Source: Bdellovibrionales bacterium
GTDB taxonomy: Bacteria; Bdellovibrionota; Bdellovibrionia; Bdellovibrionales; JAKFYE01
Length of the DNA: 64,000 nucleotides
Assembly (NCBI GenBank): GCA_021731045.1
Contig: JAKFYE010000026.1
Span: 32,027-96,026, forward strand
Direction of reading: 5' to 3'
Shown: positions 1 to 64,000 of the stretch, one piece after another
How the letters are laid out: every line of letters starts with the position of its first letter
How positions within the stretch are numbered: position 1 is the first letter of the stretch
The notes under the pieces: model-generated
What the model was told of the DNA's origin: nothing
The model's database searches: none
Seen by the model: the letters and a program-made list of their open reading frames with translations, nothing else
Translations under genes and position numbers: made by a program

Positions 1-2086
1 GCAGAGGAATAAGAATATCAAAGACCGTTCCACTTTTTGGGGCACTCTGAACTTCGATCTGGCCCTTCATAAGCCCGGCAAGATCTTTTGCGATGGAAAG
101 TCCTAGACCCGCTCCACCCCGATTGCGCGTGATCGTTTTATCAATTTGCTCAAAACGCTCAAATATATTAGTGATATTTTCTTGTGAAATTCCAATACCG
201 GTATCCGTCACTTTAAAATGAACGCCTTTTTCCGTATTCGTCACGGCTAACGTAACCGCACCTTCATCTGTAAATTTAATAGCATTGATTAGGATATTAC
301 CTAAAATTTGCTTCAATCTTAAAGGATCACCTAAAAAATAATCGTGAGTCAGGCCTTCTGTTGAAGACACGAGATCGATGCCTTTTTCTGAGGATTTAAT
401 TCGATACAAACTGATGATCTCCTCTACAAAAGATCTAAGATTAAACGGGACAATTTCAAGTTCAATTTTTCCGGATTCCACTTTCGACATATCGAGAAGG
501 TCATTAACCAAACGCAGTAAATTCGAACACGACTGTTTAAACATATTGACGAACTGCTCTTGCGCTTTAGACATTTTGGTTTCGGCAAGCATTTCGCTCA
601 CACCCATCAAAATATTAAGCGGCGTACGAATTTCGTGGCTCATGTTTGCTAAAAATAAACTTTTAGTTTCACTTGCGGCCTCGGCGACTCTGCGAGCCTC
701 TTCTAGTTCAAATGTTCGTTCTTTAACTAAATTTTCCACCTGATCGTAGGACGTTAGTAAGTTTGAATACATGTATAAAATGTGCCCGAATAATAATGCG
801 GCAAAGAAACCAAAGACGAGAGTAAATTTGGGTAGAAAGCTTAAAAATTCCGACATGCCATTAAGATTTGGAGTTGTGACAATCGAAAAACTTTTGCCAA
901 AAATATCAAACGAAGTTTTATGAGAAAATCCGGGGTAATCAATCGTTTTGATATTAGATGAGATGACGAGTCCACTTTCAGAAAACAAACCATAGTCAAA
1001 ACGAGTAAATTGAACTTGATCGATGGCTCTTTCTAAAATTTTATTAAACTTTAATTGCGCAACTACGTATCCGTGAATGATCCCCTCAGAAACATAAGGC
1101 ACGACAATCTCCACACGTCCATCCTTCGCTAGATCAGGAGGCGTGACGATTGCGATATCGGCTTGTTCTGTAATCTTCGTATAATAAAGCGCGGGTTTAA
1201 TCAGACGAGGCGGATCCCCAGGCACCTCTGTTTTTTTAAGCATCCATCCTAAACGTCCTTGCGTTGAGATCCAGTGCAGGGACTGCATGACCTGCCTTGA
1301 AAAAAGCACTCCGCGCGCGACTTCGAGTGTGGTGTCGTTCTCTGGAAGTTCAGTTTTACTATTTTTTAAATTCATTAAAAGATTTAGTGGAATCACTTCA
1401 TTATCGAGAGTTTCTTTTAGAGACAACTGGAGACTGTTTACAAATAAAATTTCAGTCTTTTTGAGTAGATCAATTTCGTCTCGTTGTAATTTAAATGATA
1501 GCAGAATAACAAGCAGGAGCGTTCCAAAAAAAATTGTAAATGGCAACACGCTTCGGTGAAGGCGAAAGGGACTATGTATCGCGAGCTTTCTAGCATGTGC
1601 CACTAGTAAAAGGGCGGCGGCTAAACTCAGAATTGTTAAGGCAATTTGATCTCCCGGTAAAACTTCAACATTAAACCGGCTGCTGGTGTAACGATGTAGA
1701 ACCGACGCAATATTAATGACGAGCACGCCAAAGCCCGCCGCAATGTAAAGAAAACTATCGTGTGCAATTCGTTTACCACTCGAAGCAAAAAATAAAAATA
1801 AACTCACGAGTGTGGTACATAAATGTGCAATAAAAGTAGCCAAGCGAAGTGCAAAGTAATGCTCGACATTGTAGTGGCGAAGAATCCAGTCTGGACCCAA
1901 AGCCATAATTAAAATACCAACCCCATAAAGAGTTGTAAGACCTAAGATCACACGAGCTGAACGATAAAATCGCCAGCTCAAAGATAGACCTCCCACTAGC
2001 ACACAGAGTAAGAAAATAAGTGTGTGCATATTCAGAGGATCAATCTGTTGGTTGCATATTGCTATTTCACATAGATCTTTAATCAT
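1..2086 (-). CDS. Membrane-bound sensor histidine kinase (3' end runs off the window; alternative start at 2029)
   Basis: Not in the ORF track because it has no stop in the window. Manual translation gives several N-terminal TM segments, H-box LFLANMSHEIRTPLN, N-box QILGNILINAIKF, G1 DTGIGI and G2 GGAGLGL. Confidence 0.88.
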   Translation of the reverse strand, partial: MIKDLCEIAICNQQIDPLNMHTLIFLLCVLVGGLSLSWRFYRSARVILGLTTLYGVGILIMALGPDWILRHYNVEHYFALRLATFIAHLCTTLVSLFLFFASSGKRIAHDSFLYIAAGFGVLVINIASVLHRYTSSRFNVEVLPGDQIALTILSLAAALLLVAHARKLAIHSPFRLHRSVLPFTIFFGTLLLVILLSFKLQRDEIDLLKKTEILFVNSLQLSLKETLDNEVIPLNLLMNLKNSKTELPENDTTLEVARGVLFSRQVMQSLHWISTQGRLGWMLKKTEVPGDPPRLIKPALYYTKITEQADIAIVTPPDLAKDGRVEIVVPYVSEGIIHGYVVAQLKFNKILERAIDQVQFTRFDYGLFSESGLVISSNIKTIDYPGFSHKTSFDIFGKSFSIVTTPNLNGMSEFLSFLPKFTLVFGFFAALLFGHILYMYSNLLTSYDQVENLVKERTFELEEARRVAEAASETKSLFLANMSHEIRTPLNILMGVSEMLAETKMSKAQEQFVNMFKQSCSNLLRLVNDLLDMSKVESGKIELEIVPFNLRSFVEEIISLYRIKSSEKGIDLVSSTEGLTHDYFLGDPLRLKQILGNILINAIKFTDEGAVTLAVTNTEKGVHFKVTDTGIGISQENITNIFERFEQIDKTITRNRGGAGLGLSIAKDLAGLMKGQIEVQSAPKSGTVFDILIPL

Positions 2087-2277
2087 TGGTGCAATTTTAA
2101 ACTTTTTTTCATACTTGTCACAAGTCTATAGAGACCTTAATTGAGTGTTTATTAAGAAATATTAACGCGATTTTTTTTGAGTCCAAAGTCTAACTTACTG
2201 AGATTTCTTAATTCTCATCGATAGTATTGTGATTTTTGAGCTGAGGGCCGAAAATAAATGCCATAGGGGGGATTCAA

Positions 2278-2757
2278 ATGAACGAAAACACTTTAACATC
2301 GAATTCAGAGGGAAAACTTGAAAATTGGCCGTATGACGAAATGTTTGATATCGAAAAATGGAACCTACCTCAATTTTTTGATGTCATCGTTGTGGAGGAT
2401 GATATCACGACAACCCGTCTGATTAAAGCCATTGCTCGACGAACTAATAATTTTGCGCGCATTAAGAGTTTTAATACAGCCGAAGATGCCATCTCACATG
2501 TTGAGACATTAAAGAGAAGAAATTGGACCGCACCCGATCTTGCGATTGTCGATGTCTACTTAAGAGGTCCTAAGGACGGACTCGCATTTTGTGAAACCAT
2601 TAACTCACTCTACCCAGAAACGAACATCGTCGTAACGAGCAGCGTGCATCCTCATCTCTATGCTGAAAAAGCAAAGCGTTTACAAGCGCGACCTCTGTTT
2701 CTGCCAAAGCCTTTTACTATCAAGCAAATCACAAGCCTTTTCGAACGACTCAACTAA
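2278..2757 (+). CDS. Single-domain response regulator (receiver)
   Basis: VVEDD acidic pocket, PDLAIVD phospho-acceptor, DG loop, FLPKPF; G-rich RBS upstream. Confidence 0.85.
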   Translation: MNENTLTSNSEGKLENWPYDEMFDIEKWNLPQFFDVIVVEDDITTTRLIKAIARRTNNFARIKSFNTAEDAISHVETLKRRNWTAPDLAIVDVYLRGPKDGLAFCETINSLYPETNIVVTSSVHPHLYAEKAKRLQARPLFLPKPFTIKQITSLFERLN

Positions 2758-2771
2758 TTATTGGAGGACAT

Positions 2772-3182
2772 ATGCAACAGACACTTATACATTATGGACC
2801 ATTCAAACGAACATCTAGCATCGACGAATTAGTCAGAGATCAGCTCAAGATTTTGAGCGAACATTTTTCACCTCAAGGACATCAGGTGTTTCAAGTTTGG
2901 CTAGATCGGCATCGTACCCGACGCAGTCCTAATAACATGAGCTATCATTGCAAAATTAAAGTCCAAACAGATAACGGAAAAAATATTTTTGTCGAAAAAA
3001 ATGATCAAAATTTATTTGGCGCGCTCAATCGTGCGCGTCGTGCTGCTTTGAATTTATTAGATCATTCTCGAGAAATCGGCCGAAAAAAACGAAAAGTCGC
3101 CGCTCGTCAGCAGCGAGAACTTATTCAAACAAATAATTTTTCAAATAGACTTCAACCTGATTCATACAGTGTTGAATTGTAG
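2772..3182 (+). CDS. HPF/RaiA (S30AE)-like ribosome-associated protein, divergent
   Basis: GGAGG RBS; YHCKIKV...IFVEKNDQNLFGALNRA pattern resembles the HPF fold; basic C-tail; overlaps the convergent Hpt gene by 62 bp. Confidence 0.55.
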   Translation: MQQTLIHYGPFKRTSSIDELVRDQLKILSEHFSPQGHQVFQVWLDRHRTRRSPNNMSYHCKIKVQTDNGKNIFVEKNDQNLFGALNRARRAALNLLDHSREIGRKKRKVAARQQRELIQTNNFSNRLQPDSYSVEL

Positions 3183-3420
3183 CCGTATTAGACTCTTTGC
3201 AAGCCCCTTCGAGCTCTCGTGCGTAGAGCTCGAGGGAAGGAAAGCCGTAGGGTCTTGCAATTCCTTTAATCGTATGACTGATTCTTGCCATATCTTGAAA
3301 TTTACTCTCTGCAAACAAGCTCTTTAAATTCTTTAAGTCTTCTTCTCGTGATTTAATAAAGAACGGAATGAGATCAGCAATATCACTTTCAACTGGGACT
3401 TCAGTTTTAGGAGTATCCAT
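3121..3420 (-). CDS. Hpt (histidine phosphotransfer) domain protein
   Basis: ISHTIKGIARPYGFPSL motif (H-x-x-K-G), helical ~100 aa; AGGGG RBS. Confidence 0.88.
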   Translation of the reverse strand: MDTPKTEVPVESDIADLIPFFIKSREEDLKNLKSLFAESKFQDMARISHTIKGIARPYGFPSLELYARELEGACKESNTATIQHCMNQVEVYLKNYLFE

Positions 3421-3433
3421 TTTATCCCCTTTC

Positions 3434-4171
3434 TTAGATCGTGCCTTGAGGCAATGATAGATCGTCCGACTTCACTGTTTTTCTAGGAGCCGCCGGAATA
3501 GAAAGAATGTAGCCCTTTCCACGACTCGAACGTAAGTTCACACCCGTATCCGAAATTTTTTGTCGTAACTTACAAACGTGCGTATCAATATTACGAACAC
3601 TTAAATGCACACCTTTACCCCATACCGATTCAAATAGTTCGTCGCGAGTCAAGACATCCGTCGGTTTGCGAGCTAACGCCAATAATATTTTAAATTCGAT
3701 TGGAGTTAAATCAATATGAGTGTTTTCGCCATTCGTTTTCTTATAAACTTTTTGATCTACGAGCGAAATAAGTAATGGGCCAATTTCAATATCGCCTTCA
3801 AAATTGCCTTTGCGTTTCAAAACAACTTCAACACGAGCAAGCAGTTCACGCGCATCAAACGGTTTTGCAATATAGTCATCAGCACCAGAAGAGAGGCCAT
3901 TAATTTTATCGGTCACTTCACCTTTAGCCGTTAACATAATCACCGGAGTTTTACGAGTTAAGCCATCGCGCTCGATTTCTTTACAAAACTCAATTCCATT
4001 GCCATCAGGCAAAGATATGTCTAATAAAATTAAGTCGAATTGATTCGACGATAATTTTAATCGCGCCTCATAAAGACTTGTTGCGAGTTCAACTTGGTTG
4101 TTCTTTTCAATTGCTCGTTTTGTGAGAAATTGTGCTTCTAATGAATCTTCAACTAGTAATATATGTGCCAT
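3434..4171 (-). CDS. OmpR/PhoB-family DNA-binding response regulator
   Basis: Receiver (LVEDS, DLILLDISLPDGNG, GADDYIAKPF) plus winged helix (LTPIEFKIL, RNIDTHVCKLRQKI, RGKGY). Confidence 0.93.
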   Translation of the reverse strand: MAHILLVEDSLEAQFLTKRAIEKNNQVELATSLYEARLKLSSNQFDLILLDISLPDGNGIEFCKEIERDGLTRKTPVIMLTAKGEVTDKINGLSSGADDYIAKPFDARELLARVEVVLKRKGNFEGDIEIGPLLISLVDQKVYKKTNGENTHIDLTPIEFKILLALARKPTDVLTRDELFESVWGKGVHLSVRNIDTHVCKLRQKISDTGVNLRSSRGKGYILSIPAAPRKTVKSDDLSLPQGTI

Positions 4172-4351
4172 AGATTTCTATTATTCGCCCTTAGAGTGTT
4201 AAATGGTCAACGCCTATAGTATTATGTTTTCTTAACAAATCTACTCAGCGATTAAACGTTAATTATATCAGGTATTTAACAACCTACTATCGAGCTTGCG
4301 TAAGGTCTTGCAGCCCGCTAGATTTGAACAATTACATAAAGGACATTCAAA

Positions 4352-5692
4352 ATGAAATCTACCACTATAAAAAAATGGGTCAGTCTTTATATAGCAAGTT
4401 TCTTCACAATATTAGTTTTGGGCTCAGGAAGTCTCTTAAGTTCCTGCTCGGCTCCATCTACTCAAAATGAGGAACAAGGCACTAAAGCGCACGCTCCTAT
4501 AGAAGACAAGCCAAAGCGCTATAATTCTATAAGTGCGCTTAATAAGCCTTATGTTTTGCTCGTCTCGCTTGATGGCTTTCGCTATGACTATATCGAAAAA
4601 TACAACGCAAAAAACCTTGCCGCTTTTGAAAAAAACGGACGGCGTGCAAAAGGGTTGATCCCCTCGTTTCCAACAAAAACGTTTCCTAATCATTATACGA
4701 TCGTGACAGGTATGTTGCCGACGACTCATGGACTGGTCGATAATGATTTTTACGATTCTCAAACTCTAAAAAAATATAGCATGGGTGATTCGGTCGCCGT
4801 ACGTGATGGAAGTTGGTATGGGGGAGAACCGCTTTGGATGGTCGCTGAACGTTCAGGAATGATCGCTGCCAGTTATTTTTGGGTGGGGTCAGAAGCTGAA
4901 ATCAAAGGCTATAGGCCGAGTTACTACTATGATTACGATGATAAGCATGACAATAAAATGCGCGTGGCTCAGGTGCTTAAATGGCTAAGCCTTCCCGAAT
5001 CTGAAAGACCGCACATGTTGACGTTGTATTTTTCAATTGTCGATAGTGCCGGTCACAAGTATGGGCCCGACGCGCCCGAAACAGGGGTCGCGGTTCAAGA
5101 AGCCGATCAACTGATTGGTGAGTTACGTGCGGAGCTGGCGTCGACTCATCTTCCGATAAACTTTATTGTTGTCTCAGATCACGGAATGGGAAACCTCGAC
5201 CCGGTTAAAACAATTTATCTCGATAAAGTTATTGATTTGAAAAAATACGAAATCGCGGGAGGCGGAGCCTTTTTATCGCTCTATTCGAATAGCCCAAAAG
5301 ATATTCAAAATGATTACAATAAATTAAAAGTTATACCGCATGCGAAAGTTTTTTTTAGAAATAAAATTCCCGCTCATTATAAGTTGAAGAGCTCAAGCCG
5401 CTTGGGCGATCTTGTTATGGTGGCCGACAATGGGTACTATATTATGACTAAGTCTCCCAAAGATGTTTCCAAACCTTCGGGACAAATGGCGACTCATGGT
5501 TGGGACAACATCAACAAAGACATGCACGGAGTTTTTCTTGCAGAAGGTGTAAATATTAAGCCAGGTCCAGTGCTCGCTCCGTTTGAAAATATTCACATTT
5601 ATCCGTTTATATTAAAAATTTTGGGACTGCACACTGACGAAGTTATTGACGGTAAACTTGAAATTTTAGATCCGATTTACAGAGCGAACTAG
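4352..5692 (+). CDS. Nucleotide pyrophosphatase/phosphodiesterase (alkaline phosphatase superfamily), lipoprotein
   Basis: Lipobox-like LLSSC; motifs LVSLDGFR, PTKTFPNHYTIVTG, DSAGH, VSDHGM, THGW. Confidence 0.93.
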   Translation: MKSTTIKKWVSLYIASFFTILVLGSGSLLSSCSAPSTQNEEQGTKAHAPIEDKPKRYNSISALNKPYVLLVSLDGFRYDYIEKYNAKNLAAFEKNGRRAKGLIPSFPTKTFPNHYTIVTGMLPTTHGLVDNDFYDSQTLKKYSMGDSVAVRDGSWYGGEPLWMVAERSGMIAASYFWVGSEAEIKGYRPSYYYDYDDKHDNKMRVAQVLKWLSLPESERPHMLTLYFSIVDSAGHKYGPDAPETGVAVQEADQLIGELRAELASTHLPINFIVVSDHGMGNLDPVKTIYLDKVIDLKKYEIAGGGAFLSLYSNSPKDIQNDYNKLKVIPHAKVFFRNKIPAHYKLKSSSRLGDLVMVADNGYYIMTKSPKDVSKPSGQMATHGWDNINKDMHGVFLAEGVNIKPGPVLAPFENIHIYPFILKILGLHTDEVIDGKLEILDPIYRAN

Positions 5693-5930
5693 TGCCTTCA
5701 CCATTTCAGCCGTCACGCCGTCACCCACAGATCTTACACAATAACTCGCTCAGCCTCTGTCTTGAGAAAATCGAGAAGGCTCTTCAATCAAAGTAACTTT
5801 CGGATGCAAAGGGCTCAGAACGCCGTTTTTGCCACTATTTTGAGGTCTCCTCAAGAACAGTCTCTGCCGCCGATCCTACTGGATTCCATATACGCAGCAC
5901 ACATTGTGACATTTGAAGAACTTGCAGAAC

Positions 5931-5947
5931 TGTCTCAAAATGAGACA
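5931..5947. promoter_or_regulatory. Palindromic operator/UAS TGTCTCA-AAA-TGAGACA
   Basis: Perfect 7-bp inverted repeat; near-identical copy at 8019-8035; lies upstream of a sigma54-like site. Confidence 0.6.
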
Positions 5948-5985
5948 ACAACTTCGTCCAGATTCAAATATATTCACAATTGAAA

Positions 5986-6001
5986 CGGCCTTTGCCTTGC
6001 T
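5986..6001 (+). promoter_or_regulatory. Putative sigma54 (-24/-12) promoter
   Basis: CGGCCTTTGCCTTGCT fits GG-N10-GC with TTGC, upstream of the 6102 gene. Confidence 0.5.
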
Positions 6002-6005
6002 TAGT

Positions 6006-6085
6006 AAAAACCCTCTGACCTTTTTTTCTGGTTATATATTGTTATTTGTCTTGGTATAGCCAGAAAAAAAGGTCAGAGGGTTTTT
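6006..6085. repeat. 31-bp inverted repeat (long hairpin) immediately 5' of the 6102 RBS
   Basis: AAAAACCCTCTGACCTTTTTTTCTGGTTATA / TATAGCCAGAAAAAAAGGTCAGAGGGTTTTT with one G-U-type mismatch and an 18-nt loop. Confidence 0.9.
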
Positions 6086-6101
6086 CACTTTTGGAGGATT
6101 T

Positions 6102-6731
6102 ATGAAGTTCACATTTTTTTTAGTCATTGCCCTTTTACCCTTCGCAAGCTTTGGCAAATCCAATGACTACGTTACTAAAAATTCAAAGCTTGTTTTGAAT
6201 CTACCCATCGAAGTGGGTCCCAACGGAGGAAAAATCGAAGTCAGAGACGCAGCCAATCTTCTTCACTGTAGTCTCGAGCTCGACAAAAAAGCCAAAGGAC
6301 AGACTATTTCTGCAGGAACTCAATTCAATATTTCAGATTCAAAATTCGAAGCCAGAGACGGTTACGACGATGGAATTTATTGCGGCGAAATCGGAAGCGG
6401 CCATGGCTATCTCGCCGGCCAACTCACAACACGATGTGAAAAAATCGGAGATCCCTACAGCTACAAAACCATTCGCATAGAAATGCAATTCAAAAGATCT
6501 CTCATCAAAAATATCACCTGTGCTATGTATCGCATTAATCCCGCAACAGCTGAAGATTTAGAAAAAGAGAAAAAGCTCTTACGACCGAATTACCATACAG
6601 CCATCACGACCAGCGGTGTTAAAACTCTCGATACTGATCTCTTGAGTAAAGATGTGTTCAATGACGCGATCAAAATTATTTTGAACGGCCCATTGCAAAC
6701 ACAATTCGGCCAGGCAGGACCAACGCCATGA
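6102..6731 (+). CDS. Hypothetical secreted protein
   Basis: GGAGG RBS, Sec signal peptide (MKFTFFLVIALLPFASFG), four Cys; no family recognised. Confidence 0.75.
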   Translation: MKFTFFLVIALLPFASFGKSNDYVTKNSKLVLNLPIEVGPNGGKIEVRDAANLLHCSLELDKKAKGQTISAGTQFNISDSKFEARDGYDDGIYCGEIGSGHGYLAGQLTTRCEKIGDPYSYKTIRIEMQFKRSLIKNITCAMYRINPATAEDLEKEKKLLRPNYHTAITTSGVKTLDTDLLSKDVFNDAIKIILNGPLQTQFGQAGPTP

Positions 6732-6773
6732 TGCTCTAGGGTGCCTGTAAGCACCAGAGTCGGCTTTTTTTAT

Positions 6774-7757
6774 TTATTCGCAATCATCCTCGTGATCATC
6801 GGCGAAATTATGAGCTCGCATAATACTTTTATTTTTTAGCCCGGCATAGTTTGGCGCCAACCAACTTGGAACCCCTACTTTTATGGATTGCGTTTTCGTC
6901 GGGTTACCTGCTGCCGTCCATGCAGAAGATAAAATCACCGCAAGCGTTGCGGCTCCATCGGCTAATCTGTCTTTCGCTATATCATACATTTCAGTGGCGC
7001 CTCGGCCCGTACGCCCATAAAGAGCATCGACTTCTAAAATAGCGTCCTTCCACTCGTAAGAACGTTTAACCATATTAAAAATAACGTTGTCGAGACTTCC
7101 GGTATTCTGTCGTACAAATTCACGATTTTTAATTAAGAGTTTTGCTCTTTTTAAAACATCTGCTTTCAAAGTCGCATATGCACGACCTTCAAGATTGGTT
7201 GTTTCAAAAAATTTGTGAATACCTTTTTGATTGGTGAGCTGTCCGTTATAGTTTGTAGTCACATGTAGCGGTTGAGAAAGATCGCCTACGTAATGGCTCA
7301 TCGTTCCGGCCATTTCAAGTGAAGACTTGTAATCAGAGGTAATGGCCTTGGATATCACCAATGCATAGAGCTGTTGGATTCGCCAAATCGCAGTTCCGTG
7401 GTCAATCAGTTTCTCCTCAGAGAACTGTCTTAAAGCATCCACCCAACGACGCGGAAATTTTGAAATATCATAAATAGAGGAATAATAGGCATCGGGTTCA
7501 AAAAAGTGGGTGGGCTTTTCATCAAATCCATTCTTGCCAGTCTTCCAGGTATTATCTGGAACATTCGCTAAGATCCCCATATTCACTTGATTGGCTGACC
7601 AAAAAGATTTTGCACCGTTGAGCTCGCCGCCAACTTCGGCAACAAGTTTATGACCAGTCGCTCCCCATCCCCAGGCTTGCGGACTCGTGATACTGACTGA
7701 AAGACACAGTAGTGATACTACAGTAATGAGCCTTCGTTTCATGGTCCCCACTTCCAT
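6774..7757 (-). CDS. Secreted S1/P1 nuclease / Zn-dependent phospholipase C-family protein
   Basis: Signal peptide then WGATGH; ANVPD, HF, HYVGDLSQPLH and IHKFFE zinc-ligand motifs. Confidence 0.85.
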   Translation of the reverse strand: MEVGTMKRRLITVVSLLCLSVSITSPQAWGWGATGHKLVAEVGGELNGAKSFWSANQVNMGILANVPDNTWKTGKNGFDEKPTHFFEPDAYYSSIYDISKFPRRWVDALRQFSEEKLIDHGTAIWRIQQLYALVISKAITSDYKSSLEMAGTMSHYVGDLSQPLHVTTNYNGQLTNQKGIHKFFETTNLEGRAYATLKADVLKRAKLLIKNREFVRQNTGSLDNVIFNMVKRSYEWKDAILEVDALYGRTGRGATEMYDIAKDRLADGAATLAVILSSAWTAAGNPTKTQSIKVGVPSWLAPNYAGLKNKSIMRAHNFADDHEDDCE

Positions 7758-8018
7758 GAATGTCCCCCCCCTAATGGCTTAATCAGATCAGGTCTTAGGA
7801 TTTATATAAAGAAAATTAAACGTACGAACAGAAACTAAATATTTCGCTCAAATCGAATTTATAGGCCCTGGGAGCCTTTTTCTCAGTTTTTTGAATTATA
7901 ATTAAAATAATTATGGACAGCCCCTCGAAAGATCGATTTAATTTTTATTCCGCATATTTCTTATTACCGAAGTAACCCATTTTTTATAAAGACCCGCCTC
8001 CATCAAGTAGGGATTTCG

Positions 8019-8035
8019 TGTCTCATTTTGAGACG
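8019..8035. promoter_or_regulatory. Palindromic operator/UAS TGTCTCA-TTT-TGAGACG
   Basis: Reverse-complement near copy of the 5931 box; ~70 bp upstream of the sigma54-like site at 8107-8122. Confidence 0.6.
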
Positions 8036-8106
8036 TCGAACACCTCGGCAAATGTCATAAAATCACCCTTCATTTTGATTAGGTTAAGTCTCCGTAGGAT
8101 TTCAAC

Positions 8107-8122
8107 GGGAACACGACTTGCA
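8107..8122 (+). promoter_or_regulatory. Putative sigma54 promoter
   Basis: GGGAACACGACTTGCA fits GG-N10-GC with TTGCA. Confidence 0.55.
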
Positions 8123-8137
8123 ATTATTAACTGTAAA

Positions 8138-9448
8138 ATGGGGGCCTACGTGTCACACAACATAAGAGAAACATTAAAAACGACAATTCGTCTTTTACTT
8201 ACCAGCTTACTTTTAGTGGGCTGTGGCCAAGTTGCATTTGATAGTACAAAAAGCGAAAAGGGAACGGCATTAAAAAATCCGACACCTCCCACTGAGCCTC
8301 CTCCGAATGAAATAGTTGTGACTTTAAAATCTCTTCAGCCGGCCTTAGCTGTACGTGGACTCGCCTGTCTTATGTGTCACGCGGATATCCGTTCGAACGT
8401 TATTACCGATTTTGGTTACGGCAACCCTTGGTATTTAGGAGAGAATAGAACACTTGACCAAGGAGTGAACCAATCAGACCAGAGTTGGTTTTCTAACCTA
8501 GCATCAACGTGGCAAACAGCTCGCATAAAAGGCAGCGTGTTTGTTCCTAATGTCGAAGTCACTCGTGCGGCTCAAGACAGTTTGGGAAGCGCATATGTTA
8601 ACCAACCGCTGATGAAGTTAGACAAACTGATGACGACACCCTATCAGGTCGCTTGGAACTTTTATGAAGATCCAGAGGTGACATTTTCAGATATGGCTCT
8701 TCGAGTTCAACCCCTCGATGGAAATGCAAAAGTCATCGCAAAATCACAGATTGTGATTCGCGCTCCAAGCGAAGCGGAAATCTTTAACTTAGTACCGGGA
8801 TTGACGCCGACAGAGGCCGGCTTCAAACGTGCTAATTCCGCTGCTGCAGTAGAATTTGTTATAAAAGGAAGCGGTGTCAATGCTTATACGACGAATGACA
8901 GCGCCCAAACGCTTTCGTGCTCGAAATCCGATATCATAGTGAATGGAACTTTGTTTCTTAAAAAATTAAAGGTCAACGCCGCCGGTGGATGTCGACTCTA
9001 CGTCACCGGGTCTGTCTTTATAGAAGATGCCATCGAATATGTGGGTTCAGGTGCGGATCAGAATCTTCAGATTACAAGTGCTAACGCCATCATCATGGGT
9101 ATAAATGTCAGTCACCTTCAAAACCGCTTGCTTAATGAACGGCGAAATCTTGAATTGTCAGGTACGCGAGATTATTTATCACGCGCGCAACAAGCCGTAC
9201 AAGAAGCGCAAAATATTGGAACTCTCGTGGATGCCCAAGTGGGCTCGGATCGTACGTCGATTGATTTTTCAGGACTCCTCCTCAATGCACCAGTTATTCA
9301 CAGCCGTTATCTCGGCGAAGTTCACGGGACTGTCATTGCCGAAGCCGCGCTCTTTGTGCTTGAAGATTTTCACTTCCAATTTGATTCGGTCTTTACGCGA
9401 GTTGACGTCCTACCTCTACTCACAAATCCCGTGCTTGTTGTAAAATAA
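8138..9448 (+). CDS. Hypothetical lipoprotein with a CxxCH motif (start 8138 or GTG 8150, not 8018)
   Basis: Lipobox LLVGC, Pro-rich linker, CLMCH, C-terminal repeats of the G-x-L/V-x-V type suggesting a beta-solenoid. Confidence 0.75.
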   Translation: MGAYVSHNIRETLKTTIRLLLTSLLLVGCGQVAFDSTKSEKGTALKNPTPPTEPPPNEIVVTLKSLQPALAVRGLACLMCHADIRSNVITDFGYGNPWYLGENRTLDQGVNQSDQSWFSNLASTWQTARIKGSVFVPNVEVTRAAQDSLGSAYVNQPLMKLDKLMTTPYQVAWNFYEDPEVTFSDMALRVQPLDGNAKVIAKSQIVIRAPSEAEIFNLVPGLTPTEAGFKRANSAAAVEFVIKGSGVNAYTTNDSAQTLSCSKSDIIVNGTLFLKKLKVNAAGGCRLYVTGSVFIEDAIEYVGSGADQNLQITSANAIIMGINVSHLQNRLLNERRNLELSGTRDYLSRAQQAVQEAQNIGTLVDAQVGSDRTSIDFSGLLLNAPVIHSRYLGEVHGTVIAEAALFVLEDFHFQFDSVFTRVDVLPLLTNPVLVVK

Positions 9449-9455
9449 GCACAGC

Positions 9456-10826
9456 TCACTTAATCCAAACCGTTTTGATATTTGCAAACTCTAGCATTCC
9501 GTAACGGCTCATTTCTCGGCCAACGCCTGAGTTTCGAACTCCGCCAAAGGGAAGCAACGGGTTTGATTTTAAATACTCATTCACAAAGACAGACCCAGAA
9601 TCGACTTCGACTTCTGCGAGTCTTCGCGCTTTTGTCATATCGGTCGTGAAAATCGCGGCACCTAAACCAAATTCGCTTTGGTTAGCTAATTCGAGCGCAT
9701 GGGTTTCGTTTTTGGCACGAATTAAAACGCACACCGGGCCAAAAAGTTCTTCGTCAAAGGCCGCAACTCCTGGTTTCACATCGGTCAAAACTGTCGGGGC
9801 ATAAAAAAAACCATTATTAATGTTGAGGCTTTCTCCTCCTAAAAGCAGACGTGCCCCTGACTTCACGCTATTCTTTACTTGGGTCGCGAGTTGATCCATT
9901 AAATCTTTGCGCGCTAAGGGCCCCACATGCACATTTTCATCGAGAGGTGATCCCGTTTTAAGCACGCTCACTTTAGAAAGAACTTTTTCTTGGAATTTTT
10001 CAAAAACCTCATCCACAACGATAAATCGTTTCGCCGACACGCAACTTTGTCCCGCATTAACGAAACGACCCTTCACACATTCGCTAGCGGCCAATTCGAT
10101 ATCGGCATCTTCCAACACAATGTACGCATCACTCCCTCCAAGTTCGAGGACGACTTTCTTAAGTGCCTGCCCGGCACGACTCGCAACCTCACGACCGGCG
10201 CGCACGCTTCCGGTTAGGCTGACTCCGCGCACGCGAAAATCATCGATCACGCGACCGGTATCCGCCAAATTAAGAATCAGATTTTGATACACATGTTTAT
10301 TGAGACCCGATTCATTAAAAATCTGTTCGATAAGTAATGCCGATCCCACAGTGTTATCGGCATGCTTAATCAAAACGGTATTGCCAAGTATAAGTGTCGG
10401 AATCGCAAAACGTATAATCTGCCACAGCGGAAAATTCCAAGGCATGATACCTAAGATTGGCCCCATAGGTTGAAATGTAATGTAACTTTCAGTTGCCTGA
10501 GAATTTATAATTTCATTTTTAAGAAAACTCGGGCCTTGTTTTGCAAAGTATTCGATCAGCGCTATACTTTTTTTAATTTCAGCTTGTGCCTCTGCAATGG
10601 GCTTTCCCATTTCGATAGTCATTTTTTCTGCAAGACTTTGAAGGTTTTTTTCTAATGCCGCTTTGAAACCTAAAATCATTTCGGCACGAAATTCGACACT
10701 TTGGCACCGCCACCTTTTATAGGCGTCTAAACTATTGGCAATTTTATTGTGTGCGGTTTGCAGACTCTCGTATTCGTATTCTAATATTTTCTGTCCCGTA
10801 GCGGGATTTATTGTTGAAAATTTCAT
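9456..10826 (-). CDS. NAD(P)-dependent succinate-semialdehyde dehydrogenase-like aldehyde dehydrogenase (Sad/GabD1 type)
   Basis: IMPWNFP, LTGS, LELGGSD, GQSCVSAKR, EELFGPV, PFGGVRNSG motifs; 456 aa. Confidence 0.9.
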   Translation of the reverse strand: MKFSTINPATGQKILEYEYESLQTAHNKIANSLDAYKRWRCQSVEFRAEMILGFKAALEKNLQSLAEKMTIEMGKPIAEAQAEIKKSIALIEYFAKQGPSFLKNEIINSQATESYITFQPMGPILGIMPWNFPLWQIIRFAIPTLILGNTVLIKHADNTVGSALLIEQIFNESGLNKHVYQNLILNLADTGRVIDDFRVRGVSLTGSVRAGREVASRAGQALKKVVLELGGSDAYIVLEDADIELAASECVKGRFVNAGQSCVSAKRFIVVDEVFEKFQEKVLSKVSVLKTGSPLDENVHVGPLARKDLMDQLATQVKNSVKSGARLLLGGESLNINNGFFYAPTVLTDVKPGVAAFDEELFGPVCVLIRAKNETHALELANQSEFGLGAAIFTTDMTKARRLAEVEVDSGSVFVNEYLKSNPLLPFGGVRNSGVGREMSRYGMLEFANIKTVWIK

Positions 10827-10935
10827 GAAGACCTCTATCCTAAATGTGGCTTATGAGGAAGAATCTGTCCATATTTAGCCACGGCTATTAAGAATATGAC
10901 ATAAATTTCTAAAATGATTCTCGAGGATTCAAAAC

Positions 10936-13197
10936 ATGAAAGCGTTTTTTTTCTTATGTTTACTTGTGACGGGCTGCTCTGAAATACCGGGAGAAAAACC
11001 AATAACAATGCCCGTCGAATACGCTTCAAAATTTCGAGGATTGACGGCCAAAGTTTGGCAAGACTCCAATCAACACACGCATGTCAAATCGGAGACAGAT
11101 TTAGGCATGACCATAGCACTGGGGTATGTTCACGGGCGCGACCGTGCTTGGCAACTTGATTATTATCGGAGAGTTGTTCAAGGCCGAACCGCCGAAGTTC
11201 ATGGCTATTATAAACTCAGACCCGACATGATGATGAGATTAATCAACCTCTACGATCAAGCAGCTAAAATTCAACATCAATTAGATGCCCAAACTTCAGA
11301 ATGGCTTTGGGCTTATGCCTTTGGAGTGAACAAAGCTTTTAGCGAACTCGATTTTAGTAAAATATATGAATTCAAAAAATTAAAATACAAACCTTCCCCG
11401 TGGACCCCGACCGATACAATCGCCTTAATGCTTCTTCAAAGTTTTGATCAAACGCGAGATACGTTTTTAAAAGAAATGCGGGAGAGCGCCTGGTTAAAAA
11501 AAATGGGCGAGAAAACACCTTTTATCGATGACGGTTTACCGTGGGATACCGCCATCTTAAAAAAAGGAGAATATCAGAAGTTCGCCACTACAAAAAACGC
11601 CTCAATTGAAAAACCACGTCCTGCAGAATGGACGCACACGAACACACAGGATTTTAATTCTTATTTTGGTTCAAATGATTCTACAAGTTTAGGTAGTAAC
11701 AACTGGGTGATCTCTCCAAAAAGAAGTGAGACTAAAAATGCCTTTCTTGAAAACGATCCCCATCTTCAACTCCGCCATCCTTCATTTTGGTACTGGGCCC
11801 ATATTCAAGGACCTGACCTCAACGCGATGGGAGCCACTTTTCCGGGAATACCCACGATCACCAGTGGATTTAATGAAACCGCCGCTTGGGGTTTAACAAA
11901 TGCGTATCTCGATGCAGGAAAAATTTCTTATATTTCTGAAGACCTGTTAGTGAAAGCACAGTCGCTAAGACCGATGGTGTGGTTAAATTTTTATGGCTTT
12001 AAAATACCTTTTTTCTTTAAAACTTTTAGACGTCTTGACGGTCATCCCATATTACCTCTTGAAGCGCCGCCCGGAAAGGCAATGATCTTAGATTGGACAG
12101 GTTTTGGAATCGGTCCGGAACAAATAGCGGCTCTCCATACGGTGACTTATGCTAAGAGCGTTCAAGACACTTTGGCCGCATTTCAAAAGTTAAATATCCC
12201 AAGTTGGAATTTTGTTTTTGCAGATTCAAAAGGCAACATTGGCTACCTGGCCACGGGGCCTGCACTTAAAAATCTCGAAACCACTCCTTATGGGGTGACC
12301 GAGCTTAAACACGGTCAAAACTTAAACCACGAATTACTTGAGAAAAAAGAAATGCCTCAACTGATCAATCCGGAGCGCGGGTACATTGTAACTGCGAATA
12401 ATCGACAATGGCCGGTCGGCTCCAAATGGCACGGAGGCTACACCTATCGCACGTCTTTTCGCGCGTTTCGCATAGAAGATTTACTTTTAAAAAAAGCAAA
12501 ACACGGCTTTGAATCTTTTAAAAATATTGCCTGCGATATCTACAATACGGATGCCTCATTTATAGCACCGCTATTAATTTCTAACCTTGAGCGCGCAACT
12601 CTAACAGATTTCGAGCAATCCGCAGTGAATGAACTAAAAAAATGGAATTATCGCTCAGACCTAGAATGTACCGCTTGCGGAATTTTTCGCCGCACGATGG
12701 ACCGTTTAATGGAAACCCTCGATGCCAACGACCAATTTATCTACCGCTGGTTAAAGAGTGGTAAACCAGAAGAGATCAGCAAAGTTTTACAGCCCGAATT
12801 TGCACAGGCGCTCAAAGATATCACGACCCCTTTTGGTCGCTTTCCAAAATGGCGCGAAATCCACCGCGTTTTTTTTCGCCACCCTTCTGATGATCCCCGC
12901 TTTTTAAATTCGCGATATATAGAAACTGAAGGTGACTCTAATACGGTCAACCCTGGGAGCTTAGAGTGGAAGACCGATCACTACGAACATACAGCAGGAG
13001 CATCCCAACGATTGATTGTAGAATTATCTAATCCTCCCCGTGCCATCGTTCAAGTTGCGGGCCATAACCTTGATGATGAGGTCCCCAATTTTGACTCTAT
13101 AGACTCAGGATTCAAACGCTGGTCCAAATGTGAATTTGTTGAAGTTCAATTTCCGTTGGATTGGGAAAAAGTCCCCGCGCGAGACATTCACTTTTAA
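10936..13197 (+). CDS. Penicillin acylase-family (Ntn hydrolase) lipoprotein
   Basis: Lipobox VTGC; GYVHGRDRAWQ alpha-chain motif; GSNNW beta-chain N-terminus; NDPHL; TANNR. Confidence 0.92.
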   Translation: MKAFFFLCLLVTGCSEIPGEKPITMPVEYASKFRGLTAKVWQDSNQHTHVKSETDLGMTIALGYVHGRDRAWQLDYYRRVVQGRTAEVHGYYKLRPDMMMRLINLYDQAAKIQHQLDAQTSEWLWAYAFGVNKAFSELDFSKIYEFKKLKYKPSPWTPTDTIALMLLQSFDQTRDTFLKEMRESAWLKKMGEKTPFIDDGLPWDTAILKKGEYQKFATTKNASIEKPRPAEWTHTNTQDFNSYFGSNDSTSLGSNNWVISPKRSETKNAFLENDPHLQLRHPSFWYWAHIQGPDLNAMGATFPGIPTITSGFNETAAWGLTNAYLDAGKISYISEDLLVKAQSLRPMVWLNFYGFKIPFFFKTFRRLDGHPILPLEAPPGKAMILDWTGFGIGPEQIAALHTVTYAKSVQDTLAAFQKLNIPSWNFVFADSKGNIGYLATGPALKNLETTPYGVTELKHGQNLNHELLEKKEMPQLINPERGYIVTANNRQWPVGSKWHGGYTYRTSFRAFRIEDLLLKKAKHGFESFKNIACDIYNTDASFIAPLLISNLERATLTDFEQSAVNELKKWNYRSDLECTACGIFRRTMDRLMETLDANDQFIYRWLKSGKPEEISKVLQPEFAQALKDITTPFGRFPKWREIHRVFFRHPSDDPRFLNSRYIETEGDSNTVNPGSLEWKTDHYEHTAGASQRLIVELSNPPRAIVQVAGHNLDDEVPNFDSIDSGFKRWSKCEFVEVQFPLDWEKVPARDIHF

Positions 13198-13932
13198 TTA
13201 GAGTTCCAACTCAACAAATAACGGCGTGTGATCCGAAAGATCTTGCGCCGAATCTAAGGTTTCACAATCATGAATTTTGATATTGCGTACAAAAATACGG
13301 TCTAAACTTAAAATCGGAAAAAAAGCCGGGAAGGTCTTTGCATACGCACCTGTTTGTTCAAAGAAAACTTCGGTCAACCCAGTTTCTTCTATAAGAAAAT
13401 CTGAAATTCGCCCAGACCAATCATTAAAATCTCCAGCAACAATCAGTGCGTGTTGGGGATCAATATTTTTTTTAATAAACTGACAAAGATACTGCGCTTG
13501 ACGACGTCTTCCACGTTCAAATAAATCAAAATGCAGGCAGATCAAATGCAGAACTTTTCTCTTAGGAACTTCGACTTTAGCGTATAAAAAACCACGACTT
13601 TCGAAACGATTGGTCGAAACATTCGTGTTGCTCCATTCTTGGATTGGAAAGTGACTTAGAATGGCATTACCGTGATGACCTTCATCATACACTGCATTTT
13701 TACCGTACGCATAATGCGCCCAGATCTGGTCAGCTAAAAATTCAAATTGCGAGGTGGTCGGCCACTCGCGGAATTTATTCTGGTGCTTATGGTTTTTGCC
13801 GACAACTTCTTGAAGAAAAACAATATCCGCTTTTACATCGCGAATCGAGTGCTTAACCTTCGAGAGAACCAACTTGGTATTAGCCCAAGAAAATCCTTTA
13901 TGAATGTTGTAGCTTAAAACTTTTATCTTCAT
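13198..13932 (-). CDS. Endonuclease/exonuclease/phosphatase (YbhP-like) protein
   Basis: SYNIHKG, LQEV, GNAILS, AGDFNDW, LDRIF, SDH. Start placed at the ATG overlapping the clsB stop (TGATG). Confidence 0.9.
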   Translation of the reverse strand: MKIKVLSYNIHKGFSWANTKLVLSKVKHSIRDVKADIVFLQEVVGKNHKHQNKFREWPTTSQFEFLADQIWAHYAYGKNAVYDEGHHGNAILSHFPIQEWSNTNVSTNRFESRGFLYAKVEVPKRKVLHLICLHFDLFERGRRRQAQYLCQFIKKNIDPQHALIVAGDFNDWSGRISDFLIEETGLTEVFFEQTGAYAKTFPAFFPILSLDRIFVRNIKIHDCETLDSAQDLSDHTPLFVELEL

Positions 13933-15068
13933 CAGATCCAGTATTTGAAAAGTAATAGTATCCGACCTAACCAATACTCATACCACGGATACGGTGCACC
14001 TTTTAGGATGAGATCACTCAATTTAAAGTCACGCTCTATGGCCATCTCTAATTTCTTTTTTTCTTCTTTTGTCTGAAAAATATAGTTGGCCTCGAGATCA
14101 TGAAGAATGCTACGAAAATTTAAATTCATGGACCCTACAATGTGCCAATCATCTAGAATCGCGGCTTTGGCGTGCAGCACGCTTGGTAAATACTCGTAAA
14201 TTTTTACGCCGCTTTCAATCAACACTGCATAGAATGAGCGCATAATCCAATGCATAAAAACGATGTCCACAGTTCGCGGAAGCAAAAGTCGAACGTCCAC
14301 ACCCGCTTCGGCTTGAGTTTTTAAAAGACGAATAAGTCTAGCGGTAGGAACAAAATAAGGCGTCACTAACCAGATTCGTGATTCACTTATTTTAATGTGA
14401 TTGAGCATTCGTTGTCGACTTAGAAAACGCGTACGAACGGAGTGATTTAGTAAAAAATAGCGATAAAATTTATCGAGTTTTGAAGATTGTTTAAGCCAAG
14501 CGAGTTTCATGTTTTCGCGTATAGAGTTTTGCCAGGCTTTTTCAAACTCCAAAGTTAAAAGCTTGACGCATTCTCCACGCACGCGCACGCCAAAATCACG
14601 CCATGCTTTCGCCCGGTGAATTTCAGAAAGATGAACATCCGAAATGTTATAACTACCTAAAAACGCCAGCTGTTGATCTATGATACAGACCTTACGATGA
14701 TTTCGAGAATTCATGCTGCCAAAGAGCTGAAAAAAAGTGGCCGGCCACCAGCCCGTTGAAATTTTAGTATTTCTTGTTGTCCAACGCTGCCAAGGAACAG
14801 GATGATAAATTTTAATATTTAGCTTTTCGATTTCATGATTATGGGTGTTTAAAAAGTTTAAGCTACCAACACCATCCACCATCAAACGAATCGTCACACC
14901 GCGATGAGCCGCGTCTTGCAACGTTTTTAAAACCCGATCGCCGATCGTTGATTTTTCAAAAATGTAAACTTCTAGATCGATACTCGAACGAGCTTCATTA
15001 CAAAACTGAAGAAGCGAAGAGTAATAATCATCTGCATTATCGAAGAACTCTTCGTCTTCCCATTCCAT
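13932..15068 (-). CDS. clsB: Cardiolipin synthase ClsB-like phospholipase D
   Basis: Two HKD motifs (HRKVCIID, HAKAAILD), TPYFVP, no N-terminal TM pair; linked to a YbhP-like EEP gene as in ybhP-clsB loci. Confidence 0.85.
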   Translation of the reverse strand: MEWEDEEFFDNADDYYSSLLQFCNEARSSIDLEVYIFEKSTIGDRVLKTLQDAAHRGVTIRLMVDGVGSLNFLNTHNHEIEKLNIKIYHPVPWQRWTTRNTKISTGWWPATFFQLFGSMNSRNHRKVCIIDQQLAFLGSYNISDVHLSEIHRAKAWRDFGVRVRGECVKLLTLEFEKAWQNSIRENMKLAWLKQSSKLDKFYRYFLLNHSVRTRFLSRQRMLNHIKISESRIWLVTPYFVPTARLIRLLKTQAEAGVDVRLLLPRTVDIVFMHWIMRSFYAVLIESGVKIYEYLPSVLHAKAAILDDWHIVGSMNLNFRSILHDLEANYIFQTKEEKKKLEMAIERDFKLSDLILKGAPYPWYEYWLGRILLLFKYWI

Positions 15069-15071
15069 TAA

Positions 15072-15779
15072 TTATAAATTCAAAATTTTGTTAATAGATT
15101 GTCCGTTTAATGAGCGTACGTGAAAGAGAACTCGCCCTTTTGGCGCATTTTCTATAGTTACGCTTTCAACAAATTTTTTCTCGTTGGTTGTACAAACTGA
15201 GCCGTCTTCTTCAACAATCGGCTGCAACACGATCGCGTCGGTCTCAACCGTTACGCGTACGGTTTTCATTCTTAAGCATGACTGTGCAAAGATGCCACTT
15301 AAAGTAACAACGGGATTTGCTCCACTGGTGTCGACCACAATGTCATCAACTGGGGCATATAAAAAATCATCTGGAGCCATCACTGTCGCTTTTGCAATAT
15401 TTAGAGATCCAGCTTTTTTTCCTGTCTCTTGGGTTTTATCGTGGACGTAAATGTCGTAAAGACCTGGAGACAAAACGCCGAGGTTCACGGACTTGCTGTA
15501 ATTCACAAGCATCATCATACAAATGGTACCGTTATAATGAAAAGCTTTGTCATTGATATCGATACGATGATTGACTTTGTCGACTCTAACTTTTGTCTCT
15601 GAAACTTTGTAACATGTGTTCGGAAATATTCCAGTCAGCACGAGTTGTGCATTATCGTTACTATCAAAACCGTTTAAGGTAAAAATATGTTGAGGTGCAA
15701 TATCTAAGACATCAACTGGAGCAGCTTTTACGTGCATTTGTAACAAGAAGACCGTTAAAAAGATCACAAGCGATTTCAT
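15072..15779 (-). CDS. Hypothetical secreted protein with paired Cys, two beta-rich domains
   Basis: AGGAGG RBS, signal peptide, GFDSNDNAQLVLTGIFPNTCY; repeated G-x-F-x-x-x-C motif. Confidence 0.75.
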   Translation of the reverse strand: MKSLVIFLTVFLLQMHVKAAPVDVLDIAPQHIFTLNGFDSNDNAQLVLTGIFPNTCYKVSETKVRVDKVNHRIDINDKAFHYNGTICMMMLVNYSKSVNLGVLSPGLYDIYVHDKTQETGKKAGSLNIAKATVMAPDDFLYAPVDDIVVDTSGANPVVTLSGIFAQSCLRMKTVRVTVETDAIVLQPIVEEDGSVCTTNEKKFVESVTIENAPKGRVLFHVRSLNGQSINKILNL

Positions 15780-15963
15780 TTTTGCCTCCTAGGCTGATTA
15801 AGTTCGAAAACGTACTTATATTTGAGAGATGGTGCGGCGTCTATAGGCGTGGTGAATTCTTAATTATGCATACCTTATTTGAGGTCTTTAGGCTCTTAGA
15901 ATCAAACTCTCAAGAGCATAAAAGTCCCTAGACTTTACGGGTCGCATCATGTAATTAAATTCT

Positions 15964-16908
15964 ATGCCTAATCTTAGACTCTTTACCGGTACCGCCACTC
16001 CCGATCTTGCTCGTGATATTGCAAAAGCGGTGGGAACGGAGCTCGGGCACGCGATCGTGAAACGCTTTGCAGATGGCGAAATCCAAATTGAAATTCAAGA
16101 AAATGTACGTGGTTCAGATGTTTATGTGATTCAAAGCACTTGCCCTCCAGCCAACGAACATTACATGGAATTGTTCATTATGATCGACGCTCTCAAACGC
16201 GCTTCAGCCGCGCGAATTACGGCGGTCATTCCTTACTACGGATACGCGCGCCAAGATCGTAAAGTCGCGCCACGAGCCCCGATTTCGGCAAAATGCGTGG
16301 CGGATCTTCTGACCGCGGCGGGCGCAAATCGTGTTCTTTGCGTCGATCTTCATGCCGCGCAAATTCAAGGTTTTTTTAATTGCCCGGTCGACCATTTATT
16401 TGGAATTCCTTCATTGGCTAGAGCTTGGAGAGAAATGTATGGCCAGGGCGACGAATTTGTCTGTGTGAGTCCTGATGCGGGAGGGGTGGAACGCACGCGA
16501 GCCTTTGCCAAAAGGATCGAAAGCCCGATTGCGATTATCGATAAGCGCCGAACCGGTCCAAATGAGGCTAAAGCCCTCCATTTAATCGGTGAGGTTCGGG
16601 GCAAAACGGCGATTATTTTGGATGATATGATCGATACCGCCGGCACCCTCACTCAAGCTGTTGACAGCCTTATTACAAATGGTGCAAAAAAGGTGATCGC
16701 CGTTGCGACCCACCCGGTTTTTTCTGGCCCTGCGATTCAACGAATCACAGATAGTCAGCTTGAACAGGTTGTTGTAACCGATACGATTCCTTTAAGTGAA
16801 GACGCGCGTAAATGTTCTAAGATCCATGTGATCACCATTGCTCCTGTCGTTGCTGAAGCGATCAAACGTATTCATGGCAACGAATCTGTAAGTTCGTTGT
16901 TCATTTAA
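15964..16908 (+). CDS. prs: Ribose-phosphate pyrophosphokinase
   Basis: FADGE, PYYGYARQDRK, VSPDAGG, DDMIDTAGT. Confidence 0.98.
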   Translation: MPNLRLFTGTATPDLARDIAKAVGTELGHAIVKRFADGEIQIEIQENVRGSDVYVIQSTCPPANEHYMELFIMIDALKRASAARITAVIPYYGYARQDRKVAPRAPISAKCVADLLTAAGANRVLCVDLHAAQIQGFFNCPVDHLFGIPSLARAWREMYGQGDEFVCVSPDAGGVERTRAFAKRIESPIAIIDKRRTGPNEAKALHLIGEVRGKTAIILDDMIDTAGTLTQAVDSLITNGAKKVIAVATHPVFSGPAIQRITDSQLEQVVVTDTIPLSEDARKCSKIHVITIAPVVAEAIKRIHGNESVSSLFI

Positions 16909-16952
16909 AAATTTTTAACGGTCCTATCAGAGGGTCCCGAAAGGTGGAAGGT

Positions 16953-17690
16953 ATGAAAGGCAATCAGCTAGAACTCCCAGTATCAACTCGCAGAACTGGA
17001 AAACATTTTTCTCGTCAACTTCGTATGAAAGGCCAAGTTCCTGGCGTTATTTACGGAAATAAAGTGGACACGCTTCAAGTAGCGGCCGAAGAAAAATTAA
17101 TAAAAAAATATTCGGCATCGGCGTTTGAAAACACAATTTTCAATATCACCTCAGCAGATGTAAAAGGCGCAAATAAATTACCCGTTCTTTTAAAAGCCAT
17201 CGACGTAGATCCGGTAACAAGACGCCCTGTACATTTTGATATGTACGTTGTGGATATGAACAAGACGGTTAAAGTTTACGTAGAATTACGTTTTGAAGGA
17301 AAAGCCATTGGACTTTCTGAGGGCGGACTTCTTCAAGCTATTATGCGTGAAATCGAAGTTGAGTGTTTACCAAAAGATATTCCTGACTTCATTGCTGTGG
17401 ATGTTACAAGTCTTAGTGTTCACCAAACCCTTCATATTTCTGAAATTACTTTACCTGCGGGCGTGAAAGCCGTTGCAACTAGCGATCTTGCTCTTGTGAC
17501 CGTAACGGTTGTTCAAGAAGAAGTTATTGCCGCTCCTGTTGCCGCAGCAGATGGCACGGCCCCTACTGCCGCTGAGCCAGAAGTTATCAAGAAAGGTAAA
17601 CAAGAAGAGGCCGGTGCTGAAGGCGCGGCCGCAAAACCTGGTGCCGCTCCAGCAAAAGCAGCCCCAGCAGCTAAGTCAGACAAGAAATAA
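16953..17690 (+). CDS. rplY: 50S ribosomal protein L25/general stress protein Ctc
   Basis: LR..GQVPGVIYG, HFD, second CTC domain, Ala/Lys-rich tail; position in prs-rplY-pth-ychF. Confidence 0.96.
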   Translation: MKGNQLELPVSTRRTGKHFSRQLRMKGQVPGVIYGNKVDTLQVAAEEKLIKKYSASAFENTIFNITSADVKGANKLPVLLKAIDVDPVTRRPVHFDMYVVDMNKTVKVYVELRFEGKAIGLSEGGLLQAIMREIEVECLPKDIPDFIAVDVTSLSVHQTLHISEITLPAGVKAVATSDLALVTVTVVQEEVIAAPVAAADGTAPTAAEPEVIKKGKQEEAGAEGAAAKPGAAPAKAAPAAKSDKK

Positions 17691-17718
17691 ATTTTATAAC
17701 TCTACAGGATCTAATTTT

Positions 17719-17746
17719 TTAAGCGCGTCGTGATCGACGCGCTTAA
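17719..17746 (+). terminator. Hairpin after rplY
   Basis: TTAAGCGCGTCG-TGAT-CGACGCGCTTAA, perfect 12-bp stem; no clear U-tail on + strand. Confidence 0.55.
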
Positions 17747-17767
17747 TATAAATGACTCAAGGTTATT

Positions 17768-18349
17768 ATGTGGGCAATTATCGGCCTTGGAAATCCAGGC
17801 ACTAAATACACTCTGACTCGACATAATATTGGTTTTCTAGCCGTTGATGCCCTCGCGCGGAGTTTTGGCGGAGAGATTACAAAATCAGAATTTAAAGCGC
17901 TGACTTTAAAATTAAAAGCCGACGAAGAAGAAATTATATTAGTAAAGCCGCAGACCTACATGAATCTTTCTGGAGAGTCGGTCGTACCTCTAATGCAGTA
18001 TTATAAAATTGAGGCCGATCATATTTTAGTTGTACACGACGAAGTGGACCTTCCATTTGAAAGAATGAAAATTCAGCGCAATCGTGGATCTGGCGGTCAC
18101 AACGGAATCAAAAGTATCTCAGAGCAATTGGGCCATCAGGATTATGCACGCTTGCGCTTAGGTGTAGGCCGACCTGCAAATACGAATATTCCGATTCCTG
18201 ATTACGTCTTGCAAAACTTTTTAGAAGATGAACAAAATAAATTAACAGACTTTCTGAATCTCGCAGGTGATGCGATTGAATCTTGCATCTTTGACGGCGT
18301 CGAACGCGCATCTAATAAATTTAATACAAAAACGGATGAGGTACATTAA
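17768..18349 (+). CDS. pth: Peptidyl-tRNA hydrolase
   Basis: GLGNPG, TRHNIGF, KPQTYMNLSG, GGHNG. Confidence 0.98.
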   Translation: MWAIIGLGNPGTKYTLTRHNIGFLAVDALARSFGGEITKSEFKALTLKLKADEEEIILVKPQTYMNLSGESVVPLMQYYKIEADHILVVHDEVDLPFERMKIQRNRGSGGHNGIKSISEQLGHQDYARLRLGVGRPANTNIPIPDYVLQNFLEDEQNKLTDFLNLAGDAIESCIFDGVERASNKFNTKTDEVH

Positions 18350-19449
18350 TGGCATTGCAATGTGGAATCGTCGGCCTACCTAACGTTGGTAAAAGCACAC
18401 TCTTTAATGCACTCACCAGCGCGAAAGCCGAAGCCGCTAATTACCCCTTCTGCACGATCGATCCAAATGTAGGCGTCGTGATGGTGCCAGATCCTCGGCT
18501 AGATAAAATTGGAAAGATCGTCCATACTCGAGTTTCGATTCCGACGACGATTGAATTTGTGGACATTGCGGGCATCGTGGCTGGCGCGAGTAAGGGCGAA
18601 GGTTTAGGCAATCAATTTTTAGCTAACATTCGTCAAACAGATGCCATTCTTCATGTGGTCAGATGTTTCGATGATCCAAATATTATTCACGTGAATGGGA
18701 GCGTGGATTCATTGCGTGATATGGACGTTATCAACACTGAGCTTTTACTGGCTGATCTTGAAAGTGTTGAAAAGCGTGCCGATAAAATTCGCAAACAAGC
18801 CAAAGGGGCAGCAGCGCAAGCACTTAAAGATGAACTTAATATTGTCGAAAAAGTTTTAACGGCATTGAATGCGGGTCTTCCGGCTCGCAGCGTAACCCCT
18901 ACTGATGATGAACTTCCGATTTTAAAAGGTCTTCATCTTTTGACCGCAAAGCCAGTGCTTTACGTTTGTAACGTGAACGAAACTGACTTTGCCGCCGGTG
19001 GAAACGACTGGTCAAAAAAAGTTGAGGCTCGCGCGAAAGAAGAAAATAACCGCACGATTTTAGTTTGCTGTGCGATGGAGGCCGAAATTGCGCAATTGTC
19101 TCCTGAAGAACGCAAAGAGTTTTTAGAAGCTCTGGGTGCAGAAGAGCCCGGATTAAATCGACTCATTCGCGGGGGCTACGAATTATTAAATCTGGCCACT
19201 TACTTTACCGCTGGCGAAAAAGAAACTCGTGCCTGGACAATCAAAAAAGGTTGGAAAGCCCCGCAAGCGGCTGGAGTCATCCACACCGATTTTGAAAAAG
19301 GCTTTATCCGCGCCGAAACGTACGCTTGCGAAGATCTCTTTCGCCTCGGCTCCGAAGCTGCCGTCAAAGACGCCGGCCTCTATCGCTCCGAAGGAAAAGA
19401 GTACGTCGTCAAAGACGGCGACGTCCTATTCTTCAAATTCAACGTCTAG
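18349..19449 (+). CDS. ychF: Redox-regulated ATPase YchF
   Basis: GIVGLPNVGKST, NYPFCTIDPN, DIAG, TGS C-terminus. Confidence 0.98.
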   Translation: MALQCGIVGLPNVGKSTLFNALTSAKAEAANYPFCTIDPNVGVVMVPDPRLDKIGKIVHTRVSIPTTIEFVDIAGIVAGASKGEGLGNQFLANIRQTDAILHVVRCFDDPNIIHVNGSVDSLRDMDVINTELLLADLESVEKRADKIRKQAKGAAAQALKDELNIVEKVLTALNAGLPARSVTPTDDELPILKGLHLLTAKPVLYVCNVNETDFAAGGNDWSKKVEARAKEENNRTILVCCAMEAEIAQLSPEERKEFLEALGAEEPGLNRLIRGGYELLNLATYFTAGEKETRAWTIKKGWKAPQAAGVIHTDFEKGFIRAETYACEDLFRLGSEAAVKDAGLYRSEGKEYVVKDGDVLFFKFNV

Positions 19450-19507
19450 AAAACACCTAAATACGGCCACTTAGCACAAACCCTTAAAAGACAAATTTAA
19501 GGCACCG

Positions 19508-19533
19508 CCAAAAGGTAGTAGGCACCTTTTGGC
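19508..19533 (+). terminator. Hairpin downstream of ychF
   Basis: GCCAAAAGGT-AGTAGGC-ACCTTTTGGC stem-loop. Confidence 0.45.
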
Positions 19534-19618
19534 ATAAACCTAACGTCATCTTACTAAAGGTACGGACATCCTTTTACCTTTCACGCGACCGAGCAACGAA
19601 GCGGATGCCCACGCGCAA

Positions 19619-19749
19619 CGGTAAAAACGAATTTAAAGATGGCAGATGCGAGGCGCGAGGAAGTAAGCGCGGAGGCGTGGTACTCTCACACCGCACAAGC
19701 GAACGACCGAGCAACGAAGCAGATGCCGTCTTTAAATTCGTTTTTACCG
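19619..19749. repeat. MITE/REP-like palindromic element (26-bp terminal inverted repeats, GC-rich core)
   Basis: CGGTAAAAACGAATTTAAAGATGGCA / TGCCGTCTTTAAATTCGTTTTTACCG (1 mismatch); right arm contains the oppC stop codon. Confidence 0.8.
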
Positions 19750-20676
19750 GTTTTTCATTTTGGGGTCGAAGGCGTCGCGTAGTCCATCTCCGAAAAGATT
19801 AAACGCCAACATCGACAAGAATAAAGCAAATCCAGGATAAATAGCTAAATGCGGAAACGTTTTAAGTGAACGCCAACCTTCAGCCGCAAGTGAACCCCAA
19901 CTTGAATGCGGAGGCTGAAGACCTAAACCAATAAAGCTTAAAAAACTTTCGGCCAAAACATTTGCGGGAATTTGAAACGACAAAGATACGATAATCGGGC
20001 CTAGAATATTTGGCATAATATGTCTGAAGATAATGGTCGTACCTCTAGCACCTAATGCCGTGGCGGCCTCTACGAATAACATTTGTTTTGTCTGCAGAAC
20101 TTGGCCACGCACAAGACGCGCAATGCCGGCCCAACCCGTCGAACTTAAGGCGACCACAATCGCAATGACGGCTTTAAGTTCTGAGTTTTCAATAGTAACA
20201 ACTTCAAATGCTAACATAATCAAAATCAAAAGCACGATATCAGGAATTGAAAATAGAATATCAATTAAACGCATGAGCAGCGCATCTGTCTTTCCGCCAA
20301 ACCAACCTGAAATGGCACCGTAAATAGCACCTACAAAAAGTGAAATCAAAGCCGTGACGATTCCGACCGTCATAGAAACACGACCGCCATAAATTAAGCG
20401 CGAGAGTAAATCGCGGCCAAGACTATCGGTGCCTAACCAATTTGTTGAATTGGGAGGCAAAAGCATACGGCCAATATCTTGAGTCTCGTAAGAAAAAGGT
20501 GCGAGCCATTGGGCACAGAAACTGATCGAGCAAATAAAAATAATAAAATAGCCTGAATAAATAGCGGCTTTATTTTTTTTCAAACGCTTAACCGCATCAC
20601 TCCAAAGACTTGTGCCTTTTTTATTAGAAGGTGCAAGTGTTGAGGTCGTAGTAACAGTGGCTCCAGTTGCACTCAT
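19744..20676 (-). CDS. oppC: Oligopeptide ABC transporter permease OppC
   Basis: LGTDSLGRD, EAA loop (FVEAATALGA), ESFLSFIGLG, GDGLRDAFDP. Confidence 0.94.
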   Translation of the reverse strand: MSATGATVTTTSTLAPSNKKGTSLWSDAVKRLKKNKAAIYSGYFIIFICSISFCAQWLAPFSYETQDIGRMLLPPNSTNWLGTDSLGRDLLSRLIYGGRVSMTVGIVTALISLFVGAIYGAISGWFGGKTDALLMRLIDILFSIPDIVLLILIMLAFEVVTIENSELKAVIAIVVALSSTGWAGIARLVRGQVLQTKQMLFVEAATALGARGTTIIFRHIMPNILGPIIVSLSFQIPANVLAESFLSFIGLGLQPPHSSWGSLAAEGWRSLKTFPHLAIYPGFALFLSMLAFNLFGDGLRDAFDPKMKNR

Positions 20677-21749
20677 GATAATTTAATCCTTGGATCAATA
20701 ACGACGTACAATAGATCTACAACTAAGTTCGCTAAAACAAGAAGGGAACCGTACAAAAGCGTCAGCGCCATCACAAGTGGATAATCACGATTCGTCACAC
20801 TTTGAATGGTGTGCTTACCCATACCCGGAATTGCAAAAATAAGTTCGATAACAAACGAGCCCGTTAAAATTCCCGCAATTAATGGTCCCGAAACGGTTAC
20901 AACTGGAATCAACGAGTTACGAAGAACGTGTTTAAATAAAACTACTTTTTGCTCCAGACCTTTTGCATACGCAGTACGAATATAATCAGCGCGAATCACA
21001 TCCAGCACACTCGATCGCGTCAGTCGCGCAATAACGGCCGCCGGACGGATTCCTAAAATAAGAACTGGCATTATGTAATACTCAGGTCCATTCCACAGAG
21101 CCGGGGGCAACCATTCTAACCAAAATGAAAATATTAAAACCATAATAGGCGCCACAAAAAAAGATGGAAGCGCGACCCCGCTAATAGCAAAACCCATGGC
21201 GATAGTGTCGAGCGGCTTATTATGATTAGCTGCCGCAATAACCCCCAAAGGAATCCCTATAAGGAAACTTAAAAGTAAAGCGTACACGCCTAATTGTACC
21301 GAAACGGGAAAAGACTCTGCTACGATGTCTGTAATTGGCCGGCCCACATACTTGTAAGATTCCCCAAAATCAAAATGAGCAATCTTATTAAGATAATCTC
21401 CGTATTGCACAAGCAAGGGTTCATTGAGTTTGTATTTCGCTTCGATATTGGCTTTGACCTCTGCAGGCAAAGCTTTTTCGCTATCGAAAGGTCCGCCCGG
21501 AATAAAGCGCAACAGTAAAAATGTAATCGTGGCTAAAACAAATAAAGTTAACAAAGCTTCAAAAATTCTTTTGGCCACGTATTCGAGAATATTTTGAGAT
21601 AACACGATGTAAACAAGATTCATCACCGTCAAAGCGCTGATGATATACCAAAGGAAAGACGGAATCTCTGATCCCGTCCAATCTAAAGCCCCTGCTGAAA
21701 AAAGGGCCACAATTAATGCGACCCCGAGAATCGTTCCTAGGTTTTTCAT
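20673..21749 (-). CDS. oppB: Oligopeptide ABC transporter permease OppB (extra N-terminal TM pair)
   Basis: PGGPFD, DFGES, DYIRTAYAKGL, RDYPLV, DPRI. Confidence 0.94.
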   Translation of the reverse strand: MKNLGTILGVALIVALFSAGALDWTGSEIPSFLWYIISALTVMNLVYIVLSQNILEYVAKRIFEALLTLFVLATITFLLLRFIPGGPFDSEKALPAEVKANIEAKYKLNEPLLVQYGDYLNKIAHFDFGESYKYVGRPITDIVAESFPVSVQLGVYALLLSFLIGIPLGVIAAANHNKPLDTIAMGFAISGVALPSFFVAPIMVLIFSFWLEWLPPALWNGPEYYIMPVLILGIRPAAVIARLTRSSVLDVIRADYIRTAYAKGLEQKVVLFKHVLRNSLIPVVTVSGPLIAGILTGSFVIELIFAIPGMGKHTIQSVTNRDYPLVMALTLLYGSLLVLANLVVDLLYVVIDPRIKLS

Positions 21750-23368
21750 TACTTCAGCGATGATCCTTCAGCGCCCGCAACTTCAACTCCATCGTAGATA
21801 CGGCGAGATAACGGATTTACAGGAAAGTTTCGCACGCGTTCTGAGATCAACATGTGAGTTACACCCGTGTAAACAGGCAAAACGGGAGCATCGGTCTCAG
21901 TTAAAATCTTTTGAGCTTCGGTATACATCGTTTTACGTTTGGCTTCGTTCAACTCAGCCGCGCCGTCTTCAACTAATTTATCAAACTTAGGATTCTTCCA
22001 ACCTGTGTGATTGTTTTCTGAATACGAAGTCATAAGATTGATAAAGTTGTCTGGATCTGGGTAATCGGATTGCCAACCCATTCGGTAAATTTGTGGCGTG
22101 TCGGATTGTAATGATTTTAAATACACTTTCCACTCTTCATTTTTAAGCTCTACGTCGACACCTAAATTTGTCTTAAGCTGAGCTTGGACGTTTTCGGCGA
22201 TACGCTTGTGGTTTTCATTCGTGTTAAAACCAATTGAAACTTTAGGAAGTTTTTTAGGATCTGCAAATCCCGCTTCTTTTAAAAGCTCTTTGGCTTTTGC
22301 AGGATCAAATTTTAATCCTAAGTCATCAACGTATCCCATCATTCCTTTTGGCACCCAACCGTTCAATGGAATTTGTCCACCGTTTAACATTTTTACGATT
22401 TGGCTTTTATCCACGGCCATCGCAAAAGCGGCTCGCACTTTCACATTATTAAATGGCGCTTTTTTAGTATTGAACCCGTAATAGTACGTCGTGAGAATAC
22501 TCTCTTCTCGATACTCTTTACGTTTTCTCAAAGACTCCAACTCCGTTGAAGGAAGCTCTGGTAAGAAATCGATTTTTTTAGCATCAAAAAGACTGATCGC
22601 AGTTGAAGAGTCGTTGATCATATAAGCCAAAACATTTTTAATTTTTGGTTTTTCGCCCCAGTAATTTTCGTTTCGCTCCCAAACCATGGCTTTGTCATGG
22701 TCCCAAACTTTAAGTTTAAATGGCCCTAGAGTTTGTAAATTTGCAGGATCTGTCCATCGGTCACCAAACTTCGCAATAAGATCTTTACGAATAGGAAGTC
22801 CTGAGTGATGGGTTAACAACATCGGAAAGAACGCCATTGGTTTTTCGAGTTCAACCGTGAGTTCATATTTGCCTGTCGCTTTAACACCAACTTTGGAAAA
22901 GTCTTTCTCTTTACCTTCGGTATAGGACTTCGCATTTTTCACGTTATAGAAAAAGTAGGCGTACTCTGACGCCGTAGCCGGAGCCAATAAACGCTCCCAA
23001 CCGTCGACAACGTGTTGCGCTTCAAACTCGACTCCGTCGGTCCACTTCACACCTTGGCGTAGTGTGAATTTCCATTTACGAGCTTTGTCAGAGGATTCCC
23101 ATTTTTCAGCAAGACTCGGTTTGAGGTGAAGCTCAGGATCTGCAAGATTGTACTCAACGAGCGTACTCATAATATTAAATATGACATCGGCCGAAGTGGT
23201 ATCAGTTGCTTTGTTCCAGTCAATGCTAGGGGGCTCAACTTGAAGGTTGATCCGCAATGTGTCTTTAAGCTCAAGACCGTACTCAAGTTTGTCGGCTTTT
23301 TTTGTACAACCGATAGAAACTACAACGAGACCTGCTACTAAAAAACCGATGATATGTTTATGAAACAT
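21749..23368 (-). CDS. oppA: Peptide ABC transporter substrate-binding lipoprotein OppA/MppA-like
   Basis: AGGAGG RBS before ATG 23368; lipobox VSIGC; family 5 SBP motifs (LAEKW, KWTDG, GPFKL, GWQSDYPDP). Confidence 0.93.
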   Translation of the reverse strand: MFHKHIIGFLVAGLVVVSIGCTKKADKLEYGLELKDTLRINLQVEPPSIDWNKATDTTSADVIFNIMSTLVEYNLADPELHLKPSLAEKWESSDKARKWKFTLRQGVKWTDGVEFEAQHVVDGWERLLAPATASEYAYFFYNVKNAKSYTEGKEKDFSKVGVKATGKYELTVELEKPMAFFPMLLTHHSGLPIRKDLIAKFGDRWTDPANLQTLGPFKLKVWDHDKAMVWERNENYWGEKPKIKNVLAYMINDSSTAISLFDAKKIDFLPELPSTELESLRKRKEYREESILTTYYYGFNTKKAPFNNVKVRAAFAMAVDKSQIVKMLNGGQIPLNGWVPKGMMGYVDDLGLKFDPAKAKELLKEAGFADPKKLPKVSIGFNTNENHKRIAENVQAQLKTNLGVDVELKNEEWKVYLKSLQSDTPQIYRMGWQSDYPDPDNFINLMTSYSENNHTGWKNPKFDKLVEDGAAELNEAKRKTMYTEAQKILTETDAPVLPVYTGVTHMLISERVRNFPVNPLSRRIYDGVEVAGAEGSSLK

Positions 23369-23502
23369 GAGTCCTCCTGATGAAGCCACGGTTTTCTATT
23401 TTTTAAGAGTTGATGTCAATACTCATGGGTGATGCACAGGAGTTTGCGCAGCGCATTTAGAGCTGATTTTTTATTCTCGTTTTTTAAGTCTTAAACATGA
23501 GC

Positions 23503-26037
23503 TTAAATGTCGTCCCAAGATTCTTTTGTCGGAACGGGACCATCGACTTCAACGCCAACAGGCCCTGTCAGCCAAGTTAAAATCTTCTTAGGATCTTTTT
23601 GATAAAGGTTCGAATAGACATAAAAATTATGGGTCACTTTTTTAACATAGTTACGCGTTTCAAAATATGGAATGTGTTCGATAAATTCGTCCATATCGAG
23701 CTTTCCAAAAGATTTAATCCAAGCCGCCACCCGATGCGGACCCGCATTGTAAGCCGCCGCGATCAACGGAATTTTATGATTAAGTTTTTGATCGAGTCGT
23801 CCCAAATACCGAGAGCCTAATCGAATATTCATTTCGGGCTCAACCAATTGGTTAGTACGAAACCCTGCGATCTGTAAAAGCGAAGCCACTTTTTCTGCCG
23901 TATAAGGCATAAGTTGCATCAAGCCCATGGCGCCCACTGGCGAAACAACGTCAGGTTTGTAACGACTTTCAGCACGCATGATACTCCAAACAAGTTCTTG
24001 CGAAATTCGAAAGTTTTTTGCAAACGTGGAAACCGTGCGATCAAATGCTTTCGGATAACAAAATTGCCAAAGATATTTAGCTTTCTCTAAACCTTGCTTT
24101 GAACGTAGTCCGCCAAACTCCTCTTGAGCAATATTACTTGAGCGATTAAAAGCACCGTTGGCTTCGTACTCGCTCATCAGCATTTTTAAATAATCGCGAT
24201 TGCGTGTACGACGTTCGATTTCCCAAAGTTCGTACTTGGCCCAATCATGAAAGCCTAAAATGGCCAAGTCACTCGCCCGTTTAAAACGCGACGTTAAACG
24301 TGGATCTTTGAAACTCGTTTTTTGTGGGTTATCGACGTCTTCATTATTTGCCAAATCCGCAGGAATGGCTTCGTCGGCCGCGACCGCATCGGTCGTGTCG
24401 TCTTCATCGTCAGTGAGTTGCAAGCCGCTTTCAGCTTCATCGTCTTCGGACTTCACCTGCTTAACTTCAGGAGCTTCGCCACTCTCGCGATCTGCCAGAG
24501 GAACAGGCTCGACAGGAATGAGCGGTTCATTTTCGCCGGTTCTAAAAAGACCAATCTTTGGAAGTTCTCCCGGAAGGGCGGGTTTACTTGGATCTTGTAA
24601 ACCCGCGAGTCCCCGCTTGTGAGCTTCTTCTTTTAAATTTTCTAAACGCGCGAGGGCAGTAAGCGAGTAGTAGCCTAAAAGTTTGTCATCTGCGACGTTC
24701 TGAAATAATGTTTTCGCTTCGTTGAGTCTTCCACCTTTCATCAAACTCATGGCACGCCAATAATTGATACGATCTTGCGAATAGGTCATGCGAATTTTAC
24801 GTGATCCACGCGAAGACATTTGCGAAAACTTCTCGTAGGCACCATCGTAATCATTTTTAAGATAGCGAATCCAAGCCATGTACCACTTTGCATCTCGACT
24901 TAATCCACTCGTAGAAAACTTTTTTAAGAAACTATCAAATTTTGTGGCCGCACCATCGTAATCGTTATTTTGATAACTTAAGAAAGCCGCTTGAAAAAGA
25001 GCTTCGCGTCCTTTACGAGAATTTGGCGTTAACTGAAACGCGCGAAAGTAGGCCCCCGAAGCCGTTTGGTATTCTCCAGCGCGGGAAGCGGCTTTTCCCA
25101 TTAACATGAGGTACGAGTAATCGGTGCCGTGAGTTTTATAATACGGAATCAAAATTTTAAAGGCCTCATCGACATGTCCATCGGTAACAAGAAAATTCGC
25201 CAAAATAACATCAGTATAATATGTCGCAAATTCTCCCGTGCGTTTACGAAGGACTTCGATCTCTTCACGCGCTTTATTTGATAGTCCCGCATATTGGAGA
25301 TTGCGAATTCGCGTTTTCAGATCATTCGGACTCGCAATGCAACCCGCTTTTTGCCCTGCAATTTCAACTTTATGTAAATCAATCGTCCACGTTTTTAAAA
25401 GATCGTCACCGGGATATTGCATGTAGAGTTTGCGCATCCATTTGCACACGCGCATACGATTTTTAGAACCCAAATCTGAACGGACAAGATTGATCACAGC
25501 CGATGTGTAGCGCGGGGTCCGTCGTAATTTTTTTTCTAGGTAGCCAAAATGATGAGACGATTCACGGTAGTCTTTGTCCTCGAGGGCAATTTCTCCCAGA
25601 GTAAACCGCGCGTCTACATAACGTTGACTCATCGGTTTGTAGTCCATCACTTTTTGTAATTCGCGCTTGGCCTCTTTTTTGTTTCCCATGCGAAGAAAAC
25701 TTTGTCCGATGTAATAATGAGCAAAGTCGTCTATACGGATTCCTAAATTGATCGCCTCCAACATATTTTTTTGTACTTCTGGATCATTACCTTGTTCAAA
25801 ATAAGTTACGCCTAAAGCAAAATACGCAAGAGTGCGAGTTTCGACATCCGGGGACGCAGTTTTTGTTTTCAAAATACGGATGGCTTCGTCAACTTGATCA
25901 CTCGACGCTAAGGCTCGGTAAATTTGAAATTCCGACGAAGCTTGGACCGACAGCGTCGTAAATATCAATATTAATTTTAAAGATAAGGAGACAAACCTAG
26001 ACAAAAAAATCACTCCATGATTTCTACTTAAGGGCAC
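23503..26037 (-). CDS. Soluble lytic transglycosylase (Slt70-like) with TPR repeats
   Basis: Signal peptide, TPR-like helices, SLT motifs IMRAES, GAMGLMQLMP, AAYNAG, ETRNYV; start uncertain by a few codons. Confidence 0.92.
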   Translation of the reverse strand: MPLSRNHGVIFLSRFVSLSLKLILIFTTLSVQASSEFQIYRALASSDQVDEAIRILKTKTASPDVETRTLAYFALGVTYFEQGNDPEVQKNMLEAINLGIRIDDFAHYYIGQSFLRMGNKKEAKRELQKVMDYKPMSQRYVDARFTLGEIALEDKDYRESSHHFGYLEKKLRRTPRYTSAVINLVRSDLGSKNRMRVCKWMRKLYMQYPGDDLLKTWTIDLHKVEIAGQKAGCIASPNDLKTRIRNLQYAGLSNKAREEIEVLRKRTGEFATYYTDVILANFLVTDGHVDEAFKILIPYYKTHGTDYSYLMLMGKAASRAGEYQTASGAYFRAFQLTPNSRKGREALFQAAFLSYQNNDYDGAATKFDSFLKKFSTSGLSRDAKWYMAWIRYLKNDYDGAYEKFSQMSSRGSRKIRMTYSQDRINYWRAMSLMKGGRLNEAKTLFQNVADDKLLGYYSLTALARLENLKEEAHKRGLAGLQDPSKPALPGELPKIGLFRTGENEPLIPVEPVPLADRESGEAPEVKQVKSEDDEAESGLQLTDDEDDTTDAVAADEAIPADLANNEDVDNPQKTSFKDPRLTSRFKRASDLAILGFHDWAKYELWEIERRTRNRDYLKMLMSEYEANGAFNRSSNIAQEEFGGLRSKQGLEKAKYLWQFCYPKAFDRTVSTFAKNFRISQELVWSIMRAESRYKPDVVSPVGAMGLMQLMPYTAEKVASLLQIAGFRTNQLVEPEMNIRLGSRYLGRLDQKLNHKIPLIAAAYNAGPHRVAAWIKSFGKLDMDEFIEHIPYFETRNYVKKVTHNFYVYSNLYQKDPKKILTWLTGPVGVEVDGPVPTKESWDDI

Positions 26038-26069
26038 CTAACGTTCTCTCAATATGGTAACAAGAGCAC

Positions 26070-27467
26070 ATGGCGAAAGCGAAGTCGAAAATTCTTTTTG
26101 TTTGTCAAAACTGCGGTGCTCAAAGCCCAAAATGGCAGGGGCGTTGTAGTGAGTGTAACGAGTGGAATACTTATGTCGAAGAGGTGTCAGCAAGACCCGA
26201 CCAAAGTCGCGGCTGGGCCATTTCGGCTGCCTCAGATACAGGCACCCTTACGACGGTGACATTGGATCAAAAGATTCAAGAGATCAAACATGTGCGTTAT
26301 CCGACATCTTTTTCTGAAATTGACCGCGTATTAGGTGGCGGACTCGTGCCTGGAAGCTTTGTTTTATTAGGCGGCGATCCCGGCATTGGCAAAAGTACGA
26401 TTCTTCTACAAATGGCCGGCGGATTCGCAAAACAAGATCTGCACGTTTTGTATGTTTCTGCGGAAGAAAGCGTTTCGCAAACAGCATTGCGGGCGCAAAG
26501 ATTAGGCGTACGCTCGGCACAGGTTGAAATCGCCAGTGAAAGCAATTTGGAGCTGCTTATTGATTTGGTAAAGAAAAAATCTCCTGATATTTTGGTGGTC
26601 GATTCGATTCAAACCGTGTTTCTGCCAACTATCGCATCTGCACCCGGATCGGTCTCTCAAGTTCGCGAGTGTGCCGCCTACTTAATGGGCTTAGCTAAAA
26701 ATCAAAATATTTCAGTTTTCGTAGTCGGACACGTGACTAAAGATGGCGCGATTGCGGGTCCAAAAGTTCTGGAGCACATGGTGGACACTGTTTTGTCGTT
26801 TGAAGGTGATCCCAGCCATCAGTTTCGTTTGTTACGGGCTTTAAAGAATCGCTTTGGAGCCACGCACGAGTTGGGCGTTTTTCAAATGGCCACTGAAGGT
26901 TTACGTGAAGTGACCAACCCTTCTGAGCTTTTTTTGGAAGAACGCGGAGAAACTCTTGTCGGTTCAAGTGTTTTTGCCGCGATGGAAGGCACACGTCCGC
27001 TCTTGTGTGAAGTTCAGGCGCTCACCGTAAAATCTTATATGGCAACACCGCGAAGAACCGGCATTGGTTTTGATACGCAACGGACCCACGTGTTAAGTGC
27101 AGTGCTTGATAAACATTTAGATTTAGATCTGGCTCATCATGATGTCTTTATCAACGTCGTTGGGGGGTTAAAACTCGAGGAGCCAGCGGCGGATCTTTCA
27201 GTTGCGGCAGCCATTTTATCTTCAGCACAAAACTTTGAGGTGATGCCGAAGATGGCGTTTATCGGTGAAGTGGGGTTGACAGGCGAAGTGCGCGCGGTTG
27301 CGTTTTCAGAAATTCGTGTGCGCGAAGCCTTTAAGTTAGGATTTCAATCGATCGTTGTACCCGAAAGCAATCGTAAGCATTTAAAATCTTCTAATTATGA
27401 TGCAAACAAAATTGTCTACGTTAAAAATCTCAGAGATCTTCAAGCGGTCTTAGCTAAGAAAAAGTAG
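26070..27467 (+). CDS. radA: DNA repair protein RadA/Sms
   Basis: CxxC..CxxC zinc finger, GDPGIGKST, KNRFG, Lon-like C-terminal domain. Confidence 0.98.
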   Translation: MAKAKSKILFVCQNCGAQSPKWQGRCSECNEWNTYVEEVSARPDQSRGWAISAASDTGTLTTVTLDQKIQEIKHVRYPTSFSEIDRVLGGGLVPGSFVLLGGDPGIGKSTILLQMAGGFAKQDLHVLYVSAEESVSQTALRAQRLGVRSAQVEIASESNLELLIDLVKKKSPDILVVDSIQTVFLPTIASAPGSVSQVRECAAYLMGLAKNQNISVFVVGHVTKDGAIAGPKVLEHMVDTVLSFEGDPSHQFRLLRALKNRFGATHELGVFQMATEGLREVTNPSELFLEERGETLVGSSVFAAMEGTRPLLCEVQALTVKSYMATPRRTGIGFDTQRTHVLSAVLDKHLDLDLAHHDVFINVVGGLKLEEPAADLSVAAAILSSAQNFEVMPKMAFIGEVGLTGEVRAVAFSEIRVREAFKLGFQSIVVPESNRKHLKSSNYDANKIVYVKNLRDLQAVLAKKK

Positions 27468-27598
27468 CTTACACAAAGTTCCATTCTAGACTTTGTTACA
27501 GAGTCATTCTGCCACGTATTGAGAGACAAAAAAGTACATACGCCTTGCCATTTTGTCGTCCTTCTAATTTGAATACGTGTTTGATATCCGGAGGCGTG

Positions 27599-27614
27599 TG
27601 GTCTTCGATTTGCT
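27599..27614 (+). promoter_or_regulatory. Putative sigma54 promoter
   Basis: TGGTCTTCGATTTGCT fits GG-N10-GC, upstream of the cupredoxin gene. Confidence 0.5.
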
Positions 27615-27647
27615 CTTATAAATTTAAAAATTAACAAGGAGCGATCC

Positions 27648-28088
27648 ATGAAATCTATTTTAAGTTTTGCCACGGTCTTACTGATGGGATTTTCGACTTG
27701 GAGTGCCCGCGCAGATGTGATTTCTTCGGTGCAGTGTTCAGATGCCATCAATTGGGATACGGTCACCACAATTGAAGTTACATTGCGAGATTTTGACATT
27801 CGGCCCGAGCACATTTTGCTTAAGGCCTGTCAACCTTACGTTTTTGTAATCTCGAATACGGGAGATAAAGATCATGACTTTTATTCAAAATCCTTTTTTG
27901 CGAATATCATGCTCTTAGATGATGACGCCGGGCTAGTAAAAGCGGAGTTTGAAACACTTTATGTCAGCCCTGGTCTCACAACTCGAGTGATGTTTGTTCC
28001 AACTGCCTTGGGCGAATTTGATTATAAGTGTTCGCACCTTGGCCACAACTTACTTGGTATGAGCGGTACGATCGAAGTTGTGAATTAA
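27648..28088 (+). CDS. Secreted cupredoxin-domain protein
   Basis: Signal peptide; type-1 copper ligands H(DF)...C-S-H-L-G-H-x-x-x-G-M-x-G-x-I. Confidence 0.88.
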   Translation: MKSILSFATVLLMGFSTWSARADVISSVQCSDAINWDTVTTIEVTLRDFDIRPEHILLKACQPYVFVISNTGDKDHDFYSKSFFANIMLLDDDAGLVKAEFETLYVSPGLTTRVMFVPTALGEFDYKCSHLGHNLLGMSGTIEVVN

Positions 28089-28119
28089 ATCTCTTTAGAC
28101 CAGGGGCGTCCTCTACCCT

Positions 28120-28156
28120 AACGGCGGTCACACCATGTGAGCCCGCCGTTTTTTTA
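28120..28156 (+). terminator. Rho-independent terminator
   Basis: AACGGCGG...CCGCCGTT stem followed by a T-run. Confidence 0.7.
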
Positions 28157-28196
28157 TGTAAATATTAAAGAGACACACTGAGGATTTCAGACCCCT

Positions 28197-29687
28197 CTAA
28201 GATTTTGTTCGAGAGATCGCGCGCTTCCAGCTTTTAAAACGTTCGGTACGATCAGATTCTTTAATTTTAGGCGTAAAATCACGGTCGAGTGTCCAGACCT
28301 CCCGAATCTCATTCATACTCTTCCAAAAACCGACGCCCAAACCTGCAAGAAAAGCTGCCCCTATCGAAGTGGTTTCGACATTACGAGGCCGTTCGATCAA
28401 AGTTTTTAAATAATCAGATTGGATTTGCATCAACAAATTATTTGCCGAAGCTCCGCCATCTACTTTTAAAACTTTGAGTCGTTTCTTCGCGTCTTTTTCC
28501 ATAGCAAAAAGTAAATCGCAATTTTGTAAAGCCATAGCTTCAAGTGTTGCGCGGGCAATATGAGCCCGAGTTGTTCCGCGAGTGAGACCGGTTATTGTTC
28601 CCCGCGCATAAGGATCCCAATAAGGCGCGCCCAACCCTGTCAATGCCGGCACAAACTCAACGCCGTCGGCGGTGGCAACGGAGCTCGCAAGCTCTTCAAT
28701 TTCATGACTCGATTTGATAAAACCCATTCCATCACGTAACCACTGAACCGCCGCACCACAAACAAACACGGAACCTTCAAGCGCGTAGGTCAAACTTTTT
28801 TGTCCACTTAACTTCCATGCGACCGTTGTGAGCATTCCGGATTTTGACATCATCATTTTTGAACCCGTGTTCATTAATATAAAACTACCGGTTCCGTAGG
28901 TGCACTTGGCTTCACCCGGCTCGAAACACGCCTGACCAAAAAGAGCGGCTTGCTGATCACCCGCAACTCCCGCCACCGGAATACCGCTCGCAATGGCATC
29001 ATTACTTCGAGTCACACCAAATAACCCACTTGAAGGATAGATCGTCGGAAGAATTGCCTCGGGAATTTCAAAAATTTTTAGAAGTTCTTTATCCCAACTT
29101 CCCGTTTTAATATTCATCAATTGCGTACGTGAGGCATTTGAAACATCCGTGGCGTGAACCTCCCCTCCTGTGAGCTTCCAAATCAAAAACGTATCGATGG
29201 TGCCCATCGCGATCTCACCATTTTGAGCTCTTTTTTTAAGTCCCGGAACATGATTCAAAATCCAACGAATTTTAGAAGCCGAGAAATAAGGATCGACCAC
29301 CAAACCTGTTTTGTTGCGAATGGTGCTTACAGTTTTTTTATTCTTTTTTAATTTTTCACAAAAATCAGAGGTTCGCCGACATTGCCAAACGATCGCGTTG
29401 TAAACAGGTTCACCCGTTTTACGATCCCATAAAATAACTGTTTCACGCTGGTTCGTAATTCCGATCGCCGCTATATCCTGAGACGCAATATGTTGGCTGC
29501 CCAGTGCCTGACCGATCGTCGAGGTGACCGACTTCCAAATCTGACCAGGGTCATGTTCGACCCAGCCCGGCTGCGGATATATTTGTTTAAATTCCTCATC
29601 GGCTGTCGCCACCACATCGCCGCGTTTGTTGTAGATACTGACCGTAGTACCGGTTGTTCCTTGATCGATGCTCAGAATGTACTTCAT
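28197..29687 (-). CDS. glpK: Glycerol kinase
   Basis: DQGTT, GITNQRET, WQCRRT, GDQQAALFG, GLGAPYW, VDGGA. Confidence 0.97.
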   Translation of the reverse strand: MKYILSIDQGTTGTTVSIYNKRGDVVATADEEFKQIYPQPGWVEHDPGQIWKSVTSTIGQALGSQHIASQDIAAIGITNQRETVILWDRKTGEPVYNAIVWQCRRTSDFCEKLKKNKKTVSTIRNKTGLVVDPYFSASKIRWILNHVPGLKKRAQNGEIAMGTIDTFLIWKLTGGEVHATDVSNASRTQLMNIKTGSWDKELLKIFEIPEAILPTIYPSSGLFGVTRSNDAIASGIPVAGVAGDQQAALFGQACFEPGEAKCTYGTGSFILMNTGSKMMMSKSGMLTTVAWKLSGQKSLTYALEGSVFVCGAAVQWLRDGMGFIKSSHEIEELASSVATADGVEFVPALTGLGAPYWDPYARGTITGLTRGTTRAHIARATLEAMALQNCDLLFAMEKDAKKRLKVLKVDGGASANNLLMQIQSDYLKTLIERPRNVETTSIGAAFLAGLGVGFWKSMNEIREVWTLDRDFTPKIKESDRTERFKSWKRAISRTKS

Positions 29688-29712
29688 AGATAAATCCTTA
29701 TGCTAATCTACA

Positions 29713-30489
29713 GTGATAATGAAGAATTTTTTTGAAAAGCCAACTGAAAAACTCTTTAATCTAAAAGAGCTGGACAAAGAGACGCTGCTGTTTCGAGTGA
29801 TGCCTCGTTTAATGATGGAAATCACCCGCAAATATTTTCGCATGCAAGTTGAAGGCACCGAAAATTTACCGCGACGCGGTCGCGCCATTATCATTCCTAA
29901 TCACTCAGGATATTCGGGCTTTGATGCTGTTTTACTCGCGCACGAAATTCATAAAGCCACAAAAAGAATTGCACGCGTACTCGCGCATCATCTTTGGTTC
30001 GTAAGTCCCGCAACCGCGATCCCCGCCCGTAAAATGGGTTTTGAAGAAGCGACGACGGCAAATGGTCTCAGTCTACTTAAAAAAAATCAGATGATTATTT
30101 TGTTTCCTGAAGGTGAATATGGAAACTTTAAACCCACAGCAAAAGCTTACCGCCTGCAAGAGTTCAAACGCGGCTTTGTGCGTATGGCACTCGCGACTCA
30201 AACGCCAATTATACCAACAATTATTATTGGCGCCGAAGAGACACACATTAATTTACGACAATTAAAGTTTGCAAAATATTTAATCGGAAGCGTTTTACCA
30301 TTACCGCTTAACATTATACCGCTACCCGCAAAATGGAAAATTCGTTTTCTCGAGCCCATTTATTTACCGTACAAACCGAGCGCCGTAAACGATCCCGAGC
30401 TTGTTCACGAAATCGCACAGGATATTCAAGAGCGCATGCAAAAAGCAATTTCCACGGAACTTAATAAACGTGGAACTATTTTTTTCTAG
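29713..30489 (+). CDS. Lysophospholipid/glycerol acyltransferase (PlsC superfamily)
   Basis: NHSG..FD (HxxxxD), FPEG, GFVRMAL, PIIP. Confidence 0.88.
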   Translation: MIMKNFFEKPTEKLFNLKELDKETLLFRVMPRLMMEITRKYFRMQVEGTENLPRRGRAIIIPNHSGYSGFDAVLLAHEIHKATKRIARVLAHHLWFVSPATAIPARKMGFEEATTANGLSLLKKNQMIILFPEGEYGNFKPTAKAYRLQEFKRGFVRMALATQTPIIPTIIIGAEETHINLRQLKFAKYLIGSVLPLPLNIIPLPAKWKIRFLEPIYLPYKPSAVNDPELVHEIAQDIQERMQKAISTELNKRGTIFF

Positions 30490-30757
30490 AGCCGATCTTG
30501 CTCTGTTGAAATCGTTTCTACATTAAGAGCCTGTAGGGCTTTCAATATGTCTTCTGACTCTAATTGCTTTCGGCCGCAGGCGCGTCTTCGGATTGCGCTA
30601 CAATGGCCGATAGCAATTGGGAAAACAACTTACCAAATTACTTGTATCGCAACCCGGATACGCCCCGCACGACGCAAACTAGAGTCAGAAGACATATTGA
30701 AAGCCCTACAGGCTCTTAAACCTATGTTTGCAAATCAACAGAGCAAGATCGGCTCGA
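30487..30757. repeat. ~270-bp nested-hairpin repeat element, copy A
   Basis: Perfect 21-bp outer IR (30489-30509/30735-30755), perfect 40-bp inner IR (30523-30562/30680-30719), 117-nt core; second copy in inverted orientation at 46997-47268. Confidence 0.95.
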
Positions 30758-30764
30758 GAAAAAA

Positions 30765-30950
30765 TTACTTCGGAGTGTCGAGTGCGATGGTCGTCAGGAG
30801 GCCTCTCCAAACTTTAATTACTGAGCCCGGCTCATTGGTACGGCCGACGAGTCCACCAACGATTGAAAATGCAATCGTGATTAAAATAATCAGGAGTAAA
30901 ACGTACTCCACCATAACTTGGCCTTTTTGATTGCGAATCGTCTTAGACAT
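30765..30950 (-). CDS. Flp/TadE-type (class III signal peptide) small pilin-like protein
   Basis: KGQ|VMVEYVLLL: G-1 cleavage site with E+5 and Y+6, then a hydrophobic helix; 61 aa. Confidence 0.8.
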   Translation of the reverse strand: MSKTIRNQKGQVMVEYVLLLIILITIAFSIVGGLVGRTNEPGSVIKVWRGLLTTIALDTPK

Positions 30951-31031
30951 AAAATCGTATCGGATAGAAACATTGGGTAAGTTAGATTCTGAGCTTAGAC
31001 CTTGGCTTTTGGCCAGTCCATCAGAAGCAAA

Positions 31032-31694
31032 TTAAACACGCAAAGGTTCTGTGGCTATTCGGATGACAGTGTCAGTAAAAGCTTGAGCCGCATGCTCGCA
31101 ATCGCGAAGGCTACCTGAGAGAAGGGCGCCGCCAAAGTTGGTTTCGGTTGGAGGACCATAAAATTTTGCGAGATCTACACTTGCGGCTTTCATGGCGGCA
31201 TCAATGCCCACCATAGCTTCCATCGGGCACGCGATCAAATAGGCCAGCGCACTGCCGACTGGGACATCTGCCACTTTTGAAAGGTAATTCCCTACACTCG
31301 CAACGACATGCGGAAAGAAATTTACTTTTTGTTCCGGCATCACCGTATAAAACCATGCGTCTTTCTCGAGCGAAGTTTCAATCGCGCTTAAACCATCCGC
31401 AACCTCAGATGGGTCACGACCCGAAATAATTCCGATCGCTTCGCCTGAAAATGGGCCGCTCGCATGTGAGCTACCTGCATAAAAAGATTTTGCGTACACC
31501 ACATCGATCGGAGATTGTTTTGTCGCCTCGTCGAGCGCAACAAATAAAGCATCATCCATATCGCAAGTCACTAAACCTAAACTCACATGATGGGCGTGAC
31601 GAATTCCGTATTGCTTGGCCAGTGCGGGGGTAATTTGGTGAATCACTTGGCGACTTAAAATTTTAGGTTTTAATGGCGTTATGTCCATTCGCAA
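31032..31694 (-). CDS. eutL: Ethanolamine utilization microcompartment shell protein EutL (BMC-T)
   Basis: SLGLVT.D.DD..FVALDEATK, VYAKSFYAG, SGEAIGI, PPTETNFGGALLSG; follows eutC. Confidence 0.93.
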   Translation of the reverse strand: MRMDITPLKPKILSRQVIHQITPALAKQYGIRHAHHVSLGLVTCDMDDALFVALDEATKQSPIDVVYAKSFYAGSSHASGPFSGEAIGIISGRDPSEVADGLSAIETSLEKDAWFYTVMPEQKVNFFPHVVASVGNYLSKVADVPVGSALAYLIACPMEAMVGIDAAMKAASVDLAKFYGPPTETNFGGALLSGSLRDCEHAAQAFTDTVIRIATEPLRV

Positions 31695-31703
31695 CTCCTC
31701 AAA

Positions 31704-32597
31704 TTACAATTTAAGTTCGATGCCACTACAATCTTGCTCAAACATTTTTTTTACCATCGAAACGGTGAGCTTTGCCGCTTCAGTAGGTTTTATTCCCGTA
31801 TTATGAATATTCGAGATCATACTTTTTTTTGCATTCACTGCGCCCACCTTCGGACCATAGATCATGTAATTTGAAAGCGAATCACCCGAACCCAAACCCG
31901 GCCGTTCACCTAATAAGATAAGACTGACCTTCGCGCCCACCGTCTCACCAATAATATCTTGAATTGCAATGCGAGAATACTTGACGCAAAAAATAGTTCC
32001 TACGGTCATGCCCTCAGCCCGAAATAAATTGAGAAGCTCATCGACCATCGGCTTTGCGTATTTCTCGGTCGCCCACGCGCTTAATCCATCGGCTACGGTA
32101 ATTTGAACTTGTGGCGATTTGATTCCTTTTTCTTGAACGGTTTGTAAACTTGCTGGCGCCAGTTGTCGGCCCAAATCAGGTCGCAATAAAAATTCCTCTT
32201 TATCTTTGGCCAACGTTTGCAACGGAATCCATCCAAAATTTTCGGCAAACCCCGGTTTGATTTCGGCATACACCGCATCTTTGGCGATCGCATGATCTCC
32301 GCGAAGTTTTAACATCACACTCGTTAAATATCGTGTGCCAGCACGCCACACACCAAATCGTGCCGGCGTGGTGGCTAACATTTTTGATAACTCCAAAGGC
32401 TTTTGCGGAGAGGGAATCAGACTTGTCGATTCGCCTTTTACATCTTGCGCTTGCACGAGCCGTTTCACTATCGTGCTGACAATCGATTCGCTGTCCGTTT
32501 TTTCAGACACCGGTCGGCCTAACCAGCGACTGATGTTATCTTGCGCTTGCTTGCGACTGCGTTCTCTTAATTGTTGAAGTTCTGTATTTTGGTTCAT
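31704..32597 (-). CDS. eutC: Ethanolamine ammonia-lyase light chain
   Basis: TPAR, DHAIAKDAV, LLRPDLGR, ADGLS, GERPGL; ATG overlaps the eutB stop (ATGA). Confidence 0.95.
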   Translation of the reverse strand: MNQNTELQQLRERSRKQAQDNISRWLGRPVSEKTDSESIVSTIVKRLVQAQDVKGESTSLIPSPQKPLELSKMLATTPARFGVWRAGTRYLTSVMLKLRGDHAIAKDAVYAEIKPGFAENFGWIPLQTLAKDKEEFLLRPDLGRQLAPASLQTVQEKGIKSPQVQITVADGLSAWATEKYAKPMVDELLNLFRAEGMTVGTIFCVKYSRIAIQDIIGETVGAKVSLILLGERPGLGSGDSLSNYMIYGPKVGAVNAKKSMISNIHNTGIKPTEAAKLTVSMVKKMFEQDCSGIELKL

Positions 32598-33955
32598 GAG
32601 AAAATTGTGGGATCTCCTGCTTTTGCGGTTAATCGACCATTGTGCCAAAGACCCATGCGCTCCATCCACTTTTCAAATTCGGGAGTTGGTTTGTAATTAA
32701 AAACAGTTCTCAGCGAAGCGTTGTCATGAAAACTTGTCGACTGATAATTCAACATCACATCGTCACCCATTGGTAAACTCATCAAATAATTCACCCCAGC
32801 GGCTGCCAGCAAAATCGCTAAATCCTCTTGATCATTTTGATCGGCGACGGCGTGATTGGTATAGCAGTCATCGCAGCCCATGCTAATTCCTGAAAGTTTT
32901 CCCATAAAATGATCTTCGAGACCTGCACGAATAATTTGTTTAGCATCATATAAATATTCAGGGCCGATAAAACCCACGACGGAATTCACCAAAAATGGTT
33001 TGTATCTGCGGGCGAGCGCATACGCGCGGGCCTCCATCGTCAATTGATCGGCACCGTGATGACCGTTGGCACTGAGCGCGGTCCCCTCACCGGTTTCAAA
33101 ATACATCACGTTGGGGCCTTTGGCCGAACCTTTTTTGAGAGTCATGTCGTAAGCTTCATCTAAAAGTTTAATGGTCACACCAAATTCGGCATTTGTGATT
33201 TCACTGCCCGCAATACTTTGAAACATTAAATCTAGAGGCGCGCCTTTTTCTAGTGCACGCATTTGCGTGACCAAATGGGCGAGCACGCAGTTTTGCGTAG
33301 GAATACGATATTTATTCATCAACTCTTTTGTGGCCGAAAGAATTTCGTAGCAACTTTCGACTCGATCTGTTGACGGATTAATTCCTAAAACCGCATCGCC
33401 CGTTCCGTAAGAAAACCCTTCTTTCGCCCCGCTAATAATGCCTTCGACATTATCGGTGGGATGATTCGTTTGGAGTCGCGAAGAAATTCGCCCTTCAAGC
33501 CCTACGGTGGAATTGCAATGTACCACCACGCGAATTTTTTTAGCCGCCACGATCAAATCCATATTCGACATGCATTTCGCGACGGCCGAAATCGCTTCGG
33601 GAGTGAGGCCCGGTGAAATTTTTAAGACGTCGTCTCCTGAAGTCGTATCTTGCAAAAGCCATTCTCGTAGCTGAGAAACCGTCCAATTTTTTGTTTTTGC
33701 AAATGCGTCTTTATCGAGGGAATCAATCGCGAGTCGCGTGATCTCGTCGATTTCGTATGGCACAACCGGATTTTCAAATAATTCATGCAGGGTGACTTCA
33801 GAAAGTAAAATTTTAGCGACGACGCGCTGGCGTGTATTTTCGGCTGCTATGCCGGCCATTTGATCTCCCGACTTCAGCTCATTGGCTTTTGCGAGAAGAT
33901 CTTTTAGACTTTTAAAGTTGTAAGAGGCGCCCCACATTTGCGTCGACAATCGCAT
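32594..33955 (-). CDS. eutB: Ethanolamine ammonia-lyase heavy chain
   Basis: LLAKAN..SGD, RLQTNHPTD, GDAVLGINP, YFETG, NSVVGFIGPEYLYD; 453 aa from ATG 33955. Confidence 0.97.
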   Translation of the reverse strand: MRLSTQMWGASYNFKSLKDLLAKANELKSGDQMAGIAAENTRQRVVAKILLSEVTLHELFENPVVPYEIDEITRLAIDSLDKDAFAKTKNWTVSQLREWLLQDTTSGDDVLKISPGLTPEAISAVAKCMSNMDLIVAAKKIRVVVHCNSTVGLEGRISSRLQTNHPTDNVEGIISGAKEGFSYGTGDAVLGINPSTDRVESCYEILSATKELMNKYRIPTQNCVLAHLVTQMRALEKGAPLDLMFQSIAGSEITNAEFGVTIKLLDEAYDMTLKKGSAKGPNVMYFETGEGTALSANGHHGADQLTMEARAYALARRYKPFLVNSVVGFIGPEYLYDAKQIIRAGLEDHFMGKLSGISMGCDDCYTNHAVADQNDQEDLAILLAAAGVNYLMSLPMGDDVMLNYQSTSFHDNASLRTVFNYKPTPEFEKWMERMGLWHNGRLTAKAGDPTIFS

Positions 33956-34010
33956 CCCGAAAGTCTCTCTAAGTCCGCTCTCAAGTGTCAAGACAATGCA
34001 TCGCACCAGC

Positions 34011-34267
34011 TCGTCATCCTGAGCGAGCATCGTCATCCTGAGCGAGCATCGTCATCCTGAGCGAGCATCGTCATCCTGAGCGAGCATCGTCATCCTGAGC
34101 GAGCATCGTCATCCTGAGCGAGCATCGTCATCCTGAGCGAGCATCGTCATTCTGAGCGAGCATCGTCATCCTGAGCGCAGCATCGTCATCCTGAGCGAGC
34201 ATCGTCATCCTGAGCGAGCATCGTCATCCTGAGCGAGCATCGTCATCCTGAGCGCAGCGAAGGATCT
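34011..34267. repeat. Tandem array of 13 copies of a 19-bp REP-like unit TCGTCATCCTGAGCGAGCA
   Basis: 12 near-identical units (unit 8 has C>T, unit 9 has a 1-nt insertion) plus a final complete palindrome GTCATCCTGAGCGCAGCGAAGGATCT; no spacers. Confidence 0.97.
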
Positions 34268-34387
34268 CGTCGTCTTCTGGAAGAGCCAGTTTGTAAATGG
34301 AGCGAGTGCGGTTAGCCTTCCACTTATCCCCTTCAATGTTTCAAAACAGGACTGCTGAATTGAATCCAAGATGGGAGAGCTAAATAA

Positions 34388-34519
34388 CTACAAAAGCTTA
34401 TAAAGTTTCATCGCAATTTCGACCAATCCCAACAAATTCTTTAGAATCAAAGACCACAGACCAATCTCCTCTAAAGTTTGCCGCAATCGGAACCGATATT
34501 TCTTATGTCTGTCGGACAT
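34388..34519 (-). CDS. Small 43-aa basic/amphipathic peptide, candidate type I toxin
   Basis: Below the ORF-track cutoff. MSDRHKKYRFRLRQTLEEIGLWSLILKNLLGLVEIAMKLYKLL*; AAGGAGG SD inside a CCTCCT-GAAA-AGGAGG hairpin (34524-34539). Confidence 0.6.
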   Translation of the reverse strand: MSDRHKKYRFRLRQTLEEIGLWSLILKNLLGLVEIAMKLYKLL

Positions 34520-34553
34520 AAAACCTCCTTTTCAGGAGGGGACTAAAGCTTCG

Positions 34554-34581
34554 GGCCGCGTAACCGCGGCCTTTTTCTTTT
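34554..34581 (+). terminator. Orphan Rho-independent terminator (candidate antisense-RNA 3' end)
   Basis: GGCCGCG-TAAC-CGCGGCC followed by TTTTTCTTTT; no + strand CDS upstream of it. Confidence 0.75.
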
Positions 34582-35013
34582 CAAATTAGAGACCGGGATT
34601 AGAAGCAATCAAAGTCGTCGAAAGATTAAAACTTCCGAGACTCGAGTGAGAGTCTCATTGAAATACGATCGTAGAAGTCACAGGCATGTGGAAAGGGTAA
34701 TCGCATAGTGCGAAAACCTTCTTTGCCTGAATCTTTCCGAGCGCAAGAGCGACCATTTTCATTTAAATTCGATACAAGGATTGAGCCCGCCATTGTCACT
34801 TCTTAACGGCCGGATCTAACTAACTCTCAGTCTGCGCTGGACTAATTTTCGTACCGTTGAGTTTAAGGGCAAAAAAGCTATTCCTTGAAATTCAACTCAC
34901 GAAGTGAGAGGTTGATCTCAATGAAATCAGCCACATAATTGGTGTTCGTGCCGTATTCGGGTTGGTCCACGATGGTTAGGCCGATACAAAATTTGAAAGG
35001 AATGAACATTTCT

Positions 35014-35514
35014 ATGAAAAAACATTTATTTTTAATTGTTAGCGCCCTTGTTGTAAGCGGCGTAGCCCAAGCGGGCCAAGCTCCTCAATTTGGTGACATC
35101 GTCAGAAACTCCGATGGAAGTATCCTTTATATGAGCCAATTCGATGCCGTCGACTATTGCGCCAACCAGGGCATGCACCTGCCAAGTGCAAGGGAATTGG
35201 CTCAGTTGTCACAAAGCCTTGGAGCTCGAGGGATTAAAGAAGACTACGAATTTCCTGGGCCTGCCGCCTATTATAACCCTGGGTATATTCCTGTTAACGG
35301 AAAAAATTCAGATGGCAAAATCGACAGTTTTTATTTCGACTTCCATGGTTATAACCGCCCTGCAGGCGACCTTGGTAATAATTGGTTTTGGTCGTCGTCG
35401 GTCAACCGTTATTATATAGGCGACGCTTTCATTCTCGATGGTCGCGACGGTGACGTCTTTCGCTTCCCACAAAGTGTCAGCCACGTTGCGGTTCGCTGCG
35501 TAGCCGGCCAATAG
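35014..35514 (+). CDS. Secreted DUF1566/Lcl-C (C-type-lectin-like fold) protein
   Basis: Signal peptide MKKHLFLIVSALVVSGVAQA; A..YC..G.HLPS..EL, WFWSSS and terminal AVRCV motifs. Confidence 0.8.
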   Translation: MKKHLFLIVSALVVSGVAQAGQAPQFGDIVRNSDGSILYMSQFDAVDYCANQGMHLPSARELAQLSQSLGARGIKEDYEFPGPAAYYNPGYIPVNGKNSDGKIDSFYFDFHGYNRPAGDLGNNWFWSSSVNRYYIGDAFILDGRDGDVFRFPQSVSHVAVRCVAGQ

Positions 35515-35777
35515 TCAGCTTAACAGCACGCTAGCCCTTTTTTGTTTTGAATGTATGGTTGTGGGCTAAAACGAATCTCTGAGACCGTGACCAAAACCAC
35601 TGGATATACGTGCACGAGTCTGGCCGTGAAAGCGCTGACGTTATTGTCAGGGGCAATCCGTCAATTTCTTTACCGTCATGCCTTTGCCATTTCCATATGC
35701 CTGTGACTAATGCCTATAGGACTTTTGCCAATCACTTTTTTTGCATTCTTTCCTAGAAATCCTAACTCAAGCGGCTC

Positions 35778-36188
35778 TCAAGCTTCCGCAAAGAGAGGGC
35801 GTGATGTCGGAGCTGCGCTATCAAATATCTCTTCCACGCGTGAGATGATGTGCTGGAGAGACGACGACGTCCAAACGGGTCCGCAAATTGCGACCACCGG
35901 AGATTCTCCGACGAGAGTGTCAGCAAATGTCGCGGTTGTATTAAAGTGTTCCGCAAACGTTTGTTCATCTGGATACATTAAAACAAAAAGTGCGCGGTCT
36001 TGAGTGCTGCCAGAGCGAGGAGGGCGAATTTTTTCACCCAACACTTCGTGCAATTCAAAATACATTCTTAAAGCCTCGGCCTCTTGGCTTTGGGCAAAAT
36101 ACAAACGAAACGGCCCATCAAAAATCGCCATATTAAAAATCGGCAGGAAGTACTTCGACTGAATCAGTAGGCTTGTTGCTGTTCCCAT
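35778..36188 (-). CDS. Hypothetical protein
   Basis: AGGAG RBS before ATG 36188; SKYF..FN.AIFDGPFRLYFAQ looks like a conserved globular segment; family not recognised. Confidence 0.7.
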   Translation of the reverse strand: MGTATSLLIQSKYFLPIFNMAIFDGPFRLYFAQSQEAEALRMYFELHEVLGEKIRPPRSGSTQDRALFVLMYPDEQTFAEHFNTTATFADTLVGESPVVAICGPVWTSSSLQHIISRVEEIFDSAAPTSRPLFAEA

Positions 36189-36288
36189 GTTGTGGTCTCC
36201 TGATGAATTCTGCACACTCAAAGCAAACCACGGATATTTTTTAGAAATCAAACAAATAATTTAAGATTTTTTAAGATTGTTGAATCTT

Positions 36289-37524
36289 TTATAATTTATT
36301 TTCCACAACGGATTTTCCGCGAGACCACACGGACTGGACAGGCGTATGACCGACTTGATAGAAAAGCTCCTGCCAGTTTGAATCTAACACAATAAAATCA
36401 GCCACTTTGCCAACCTCAAGACTTCCAAGTTCGTTTTGAAGCCCCAAAGCGTACGCTGCTCCTAAAGTGTAGGCGACCAAAACTTCCGCCAAACTCATTT
36501 TCATCTGTAAACGAGCCAAAACTCCCACAAAAGAAATATCCTGAGTCGGAGACGTCCCTGGATTAAAATCGGTGGCTAAGGCCACGCGTGCCCCCGCCTC
36601 AATCAATTTTCGGGCTGGCGGGTAATTCATTTTTAAATAAAGATCGGACGTAGGCAAAAGCACCGCGGTGGTTTCTGACTTTGCGAGCGCCTCAATGTCA
36701 TCATCATTAATCTGAATGACGTGATCGGCAGAAATAGCGCCAAGTTCCACCGCAAGCTGCGTCGCCCCTGTTCGATGCATTTGATCCGCATGCACCACAA
36801 GATCCCACCCAAATGATTTTATAATTTGAGCGTAACGGCGCGCGCCTTCTATAGAAAAATAGCCCTTATCCACAAAAATATCTGCGCGCTTAGTGAGTTT
36901 TGAATTTGCGAGCTTTGGAAGATGCTCTAAAAGAATCTCGTTCAGATAAAAATCAACGTTGCTATGCTTTTCTGGAACCGCATGCGGGCCTAAATACGTC
37001 GAAACCACCCGAAACGATTTATTAAGTCGAGACGCCATTTTTAAGAGCCGAGTTTCAGATTTTAAATCAAGACCGTAACCACTTTTGATTTCTACAGTGG
37101 TCACTCCTTGTCTTTGAAACTCCAAAAGTCTTTTTTTACCAAGCGTCTCTAAGGCTTTGTCAGAAATGTCGCGCGTTTGATTGACGGTAGAACGAATGCC
37201 TCCACCTTTTTCTGCAATTTGTTGATAACTCGCGCCTTGGTTACGAAGCTCAAATTCTTCGGCTCGAGTTCCACCAAAAAGCGTGTGCGTGTGACATTCT
37301 ACAAATGCCGGTAAAACCGTTTTCTTTTTTAACGATACGGATTTTGATTTTTTATAGTGAGGCGGAAGTTTTTTAGATTCTCCCACCCAAACGATTTTCT
37401 CTTTTTCGATGACCATCGCCGCATTTTTTATCACGGAAAGGTCTTCAAGTTTTATGTTACGGGCTTTTTTATGTGAGGCTTTCGATAAAGTGAATAGCTC
37501 GGCAATATCTTTTAAGACGATCAC
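36289..37524 (-). CDS. hutI: Imidazolonepropionase
   Basis: CHTH, GGGI, EIKSGYGL, HADQ, ATDFNPG. Confidence 0.96.
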   Translation of the reverse strand: MIVLKDIAELFTLSKASHKKARNIKLEDLSVIKNAAMVIEKEKIVWVGESKKLPPHYKKSKSVSLKKKTVLPAFVECHTHTLFGGTRAEEFELRNQGASYQQIAEKGGGIRSTVNQTRDISDKALETLGKKRLLEFQRQGVTTVEIKSGYGLDLKSETRLLKMASRLNKSFRVVSTYLGPHAVPEKHSNVDFYLNEILLEHLPKLANSKLTKRADIFVDKGYFSIEGARRYAQIIKSFGWDLVVHADQMHRTGATQLAVELGAISADHVIQINDDDIEALAKSETTAVLLPTSDLYLKMNYPPARKLIEAGARVALATDFNPGTSPTQDISFVGVLARLQMKMSLAEVLVAYTLGAAYALGLQNELGSLEVGKVADFIVLDSNWQELFYQVGHTPVQSVWSRGKSVVENKL

Positions 37525-37537
37525 GCATTACCTCAAA

Positions 37538-39187
37538 TCAAAAGATAAGACCTTCACCCAAGAGATGGCGCTCATGCCCGATCGTTTTAGCCTCTTCATA
37601 TCCTGCATCGATATGTCGGTAGAGTCCCATAGCCGGATCACATGTCAAGACTCGTTCCAACCGTTTCGCCGCTTCAGATGTTCCGTCCGCCACGATCACT
37701 TGACCTGCGTGCAACGAATATCCCATTCCAACTCCACCGCCGTGGTGAAAGCTGACCCACGTCGCGCCACACGCCACATTTCCCATCGCATTTAACAATG
37801 GCCAATCCGCTACTGCATCTGATCCATCTTTCATCGCTTCGGTTTCGCGATTCGGGCTTGCTACGCTTCCACAATCTAAATGATCCCGTCCAATCACGAG
37901 GGGCGCTTTGACTTTTCCTTGCGCGACGAGTTCGTTAAATTTGCGACCCGCTAAAGCCCGCTCGCCGTATTCCAACCAACAAATGCGTGCGGGTAAACCT
38001 TGAAAGCGAATGCGTTCTTCGGCCATATCCAACCAACGTAAAAGAGATTTTTTATGAGGAAATAACTCGCGAAGCGCATCATCCGTAACCTGAATATCTG
38101 AAGGATCACCCGAGAGCGCGACCCAACGAAACGGGCCACTGCCACGACAAAATAAAGGGCGAATATATTCGGGAACAAATCCCGGAATATCAAATGCATT
38201 CTCGCAGCCGGCTTCTTGCGCGCGTGCACGAATATTATTTCCGTAATCAAACGTGATCGCGCCACGTTTTTGCATTTGCAACATACCTTCAACATGTTTT
38301 TTCATACTGAGTTTAGATAAATGTACGTATTTTTTAGGATCGCTCGCACGTAACTTTGCGGCCTGTTCCATCGAATGACCTTCAGGTATATAGCCCACAA
38401 GCGGATCATGAGCAGAGGTTTGGTCGGTTAAAATATCGGGAGTAAAGCCGCGTTTAATAAGTTCGTGAATCACTTCGGCCATGTTCCCAAGTAAAGCAAT
38501 CGATCGCGCCTTTTTTTCGGATTTATATTTCGAGACAAGTTTTAGAGCTTCATCGATGTTTGCCGCTTGCTCATCGACATATTGAGTTTGCAAACGTTTA
38601 TCGATACGCGTTTGATCCACCTCAACGCCCAGAACAACTGCGCCTGCAAAAACTCCGGCCAAAGGTTGTGCCCCGCCCATGCCTCCGAGCCCTGCAGTTA
38701 AAATCACGCGTCCCGCAAGATCTCCTCCAAAATATTTTCGTCCACATTCAACAAAAGTTTCGTACGTACCCTGAACAATTCCTTGCGAACCAATGTAAAT
38801 CCAAGAGCCCGCCGTCATTTGGCCATACATCATAAGACCTTTGCGATCGAGTTCATTAAAATGTTCCCAGTTGGCCCAATTTCCGACTAAGTTTGAATTC
38901 GCGAGCAAAACTCTCGGTGCATCGGCGTGCGTTTTTAAAATTCCCACCGGCTTTCCTGACTGAATCAAGAGCGTTTCGTCGTTCTCAAGCTTTTTAAGGG
39001 CTTCTAATATTTTTTCGAAGGCCGGCCAATTTCTAGCGGCTTTTCCGATTCCACCATATACAATAAGGTCTTCGGGCTTTTCGGCAACGTCTGGATCTAA
39101 ATTATTTTGGATCATGCGGTAAGCCGCTTCTTGCAACCAACCCTTACAACTCAATTTACTTCCCGTCGGAGCTTTCACAGTTCTCAT
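37538..39187 (-). CDS. hutU: Urocanate hydratase
   Basis: [44 protein letters not shown]. Confidence 0.98.
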
Positions 39188-39201
39188 TTTTTACCTAATG
39201 C

Positions 39202-40731
39202 CTAAACTTCAAGTTGACCGATTGTGTTTTCAATCGTTTTTGTAATTTCGCTTGAACGTATGAGTTGGCGAATTTTTTCTATGTCTAACGAAAACACGCG
39301 ATCGCTTTCAGCAAACGGAACATGTTTTCGAATCAAATCATAAGCAGATTTTACGGCGGAGCTGGCCTGATGAGGTTTTAATAAATCTAAGGCCTGCGCG
39401 GCACACAGTAATTCCATCGCCACTACGCTCTCACTGTTTTTTATCACTTGCCCAAGTTTTCGCGCGGCAATCGTTCCCATACTCACGTGATCTTCTTTAT
39501 CTGCAGAAGTCGGAATAGAATCAACGCTGGCAGGATGAGTTAAAATTTTATTTTCACTCACCAGAGATGCCGCCGCTACTTGCACGATCATCATTCCCGA
39601 ATTCAAGCCACCTTTCGGCGCCAAAAACGCAGGTAAACCACTCATCGCCGGATTTATTAATTTTTCAATACGACATTCTGACATATTGGTTGCTGCGGCC
39701 ATCGCAATTGCGAGAAAATCCAAAGTAAAAGCGACGGGCTCGCCGTGAAAATTTCCGCAAGATAAAATCTTTCCTTCTTTGGCAAACACGAGCGGATTAT
39801 CTGTTGAAGAATTGGCTTCAACTTCAAGCACGCGTAAGGAATTATTCAAAACATCTTTTGCGGCTCCATGCACGGCGGGAATACAACGAAGTGAATAGGC
39901 ATCTTGCACGCGATCACAATCCGCATGACTTTCAGAAATTCCAGATGTCTCACCTAAAAGTTTGAGCATGTTGCGGGCCGTTTTAGCTTCGCCCGGATGC
40001 GGGCGTGTCGCCGCGATCAATGGATCAAACGCACTTCGTGTTCCGCGCATACCTTCCATCGACATGGCTCCAGCTAAATCCATCAACCACAAAAGTCGCC
40101 GGGCTTCGTACGCATTTAAAAGCCCCACAGCCGTCATCACTTGGCAGCCATTAATTAAACTTAAACCTTCTTTTGCTTTTAAAACTAAAGGCGAAATCCC
40201 TTTTTTAGAAATCACATCGCTGACCGGCACGTGCTCTTCGCCTTGCCAAACAAATCCTTCGCCAATAAGAGCCAAGGCCAAATGCGCAAGGGGAGCTAAA
40301 TCTCCACTCGCGCCCACGCTCCCCTGCGAGGGAATAACCGGTATGATGTCGCCGTTCAAAAATTCGAGAATTTTTTCGATAACTTCAACACGAATCCCTG
40401 AATGTCCACGCGCCAAAGCATTTGCGCGTAAAAACATAATCGCGCGCGTCTCTTCACGCGTAAAAGGCGTACCCACGCCCGCGGAGTGAGAGCGAATCAA
40501 ATTCACCTGCAACTCTTCGATTTCATTTTGCGAAATTCGCACGCTCGAAAAAGCGCCGAAGCCGGTATTCACTCCATAAATGACTTCGCCGGCCTGCATT
40601 TTCTTTTCTATAAATTCACGCGAGGTTTTTACTTTAACGACAGAATCTTTACTTAAAGACACGCTTTCTTTTTGCCATGCAACGGCCCATACGCTTTCAA
40701 GCGTTACGTTTTCACCGGTCAATTGAATCAT
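39202..40731 (-). CDS. hutH: Histidine ammonia-lyase
   Basis: YGVNTGFG, GSVGASGDLAPL (MIO ASG), QDAYSLRC, EDHVSM. Confidence 0.98.
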   Translation of the reverse strand: MIQLTGENVTLESVWAVAWQKESVSLSKDSVVKVKTSREFIEKKMQAGEVIYGVNTGFGAFSSVRISQNEIEELQVNLIRSHSAGVGTPFTREETRAIMFLRANALARGHSGIRVEVIEKILEFLNGDIIPVIPSQGSVGASGDLAPLAHLALALIGEGFVWQGEEHVPVSDVISKKGISPLVLKAKEGLSLINGCQVMTAVGLLNAYEARRLLWLMDLAGAMSMEGMRGTRSAFDPLIAATRPHPGEAKTARNMLKLLGETSGISESHADCDRVQDAYSLRCIPAVHGAAKDVLNNSLRVLEVEANSSTDNPLVFAKEGKILSCGNFHGEPVAFTLDFLAIAMAAATNMSECRIEKLINPAMSGLPAFLAPKGGLNSGMMIVQVAAASLVSENKILTHPASVDSIPTSADKEDHVSMGTIAARKLGQVIKNSESVVAMELLCAAQALDLLKPHQASSAVKSAYDLIRKHVPFAESDRVFSLDIEKIRQLIRSSEITKTIENTIGQLEV

Positions 40732-41417
40732 GAAACTTCCTTTTCGCCTGCGAATTTTAATGCGCGAATGGCTTTGGCATAATCATTTCGAAAAATATAG
40801 CTACCGGCGACCAAAACATTTGCGCCGGCCTCAATACAACTTTTAGCCGTCACATCGTCTATGCCGCCATCGACTTCGATATATATAGGGCGCTTCAAAG
40901 TTTCGACTTCTTTTTTAATCGTTTTTATTTTTTGAAGTTGTTCCGGCATAAAACTTTGCCCGCCAAAACCAGGATTCACCGTCATAACTAAAACTAAATC
41001 CACAAGATTCAAATACGGCAACACCACTTCAACCGGAGTGACCGGTCGTAGGGTAATTCCTGGGATGATTCCGGCATTGCGAATCGTACTTAGCACTTCG
41101 TGCGGGACAACGGTTGATTCCACATGAATTGTGATGGAGTTACAGCCGGCTTTAATAAAATCATTTATATATTTTTCGGGTTTATCGATCATCAGGTGGA
41201 CATCTAAATGGGCATTGGTCGACTTGCGAAGGCTCGCCACGACGGGCGCCCCAATCGTAATGTTCGGAACAAAATGTCCATCCATCACGTCGACATGAAT
41301 CCAATCGGCACCGGCGGCCAGAACAGAATTGATCTCACGCTGTAAATTTGCGAAGTCCGCTGAAAGAATACTCGGCGCAACTAGAACTTTTGGCACTTTC
41401 AACCCCCGAGAACTCAC
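40728..41417 (-). CDS. rpe: Ribulose-phosphate 3-epimerase
   Basis: APSILSADF, HVDVMDGHFVPN, MTVNPGFGGQ, VDGGI. Confidence 0.97.
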   Translation of the reverse strand: MSSRGLKVPKVLVAPSILSADFANLQREINSVLAAGADWIHVDVMDGHFVPNITIGAPVVASLRKSTNAHLDVHLMIDKPEKYINDFIKAGCNSITIHVESTVVPHEVLSTIRNAGIIPGITLRPVTPVEVVLPYLNLVDLVLVMTVNPGFGGQSFMPEQLQKIKTIKKEVETLKRPIYIEVDGGIDDVTAKSCIEAGANVLVAGSYIFRNDYAKAIRALKFAGEKEVS

Positions 41418-41432
41418 CTAAATCTGTAAGAT

Positions 41433-42374
41433 TTAACTACCCAACTTTTCACTTAGTTTTAGATGATACCCTCGGACATAGTCAGCTACTTTCATCGCCG
41501 CACGCGATTCGGGCTGCACTTCGGTAATTCGTAACACGCCATTTCCACAACTCACGTCAAAATAATCGCTTTTTAAGTCAATAATCTTACCGGGAGAACC
41601 TCCGCCATCTTCGAGAGGGGTCGCCGAAATAACTTTAAGAATTTTACCTTCGCGCAACGTCCAAACACCCGGCCAGCTTTTTAATCCCCGTAACTGATTA
41701 AAAATTTGGCGCGCGCTTAAACTCCAATTAATGAGACCTTCTTCCTTGCGAATTTTTTTAGCGATTGTTTTTAAAGATTCATCTTGGGGAACAGCGATTA
41801 AATTGCCCCGAATATAATCCATAAACTCAACTTTTAAAAGTTCACGGCTTTTCTGTTTCAGAATGTCGTAGAGTTGAATAATATCGAGGTCATCGGTCAA
41901 TGCGATTTTTCTTACGCCTAAAACTGGTCCCGCATCCAGCTTGGAGACAATCACTTGCAAGGCCACACCGGTTTCAACATCTCCAGCCATCAGAGCTCGT
42001 TGCATAGGGGCCGCTCCTCGCCAGCGAGGTAACAAACTTGAATGAACATTTACTGGTGGATGCACAAAAATTTCGAGAAATTCAGGTTTAAGTATTTGTC
42101 CAAAAGCCACGACCACAGCCGAGTCGACTTGCAAACTGCGAATTTCATTTAAGACAGATTCATCATTAATATTTTCAACATTCTGAACATCTAATCCCAG
42201 TCTTAAGGCTTCAGCTTTTACGGGGGTCGGTTGAACTTTTAAATTTCGCCCCGACGGCTTATCTGGCTGTGTATAGACGCGTACAATTTTAAAATGAGGA
42301 TCTTCTGCAAGGGCCGTAAGGGGCGTTACTGCAAAATCAGGAGTGCCAAGATAAATAATGCGAACAACGCTCAC
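41433..42374 (-). CDS. fmt: Methionyl-tRNA formyltransferase
   Basis: GTPDFA, TQPDKP, NVHSSLLPRWRGAAP, LDAG. Confidence 0.97.
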   Translation of the reverse strand: MSVVRIIYLGTPDFAVTPLTALAEDPHFKIVRVYTQPDKPSGRNLKVQPTPVKAEALRLGLDVQNVENINDESVLNEIRSLQVDSAVVVAFGQILKPEFLEIFVHPPVNVHSSLLPRWRGAAPMQRALMAGDVETGVALQVIVSKLDAGPVLGVRKIALTDDLDIIQLYDILKQKSRELLKVEFMDYIRGNLIAVPQDESLKTIAKKIRKEEGLINWSLSARQIFNQLRGLKSWPGVWTLREGKILKVISATPLEDGGGSPGKIIDLKSDYFDVSCGNGVLRITEVQPESRAAMKVADYVRGYHLKLSEKLGS

Positions 42375-42955
42375 AGCGCAGACTGGCTCTCGTCTTCAGA
42401 CGTGTTATCTGCGTAGCCATGTTTTTTAATTTTAGATTTGATTCGATCTGATTTTACAAAACTAATACGATCGATAAAAAGTTTCCCTTCAAGATGGTCC
42501 ATTTCATGTTGCAAACAGATCGCCAATAAACCATCGGTTTTAATCGTCTGCGGGTTGCCTTCGATATCTAAACCTTGCGCTTCAATATAATTGGCGCGTT
42601 TTACTTCTTCGATAAAACCCGGCACGCTGAGGCAGCCTTCTTCGTAAGTTGTCGCGCCGTCCTTGACCACAATTTCTGGATTAAAAATTACAACCGGATA
42701 TTTTACTTTTCGCTCTAATTCGGTCATTTTTTCTTCAACAACTTGATCATCATCGTCCGTTGGACGCGTATCAATCACAAGTAATCGCACTAACTCGCCT
42801 ACCTGTACGGCCGCCAACCCAACTCCAGGAGCCGCATACATCGTCTCCAACATGTTTTCGGCCAACTGCCGAAGTTCAGGAGTGACTTTCTTAACGGCAA
42901 CAGACTTTTTCTTAAGTCGAGCGTCTGGATATTTAAGGATTTCTAAAGTCGCCAT
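42371..42955 (-). CDS. def: Peptide deformylase
   Basis: GVGLAAVQ, EGCLSVP, QHEMDH. Confidence 0.98.
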   Translation of the reverse strand: MATLEILKYPDARLKKKSVAVKKVTPELRQLAENMLETMYAAPGVGLAAVQVGELVRLLVIDTRPTDDDDQVVEEKMTELERKVKYPVVIFNPEIVVKDGATTYEEGCLSVPGFIEEVKRANYIEAQGLDIEGNPQTIKTDGLLAICLQHEMDHLEGKLFIDRISFVKSDRIKSKIKKHGYADNTSEDESQSAL

Positions 42956-43082
42956 ACATACAAGTATAGTCGAAAACCAAAATTTAGGCCAGACCCTAAA
43001 CGTTGGGACCCATTTAAAACGACTTAAAGGCCCAGTTTTTTAGCTCAGACGCAAGGCCTAAACACCTTAACTAAAATCACTT

Positions 43083-43204
43083 GGGTCTGTTGAAAAAGCC
43101 CATCTTCCTCATCCGCGCTGTCGTCAGTCACTCTGTCGTACAGTAAGTACGCCGCCGCTCCCTCCTCGGCACATCTAAGGAATCTGAACCTTTTTGAACA
43201 GACC
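43083..43204. repeat. MITE-like element with GGGTCTGTT(G/C)AAAAAG termini
   Basis: 16-bp terminal IR (1 mismatch), internal CGTAC..GTACG hairpin; a third partial arm at ~43221-43240. Confidence 0.75.
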
Positions 43205-43241
43205 CTACTTTTACATGCCTTGGCTTTTTCAACAAGCCCAC

Positions 43242-44321
43242 TTATTTCTTTTGTCGAATCAGGAGAAAAATAGACGCCGTGATCATAAGAATATTGGGTG
43301 CCCAAGCCGCCAAAATAGGGGGAATCGTTCCATGTTTTCCTATGGTCAACGCCGAGCTATAGAGTGTCCAGTAGACAAACACGAGCAAAATCACAATCCC
43401 AATATTTGTCGCCATACCCCCTTGACGCGTATGTCGTGCACAAAATGGAATACCGATAAACGTCATGACAAACCCAGCAAAAGCAAAACTGATTTTGGAT
43501 TGGTAGTCGACTTCGTACTGTAGAGTATCAAAGCCCGCTTCCTTGTTTTTTACGATAAAGGATTTCAATTGACCCATCGTCATCACATCTGCCGAATTTG
43601 TGGATTGCTGAAGGTCAAACGTATCGGGCTCCATTTCGACTTCTTTGGTTTCAAAGCCTTGAGTCATCGGAAAGCTGGATTCTTCAGCAAAAAGAGTCAC
43701 GCTCCCTTTGTTCAAAAGCCAACTCCGTCCGTTAATTTTTAGATTTTCCGCCGAGATGGTCTGAACCAAATCCCATGCATCATTAAAATAGTAAAGTGAT
43801 AGCCCTTGAGCCGACGCACTTTCAGCATTTAAGGTTTTAATATTTAGAATAATGTTTTTTGCGCGATACCAGATTTTATTAGTTTTTACCGTTGAATAGA
43901 GTCCTGGTTTTTTTTGAATATCAACATAATAAACGTAATTTTTTTTCTGATTTAAAGCCGGCAATAACCAGTCTCCGATGGTTAATAAAAAAATCGACAT
44001 GCAAATCACAATCACGAGAATCGGAGCGCTGATGCGGGCTAAGCTTGTACCCATAGAGAACAACGCGGTTAATTCATTTGAGCGATTCATTCCACTTAAC
44101 GTAAAAACAGTCGCGATCAAACACGCAACGGGCATCATTTGATGAATAATAGCCGGCAATGAATAGGCATAATAGGCAATGACTGTTCCCATCGTAACGT
44201 CGAACTTTAAAATCGTCGTCATCGCATCGATGGCGATGAAAAGCGTTGCGACCACGATGATACTGCCCAAAAAGTAGCTAACAAAGAGTTTGGTAATGTA
44301 ACGATCGATAATGTTTAACAC
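43242..44321 (-). CDS. lptG: LPS export ABC transporter permease LptG (LptF/G family)
   Basis: IIDRYI, SNELTALFSMGTS, 3 TM + periplasmic domain + 3 TM, AAWAPN. Confidence 0.85.
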   Translation of the reverse strand: MLNIIDRYITKLFVSYFLGSIIVVATLFIAIDAMTTILKFDVTMGTVIAYYAYSLPAIIHQMMPVACLIATVFTLSGMNRSNELTALFSMGTSLARISAPILVIVICMSIFLLTIGDWLLPALNQKKNYVYYVDIQKKPGLYSTVKTNKIWYRAKNIILNIKTLNAESASAQGLSLYYFNDAWDLVQTISAENLKINGRSWLLNKGSVTLFAEESSFPMTQGFETKEVEMEPDTFDLQQSTNSADVMTMGQLKSFIVKNKEAGFDTLQYEVDYQSKISFAFAGFVMTFIGIPFCARHTRQGGMATNIGIVILLVFVYWTLYSSALTIGKHGTIPPILAAWAPNILMITASIFLLIRQKK

Positions 44322-44383
44322 GTCATTTAAATTTAGCAGAACCCCCTCTTGACTCCAAAGGGGAAAGACAGTTTACTCGAGGC

Positions 44384-45442
44384 ATGGCATTGCGCGTCTT
44401 ACTGGCGGATAATAGCGAAACTATTAAAAAAGTCATTCAGCTCTCTCTCCAAGATTACGCTGCCCAAGTGCGTTCGGTGAATATCGGCATCGATGTTATC
44501 GACGTAGCCAAGTCTTTTCAGCCCGACATTATTTTTGCCGACATTCTTTTACAAAAACGCAATGGTTACGATGTCTGTAACGACATAAAAAATACGCCCG
44601 AACTTTCTAAAACTCCGGTGGTGCTCATTTGGAGCGGGTTTATGGATTTAGATCAAAAAAAATACACCCAAGTCAGAGCCGATGCCGCGTTAGAAAAGCC
44701 TTTTGATTCCAACGATCTTCGCGCGCTCATTACGAAGTTGGTACCAAAAGTAAAAGACCAATCTCTTTCGGAGTTTATCGAGACTCCCACTTTTGCAAAA
44801 TCAGAATATAAAATTGAACCGCCCGTGTTAGAAACGTCACCTTCTCCCGCAACACCCACCGCGGCTTCTTTACCAAAAAAAGATTGGAACATGGATGCCT
44901 TCGAAGACATCAACAACTTCAAAATGGTAGACGATAAGAAAAAACTTCCGGATCTTCCTTTGCCATCTGAGAGTGAAGATGACTTTGCGCAAGTGCCTTT
45001 AAATAAAGTCTCTCTGCCTTCCGAAGACTCGACCAACCCTTCCAACAAGCAGGCCGTCATGAGTAAAAAGACAAATGAATTTGAACTAGATGTTCCTGAA
45101 GAGGCCGATTTTGATGGCGTGACCGTAAACATTGTTATTCCACAAGATGATATTACCAATACTGATTTTCTTAGAAGTAAACTCCCTCCTCCGACTAAAG
45201 CCGCAACTCCTGAACCTGCGAAACCAGCTTCAACTCCCGCACCTAAAGCCGCAGAAGCACCTAAGCCCGCAGCCACCGCAAGCCCGGCTCCCATGTCTGA
45301 AGATCAACTTGAACTTATATTACGAAACTACTCTCGAGAGATCATAGAAAAAATTGTCTGGAAGCTTGTCCCCGATATGGCAGAACGAATCATTCGTGAA
45401 GAAATAAAACGTTTGATCGATGAGCCTGAAATGAAGGCTTAA
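44384..45442 (+). CDS. romR: RomR-like polarity response regulator
   Basis: N-terminal receiver, long Pro/acidic low-complexity linker, C-terminal SREIIEKIVWKLVPDMAERIIREEI helix typical of RomR. Confidence 0.85.
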   Translation: MALRVLLADNSETIKKVIQLSLQDYAAQVRSVNIGIDVIDVAKSFQPDIIFADILLQKRNGYDVCNDIKNTPELSKTPVVLIWSGFMDLDQKKYTQVRADAALEKPFDSNDLRALITKLVPKVKDQSLSEFIETPTFAKSEYKIEPPVLETSPSPATPTAASLPKKDWNMDAFEDINNFKMVDDKKKLPDLPLPSESEDDFAQVPLNKVSLPSEDSTNPSNKQAVMSKKTNEFELDVPEEADFDGVTVNIVIPQDDITNTDFLRSKLPPPTKAATPEPAKPASTPAPKAAEAPKPAATASPAPMSEDQLELILRNYSREIIEKIVWKLVPDMAERIIREEIKRLIDEPEMKA

Positions 45443-45444
45443 CT

Positions 45445-46275
45445 ATGTCACCAATGTCTCTGCGAGACATTATTCAATATGCCCTTAAAGAGGATATGCC
45501 CAAAGGCGACGTCACCACCGAGTCTCTCGCCCTGGATTCGCGACCTGGCATTGCAAAATTAACGGCAAAAGAAGATCTCGTTTTATCCGTACACAATGTG
45601 TTTGAAGAAACAATTCAAATCCTTGAACCCTCCGCTAAGCTTAAATGGTATTTTAAAGATACCGATGTCGTCCTTAAAGGTCAGCAGATGTGTTTAATAC
45701 AGGGAGACCTCATTCAAGTCTTAAAAGCTGAACGTGTCGCCTTAAATTTATTTAGTCATCTCTGCGGCATCGCCACGCTCACGCGCTGTTTTGTGAATCA
45801 AATAAAAAACACGCAAACAAAAATTTTAGATACACGTAAAACCACACCTATTTTTCGCGATCTCGAAAGACGCGCCGTTCGCGATGGCGGCGGAACCAAC
45901 CACCGTCTAAATTTGAGCGACGCCGTTATGATCAAAGACAATCATATTCGCGCGGCCGGAAGCATCACCAACGCGATTCAACGAATTCGCAAAAACACGA
46001 AACTTCCAATTACAGTTGAAGTCAGTACGCTTCAAGAAGTCAAAGAAGCCGTAGCCTGTACTGCGCAAAGAATTTTACTCGACAATATGAATACAGAGAC
46101 TATGAAACAGGCGCTCGAAATTATTCCAAAAACTATTGAAACCGAAGCCAGCGGCAACATGACGATCGAACGTGTTCGTGAAGTTGCGCAGCTCGGAGTT
46201 AATTATATTAGCGTTGGTCTCATCACGCACTCAGCTCCGAGTGCTGATATGAGCTTGATGTTTGAGTGGACATAG
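45445..46275 (+). CDS. nadC: Quinolinate phosphoribosyltransferase
   Basis: GDVTT, ERVALN, DTRKTTP, HRLNLSD, IKDNH, LLDN, EASG. Confidence 0.97.
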   Translation: MSPMSLRDIIQYALKEDMPKGDVTTESLALDSRPGIAKLTAKEDLVLSVHNVFEETIQILEPSAKLKWYFKDTDVVLKGQQMCLIQGDLIQVLKAERVALNLFSHLCGIATLTRCFVNQIKNTQTKILDTRKTTPIFRDLERRAVRDGGGTNHRLNLSDAVMIKDNHIRAAGSITNAIQRIRKNTKLPITVEVSTLQEVKEAVACTAQRILLDNMNTETMKQALEIIPKTIETEASGNMTIERVREVAQLGVNYISVGLITHSAPSADMSLMFEWT

Positions 46276-46276
46276 C

Positions 46277-46999
46277 ATGTCCGAAACAAATCTCATCGGT
46301 GAATGGACAAAGTCTTGGGCCGAAAAAAATAATCTTCATTGCGAATATCAATTCGAAACTCCCAGTACAAATGACTTTGCAAAAGAATATCCCTACGTCG
46401 ATGACACGAGCGTCCTCTTTGTGACCGAATCTCAAACAAAAGGTCGCGGTCGCGGCTCCAACTTGTGGTTGAACTCTAAACCCGGCTCATCACTGCTTTC
46501 CACATGGAGTTTTCAACTCACTCAACCTCCACAACCGATTACCACGCCGCTCTTAGGCCTTGCCGTCTACCGTTCTCTACGTTCGGCTTTTGGAATTCAA
46601 AAACTCAGTCTCAAAGCTCCAAACGATATTTACATTGACGGAAAAAAAGCCGGTGGCCTACTCGTCGAAGTCATCAGTCAAAATTCTTCGCATCGTGTGT
46701 TAGTTGGCTTTGGGCTTAATATTTTTTCTAAACCCGAAATCGCCAACACCAGCGAAGTGAACTCCTACTCTTCAGAGCCTATCAATAGCAGCAGTTGGAA
46801 TTTATTTTTAAGCATGCTGTTTGATGAATTCCAACGTGCCGTTCACCAAGCAACGGAACCTTACCTCCCGCAACTCGCCCGCGAAGAACTACTCGTCGCC
46901 CTCAACCAAAATCCAAACATCTCCGAAAAATTCGTTGCCATCGAACTCAACGGCAGCCTCCGAACCAAAAACACCACAATTTCTTGGGACACCCTGTAG
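46277..46999 (+). CDS. birA: Biotin--protein ligase (group I, no HTH)
   Basis: STND, QTKGRGR, KAPND, KAGGLLVE, GFGLN. Confidence 0.9.
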   Translation: MSETNLIGEWTKSWAEKNNLHCEYQFETPSTNDFAKEYPYVDDTSVLFVTESQTKGRGRGSNLWLNSKPGSSLLSTWSFQLTQPPQPITTPLLGLAVYRSLRSAFGIQKLSLKAPNDIYIDGKKAGGLLVEVISQNSSHRVLVGFGLNIFSKPEIANTSEVNSYSSEPINSSSWNLFLSMLFDEFQRAVHQATEPYLPQLAREELLVALNQNPNISEKFVAIELNGSLRTKNTTISWDTL

Positions 47000-47268
47000 A
47001 ACCGATCTTGTTCTGTTGATTTATAAATCTTAGGTTTAAGAGCCTTGGGGATTTTCAATATATCCTCGCACTCTAGTTTGCGTCGTGCGGGGCGTATCCG
47101 GGTTGCGATGCAAGTAATTTGATATGTTATTTCCCCAATTGCTTTCGGCCATTGTAGCGCAATCCGAAGACGCGCCTGCGGCCGAAAGCAATTGGAGTGC
47201 GAGGATATATTGAAAATCCCCAAGGCTCTTAACGTAAAAAGTATTTCAACAGAACAAGCTCGGTTCTA
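46997..47268. repeat. ~270-bp nested-hairpin repeat element, copy B (inverted relative to copy A)
   Basis: 23-bp outer IR (46997-47019/47246-47268, 1 mismatch), 40-bp inner IR (47036-47075/47193-47232, 1 mismatch); core differs from copy A at 6 of 117 nt. Confidence 0.95.
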
Positions 47269-47286
47269 GAGTTTTCAATGTAAAGT

Positions 47287-47733
47287 CTATTTCAGCCATT
47301 CGTAGAGATTGTAGTGATCGGCGCTCATACCTAGCTTTTCGTAGACGCGCATTGCATTTGAATTTCTTTTATCTACGTACAAGCGCAGGCCTCGTAATTG
47401 CGGATTTTTTACGACCATATCTTTTAAGAAAGCATAGAGCACACGATAGACGCCTTGGTTTCGGGCGTTCGGTAATGTGTAGACCGAGTGAATCCAAATG
47501 ACCATTCCGTTACGCCAGTCGCTCCACTCGGGAAGTGTTAAGCACATACCTATTGCTTCTTCTTTTTTTTCAACGATCCAATATTGTCCCTTGTTCGGAT
47601 CATCAAGAACAGCGCGGATGCCTTTTAATAAAACCTCTTGATCGAGTTGCAGGTTTTCCGTTTCCATCGCCATGTCCAACTGGCATTGCAAAATAAACGC
47701 GAGATCTTTTGGTAAAGACTTACGTACGTTCAT
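47287..47733 (-). CDS. GNAT family N-acetyltransferase
   Basis: EWSDWRNG..IWIHSVY..RNQGV, LRLYVDKRN..A..VYEKLGM. Confidence 0.92.
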   Translation of the reverse strand: MNVRKSLPKDLAFILQCQLDMAMETENLQLDQEVLLKGIRAVLDDPNKGQYWIVEKKEEAIGMCLTLPEWSDWRNGMVIWIHSVYTLPNARNQGVYRVLYAFLKDMVVKNPQLRGLRLYVDKRNSNAMRVYEKLGMSADHYNLYEWLK

Positions 47734-48283
47734 TTTCGATCCATTTTATCGAACATCCCATAGAAGGATACTGAGGCGAAATTGTTTTTTGTCCTTGCAA
47801 CAAACCTTGAATGGCCTTTTTCATGTCTTCAGATTTAACTTTCGAAGCGTCTTTCCAATTGTCGTCAAGCCGCCCACGATAAGCGAGTCGTCGATCTGAG
47901 CCGTAAACAAAAAAATCAGGCGTACAAACGGCATCAAAAGTTCGCGCCACTTTTTGAGTCGCATCGTGCAGATAAGGAAACGGATACGATTTTTCTTTCC
48001 AACGTAATTTTAGATTTTCAAAAGAATCTTCAGGGTACTCTTTGGGATCGTTAGAACAAATCGCCACGAAGGACACTTCTGATTTTCTAAAAAACCGCCC
48101 CAACGCGATCACGCGATCTTCAATCGCCTTTACGTAAGGACAGTGATTGCAAATAAACATCAAAACTAAAACTTTAGACTCCGCAAAACTTTGCAAAGAG
48201 TATGTTTGCGCATCAACTCCACTTAGTGAAAAATCATGACAGCGTTCGCCTAATTCGGCTTCAGGGGTGTAGGTCAATGCCAT
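47720..48283 (-). CDS. Thioredoxin-family (AhpC/TSA-like) protein
   Basis: FICNHCPYV, ACTPDFF-like motif, YRGRLDD, SMGCSIKW. Confidence 0.92.
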   Translation of the reverse strand: MALTYTPEAELGERCHDFSLSGVDAQTYSLQSFAESKVLVLMFICNHCPYVKAIEDRVIALGRFFRKSEVSFVAICSNDPKEYPEDSFENLKLRWKEKSYPFPYLHDATQKVARTFDAVCTPDFFVYGSDRRLAYRGRLDDNWKDASKVKSEDMKKAIQGLLQGQKTISPQYPSMGCSIKWIENERT

Positions 48284-48530
48284 AATAAGCCTTCCTTTTG
48301 ATCCTCACAGTTAGCAGTTCCGTTGTTAAAACTACAAATTAATATGGAAGCGACATTAAAGGTTTTGCAAAGTGGATTTTTAAATTTTTCCCAATAGGAT
48401 TTAAAGCAACTTTAAGCACCTAGGTCGATTTAACGCGACGAGTTGTCTGGATATTGTAATTTCAACGCTTGGTTTCATGCTGCCTGTTTGTTAAGTCTGC
48501 CTCACTTAATTCTTTAAGGGGGAAAAAAAG

Positions 48531-49439
48531 ATGAGAGCAATTATCGCACTTTTCATCGTTCTAAGTTCCGCTACAAGTTACGCAGACCTGACTCAAAAAT
48601 TTAATGAAGAATTATATTACTACCCTACAAACATTACGAACCTACAAACCACTTTATCAAAACGACACGTGATCATGTGGGCCGGGTTTCGAAACGAAAT
48701 GATTCCTGACTATTTCGAACAAAATGTCGAATCACTCAACTACGAACTTAAAGCCGGAAAAGTCAGTATCTACACACCATCGTCTCTAACTGATATTTCA
48801 GTTATCGCGGCAAGATCATATGAAAAATTAATGGCGTTTTATAAGGCCGGCGGCAACAAACCGCTCGTGATTTTTGCTCATAGTAAAGGGGCTTCTGAAG
48901 CCATCATGACTTTAACTCTTTACCCACAACTTCTGACATACGGAATTGTAGACCGTTTAGTCAGCGTTCAAGGCTCTATCGGTGGTTCACCGCTGAGCGA
49001 TCTCTACGCACAGTACGTTAAGCCTTTAATTTATGCGTACGGCTCAGTTATTGGGGCCATCATCATCGACTTTATTGATAACGGTGCTGGATCCATGAGG
49101 CGCGATGAAGCCCAATTAGCTTTGACCATGGCGATTAGCAAACTCAATCAAACTCAATATAACCTGCTCGCTCGACGTATTTTTTACGTTCGCAGTCAAC
49201 AAGTCGGAGCTAAACTTCACCGAATATTTAAGATTACGGGCAAGGTACTTGCGATGTATGGCGCCAACGATGGCGCAATCTTAACTGCCGATATGTACCG
49301 CCCTGATTTTGGATACGACCTTGGTGTGTTTGATTCTGATCATAGTGATTTTGTTTCAGGCATTCGCCACTCGAACCAAACTCGAGAGTTTAAATACGCT
49401 TTTACCCGTGCCGTCTTTAGAGAAATTTTCGAGCACTAA
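48531..49439 (+). CDS. Secreted alpha/beta-hydrolase (lipase-like)
   Basis: Signal peptide; AHSKG nucleophile elbow, GGSPL, NDG, DH catalytic residues. Confidence 0.82.
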   Translation: MRAIIALFIVLSSATSYADLTQKFNEELYYYPTNITNLQTTLSKRHVIMWAGFRNEMIPDYFEQNVESLNYELKAGKVSIYTPSSLTDISVIAARSYEKLMAFYKAGGNKPLVIFAHSKGASEAIMTLTLYPQLLTYGIVDRLVSVQGSIGGSPLSDLYAQYVKPLIYAYGSVIGAIIIDFIDNGAGSMRRDEAQLALTMAISKLNQTQYNLLARRIFYVRSQQVGAKLHRIFKITGKVLAMYGANDGAILTADMYRPDFGYDLGVFDSDHSDFVSGIRHSNQTREFKYAFTRAVFREIFEH

Positions 49440-49453
49440 TTTAAGTGCGTTGA

Positions 49454-49496
49454 AAAATAAAAAAGCCAACTCAATTTGAGTTGGCTTTTTTATTTT
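49454..49496. terminator. Bidirectional Rho-independent terminator
   Basis: AAAATAAAAAAGCCAACTCAA-T-TTGAGTTGGCTTTTTTATTTT between convergent genes. Confidence 0.9.
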
Positions 49497-49510
49497 AAGT
49501 ACTTCTAAAA

Positions 49511-50380
49511 TTATTCTTCGACTTCTCCTAGAACGCGATCAAAAAACTCTGGACTCGTAGCAAGACCGATGGACACGTCACTAACCGCTTTTGCGTAAGC
49601 CAGTGGACCTTTCGCTTGAGCTTGGATCAAGGCCGAACGGTAACCACCACTTGAAAGATCAGGCGCACGCTTTAAAATTCCAGTATAGAGACTGTTGACC
49701 ATCTCTTCAGCAGACACACCCGAACGATTGGCCATAAATTCTTGAGACTGAGCTAAACTAGCCAATACGTCTTTGAACTTAGCCAAAGCTGCGAAAGCCC
49801 CACTTTTTTGTTGAGCGGATAAAATAGAAGATGCGTATTGGCTTAATCCGCCGATATCTGCTGGACGGCCTAATATCGCGTCGTAAGCGCCCGAAACCGC
49901 GACTTCGGCTTGTGCTGATGTAAAGCCGTTGTAAGCAACAGGTAAAACTCGTACTACGATCATCATCTTAGCAAACTGATTTTGCACTCCGACAGGACGA
50001 ACTTGTAAAGTGATCGGACGTTTTATGTCGGTTGCAGCCAAAGCTTCAATACGCGAAGATCCTGGCACATTTGGAATATTTAAATTTCCTTTGTTATTGT
50101 TAGGACCAACTTCGGCAAACGTCACATCGCTCTTCCACGTAGGATTGTTTAACGGATAGGCTTTAATCACGACTGAGTTTTTACGTTCAATGGCGATTTC
50201 TGTTTTATCGGTAGTGACGATATCTGTACGAATGCGTTGTCCATATCTATTGAAGTGATCCACCTTTAACTGTATTTGATTTGGTTGCGGTGGGCCTGGT
50301 GGGTTCCACGGGGACGGCTGAAATTGCGCAGAAGCATTTACGCCGAAGGCTAAAGCTAAAATCAAAAGTGATTTGTTCAT
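49511..50380 (-). CDS. Secreted protein with DUF4214-like helical repeats
   Basis: AAGGAG RBS, signal peptide, two Y-x-x-IL-x-R-x-x-D...L-A-x-S-x-EF repeats. Confidence 0.72.
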   Translation of the reverse strand: MNKSLLILALAFGVNASAQFQPSPWNPPGPPQPNQIQLKVDHFNRYGQRIRTDIVTTDKTEIAIERKNSVVIKAYPLNNPTWKSDVTFAEVGPNNNKGNLNIPNVPGSSRIEALAATDIKRPITLQVRPVGVQNQFAKMMIVVRVLPVAYNGFTSAQAEVAVSGAYDAILGRPADIGGLSQYASSILSAQQKSGAFAALAKFKDVLASLAQSQEFMANRSGVSAEEMVNSLYTGILKRAPDLSSGGYRSALIQAQAKGPLAYAKAVSDVSIGLATSPEFFDRVLGEVEE

Positions 50381-50466
50381 TGTAACTCCTTTAAAAATAA
50401 ACCTTGAAGGTGAATCAAAAAATTCGAAACACCTAGGCTTGATCTTGGTAATAACGACGTCTCATA

Positions 50467-50482
50467 AGCTAAAAGCATTCCA
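50467..50482 (-). promoter_or_regulatory. Putative sigma54 promoter, with a TGTC-N9-GACG box at 50542-50558
   Basis: Minus strand TGGAATGCTTTTAGCT fits GG-N10-GC. Confidence 0.45.
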
Positions 50483-50568
50483 CCGCCTAACAAGAGCCAG
50501 GCGGTTACGGCACAACTACGTATGATCTTTTTTCATAAAACTGTCGAATATGGTGACGAAGTGGCGAC

Positions 50569-51291
50569 TTACTTAATCGCGGCGTACACACGATGAACAT
50601 CATCGCAATCATCTAGCTCTTGAAGAAACGCGATGACTTCCTTTTCTTGATCAGGAGTTAACTCAACGTTAGATTTTGGGACATAACCGAGTTCAGATTT
50701 AGTAATGTTCCATTTGGCTGCCGTTAAAAGTTTATTTACGGAATCTAAATCTGTCGGATCCGTAAAAAAGCGCGCACCAGCTTGATCTTCCGCGAGTTCT
50801 TCTTTTTCGAGAGACTCAACATTTTGAGCGCCACATTCAATGGCCGCTGATTCAAAATCCGTGTTTTTATCCACGTGTGTTCCTTCTAGAATTCCCATGC
50901 GATCAAACATCCACGCGACAGATCCAATGCTGCCCATTTGTCCTTGTTTGAACAATAATTTGATTTCTGAAGCCGTGCGGTTTTTGTTATCAGTCAAACA
51001 CTCAACGATGAGTGGGACTTTATGGGGAGCAAAACCTTCGTACGTAATCGTCTCGAAGGCCGCACCGTCATCTAAAAGTCCCGCACCTTTTTTAATCGCT
51101 CTTTCAATCGTATCGCGCGTCACCGATGCTTTTCGGGCCGCTTCGACGGCCGCACGCAAACGCGCATTATAGTCAGGATTGGGGTCTCCAAGTCGGGCCG
51201 CCACTTGAATTTCTTTCGCCAGCTTATGAACAACGGCGCCTTTCTTCGCGGCGCCGGCTGATTTATTTGCGTTTTTCCATTGCGCACCCAT
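50569..51291 (-). CDS. yebC: YebC/PmpR-family protein
   Basis: MGAQWK, N.RLR, IERAIKKG, YEG, LTDNKNRT, DDVHRVY. Confidence 0.95.
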   Translation of the reverse strand: MGAQWKNANKSAGAAKKGAVVHKLAKEIQVAARLGDPNPDYNARLRAAVEAARKASVTRDTIERAIKKGAGLLDDGAAFETITYEGFAPHKVPLIVECLTDNKNRTASEIKLLFKQGQMGSIGSVAWMFDRMGILEGTHVDKNTDFESAAIECGAQNVESLEKEELAEDQAGARFFTDPTDLDSVNKLLTAAKWNITKSELGYVPKSNVELTPDQEKEVIAFLQELDDCDDVHRVYAAIK

Positions 51292-51299
51292 AAAACTCC

Positions 51300-53720
51300 T
51301 TACATCGCATTCAAAGCGCTACCGGCTTTAAACCATTTCACTTGATCAGAATTGTAAGTGTGCTTTGCTTCGAACTCATCTTTGGCTCCGTTTTTATGCT
51401 CGAGCACAACTTTTAAGTTTTTTCCGGGAGCAAAATCCTTTAAACCTACAATTGAAATTTTATCATCCTCATGAACTTTGTCGTAATCTTTCGGATTAAC
51501 AAACGTAAGTGCTAACATACCTTGCTTCTTAAGATTGGTTTCGTGAATTCTAGCAAAGCTTTTTACAAGAACGACGACGCCGTTTAAAAATCGCGGTGAC
51601 ATCGCGGCATGCTCACGCGAAGAACCTTCGCCATAGTTTTCATCCCCAACCACGATCCATTGTTTGTTCTGTGCTTTGTAGGCTCGCGCAACAGCCGCAA
51701 TAGCTAAACTTTTATCTCCGGTGAGCGCATTTTTTACTTTGCCGATTTCATCGTTGAACGCATTGGTAGCACCTAAAAACATATTGTCTGAAATATTATC
51801 AAGGTGACCACGAAACTTCAGCCATGGACCCGCTGGAGAAATATGATCTGTCGTACATTTGCCTTTCGCTTTTAATAATAGGGTCAGGTCTTTGTAATCG
51901 CCGCCATTCCATTTCTTAAACGGAGTTAAAAGTTGCAGGCGATTCGAATTAGGCTTCACCACCACTTTCGCTGTGCTGCCTTTAGGCGCACGATATCCCG
52001 AATCTCCAGCTGCAAATCCTTTTTGCGGAAGCTCCGGAGCCACCGGTGCTTTTAATTTTATTTTTCTTCCTGAAGGAGTCGAAAGTTCATCAGTAATAGG
52101 ATTAAAATCGAGCCGACCCGCTATTCCTAAAGCCATTACGATTTCGGGACTTCCAATAAAAGCCAGGGTTTCTTCGTTGGAATCATTACGTCCACGAAAG
52201 TTTCGGTTAAAACTTGTGATGATAGAATTTTTTTTTCCTTTAATCCCATCACGTTGCCATTGTCCGATACATGGGCCACAGGCATTAGCTAATACTGTAG
52301 CGCCTGCTTTTTGAAGGACGGCCATCTGACCATCACGTTCAATCGTATTGTGAATCATTTCAGAACCGGGACTAACTAGGAATTGCGTTGGCATTTTAAT
52401 TCCGGCGTCCGCGGCTTGTTGAGCGACAAACGCAGCTCGCCCAATATCTTCATATGAAGAATTTGTGCACGATCCAATGAGAGCCGCAGATAATTCCGTC
52501 GGCCATCCTGCATCCTTCGCATGAATTTTGATTTCACTCAAAGCATGCGCTAAATCGGGCGTGTGCGGACCGACCAGATGTGGTTCTAATTTATCTAAAT
52601 CTATTTCAACAATTTTATCGTAGTACTTCGCAGGATTTGCTAAAACTTCTTTATCTGCAGTTAAAATATCTTTATTGCTTTCGGCAATTTTAGCAAGGTC
52701 AGCACGATTCGTAGATTTTAAATACGTCGTCATACGCTCATCGTAAGGAAACACCGAACATGTTGCTCCGAGTTCAGCCCCCATGTTCGTAATTGTCGCT
52801 TTACCTGTACAAGAAATAGATTTTGTTCCTTCGCCAAAATATTCTACGATGCGGTTTGTTCCACCTTTAACCGTAAGAATTCCACAAAGTTTCAAAATCA
52901 CATCCTTAGCAGAAGTCCAACCGCTCATCTTTCCTTTTAAATGAACCCCGATCAACTCAGGATTCTTAACTTCCCAAGTGAGACCTGACATCACGTCGGC
53001 AGCATCAGCGCCACCCACACCGATCGCGCACATTCCCAAACCACCTGCATTTGGCGTGTGAGAATCGGTTCCAATAATTAAGCCACCAGGAAACGCGTAG
53101 TTTTCAAGAACCACTTGGTGAATGATTCCGGCGCCAGGCCCCCAAAACCCAAGTCCGTAACGAGAACTCGCGCTTTCTAGAAAGTTATATACTTCATCGT
53201 TTTCTGTATTCGCTGTTTTTAAGTCTTTATCTGCTCCGATATAGGCGCGAATAAGGTGATCACAGTGAACGGTTGAGGGAACTGCCGCCTGATCCCGACC
53301 CGCTAACATAAATTGAAGAATCGACATTTGTGCCGTTGCATCTTGAAGCACGACGCGATCTGGTCGCAATTGCAGAAAGCTCTTGCCTCGAGTGAGATCT
53401 TGCGATTTTGGATCATCTAAATGTCCGTACATGATTTTTTCGGCTAATGTGAGCGGTTTATTTAAACGCTTGCTCACAACTGCGATGTTCTTTCTTGTCT
53501 TATCGTAAACCGCCTTCACAAAAGCCGGTGTAGTTTCGATAGCAAATATTTTTTTGCTGGATACAGGCTTGTTGACAACTGGCTTAGAATTTTTCTTTGA
53601 TTTTTTTGATACTGATTTAATTACAGCCTTCGCAATTTTCTTCGCGGCTTTTTTCGCAATTTTTTTTACGATGGTTTTAGTTTTACCTGAAGACTTCTTT
53701 TTTACTTTTTTCTTGGCCAT
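51300..53720 (-). CDS. acnA: Aconitate hydratase (mitochondrial type) with Lys-rich N-terminal extension
   Basis: [47 protein letters not shown]. Confidence 0.95.
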
Positions 53721-53958
53721 AGTGGTTTCTTCCAGTTGATAAAGTGTTAAATAAATCCATCCGTGATTTCTTTTAGACTTTAATTAAAGCCCTTTGAGGC
53801 CGAACCCACAATGCGTAGAGCGCGGCGTTATGACCCAAAAGATAAGCAAGAGCCCTTTTTTAAAGGGCCAAGTTCGTAGAATTTTATCGAGACTATTAGA
53901 ATGCTTCACCTGCACCTCAACCAGCACGCTAAAAAATGGTCTGGCCGAGCGATATTAA

Positions 53959-55122
53959 TTAAACGTATGAACCACGTTTAATTTTTTCTAGAATAATTTT
54001 TTCCATTTTTATCGGATCATTGGGATCCACCGAAAAGAGCGCCTGTTGTTCACAACGAATTTTTTCTTTCATGAGCCATCTTAAAATGTCAGCAAGACCT
54101 TTATTTTTTTTATCTAAAAAGAAAGGGTCGTTTTCTAAAGCATCTTTTGCTTTTTTCAGTGCGCGAGCTTCTGCAGGATCTGACTCTTTAACTCTGTAGT
54201 AAGGCAGATCATATTTTTTTACATCTTCAGGCAGTACACCCAAAAACTTCACATTAGGCGCCGAGAAGTCAGCATTTCGAATCAACGATGCAGCCGATCC
54301 AGCTTTAAGTGTTCTAAAAATATTTTGCAAAGTGTACGCGTCAAGATCTCCAAAAAAATACATTGGCAAATCTAATTCTTCTTCTATTAACTTACACCAT
54401 CCGCGCACGCCGTTTGAAGGAACGCCCTGTGCCCCCATCAAAATACAGTTGTTTCGTTTTGTGAACCCCATGCTTTGAAGAGTTCCGGCAGTACCTTCAG
54501 ATTCGATAACCAAAACGAAATCAATTTTTTTACGCGCTTTAAGTTTAAGTGATTGAGGTTTATTTTTAGGCTGGAACGGCGCAGTTCCTAAAGTGGAAAG
54601 ATCAATGGTGGCTTTCTCGCCATCGGCCATAGTTTCAGTGACAACCAACTGTTGCGAGTAGGTTTGCCCACCCCGATCGTTCGCAAAACAATTTAACTCT
54701 TCTCGATACACCTGCAACATGTCGCCGATAAAATCGATAATCGAATCACTCTCTCCTTGATCATCAAAATCGAGAGGCTTGTACTTTGCATTTCCCTTAA
54801 TTAAACCCTTGCAAATATAATATAATTCCCGTTTCGTATTAACGGAGCCAATATCCAAATTACGCAATAAAATTTCGAGCATGAAGACAACGCGGGCGAG
54901 TTTTTGGACCGAAGAAACGTTTAGCTCAGTGCGAACACGCTTATCCCCAGGAGTGAGATAACCCACTTTTTGGTTATAAATAGAATTATCGAGCGACGTC
55001 TTCACGGCTTCAAGAACAGGGCGCTTACTTTTTTCAAGATCCGAAAGCATGCGCTCAGCTAAGATCTGAGCTTCTTTAGGAATATCGATCCGAAGTTCAC
55101 GTACTCGAATGAGCTTTGACAT
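53959..55122 (-). CDS. top6A: DNA topoisomerase VI subunit A (Spo11-like)
   Basis: TKRELYY catalytic-Tyr motif, Toprim VIE..G and GDLD, C-terminal EQQA; follows top6B. Confidence 0.93.
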   Translation of the reverse strand: MSKLIRVRELRIDIPKEAQILAERMLSDLEKSKRPVLEAVKTSLDNSIYNQKVGYLTPGDKRVRTELNVSSVQKLARVVFMLEILLRNLDIGSVNTKRELYYICKGLIKGNAKYKPLDFDDQGESDSIIDFIGDMLQVYREELNCFANDRGGQTYSQQLVVTETMADGEKATIDLSTLGTAPFQPKNKPQSLKLKARKKIDFVLVIESEGTAGTLQSMGFTKRNNCILMGAQGVPSNGVRGWCKLIEEELDLPMYFFGDLDAYTLQNIFRTLKAGSAASLIRNADFSAPNVKFLGVLPEDVKKYDLPYYRVKESDPAEARALKKAKDALENDPFFLDKKNKGLADILRWLMKEKIRCEQQALFSVDPNDPIKMEKIILEKIKRGSYV

Positions 55123-55131
55123 GTATTAATC

Positions 55132-56910
55132 CTACTTCTTTTTTGCAGGCGCTTTTTTAGCCGCCGGTTTTTTTGGAGCTTGCTTTACTTTATCTGTCTT
55201 CTTTGAAGGCTCTTCCGCCGCTTCTTCTGGCTCAGAACGTGTGCCTTCTTCAGGCACGGCGATTTCGTCTTCATCAATTCCCATTTTCTTTGCCTGTTTC
55301 GATTTTTGTGCAGCCAACTTTGTTTGCGCCTCTTCTAAATCAGCAATGGCCTCTTCAGAATCGCGTCCGAGAAGTTTTCGCAAACCTTCTTGAGCCTTTT
55401 TCATGCGGGCATCTGAAGATTTTGTAATACGCACCAGCCCCTCAACTAAAATGGGACCAAATTGTTCGATATGCGCTAACTTTCTCTCGAGATCCGCTTC
55501 CTTAAATTCTTTTTTAATGTGACGAGATAGTTTTTGCCCCGCCTGCATAAGTGCACGTCTAATTTCTTCAACCAGCTCCTCGCTCGCGTCGATTGTTTCT
55601 TTCGAAGCATTTTTAAACTTAATAAACGGAGAGACTAAGGAAACCGCAAAAACATACTGGCCTATTGGCAGACTTCCCTTTGGTTGCTGCAAACCGTAGC
55701 TTTTCCAATTTACCGATTCAATCGCCCATGTAATGGCGCAACCAGATTTATCAAACTGTAGCGGAACGCGATTGGCAAATCGTAAAAGCTGAACGGGTTC
55801 GTCGGCTTCTAGGTTTCTATTTTTAAATCTAGCCAACGCAACTTCAACCACTACGGGCTTAAAGTCACAAATGATCGGCTTACGGGCGACCACCGAAAAA
55901 AAGTCGACTTCACCTAATCGTCCAATTGATTTTGATAATGCCTCTTCTCCCACCGTAAGTACGGACTTAGTAGATGGTGCCATCAACTCGGTATCTTGAA
56001 TGGCTTGAAATACTTTTTTAAAATCTTCATTTTTTAATGCGGTTAACGGTTTGCTCAATAATGCTTTTGGCAATCCTTTCGCAACAAAGTCTTTCAATGA
56101 TTGATCTGAAACCCGGGAGAATCCTGTTTTTAAAAATTTATCTAGCGTCACTTTACCATATAATGTCGCGTGCGTGATAAACTCACCCAATTTAAAAGTA
56201 TGAGGATGCGGAAGAGTCGCCGTAGGAATTTCTGGAACCGTAGTGCTCACACGCTCAACGCTTACCCAATCATTGTCTAAAAGTTTGTAGCGCAAATTGA
56301 GGTGAGGATTCACTAAGACTGTTCCTTCAAGATATGTGATCAATCCTCCATCGCCGTTCAATTGAATTCGACCATCAATTGTAAACTCAACTTGTACGCC
56401 GCTCTTTTTATCCCAATCGACCGTCTCTTTATTTTTTAAAACTCCCGAATTGGTTTTAATATCGACATCGACTTGGCCTTTTAAAGCTTTACGCATACTC
56501 GCCGTTTTGCTCATAACAAAAGCACCTTTAGCATTTGTAAGTTGCGCCCAGGTTGTGGCCGCAGAAATACCAATCCCTTGCTGCCCTCGTGAACATTGTC
56601 CTCGACCAAACTTAGATGAAGCTAAGTATTCACCAAAAACTTTTGCCAAATCATCTGGCTCAATGCCCGGACCATTATCTTCAACGGTAATTTTAATAAG
56701 GTCTGTATTTTTACTTGAACCGGTTCCGACTTTTTTTATTTGAACTTCAATTTCGGGAAGAATCCCACCCTGTTCACACGCATCGAGTGAATTGTCGAGC
56801 GCCTCTTTGAGAGTTGTTAATACAGCTTTGAGCGGCGAAGAAAAACCTACCTGCTGTAAGTTTTTAGAAAAATATTCTGCGGTACTGCTCGATGTAATCT
56901 GGCGACTCAT
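55132..56910 (-). CDS. top6B: DNA topoisomerase VI subunit B
   Basis: GHKL motifs KEALDNSLDA, EDNGPG, SRGQQGIGIS; RFANRVPL transducer; acidic then Lys/Ala-rich tail. Confidence 0.95.
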   Translation of the reverse strand: MSRQITSSSTAEYFSKNLQQVGFSSPLKAVLTTLKEALDNSLDACEQGGILPEIEVQIKKVGTGSSKNTDLIKITVEDNGPGIEPDDLAKVFGEYLASSKFGRGQCSRGQQGIGISAATTWAQLTNAKGAFVMSKTASMRKALKGQVDVDIKTNSGVLKNKETVDWDKKSGVQVEFTIDGRIQLNGDGGLITYLEGTVLVNPHLNLRYKLLDNDWVSVERVSTTVPEIPTATLPHPHTFKLGEFITHATLYGKVTLDKFLKTGFSRVSDQSLKDFVAKGLPKALLSKPLTALKNEDFKKVFQAIQDTELMAPSTKSVLTVGEEALSKSIGRLGEVDFFSVVARKPIICDFKPVVVEVALARFKNRNLEADEPVQLLRFANRVPLQFDKSGCAITWAIESVNWKSYGLQQPKGSLPIGQYVFAVSLVSPFIKFKNASKETIDASEELVEEIRRALMQAGQKLSRHIKKEFKEADLERKLAHIEQFGPILVEGLVRITKSSDARMKKAQEGLRKLLGRDSEEAIADLEEAQTKLAAQKSKQAKKMGIDEDEIAVPEEGTRSEPEEAAEEPSKKTDKVKQAPKKPAAKKAPAKKK

Positions 56911-57039
56911 TCACATTCCTTTTTACATTTATATTGACGAATACAGCAAAAGAGTAAAGTCTTATGTACGAAATAGGTTGCCACTAAATTGCATTAGTTA
57001 GCAACATGACTCAGTAAACCCGAAAGGAGTCTACCTCTT

Positions 57040-57552
57040 ATGAGTATTAAGAACTCACACACCAAAACTTATTTTAAAACCTCTGCTAAAAATAGATCCT
57101 CAAGATTTTATTTCTTTGTAGCAAGTTTAATCGCAGCCTTTTCGCTAAGCGTTGGCTGCACAAAATGTTCGCAAAACAAAACAGGTCCAACAAATATGGA
57201 AATGCCCGCACTCAAAGCAGAAGAGATTAAAGAGCTTCGCATCATTGACAACAAAATCGGTGAAGGCGCAATCGCAGAAACTGGAAAAAATGTAACCGTT
57301 CACTACACGGGAAAACTTTTTAATGGGACAAAGTTTGATAGCTCTCATGATCGTAAGGAACCCTTCACTTTTAAACTCGGAGCGGGACAAGTCATTCAAG
57401 GGTGGGATATGGGCGTAGCCGGAATGAAAATCGGAGGGCAACGTGTACTTATTATCCCCCCACATCTTGGGTATGGTGAGCGCGGAGCTGGCAACGTTAT
57501 TCCGCCAAACTCAATCCTCATATTTGATGTTGAATTACTTAAAGTTGAATAG
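57040..57552 (+). CDS. FKBP-type peptidyl-prolyl isomerase (probable lipoprotein)
   Basis: VHYTG, FDSS, GQVIQGWD, GYG, IPPNS.L.FDVEL; SVGC lipobox. Confidence 0.95.
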   Translation: MSIKNSHTKTYFKTSAKNRSSRFYFFVASLIAAFSLSVGCTKCSQNKTGPTNMEMPALKAEEIKELRIIDNKIGEGAIAETGKNVTVHYTGKLFNGTKFDSSHDRKEPFTFKLGAGQVIQGWDMGVAGMKIGGQRVLIIPPHLGYGERGAGNVIPPNSILIFDVELLKVE

Positions 57553-57563
57553 CTTTTAGGAAC

Positions 57564-57836
57564 TCACAATCTATCACCAACAAAAGTTTTGGCGCCTTTT
57601 TTGGTGTTGCACTCTTTGCATGCTACCACAACGTTACTTTTAACAGAAAAGCCCCCTCGACCAATCGGAACCAAGTGGTCCATCGTCAAATTTTCACGCG
57701 CGAATTTTTGCTCACAATAATAGCAAAGCCCTTGGTTTAATTTTGCTTTCCACCATTGGGTTTTTCTCAATTCTTTTGCTTTTTCGCGCTCTTTTTTTAT
57801 ATGAGCGGGATCGACGGGCGCATAAAAATCAGCCAT
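57564..57836 (-). CDS. Small HNH endonuclease
   Basis: CYYC, TMDHLVP..RGG, N...CKECN. Confidence 0.9.
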   Translation of the reverse strand: MADFYAPVDPAHIKKEREKAKELRKTQWWKAKLNQGLCYYCEQKFARENLTMDHLVPIGRGGFSVKSNVVVACKECNTKKGAKTFVGDRL

Positions 57837-57915
57837 ATTTTTTTATACTCTTCGTCGATGCGACGCGCAACAAAAAGCTGGGAACTTGTGGCGACTTGTG
57901 TTAAATCCTCGAGCT

Positions 57916-58146
57916 ATGACCAGTGAAGAAATAAAATCCAGATTACTTAAAACATATACGGACGCAGAAGTCGAAGTTACCGACTTAACGGGAACCCACG
58001 ATCATTATCAAGTTGCGATTCGTACAAACGCTTTGAATAGTCTCACTCGTATCAACCAACATAAAGCCGTTATGTTGGTCTTTGATAAAGAATTAAAATC
58101 TGGCGAAATTCATGCTTTCACATTAAAAATAAGTGCACGGGAGTAA
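57916..58146 (+). CDS. bolA: BolA/IbaG family protein
   Basis: DH Y, RINQHKAV, GEIHAF; adjacent to grxD. Confidence 0.9.
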   Translation: MTSEEIKSRLLKTYTDAEVEVTDLTGTHDHYQVAIRTNALNSLTRINQHKAVMLVFDKELKSGEIHAFTLKISARE

Positions 58147-58149
58147 AAT

Positions 58150-58458
58150 ATGAATCCTCAAACAAAAGAACAAATAGAAAAAATGTTGTCTCAAAATAAA
58201 GTTTTTTTATTCATGAAGGGTAATCCACAATTTCCTCAATGTGGTTTTTCGGCACGTGCGATTGCTATTTTACAAAACTTAGGCGCTCAATTTGAAACCT
58301 TTAATGTCTTAGAAAATCCAGAAATCCGTGAAGGTATAAAAGAATACGGAAGTTGGCCGACGATTCCACAATTATACATAAACAAAGAACTTATTGGTGG
58401 TAGTGACATCATGATGGAAATGTACGAAAACGGTGAACTTAAAAAAATATTAGGATAA
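58150..58458 (+). CDS. grxD: Monothiol glutaredoxin Grx4
   Basis: FMKG..PQCGFS, WPTIPQL, GGSD. Confidence 0.97.
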   Translation: MNPQTKEQIEKMLSQNKVFLFMKGNPQFPQCGFSARAIAILQNLGAQFETFNVLENPEIREGIKEYGSWPTIPQLYINKELIGGSDIMMEMYENGELKKILG

Positions 58459-58460
58459 TC

Positions 58461-58649
58461 ATGCGCTCAAACCTTAGCTTCTTGAGCCGAACGTGGCGTC
58501 TCATTTTAGGATTTTTACTTACAACATGGTCCATTGCAGGCGGTCCGAGCTGGGGTTACATCGGAGTATATTTACTACTGACTGGCTCGTTTGGTTTTTC
58601 TATCTTAAGCCAATTTTTCATTTCGCGCACAGACACTCACGACCTCTAA
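58461..58649 (+). CDS. Small membrane protein, DUF2892/YgaP-like
   Basis: N...R..R..LG, two TM helices, G..LLLTG..G pattern. Confidence 0.6.
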   Translation: MRSNLSFLSRTWRLILGFLLTTWSIAGGPSWGYIGVYLLLTGSFGFSILSQFFISRTDTHDL

Positions 58650-58741
58650 AGCCTCCTAAAGTTCTTTTTTTTGTCGAATTTTTCAACAGGACTTTCTTCG
58701 CAAACAGTTCATTTCTCTCATGATTTTGCCGAAAAGAAGTT

Positions 58742-59446
58742 ATGGCAACCATACTTCTGGTAGATGATGATCATGATATCTTAAACTTTGGCAAAAAAGT
58801 ATTTGCCGCTGCTGGATACGATATCATTACTGCCGAAAACGTTTTAGAAGCCGTCGAGATTCTTCAAGTGAAGGATTTTGATCTTATTATTTCTGACGCC
58901 AATATGCCAACCCACAGTGGTTTTGATTTAGTCGAAACATTAAAATCTGAAGATCGATATAAAAATATTCCGATCGCCCTTCTTACCGCTCGACGTGAAC
59001 GAGAAGACATCGAACACGCGATTCGACTTGGGGTTGCTGATTATATTGTTAAGCCAATTGATCCCTCGCTATTAATAAAAAAAGTGCAAGGAATACTTAA
59101 AAAAAATCCCCCACGCGAGCCCGCACTCTTTGATCTTCAAGAGGTAAATATTAGCGTCAGTGGGACACTCGCAACTGAAGTGGAAATTCTCTCGATTTCA
59201 GAAATGGGACTCGTCATCGAAACCCCGAATGTTTTTAACGAAGGTCAATGCATACAAATTGACTCGCCTCTTTTTCAAACTATAAAAATCAAAGCGCCTA
59301 TCATGAAAATCTTAAGCTGCGAAAAACAAACGTCTCAAAAATGGCACTCACGCGTCGTTTTTATTGGCGCTACCGACGCGACTCTTCAGCGAATTCGCGC
59401 GTGGATCAATACCGAAACGGTTAAACACCGTACGCGAGCCGCTTAG
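58742..59446 (+). CDS. Response regulator: receiver plus PilZ-like C-terminal domain
   Basis: LVDDD, ISDANMP, DYIVKP; C-terminal SISEMG (xSxxG) beta-barrel-like segment. Confidence 0.85.
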   Translation: MATILLVDDDHDILNFGKKVFAAAGYDIITAENVLEAVEILQVKDFDLIISDANMPTHSGFDLVETLKSEDRYKNIPIALLTARREREDIEHAIRLGVADYIVKPIDPSLLIKKVQGILKKNPPREPALFDLQEVNISVSGTLATEVEILSISEMGLVIETPNVFNEGQCIQIDSPLFQTIKIKAPIMKILSCEKQTSQKWHSRVVFIGATDATLQRIRAWINTETVKHRTRAA

Positions 59447-59460
59447 AAAAGGGAGGGCAC

Positions 59461-59841
59461 ATGAAAATACTTTTAGCCGAAGACGATTCAAATATTGTGG
59501 TGGTCATTCGTATGGCCCTACAGAAACTCGGTGGACATGTAGTCATTCATGCAGCAGACGGATTGAAAGCTTTGGATCTTGCACAAGAACAATCTTTTGA
59601 TCTTATTTTACTCGACAGTATGATGCCGGGAAAAGACGGCCTACATGTTTGCCGTGAACTTAAACAAGAGCGTGGATTAGAAACCCCTATTATTTTCTTA
59701 AGCGCAAAATCTCAAGAAAGCGACATCCGTGAGGGCATCGAAATGGGGGCTATTGGCTATATTCAAAAGCCGTTTGACCCTAAAACAATTTGCACGAAAA
59801 TCGATGATCTCCTAGCTAATGTTTTAAGTGAGGCCGCATGA
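59461..59841 (+). CDS. Single-domain response regulator
   Basis: LAEDD, LLDSMMPGKDG, YIQKPF; GGGAGG RBS. Confidence 0.93.
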   Translation: MKILLAEDDSNIVVVIRMALQKLGGHVVIHAADGLKALDLAQEQSFDLILLDSMMPGKDGLHVCRELKQERGLETPIIFLSAKSQESDIREGIEMGAIGYIQKPFDPKTICTKIDDLLANVLSEAA

Positions 59842-61214
59842 AACCATTACGCTTAAAAGTCACATTTTTTACTTTTATGTTAATTCTATTAGGTTGCGGC
59901 TCAACAATTTTCGCTCTTAAAACATTTTTTAACATAAGTGCAGAGAACCAAAGTGTGCGTCAAAGTGTCTTACTGCGCGACTGGGTTGAAGCCTTACCGA
60001 ATCAACCTATTCGCGATGAGATTGTTAAAGACCTACAAATTTCGAGAGCCGAGCTGTCGCCAGTTGAACGACAAAATTCTTTAAGCGACATTATTCAAGC
60101 CTACAACTCCGGCAACCGTGCGTTATTAAAAAAACGTGTCGACGCGTTTATCTCCAACGAAAAAAGATATGTCGCAAATTTATCCCCACAAATTATGCGT
60201 ATGGAACAGCACATGGTTTACTTTGGGGCGATTGTTATTTCTATTCTTTTTGTTGGCTTGATTGGTCTACGCGGATTCATTGTCAGTAATATTTTTGAAC
60301 ATCTTCAAAATACCACTCAACGAATGATAGATTTTTTAAATGGAAAATACAGTTATCAATTTGAAGTTCCTCCACCGAATGAAGTCGGTGATTTACAATC
60401 GACTTTCAATTCAATGGCTCAACGAGTACTTCAAAACGTCGAAGAACTCAAAGCTCTCGATGCTGCAAAATCTGATTTCTTAAATATTGCCAGTCATGAA
60501 CTTCGCACGCCTATGACTTCAATCAAAGGATCTCTCGGATTACTTACCAGCGGTGTAATGGGCGAAATTCCCGAAGAAGCCCTCCAAATGGTAGAAATTG
60601 CCGAAAGTGAAACAAATCGACTCATTCGCTTGATCAACGATATTTTAGACATGGCCAAAATTGAAGCAGGAAAATTTCCATTAAATTTTGATTGGACAAA
60701 TATAAATGCTTTGCTGGAAACCACGCGCGAAGGCTTATTAGGCCTTTCAGGAACTGCCGGTGTTAACGTTCAAGTGAACGCCGAATTATTTGCCGAGTCT
60801 TATGCCGATCGAGACCGTATCCAACAAGTCATTATGAATTTAGCTTCGAACGCAATTAAGTTTAGCCCTAAAGGATCAACCGTCACGATTGGCTGTTTTG
60901 TTGACGAAGACGATATGCTACGTATTTACGTAACCGACCAAGGCCGAGGTATTAGCCCTGAAGATCAAAAATTATTGTTCGAAAAGTTTCGACAAGTGAC
61001 CGGGCCTGACAATCCCCTTGTCCAAGGTACAGGTCTCGGTTTAGCGATTGCGAAGGCTTTAGTCGAAGAACATAATGGGTTTATCGGCGTACACTCAGCT
61101 CCTGGAAAAGGGAGCACGTTCTATTTCACTCTACCTAAATGGCGACATGTTGAGAATGAATCGGATGCCGATACAATTGAACAAAATGATCCTAACTACA
61201 GGGCGGCTGCATGA
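59838..61214 (+). CDS. Sensor histidine kinase (2 TM, HAMP, HisKA, HATPase)
   Basis: EVGDL..FN.M HAMP, SHELRTP, NAIKF, DQGRGI, GTGLGL. Confidence 0.95.
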   Translation: MKPLRLKVTFFTFMLILLGCGSTIFALKTFFNISAENQSVRQSVLLRDWVEALPNQPIRDEIVKDLQISRAELSPVERQNSLSDIIQAYNSGNRALLKKRVDAFISNEKRYVANLSPQIMRMEQHMVYFGAIVISILFVGLIGLRGFIVSNIFEHLQNTTQRMIDFLNGKYSYQFEVPPPNEVGDLQSTFNSMAQRVLQNVEELKALDAAKSDFLNIASHELRTPMTSIKGSLGLLTSGVMGEIPEEALQMVEIAESETNRLIRLINDILDMAKIEAGKFPLNFDWTNINALLETTREGLLGLSGTAGVNVQVNAELFAESYADRDRIQQVIMNLASNAIKFSPKGSTVTIGCFVDEDDMLRIYVTDQGRGISPEDQKLLFEKFRQVTGPDNPLVQGTGLGLAIAKALVEEHNGFIGVHSAPGKGSTFYFTLPKWRHVENESDADTIEQNDPNYRAAA

Positions 61215-61561
61215 GCTTCGACGATATGATGAGTCAATTAAGAAAAGAATACGTTTCGACTTTACCTGAAAAAATTCAAACGATTCGTCATTTTCTAAAT
61301 TCGGGTGATGCGCTTGGCGTCCGCGGCGTTTTTCACAAACTTAAAGGCACTGGCGCCACTTATGGCGTACCCGAATTATCTTCGCTCGGTGAAACATTAG
61401 AAGCTTATGTCGAAAGTAATCCGCAAGATTTAAAATCAGCCGTACCCGATGCACTTGATATTCTCAGCCAAGTTCATGTGTCACGACTAAAAGATGAAGC
61501 TTTCAACATCCAAGCCGACACACGCTTCCTTCGCATCCGCAAACTCATCAAGAAATCTTAA
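61211..61561 (+). CDS. Hpt domain protein
   Basis: FHKLKGTGATYG motif. Confidence 0.9.
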   Translation: MSFDDMMSQLRKEYVSTLPEKIQTIRHFLNSGDALGVRGVFHKLKGTGATYGVPELSSLGETLEAYVESNPQDLKSAVPDALDILSQVHVSRLKDEAFNIQADTRFLRIRKLIKKS

Positions 61562-61590
61562 TTTCTCAACGACACCCTACCAACATAGAC

Positions 61591-61765
61591 TCGCAACTTA
61601 GAATTTATATTTAAATCTCAAATATATCTTAAGCTGGGGGCTTCCTCCATGGTCGCATGAACGCACTTTCGCGCACGTCGTGTGCGCGAATGGACTGCGT
61701 CCACCGTGCGTTCAATCCCCATCTCAAGATATATTTGAGATTTAAATATAAATTCTAAGTTGCGA
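61591..61765. repeat. Palindromic element with perfect 40-bp AT-rich stem and branched GC-rich core
   Basis: 61591-61630 is the exact reverse complement of 61726-61765; core pairs TGAACGCAC/GTGCGTTCA, TTCGCGCAC/GTGCGCGAA and TGGAC/GTCCA. Confidence 0.93.
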
Positions 61766-61875
61766 ACCAATTTCGTTAAAGGTCTTAAGCTTACCCAAGT
61801 TGATACTTATTCACTTAGGACAGAGTGGTATAAAGATTGTTTGATCTTGAAAGTTGTCATGATTAAGCTCGAGAT

Positions 61876-63264
61876 ATGGAATCAATGACTCAAGATCTTT
61901 CTGCAATTGTGGGTGCCAACAATGTTTTGAATGATGCGAGTTCGCTTTTGGACTATGGGCGTGATTGGACTCGTTATTATACGCCGACGCCTAAGGCCGT
62001 TGTGTTTCCTCAGTCGACAGAGCATGTCGCGCAAATCGTAAAATGGGCTTTTAAAAATAAAATTTCGTTGGTTCCTTCTGGTGGACGAACGGGTTTGAGT
62101 GGTGCGGCTGTTGCGAAGAATGGTGAGATTGTTGTTTCATTCGCAAAGATGAATCGCGTGCTTGATTTCAATGAAACAAACATGACCATCACCGTTGAGC
62201 CCGGGATGATTACTGAAGCTCTACAAAATTATGTCGCGGATAAAGGCTATTACTTTCCGGTGGATTTTGCTGCTCGTGGTTCAAGCCAAATTGGCGGTAA
62301 TGTGGCTACGAATGCTGGCGGCATTAAAGTTGTTCGCTACGGATTAATGCGAGATTGGATAGCCGGGCTTGAAGTCGTTACGGGTACGGGCGAAATTTTA
62401 CAACTGAATCAAGGGTTGATTAAAAATGCGACGGGGTATGACCTCCGACATTTATACATTGGCAGTGAAGGCACGCTCGGCTTCATTACTAAAATTACTC
62501 TGAAATACACTCACCCACCTAAACCACTTTCGGTTTTAGTCTTAGGAGTACCCGACACCGAATCTGTGATGAAGGTATTTTCTGAGTTTCGCCAACACAC
62601 TAAACTCATGGCCTTTGAACTTTTCACAGATAAAGCACTGGCTACCGTTTTGGAATCTCATTCCGAACTTTCAAAGCCATTTGAAAATCCGGCCCCAATT
62701 TATATTTTAGTTGAGTACGAAAAAATGAATGCGACAGCTGACGACGAAGCGCTCTCTGTTTTTGAAACCTGCGTAGAGAAAGGTTGGGTTCATGACGGTG
62801 TGTTGTCTCAGAGCGAAACTCAATCTAAAAATTTTTGGGCCCTTCGAGAGTTTATCTCCGAAGCATGCTCTAAATACACGCCTTATAAGAACGATATTTC
62901 CGTTACGATTTCTAATGTTCCCGCATTTATGAAACAAACCAACGACGTCTTTAATAAAGCTTATCCTGATTTAAAGGTGATTTGGTTTGGTCATATTGGC
63001 GACGGAAATTTGCATATTAATATTCTTAAGCCAAAAGAACTACCCATGGACGAATTTGTAAAGCGTTGCCAGCAGGTGGATGCTTTACTTTTTAAAACCA
63101 TCCAACAATTTGGCGGCAGTATTTCGGCTGAGCACGGTGTCGGGTTAAGCAAAAAACCCTTTCTTCACTACACACGTAGTCCCCAAGAAATTGCGCTGAT
63201 GAAATCTATAAAAAAAGTTTTCGATCCCGCCAATATTATTAATCCGGGTAAAGTTTTCGACTAA
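61876..63264 (+). CDS. FAD-binding oxidoreductase, D-2-hydroxyglutarate/D-lactate dehydrogenase family
   Basis: PSGGRTGLSG, IGGNVATNAGG, GSEGTLG, GHIGDGNLH, SAEHGVG, NPGK. Confidence 0.9.
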   Translation: MESMTQDLSAIVGANNVLNDASSLLDYGRDWTRYYTPTPKAVVFPQSTEHVAQIVKWAFKNKISLVPSGGRTGLSGAAVAKNGEIVVSFAKMNRVLDFNETNMTITVEPGMITEALQNYVADKGYYFPVDFAARGSSQIGGNVATNAGGIKVVRYGLMRDWIAGLEVVTGTGEILQLNQGLIKNATGYDLRHLYIGSEGTLGFITKITLKYTHPPKPLSVLVLGVPDTESVMKVFSEFRQHTKLMAFELFTDKALATVLESHSELSKPFENPAPIYILVEYEKMNATADDEALSVFETCVEKGWVHDGVLSQSETQSKNFWALREFISEACSKYTPYKNDISVTISNVPAFMKQTNDVFNKAYPDLKVIWFGHIGDGNLHINILKPKELPMDEFVKRCQQVDALLFKTIQQFGGSISAEHGVGLSKKPFLHYTRSPQEIALMKSIKKVFDPANIINPGKVFD

Positions 63265-63269
63265 TACAG

Positions 63270-64000
63270 CTAATATAATATTCGCGTACGAATATTTGTT
63301 TTGAGTTTGTTGATTTGCTCAACCGCAAGCTTGGCTTGGGTTCGCTCCATATCGATAACAAGGTAACCAATATTCGAGTCCGTTGCTAAGAATTGCGCCG
63401 TGATATTTGCGCCTAAATCCGAAACGATCTTATTGATATCCCTAAGAACTCCCGGCTCGTTTCTATGAATATTAAGAATCCGATCTGCACCTTGGCGTAC
63501 GGGCAAATCTACCTTTGGAAAATTCACGGTCCCAAACGTAGAACCGACTTTGATAAAACGCGTGAGGGCCTCAGAAACTTCGCGTCCAATCGCCTCCTGT
63601 GCTTCTTCAGTGCTACCTCCAATATGCGGAGTCAAAATCACATTGGGTAATCCTTGCAGTTCACTTTTAAAAGGTTCGTCTCCACCCTTAGGTTCGTAAG
63701 GAAACACATCGAGCGCGGCTCCGGCAATATCACCATTTTTAAGAGCCGCAACAAGATCTTCTATTATGACCACACTTCCACGGCTCGCATTAATTAAAAA
63801 ACTTCCTTTTTTCATAAGAGACAATTGTCTTTTTCCAATTAGTTTTGTTGTCTCGGGAGTTTCGGGAACATGAAGAGTTACAAAGTCTGCCATACGCAAA
63901 ACGTCTTCTAAAACTTCCGCTTGCGTAGCATTGCCTAGAGGCAATTTTTTTAGAACATCGAAAAAAATCACGCTGAGTCCTAAAGCTTCTGCTAGCACGC
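63270..64000 (-). CDS. serA: D-3-phosphoglycerate dehydrogenase (5' part outside the window)
   Basis: LHVP, INASRG, DVFP.EP, TPHIGGSTEEAQ, C-terminal ACT domain HRNEPGVL. Confidence 0.95.
   Translation of the reverse strand, partial: VLAEALGLSVIFFDVLKKLPLGNATQAEVLEDVLRMADFVTLHVPETPETTKLIGKRQLSLMKKGSFLINASRGSVVIIEDLVAALKNGDIAGAALDVFPYEPKGGDEPFKSELQGLPNVILTPHIGGSTEEAQEAIGREVSEALTRFIKVGSTFGTVNFPKVDLPVRQGADRILNIHRNEPGVLRDINKIVSDLGANITAQFLATDSNIGYLVIDMERTQAKLAVEQINKLKTNIRTRILY

Follow-up and report, generated by a model that had tools for sequence, protein, structure and literature searches.

Two giant hairpins in a 64,000-nucleotide stretch of a Bdellovibrionales genome (this whole stretch is called the window) were found to belong to an uncatalogued family of dispersed, non-coding palindromic repeats of the Bdellovibrionales. 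In this family the core is conserved and the stem sequence is free, with pairing enforced. Our preferred reading is a non-autonomous repeat or mobile-like DNA element, and not a single-locus non-coding RNA gene. On balance, the elements are probably a repeat family comparable in general kind to REPINs, hairpin MITEs and TwoAYGGAY, made of two-layer hairpins with a tip and a base.

Two giant hairpins at gene ends

The original prediction placed two copies in opposite orientation at 30487-30757 and 46997-47268, and these coordinates were verified, with the core of copy A on the plus strand and that of copy B on the minus strand (Table 1). The palindromic bases of copy A run past the ends first given, to 30480-30764. 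Each copy begins, on the plus strand, at the TAG stop of the upstream gene, as had been noticed: the stop of the ORF at 29713-30489 is TAG 30487-30489, and that of the ORF at 46262-46999 is TAG 46997-46999. Because the core of copy B is reversed, this stop is on one side of the core in A and on the other in B. Both copies do sit between convergent ORFs, with gaps of 19 nt (copy B) and 275 nt (copy A) to the end of the minus-strand neighbour.

Both copies fold as single giant hairpins, with energies of −151.2 and −164 kcal/mol for the two strands of copy A (z about −18); none of 200 shuffles was as stable. All stem differences between A and B had been described as mirrored on the partner arm. 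This was true of the inner stem, where 9 mirrored and 0 unmirrored differences were counted over 38 aligned columns. Over the 23 columns of the outer stem, the 2 mirrored changes were recovered, but two single-arm differences had been overlooked, one mismatch being in copy A and one in copy B. The 117-nt core differs at 6 positions on the alignment, the number first reported.

Table 1. Positions in the window of the hairpins and of their parts
Feature	Position	Strand	Remarks
Copy A, whole hairpin	30480-30764	+ (core read on + strand)	MFE fold and hairpin bounds; G000:C10:62506-62790
Copy A, outer stem, 5' arm	30487-30509	+	partner 30735-30757
Copy A, outer stem, 3' arm	30735-30757	+	partner 30487-30509
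Copy A, inner stem, 5' arm	30523-30562	+	40-bp perfect stem; bears the common chassis motif, CAATATGTCTTC type
Copy A, inner stem, 3' arm	30680-30719	+	
Copy A, conserved core, 117 nt	30563-30679	+	rod with invariant helix
Copy A, invariant helix, 5' strand	30583-30597	+	CGTCTTCGGATTGCG
Copy A, invariant helix, 3' strand	30648-30662	+	CGCAACCCGGATACG
Copy B, whole hairpin	46997-47268	− (core read on − strand)	
Copy B, inner stem arm	47036-47073	−	38-bp perfect stem, partner 47195-47232; C10:79062-79258
Copy B, inner stem, other arm	47195-47232	−	
Copy B, conserved core	47074-47194	−	
Sister giant hairpin, core-2 (TwoAYGGAY-like)	61591-61765	.	40-bp perfect stem, same chassis motif; C10:93617-93791

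Distribution and search for a mobilising enzyme

This genome (G000) contains 11 full sense copies. A covariance model gave 55 matches in a complete related genome, G288, antisense re-hits included, and 48 copies were located there; with the same model G313 had 9 matches, G246 had 8 and G238 had 4. Nine of the 26 genomes of one related family were positive, with uneven occurrence inside genera (3 of 13 genomes in one genus, 3 of 6 in another), and copies per genome ranged from 1 to 48. Of 384 genomes of the order, 6 contained the exact motif pair of the core and 0 contained the reversed pattern used as a control; the motif pair had no match in the sampled genomes outside Bdellovibrionales, and 0 in viral contigs. 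A looser core pattern retrieved 119 stretches, and when 100 of them (L029-L128) were screened with the covariance model, L036 and L127 were the sole matches.

The genes flanking the copies are unrelated housekeeping genes, and among the junctions compared no clear case was found of the same gene junction occupied in two genomes. In this genome 10 of 13 copies lie between convergent ORFs, with the base of the hairpin at or near both stop codons. For the 41 classifiable copies of G288, crude ORF calls gave 14 convergent, 17 tandem and 10 divergent settings. Such copy numbers, the patchiness within genera and the unshared junctions argue for a repeat or mobile-like DNA element rather than a single-locus RNA gene. 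The original prediction had offered a structured non-coding RNA or a non-autonomous mobile element; the second option is favoured by copy number, patchiness and the lack of a G.U signature (see below), and a single-locus RNA is disfavoured by the same observations. The claim that the element is absent from Rfam was confirmed, as nothing relevant was returned for the whole window at the gathering threshold, nor for the element with E values up to 10 (the only hits, at E of about 5, were to a flavivirus hairpin and to a lncRNA). Related loci had no Rfam match, and no description of this hairpin family, or of such repeats in Bdellovibrio, was found in the literature searched.

Among candidate classes, only Y1 HUH (RAYT/IS200-like) transposases are common to all positive genomes tested, and the link is weak. 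Y1_Tnp was found in 5 of 5 positive genomes, and was abundant in 2 of 5 core-negative genomes too. The Y1 ORFs of this genome and of G288 were assigned from genome-search matches alone. In G288, the outer arms of 8 of the 48 copies are identical in type to repeats flanking a Y1 ORF. A transposase gene flanked by the same core had been suggested as something to look for, and the Y1 ORFs of this genome (on contigs C26 and C19) are not such genes: they adjoin other repeats, with no core motif, and one of these repeats belongs to a separate multi-copy REP family without overlap with the hairpins. Next to the C19 gene, a sequence close to the 3' core half was put down to chance, as it lies within an ORF. 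The flanks of a subset of 4 Y1 loci from G313, G246 and G033 did not match the 26 elements of those genomes. RAYT association was therefore rejected for this genome and for the Y1 loci examined from the other three.

TnpB (PF07282) and the IS110 DEDD transposase (PF01548) were each detected in 0 of 5 positive genomes, while control genomes matched; this led us to reject both an IS200/IS605 derivative with a TnpB guide RNA and an IS110/IS1111 bridge-RNA element. Classical IS200/IS605-type strand-specific ssDNA transposition predicts a bias in core orientation. In the complete genome G288, 25 cores are on the plus and 23 on the minus strand, with no positional bias by eye, which counts against it. 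An integron attC site was also discarded: by eye, the conserved part is apical and not basal, and the R''/R' box consensus does not fit.

No autonomous long version was found in this genome, where a constant distance of about 65 nt separates the two core halves. Around the 48 copies of G288, no consistent direct repeat that would mark a target-site duplication was seen outside the stems, the flanks often extending the palindrome and masking the element ends. When an empty site was sought by comparison with the two genomes of the same family, one flanking protein was 41% identical with synteny lost, and the other flanking protein was not found. The sequencing runs listed as containing this stretch were four DNA runs of one drinking-water study, with no RNA run among them; their contigs, short and broken inside the repeat, gave no joint and no empty-site variant. 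Nor did any transposition event come to light.

Conserved cores on perfectly paired stems

Two folds had been proposed for the core, a local hairpin and an extended rod. Both exist, but only the rod is supported across the family, the local hairpin being limited to the copies of this genome, with weak covariation support. The rod has 27 pairs, 13 of them with compensatory changes, and 92.8% of its cells are paired, compared to 82.0% in shuffles. Its covariation score is 0.314 (0.135 in shuffles); none of the 500 shuffles attained this value, and the maximum in slid controls was 0.091. Between its covarying helices sits a central 14-bp helix that is invariant in sequence and retains C.U, U.G and A.C pairs; in the alignment of 19 copies its columns vary hardly or not at all. 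In the consensus rod the two YCGGAU segments of this core (core-1) pair with one another. The distal segment of the copy A core is confined to copies in this genome.

The basal stems, 35 to 100 bp long, have a sequence specific to each copy. Over 79 copies they comprise 3967 Watson-Crick pairs and 92 mismatches, and 42 of the 79 stems are perfect. When the six type-I copies are compared, 91 of their inner-stem differences have a mirror change on the other arm and 5 lack one. These mirrored changes, together with the family search, support the original prediction of a multi-copy element with a conserved core, whose stem sequence is free and whose pairing is enforced. Compensatory stem change is not undescribed as such: REPINs are likewise reported to preserve their hairpin by compensatory changes (PMC3116915). 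Among the 92 mismatches, 15 are G.T/T.G and 29 are A.C/C.A (p = 0.049, wobble-pair test for strand assignment). The stems thus lack the G.U signature of selection on RNA, which points to a palindrome kept at the DNA level rather than by RNA selection. One G288 copy has its apical hairpin in inverted orientation, and an empty 107-nt perfect hairpin of the same genome resembles a deletion derivative; both look like DNA-level palindrome events.

We propose that the tip, a rod of about 100 nt, would be the functional module; a trans-acting factor would read it in single-stranded form (ssDNA or RNA), which would place it under purifying selection. The base drifts freely in sequence while its Watson-Crick complementarity is maintained, in our view by a DNA-level process in which one arm may be copied from the other, e.g. 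by template switching or repair in an extruded hairpin, possibly at each duplication. New copies would arise through duplication or transposition of the hairpin. Should old copies carry intact cores, element-level selection alone would be insufficient as an explanation.

Like REPINs, these elements are multi-copy intergenic hairpins of two inverted arms for which alternative folds are discussed, and in G288 the REP-like outer arms of 8 of the 48 copies also flank a Y1 ORF. They differ in layout, since a REPIN has conserved ends (the REPs) and a variable spacer, whereas in the present family the conservation is at the centre and the variation at the ends: conserved inverted ends are absent from this genome and found only in the G288 subfamily of 8 out of 48. 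The present elements are also two to three times longer, and the two Y1 (RAYT-like) ORFs of this genome adjoin other repeats. TwoAYGGAY is described (10.64898/2026.09.22.753630) as a multi-copy conserved structured core with elongated basal stems, whose copy number differs between strains. The likeness lies in the many copies of a structured core on a long basal stem. Core-1, however, does not match the TwoAYGGAY model (RF01731) at the gathering threshold or at E up to 10, forms a single rod with mutually paired YCGGAU segments instead of two AYGGAY-loop hairpins on a common basal stem, and is confined to Bdellovibrionales among the genomes searched. Hairpin MITEs (Correia/NEMIS, ERIC/IRU, RUP) have conserved terminal inverted repeats, target-site duplications and a parent IS. 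Like these MITEs, the elements are small, non-coding and dispersed, fold end to end, lie at gene ends and often supply stop codons; their termini, in contrast, are conserved within subfamilies only and differ between copies, and no ORF-sized insert lies between the core halves in this genome.

Alternative cores and the origin of the two layers

At least three core types on a common hairpin chassis are present in this genome, which the original prediction had not foreseen. Its giant hairpins number at least 28, and one stem motif is common to 25 of 28 (background 3.9%). Of 10 core-2 loci searched against Rfam TwoAYGGAY (gathering score 43), 1 scored 46.6 bits and 3 others scored 35-42 bits. With three alternatives on the same stems, cores behave as exchangeable modules. 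In six or seven G288 copies the GGATAC helix strand is replaced by a 135-nt module (module X), the stems being perfect and diverged. Module X occupies one fixed core site, in elements with three kinds of arms; its Rfam match to a miRNA precursor is spurious and produced by the long hairpin.

It is rather unlikely that the core is a small structured RNA, stand-alone or in a 3' UTR and TwoAYGGAY-like in kind, with the long stems as vehicle or processing signals. GGA-loop hairpins bind CsrA, and under this hypothesis the two YCGGAU segments and the invariant helix might bind a protein, CsrA being one example of a GGA-binding regulator. Strong core covariation, strictly conserved non-canonical pairs, the TwoAYGGAY score of the sister core-2 and the position of most copies of this genome at the 3' ends of genes, places of likely read-through transcription, would all be accounted for; the presence of CsrA in 5 of 5 positive genomes does not tell the readings apart. 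However, Rfam has nothing relevant to core-1 even at E up to 10, both of its GGA motifs are paired together in the rod and not in loops, the core strand of the stems has no G.U excess (15 against 29 of the opposite type), and core orientation relative to the neighbouring genes varies. Moreover, the six or seven G288 copies that lack the GGATAC helix strand are still in perfect, diverged stems.

Two pairs of G288 neighbours, 807346 and 809270 (1.9 kb apart) and 772409 and 782257 (about 10 kb apart), each have in common a rare core variant and an inner stem of 18-21 bp. In both pairs homology ends abruptly past the inner stem, and the outer stems are unrelated and yet perfect palindromes. These unrelated outer stems speak against whole-hairpin copying and better suit a smaller unit entering existing palindromes. 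Such a mobile unit, made of the core and about 20 bp of inner stem, would insert site-specifically at the apex of pre-existing palindromes (REPINs, terminators, other hairpin repeats), the outer stems being those of the target. The 8 G288 copies within REP-like arms, found elsewhere alone or as an empty hairpin, agree with this, as does module X at its fixed site under three arm kinds, which would be a second nesting layer; the 86 perfect hairpins of at least 22 bp in this genome would offer many potential targets. We nevertheless hold apex insertion to be distinctly doubtful. The apical loop tracks arm type in G288, with mostly TGC loops on type-1 arms and TTTC loops on type-2 arms, which indicates that core and arms were duplicated together; the empty hairpin can equally be read as a microhomology deletion derivative, the type-I copies of this genome are homologous across both stems, and a pre-insertion site was not recovered.

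A further reading, quite unlikely as it stands, is that the stems are a self-perfecting palindromic DNA chassis carrying exchangeable conserved folded cores. One arm would be regenerated from the other by fold-back or template-switch copying, and the cargo would comprise the three core kinds of this genome (one of them TwoAYGGAY-like) and the nested module X of G288. Finally, that the hairpins are host bidirectional terminators or insulators between convergent genes, with an incidental conserved core, is highly improbable: it suits the prevalence of convergent stops in this genome, the A-runs and T-runs that bracket some copies (C13, C4, C9) and give a U-tract on both sides, and the Watson-Crick-only pairing that lets transcripts of both strands fold, but the convergent setting is that of a minority in G288 by the crude ORF calls, copy A has its T-run upstream and its A-run downstream, the wrong way round, and conservation of a 100-nt core across three bacterial families goes beyond what a terminator requires.

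Conserved cores on private, perfectly paired stems are also a feature of TwoAYGGAY in Pseudomonas (10.64898/2026.09.22.753630). If the stems were indeed a self-perfecting chassis, bacterial repeats would include some that propagate with a folded tip as the recognised part, the reverse of terminal-repeat transposons, and the unexplained TwoAYGGAY class would be linked to mobile hairpin DNA. The 14-bp invariant imperfect helix may serve as a bait for a binding partner, and the family is a clean test system, with a complete genome containing 48 copies and one genome with three cores on its chassis. If arms are copied from one another, as we propose, apparent covariation would be explained without RNA selection, and this would bear on every covariation-based search for new RNAs.

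Giant hairpins with private stems

The two hairpin copies of the original prediction were found where it had placed them, at 30487-30757 with the core on the + strand (copy A) and at 46997-47268 with the core on the - strand (copy B). Either strand of copy A folds as a single giant hairpin, at -151.2 and -164 kcal/mol (z ~ -18), and none of 200 dinucleotide shuffles was equally stable. A TAG stop does stand at the start of both elements on the + strand; since the core of copy B is reversed, the side of the core on which this shared stop is found differs between A and B. Downstream of copy A, a 220-aa ORF carries a BMC (bacterial microcompartment shell) domain (window 31032-31694, - strand, E = 1e-11).

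To count differences between A and B, the six closest copies were aligned jointly over both arms. The 9 inner stem differences had been described as mirrored on the partner arm, and indeed none was unmirrored over 38 columns. For the outer stem (23 columns) the 2 mirrored changes were recovered as well, but two single-arm mismatches, one per copy, had been overlooked. Over all 15 pairs of the six copies, mirrored differences outnumbered unmirrored ones 91 to 5 in the inner stem and 95 to 30 in the outer stem.

Pairing was then scored in 79 copies: in each, the 5′ arm was aligned to the reverse-complemented 3′ arm, and the 24 nt adjoining the core motifs were excluded. The stems contained 3967 Watson-Crick pairs and 92 mismatches, and were perfect over 35-76 bp in 42 of the copies. 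Mismatches included 15 G.T/T.G versus 29 A.C/C.A (p = 0.049), and G.U accounted for 0.4% of stem pairs. Far higher G.U contents are tolerated by structured RNAs, and the stems are therefore maintained as palindromes of DNA type, or else have to fold on both strands.

Divergence is much faster in stems than in cores: in G288, a related complete genome, cores are near-identical and stems mostly specific to a single copy. Three observations point to events at the DNA level within the palindromes. The apical hairpin of one G288 copy is inverted; a coreless 107-nt perfect hairpin with the same arms can be explained as a core-bearing copy that suffered a deletion at a short repeat; and in several copies of the window's genome the palindrome continues into flanks specific to the locus, and into the final codons of the genes on both sides. 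Copying from arm to arm may be at work in these stems.

The conserved rod at the tip

The part of the core conserved throughout the family is a rod, for which RNAalifold gives 27 pairs, 13 of them changed on both sides. Paired cells amount to 92.8% of the total, compared with 82.0% in shuffled alignments. At 0.314 versus 0.135, the covariation score was reached by 0 of 500 shuffles, and control structures slid by 1-3 columns scored at most 0.091. In the central helix, CGTCTTCGGATTGCG pairs with CGCAACCCGGATACG; its sequence is essentially invariant, and its C.U, U.G and A.C pairs are kept in 19 of 19 aligned copies. The folded tip may be what is recognised in these elements.

Distal to the central helix the sequence is free. 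This distal part takes the form of a 13-27-nt hairpin whose stems covary in four related genomes (G288, G313, G238 and G246), and of a long hairpin in a fifth (G033). In the window's genome it spans about 50 nt and contains a segment able to pair with the 5′ proximal strand, which gives a local hairpin. This local hairpin and the rod were the two core folds originally proposed. The rod is supported family-wide; the local hairpin is confined to copies of the window's genome, where compensatory changes in 2 of 14 pairs and a covariation score of 0.045 versus 0.031, reached by 5 of 500 shuffles, argue weakly for it.

Copy number, distribution and genomic context

The core (core-1) proved to be repeated genome-wide. 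BLAST together with R1, a covariance model built from 19 cores, detected 11 full copies in the window's genome (2.58 Mb, 47 contigs, 83.5% complete), and two or three truncated copies were found in addition. Copies fall into three subtypes, between which stems are barely alignable or unalignable, yet paired within each copy. Of 384 genomes of the order Bdellovibrionales, 6 contained the exact core-1 motif pair, a reversed control pattern giving no matches; among 401 genomes sampled across the phylum 3 were positive, each of them a member of the order. With R1, which is more sensitive than the motif pair, 9 of 26 genomes of a related family were positive (1 to 13 matches each), and occurrence was patchy within genera (3 of 13 genomes in one, 3 of 6 in another). 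G288 carries 48 copies in 3.33 Mb, split 25 (+) to 23 (-) between the strands, with no positional bias visible by eye. An R1 screen outside the order, on 100 of 119 chance-prone stretches from a loose first scan, yielded 2 matches, one of which is titled as a Bdellovibrionales MAG. Viral contigs gave no core-1 match, and a metagenome collection gave 11 contigs of the same architecture, 9 of them from one metagenome. Two irregular copies were also seen (Table): in one, two nested 5′ core halves precede a lone 3′ half; in the other, a truncated second 5′ half follows about 130 nt downstream.

Of 13 copies in the window's genome, 10 are flanked by convergent ORFs, and the hairpin base usually coincides with both stop codons or lies close to them. 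The adjacent genes are housekeeping genes unrelated to one another; among them are those of an acyltransferase, a BMC-domain protein, a biotin/lipoate ligase family protein, a GNAT acetyltransferase, a sigma-54 activator and heptosyltransferases. Crude stop-to-stop ORF calls in G288 placed 14 copies in convergent, 17 in tandem and 10 in divergent contexts, with 7 undetermined. A comparison of 85 loci from different genomes found a shared flanking homologue in only 14 locus pairs, and in the five pairs inspected no clear case of elements at the same junction in two genomes was found. Searches for empty sites, in two genomes of the same family and in contigs from four DNA runs, recovered none.

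Core modularity, partner enzymes and known repeats

In six G288 copies, a conserved 135-nt two-hairpin module replaces six core bases, the GGATAC part of the 3′ helix strand, always at one fixed site; a diverged seventh module-bearing copy adjoins a gene for a Y1 HUH transposase. Module-bearing copies have three different kinds of arms, and every copy has perfect, diverged stems; the module looks like a nested site-specific insertion. Rfam gave no meaningful match to it, and a search of four other positive genomes did not reveal it. Within each of two pairs of neighbouring G288 copies, 807346 and 809270 (1.9 kb apart) and 772409 and 782257 (about 10 kb apart), both members carry the same rare core variant and agree over about 20 bp of inner stem, but have outer stems that are perfect and bear no relation to each other.

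A scan of the window's genome for perfect hairpins of at least 22 bp returned 86, of which at least 28 are giant hairpins bearing one of three conserved cores: core-1 (12 copies, including one truncated), core-2 (78-81 nt, 13 copies on perfect private stems of 34-58 bp) and core-3 (38-39 nt, 3 copies on perfect stems of 32-47 bp ending in an A-run). They have a common chassis: a stem motif (RATAT..TY, typically TTCGAATATCTC) lies within 30 nt of the core in 25 of these 28, its background in random 30-mers being 3.9%. A BLAST search of 40 related genomes did not detect core-2. Compared with the Rfam family TwoAYGGAY (RF01731), 4 of 10 core-2 loci searched matched at E up to 0.01, and one exceeded the gathering score (46.6 bits versus 43). 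The core-3 copy on contig C1 directly adjoins a tRNA gene (Rfam tRNA match, L272:132-205). At least three further families of short perfect hairpins are visible in the scan. A perfect 26-bp hairpin with a 28-nt loop (window 6006-6085, G000:C10:38032-38111), A-rich before its arms and T-rich within them, is unrelated to the core families and may be a terminator.

Table. Location of elements and associated features (G, genome, G000 being that of the window; C, contig; L, fetched stretch)
Feature	Location	Remarks
Irregular core-1 copy	L152 (G294:C61:43-180)	contig end
Irregular core-1 copy	L156 (G313:C137)	
REP units beside Y1 ORF	G000:C26:21328-21357 and 22119-22148	L168
135-nt module	L263-L268 (G288)	e.g. 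L264:1501-1656
Core-2 copy	window 61591-61765 (G000:C10:93617-93791)	12 more loci in G000, e.g. L269-L271, L273-L279
Core-3 copy	G000:C3:22286-22417	
Core-3 copy	G000:C1:138261-138385	L272
Core-3 copy	G000:C40:12145-12247	

A structured RNA or a mobile element had been proposed at the outset; core-1 elements would be mobile, and may have an RNA role. No long version of core-1 with an ORF between the core halves was found in the window's genome. TnpB (PF07282) and the IS110 transposase (PF01548) were each detected in 0 of 5 positive genomes tested, and control genomes matched. Y1_Tnp (PF01797) was present in 5 of 5 core-positive genomes, and also in 2 of 5 core-negative ones (17 and 18 matches). 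A G288 Y1 ORF is flanked by REP-like arms, and the same arms form the outer stems of 8 core-bearing copies. The window's genome has its own, classical-looking REP/REPIN family, whose 30-nt unit occurs mostly as inverted doublets (short hairpins) with 1-9-nt loops and flanks a Y1_Tnp (RAYT-like) ORF as perfect inverted repeats. This family matches about 50 sites on more than 20 contigs (partial copy at window 19509-19531), none of which coincides with a giant hairpin. Flanks of four Y1 loci from G313, G246 and G033, a subset of the Y1 genes there, had nothing in common with the elements of those genomes. The link with Y1 is therefore real for one subfamily, that of G288, and unproven for the core-1 family as a whole.

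REPINs are hairpins of two inverted REPs in which compensatory changes are common, and are mobilised by RAYTs (Bertels and Rainey, PMC3116915). TwoAYGGAY elements occur in many copies: the median per genome is 11-23 in most Pseudomonas groups, and numbers reach 202. They have extended or elongated basal stems, and in SBW25 they occupy fixed positions relative to REP arrays (10.64898/2026.09.22.753630). The accessible part of that preprint assigns them no function. The core-1 family is the same sort of biology, yet does not qualify as a member of either named family, and our literature search found no publication on it. We conclude that core-1 elements are a real, statistically solid new family of a kind of bacterial repeat already known, which stands out by an imperfect helix, strictly conserved, at the tip of the hairpin and by Watson-Crick-only private stems.

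Follow-up and report, generated by a model that had tools for sequence, protein, structure and literature searches.

A small unannotated ORF with a folded leader, found in the 64,000-nt stretch of Bdellovibrionales DNA analyzed here (the window, whose positions serve as coordinates throughout), is in our judgment probably one copy of a type I toxin-antitoxin-like module belonging to a new family, unnamed until now, of Bdellovibrio-like bacteria. The architecture is backed by purifying selection on the ORF, by covarying sequestration of its Shine-Dalgarno (SD) sequence, by a terminator on the opposite strand at nine of nine ORF-bearing loci, and by membership in a multicopy, patchily distributed family. 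An earlier note on this DNA had proposed a type I toxin-antitoxin family that it did not recognize; the architecture, the conservation, and the lack of a match to any known family partly bear this out, whereas the antisense transcript and the toxicity remain putative.

The ORF lies on the minus strand at 34388 to 34519 (43 codons plus a stop, MSDRHKKYRFRLRQTLEEIGLWSLILKNLLGLVEIAMKLYKLL). As previously pointed out, it is absent from the ORF track, and its translation is exactly the 43-aa peptide quoted in the earlier note. The start codon (ATG, 34517 to 34519) is separated from the SD sequence by TTTT, and this arrangement, AGGAGG-N4-ATG, is the most frequent SD spacing in the genome (40 of 541 AGGAGG sites). 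The N-terminal half of the peptide is basic and is probably cytoplasmic, the C-terminal helix is amphipathic and borderline hydrophobic, and the net charge is +5. The maximum Kyte-Doolittle mean over 19 aa is 1.62 (residues 19 to 37), barely at the threshold of 1.6, with K27, N28, E34, and K38 within the helix. An AlphaFold model of the peptide is a single helix (residues 4 to 42; pLDDT, 89.8). Homologues elsewhere are 41 to 42 aa long and have a strongly hydrophobic C-terminal half (for example, YFLVLQIFSIIMLLLSQF). The product thus has the traits of a type I toxin, i.e., a small (usually <60-aa) protein that is hydrophobic or membrane directed, with this genome's version being borderline in hydrophobicity.

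Across the family, dN/dS had a median of 0.24 and a maximum of 0.56 (computable for 25 of 28 pairs), and the invariant columns numbered 25, 11, and 6 of 39 at codon positions 2, 1, and 3, respectively. Judged from sequence, the ORF is a real gene for a small membrane-type protein under purifying selection, as it has the modal SD spacing, keeps a length of 41 to 43 aa in intact copies from five genomes, is matched through the family profile by database proteins, and shows low dN/dS.

A search for paralogous loci, which had been suggested as a check, was productive: the genome holds three ORF-bearing copies and one leader-only copy. The peptide paralogues are 98% and 92% identical. The leader-only copy, located downstream of mltG, keeps the terminator and the SD hairpin without the ORF and is 100% identical to the other copies across the SD region. 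Contigs from four DNA runs contained the same four paralogues only, and no RNA run was listed as covering 34300 to 34700. Elsewhere, modules were matched by pattern in four of the eight genomes of genus g25 and in no other genus among 384 genomes. One genome (G031) carries six copies, of which two lie 773 nt apart and two are broken, and the genes neighboring the modules are unrelated between loci. As read from the genomes compared, this multicopy, patchy distribution with decayed and tandem copies is the behavior of a selfish element. At the protein level, 11 unnamed proteins of 39 to 75 aa match the family profile; one is the paralogue of copy C8 in this genome, and the longest was apparently called from an upstream start.

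The protein collections searched hold no name or domain for the family. The window peptide matched no family in Pfam, NCBIfam, or PADLOC at an E value of ≤10 (Hok, Ldr, TisB, ShoB, Ibs, Fst, and DinQ types included), none of eight family members matched Pfam, and Rfam 15, searched on both strands, gave no match at the gathering score. The best of the four subthreshold Rfam matches returned, suhB/mmgR, reached 18.9 bits (E = 0.5), where the gathering score is 41. Two type I toxins, TisB (0.80) and DinQ (0.76), were the nearest named clusters in the ESM-Atlas feature space, at values lower than the tool trusts.

Several further candidates were set aside. Exact-pattern scans of genome contigs with this genome's linker gave no matches, the patterns being too genome specific to find the relatives found later, and the one metagenome contig that matched the linker pattern did so through a chance 20-mer with no other likeness. 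Single-peptide searches returned the paralogue only, or the paralogue and two ~840-aa proteins that by eye look like translated tandem repeats. Small-frame peptide matches in the 384 genomes (E = 0.01 to 0.08; L019 and L029 inspected) had no SD sequence or ATG and were attributed to chance. A covariance-model search covered 151 genomes, and 24 of the 25 places that it found outside G000 and G031 were inspected: two, both in G101, hold a related but distinct module, and the other 22, together with G000:C7:1328-1416, are plain A-run/hairpin/T-run terminators without an SD sequence and ORF.

Two adjoining hairpins are predicted to enclose the translation initiation region on the minus strand. The first (34524 to 34539) consists of the anti-SD CCUCCU (34534 to 34539), a GNRA loop (GAAA), and the SD sequence AGGAGG (34524 to 34529), followed by UUUU-AUG. 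The earlier note had read the SD sequence as locked in precisely this CCTCCT-GAAA-AGGAGG hairpin, a reading now strengthened by its conservation and covariation in relatives. The anti-SD lies 4 nt from the SD sequence, and PMC6733600 (Introduction) names an anti-SD only a few nucleotides away as a hallmark of mRNAs that encode type I toxins. The second hairpin, which had been overlooked, directly adjoins the first (34501 to 34523; UUUUAUGUC-CGACA-GACAUAAGA); its 9-bp stem contains the AUG, and its loop falls in codons 2 to 4. Together, the two hairpins of the window copy fold with a z score of −5.0, and none of 200 shuffles folded equally well. The AUG hairpin is predicted in all three ORF-bearing copies of the genome, with CGACA, UAGUC, and CACAC as loops (z = −4.3 to −5.2), and the loop of the SD hairpin is GAGA in copy C8 and GAAA in the window copy. 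A longer counterpart of the SD hairpin (UCUCCUCU..AGAGGAGG) is present in five of the six first-studied loci of the other genus. Only 14 sites of the form CCTCC-N3-9-GGAGG occur in the 2.58-Mb genome; since four of them belong to the element and since the whole arrangement recurs with covariation in other genomes, it is beyond chance. A primary transcript made untranslatable by SD/anti-SD pairing, as expected of a type I toxin, is what the predicted fold provides, and the fold is conserved with covariation. In a terminator scan, the SD hairpin also scored as terminator-like on the mRNA strand.

Upstream of the ORF, the opposite (plus) strand encodes an intrinsic terminator at 34553 to 34582, which would be the 3′ end of a putative antisense or read-through RNA (GGGCCGCG-UAAC-CGCGGCCU, then UUUUCUUUUC). 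Its 8-bp stem (34553 to 34572; seven G-C pairs) closes the loop TAAC and is followed by TTTTCTTTTC up to 34582. The clean terminator described earlier (there at 34554 to 34581) is thus present, 33 nt from the ATG. It is identical in all four copies of the genome, though the neighboring linker has diverged, and a canonical terminator with a T-run, one that works in that direction only, is found on the opposite strand in nine of the nine ORF-bearing loci examined, 34 to 66 nt upstream of the ATG. The terminator loops, read on the opposite strand, are of the GNRA type in five of six loci of the other genus. The statement that there is no plus-strand gene to terminate is true of the window copy but not of the three other copies in the genome, each of which follows a gene on the terminator's strand. 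More widely, such a gene ends upstream of the terminator at seven of the nine ORF-bearing loci and at the leader-only copy, and in six of those seven loci no other terminator-like site lies between the convergent gene and the module terminator. The module terminator may, instead or also, end transcripts of convergent neighbor genes; it is nevertheless kept without any convergent gene in the window copy and in G065.

The earlier note had found no convincing antisense promoter by eye, and our searches agree. The one candidate is a weak sigma-70-like TCGACC-17-TAGAAT inside the ORF (plus strand, 34419 to 34447); a transcript from it that ends at 34582 would be ~128 nt long. The candidate matches the consensus at 9 of 12 positions, no better than in shuffled sequence (two such sites found, compared with 1.2 ± 1.3 in shuffles). 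The candidate is retained in the three ORF-bearing copies of the genome, and five of the six ORF-body substitutions of copy C38 sit in its 17-nt spacer. It is not conserved in the other genus, where only one of six loci has any such site. A TGAC motif conserved in that genus's 3′ UTR has, by eye, a −10-like partner only at a spacing of 14 to 15, which is too short.

The three hairpins covary across the family. In an alignment of 17 rows fitted to the model (including two rows from G101, i.e., the related but distinct module, and one reverse-strand row), 18 of 29 pairs were changed on both sides, and 90.4% of cells pair. The covariation score was 0.255. Shuffles gave 0.108 ± 0.011, with none of 500 reaching the observed value, and slid controls gave 0.04 to 0.09. 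Changes on both sides affected 6 of 11 pairs in the terminator helix and, somewhere in the alignment, 9 of 10 pairs in the AUG helix; in the SD helix, 93% of cells were paired. The non-Watson-Crick cells also carry a strand signal. In the terminator helix, 14 were A-C, which is G-U on the opposite strand, and only 1 was G-U on the mRNA strand, whereas on the mRNA strand the SD helix had 7 G-U and 3 A-C cells and the AUG helix had 15 G-U and 4 A-C cells. By their wobble pairs, the SD and AUG hairpins belong to the mRNA strand, and the terminator hairpin belongs to the strand opposite.

Similarity among the four copies defines a conserved leader at 34520 to 34647 (minus strand), the probable 5′ UTR of the ORF, and reaches 65 nt past the terminator on the ORF's upstream side. 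Read 5′ to 3′, the leader opens with the conserved block CTCGAGTCTCGGAAGTTTT and continues through a variable ~40-nt linker and an A-rich run to the G+C hairpin and, last, the SD hairpin. Its predicted closing stem (GAAGUUUU/GAAGCUUU) is maintained in copy C3 by one-sided changes, and the 271-nt sense RNA folds with a z score of −3.3. Within 150 nt upstream of the leader, no sense promoter matching at least 9 of 12 positions was found except TTCACA-17-TATCTT in copy C38, which the other copies do not share. Downstream of the ORF, a 71-nt block (34305 to 34375, minus strand) that is possibly a 3′ UTR is common only to the window copy and C8. The C8 version shows 96% identity and is set apart from the ORF by a 165-nt insertion whose ends are inverted repeats; the block has no significant fold (z = −0.5). 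Covarying 3′ hairpins were seen by eye in the other genus. The further upstream hairpin of the earlier note (GAGACTC-N6-GAGTCTC, 34637 to 34656) exists in the window copy, but within this genome the element does not conserve it: the repeated element includes the ORF-proximal arm alone, and C8 lacks the 5′ arm. The hairpin's position is homologous to that of a small hairpin, TCCGA-N3-TCGGA, which the other genus conserves ~125 to 140 nt upstream of its ATG. By inspection of the copies, the ends of the element show neither terminal inverted repeats nor target duplications.

In the mechanism that we propose, an RNA from the opposite strand would end at the module terminator, having started from its own promoter in or beyond the ORF or by read-through from a convergent neighbor. 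Being perfectly complementary to the SD sequence, the AUG, and the first codons, it could block translation, lead to cleavage of the duplex, or both. Meanwhile, the SD and AUG hairpins would hold the nascent mRNA untranslatable, and the SD hairpin with its UUUU might stop some sense transcripts ahead of the ORF. Were the antisense RNA lost and the leader remodeled or processed, the peptide would be made and inserted into the inner membrane, with harm to or arrest of the cell. A bolder version, which we regard as speculative and rather unlikely, is that the module has no antitoxin promoter of its own and is inserted tail to tail behind a host gene, the transcript of which would run antisense over the ORF, AUG, and SD sequence to the module terminator. 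In that case, the role of antitoxin would fall to the 3′ UTR of some unrelated gene, such as ruvB, lolD, or hpt, with silencing coupled to the neighbor's transcription. The leader-only copy near mltG would serve as an antitoxin-only decoy, as its 100% identity over the SD region could suggest.

Could the ORF instead encode an ordinary, nontoxic small membrane protein, e.g., a stress-induced regulator of a membrane complex? Here, the hairpins would silence translation until they are opened by a signal, by a helicase, or by processing, and the terminator would end or insulate convergent transcription. Such a protein would equally be under purifying selection, would need no antisense promoter (none is established), and could well be amphipathic rather than plainly hydrophobic, as the window peptide is; the convergent gene at seven of nine loci, with the module's terminator as the first terminator-like site in six, suits it too. 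We nevertheless consider it unlikely, as three to six diverged copies per genome, with tandem pairs and broken copies, are rare for housekeeping small proteins. Nor are such proteins commonly absent from half of a genus's genomes and nearly a whole order, and their genes seldom move among unrelated neighborhoods. The terminator, moreover, accompanies the module even at the two loci that lack a convergent gene. More doubtful still is a noncoding unit with the ORF as a passenger, either a mobile intergenic terminator cassette or a plus-strand gene for a three-hairpin small RNA. An 86-nt plus-strand RNA (34500 to 34585) would indeed form three clean hairpins ending in the terminator (z = −4.5), the copy behind mltG keeps hairpin and terminator without an ORF, and the subthreshold Rfam matches to small RNA families are on the plus strand. 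Those matches, however, are far below their gathering scores (18.9 versus 41 bits), the G-U pairs in the helices of the SD sequence and AUG are those expected of the mRNA strand and not of the plus strand, and similarity between copies runs 65 nt past the terminator on the ORF's upstream side. A passenger ORF is also at odds with a dN/dS well below 1, period-3 conservation, and an ORF length kept in diverged copies.

A very improbable origin is the capture of part of a zinc-ribbon PqiA-type membrane protein, comprising a cytoplasmic loop and the third membrane helix, with the ORF now inert or acting as a mimic of that helix. Residues 2 to 39 of the peptide are 42% identical to residues 122 to 159 of the ~200-aa PqiA-family proteins of family f10. 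With the single peptide, hhalign gave a probability of 93% (P = 3.5 × 10−7). The real peptide scored 40.0, with none of 800 shuffled peptides above 21.5, and the only three matches of the PqiA-type profile in this genome are exactly the three ORF copies. True homology should grow with a family profile, yet with the eight-member profile the probability fell to 16.5% (P = 0.0015; score, 22), which weakens the case. The Pfam PqiA model (PF04403) matched none of the eight members, the per-genome E value of 7 × 10−4 is the best of 384 genomes, and neither this genome nor its two family relatives yielded the PqiA type in question. In the columns where the GRWSMLD motif has its invariant R and D, the peptide has L and L. 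The likeness to PF04403 is thus a local one, over 38 residues of the loop and third helix of a Bdellovibrio-type PqiA, between a one-helix peptide and a four-helix protein. We rejected a PqiA origin, which looks striking with this genome's peptide but is not upheld when the family profile is used.

Tiny peptides and fast-evolving RNAs make type I toxin-antitoxin systems difficult to detect. A literature search joining "Bdellovibrio" and "type I toxin-antitoxin" returned nothing on the subject, judged by title or abstract. The toxin-antitoxin-like module described here is a compact and testable case in which the signatures of two overlapping transcripts can be told apart by strand in three adjacent hairpins, and it raises the question of whether the 3′ UTR of a neighbor gene can serve as an antitoxin. 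More speculatively, an RNA-controlled self-toxin that acts on the membrane could play into growth arrest or into switching between the attack and growth phases.

Among known systems, aapA/IsoA of Helicobacter pylori has several chromosomal copies, peptides of ~30 to 40 aa, an SD sequence trapped by a nearby anti-SD in local hairpins, and a cis-encoded antisense RNA that overlaps the 5′ part of the mRNA (excerpts of PMC6733600). As far as those excerpts describe it, the module is likewise multicopy, with a small peptide and an SD sequence in a local anti-SD hairpin; its antisense RNA is putative. It differs in showing no sequence similarity and in having a separate hairpin for its AUG, and the long-distance 5′-3′ interaction and 3′ trimming that activate aapA mRNAs are not seen in the module here. 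In hok/Sok and ldr/Rdl, a small membrane peptide is encoded by a folded, untranslatable primary transcript, with an antisense RNA over the initiation region (in part from PMC6733600 and PMC8594479, in part general background). To the extent of that description, the module shares the small membrane peptide, the folded initiation region, and, putatively, the antisense RNA; unlike hok/Sok, it has no mok-type leader ORF. The peptides of hok/Sok and ldr/Rdl have their hydrophobic helix at the N terminus, whereas that of the module is C terminal, after a basic head of 20 residues. ShoB, too, has a basic head and a hydrophobic tail. Systems of the TisB, DinQ, and ShoB type have divergently encoded small RNAs; the module has no detectable sequence relationship to them, and its terminator is embedded in its own toxin leader. 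Classical type I toxins are more hydrophobic than the peptide of this genome. The peptide resembles those of the TisB, DinQ, and ShoB type in being short and helical, with Leu and Ile mixed with a few Lys or Glu residues.

The window copy of the module (C10) carries a 43-codon ORF on the minus strand at positions 34388 to 34519, with a translation identical to that quoted in the earlier note. Its Shine-Dalgarno (SD) sequence, AGGAGG (34524 to 34529, minus strand), is followed by TTTT and the ATG and pairs perfectly over six bases, across a GAAA loop, with the anti-SD sequence CCTCCT (34534 to 34539, minus strand). The SD is thus locked in a hairpin at 34524 to 34539, as had been claimed. A second hairpin, absent from the earlier description, directly adjoins the first and encloses the AUG in a 9-bp stem (34501 to 34523, minus strand); the pair has a fold z score of −5.0, which was equalled by none of 200 shuffles. 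As AGGAGG-N4-ATG is the most frequent arrangement in the genome (40 of 541 AGGAGG sites), the SD of the module is a first-class initiation signal. The clean opposite-strand terminator that had been placed about 35 nt upstream is likewise present (34553 to 34582, plus strand), 33 nt past the ATG, with an 8-bp stem (7 G-C pairs), a TAAC loop and the tail TTTTCTTTTC. The upstream hairpin GAGACTC..GAGTCTC also exists (34637 to 34656), but its 5′ arm falls beyond the repeated element, and copy C8 lacks this arm.

The proposed check for paralogous loci was positive. In the genome assembly (2.58 Mb, 47 contigs, 83.5% complete), the peptide has two further copies (98% and 92% identity) and the DNA has four copies at E ≤ 2.8 × 10−34, while the remaining 18 of the 22 listed DNA matches are chance matches of 14 to 19 nt. 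C10 and C8 are intact. In C38, the last five codons are replaced by a long hairpin and the frame extends to 106 amino acids (aa), and C3 consists of the leader only, ending at the ATG. The remark that there is no plus-strand gene to terminate holds for C10, which has eutB downstream on the strand of the ORF, but not for the other copies: on the terminator's strand, C8 adjoins a ruvB-like gene, C38 a lolD-like gene and C3 an mltG-like gene whose stop is ∼40 nt away. All four copies are identical from the A-run to the ATG, a segment that includes the G+C hairpin (the terminator), a linker and the SD hairpin; upstream of this segment, a ∼40-nt linker has diverged heavily. Differences in codons 2 to 4 of the ORF-bearing copies are confined to the AUG-hairpin loop (CGACA, UAGUC or CACAC), and the stem is unchanged.

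The hairpin in C38 is perfect over ∼24 bp (locus extract L006, ∼1440 to 1495) and sits in place of the ORF 3′ end, between the module and the convergent lolD-like gene. A ∼165-nt element, conserved in its interior and bounded at its ends by inverted repeats of ∼34 nt, is inserted immediately after the ORF stop in C8 (L005, ∼1761 to 1930); another copy (L038, ∼1545 to 1705) lies directly upstream of the SD hairpin of a second small ORF, and there is a partial third copy on C23. A 19-nt tandem repeat (TCGTCATCCTGAGCGAGCA; 12.8 copies, 98% identity) occupies 34011 to 34254, between the window module and eutB; on the basis of its N-terminal sequence, eutB probably has its actual start near 33955. 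The repeat unit recurs in a weaker array at G000:C14:85241-85307.

That second small ORF (L038:1378-1494, minus strand; G000:C3 ∼106080 to 106200) belongs to the same genome and also has a sequestered SD, with the layout CCTCC-GTAA-GGAGG, AGCCTT, ATG; its 38-aa product combines a basic head with an amphipathic Trp/Leu/Lys tail. The ORF has a Flp-pilin-like gene on one side and microcompartment shell genes on the other. The peptide showed no likeness to the 43-aa peptide by BLASTP (E = 0.94), and no opposite-strand terminator was found near the ORF. A further SD hairpin, CCTCCT-TCTAG-AGGAGG, precedes TGTC, ATG and a 29-codon frame on the minus strand of G000:C20, ∼4076 from the far end of the contig.

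No relative outside the genome emerged from the initial searches: with single peptides as queries against 5.8 and 1.8 billion proteins, the paralogue and two artefacts derived from repeats were all that matched. The window peptide had no family hit at E ≤ 10 in Pfam, NCBIfam or PADLOC, all Rfam matches were subthreshold, and a look-up of RNA runs found none containing this DNA. The first lead was a 40-nt DNA match in the related genome G031 (E = 2.8 × 10−4), with the same architecture and a different peptide. Scanning 384 genomes of the order for the shared string GGAGGTTTTATGTC-N5-GACATAA with up to two mismatches gave 14 places in 10 genomes, against none for the reversed control. Nine are modules: three in the window's genome and six in genus g25 of a different family (f10), where four of eight genomes have them. 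The other five were rejected: three, in genomes of another genus (g31), are a long-gene start, and the remaining two are frames of 3 codons and of 89 aa. With a covariance model built on the six g25 leaders, G031 alone yielded six copies, including two spaced 773 nt apart; four of the six are intact, another is shortened to 27 aa, and the last is disrupted. With an eight-member protein profile, 11 of 199 candidates matched at E ≤ 0.01 (39 to 75 aa, the 75-aa match apparently called from an upstream start), including the C8 paralogue. All 11 lack a Pfam domain and carry either no name or the label "hypothetical protein". The module family is new and unnamed, and probably of a known kind. Two loci of a g31 genome, G101 (L061:1501-1596, minus strand; L077:1501-1591, plus strand), have an A-run, a G+C hairpin and an anti-SD/SD hairpin, one of the two with a GCAA loop, before a 32-aa ORF whose product has a basic head and then a very hydrophobic tail, the last residues being SSCS or TSCS; they may represent a sister family.

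The ORF codes for a protein under selection. For eight intact g25-type ORFs (codons 1 to 39, 28 pairs), the median dN/dS was 0.24 and the maximum 0.56 over 24 pairs, after setting aside three pairs with saturated and undefined dS and omitting one with dS > 3 from the median. Of the 39 columns at each codon position, 25 are invariant at the second position, 11 at the first and 6 at the third. In all members, a 20-residue basic head (MS-x-RHK.. R.FSKKTK.RLE) precedes a ∼20-residue hydrophobic stretch, the makeup of a small membrane-type protein. The conserved MS-x-RHK head is encoded by the AUG-hairpin stem (ATG TC. ....GA CAT AA.), where the constraints on RNA and on protein therefore overlap. 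The window peptide is a divergent member (22 to 34% identity to the others), modeled as a single helix over residues 4 to 42 (pLDDT, 89.8), with a Kyte-Doolittle mean of 1.62 (residues 19 to 37), a moderate hydrophobic moment and a net charge of +5. Residues 2 to 39 share 42% identity with the cytoplasmic loop and third helix of ∼200-aa PqiA-family proteins of f10 (hhalign P = 3.5 × 10−7), and in a shuffle test the real peptide scored 40.0, with none of 800 shuffles above 21.5. The eight-member profile matched PqiA much more weakly (probability, 16.5%; score, 22), the Pfam PqiA model matched none of the eight members, and the best single-genome E value, 7 × 10−4, was chosen from 384 genomes. 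We regard the resemblance as one that probably does not reflect origin.

All nine ORF-bearing loci first studied have the A-run, G+C hairpin, linker and AUG hairpin, and eight have the SD hairpin, G065 being the one that differs; the predicted local sequestration of SD and AUG in the mRNA is conserved. In a 17-row alignment (14 family members, two related G101 modules and one reverse-strand row), 90.4% of cells paired (shuffles, 80.8%), 18 of 29 pairs had changed on both sides (shuffles, 7.1 ± 1.7), and the covariation score was 0.255 (shuffles, 0.108 ± 0.011, with none of 500 reaching it; slid controls, 0.04 to 0.09), figures that lean towards structure because the alignment is model fitted. 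Clear examples stand by themselves: the G+C stem occurs as GCGACC/GGTCGC, GCGGCC/GGCCGC and GGCCGCG/CGCGGCC, and the fourth AUG-stem pair is U-A, C-G or A-U depending on the G031 copy. Wobble pairs distinguish the strands, because a G-U pair becomes A-C when the complementary strand is read. Over 16 rows (reverse-strand row excluded), mRNA-strand G-U and A-C counts were 1 and 14 in the G+C helix, 7 and 3 in the SD helix, and 15 and 4 in the AUG helix, so the SD and AUG hairpins are fitted to the mRNA, and the G+C hairpin is fitted to the opposite strand. On that strand, a T-run follows the G+C hairpin in all nine loci (−34 to −66 from the ATG), making the embedded terminator a conserved feature of the leader, and the loop is a GNRA tetraloop in five of six g25 loci. 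Read on the mRNA strand, the SD-hairpin loops of the window's genome belong to the GNRA class (GAAA or GAGA). By scan, the SD hairpin plus UUUU is terminator-like on the mRNA strand in eight of nine loci and might stop some sense transcripts ahead of the ORF.

In five g25 loci (L040, L041, L042, L049 and L050), the 3′ region 40 to 110 nt past the ORF stop has the motifs TTTAGGGCTTARGTC and TCTGTGC in common. A hairpin of wholly different sequence in each locus separates these motifs from a conserved GGAGA..GTCA..GGGGTCACC block. Judged by eye, this suggests a structured 3′ untranslated region (UTR) in the other genus.

The earlier note saw no convincing antisense promoter, and our scan established none: the candidate TCGACC-17-TAGAAT (34419 to 34447, plus strand) matches at 9 of 12 positions, which shuffles reach about equally often, and a comparable site occurs in only one of six g25 loci. 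All three ORF-bearing copies of the window's genome retain the site, and five of the six ORF-body substitutions in C38 fall inside its spacer. A convergent gene ends 197 to 392 nt after the ATG in seven of the nine ORF-bearing loci, and in six of those seven the module's own terminator-like site is the first that the scan found on that strand. The putative opposite-strand RNA may therefore be read-through or the 3′ UTR of the neighbor, instead of or besides a dedicated small RNA.

The earlier observation is thus confirmed and extended, and its type I toxin-antitoxin reading is supported as architecture and putative as function. In the proposed scheme, an opposite-strand RNA ending at the terminator would pair with the initiation region and silence the mRNA, the hairpins would block cotranscriptional translation, and the peptide, once released, would act on the inner membrane. 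Type I systems such as aapA/IsoA work in this way, a comparison based in part on PMC6733600 and PMC8594479.
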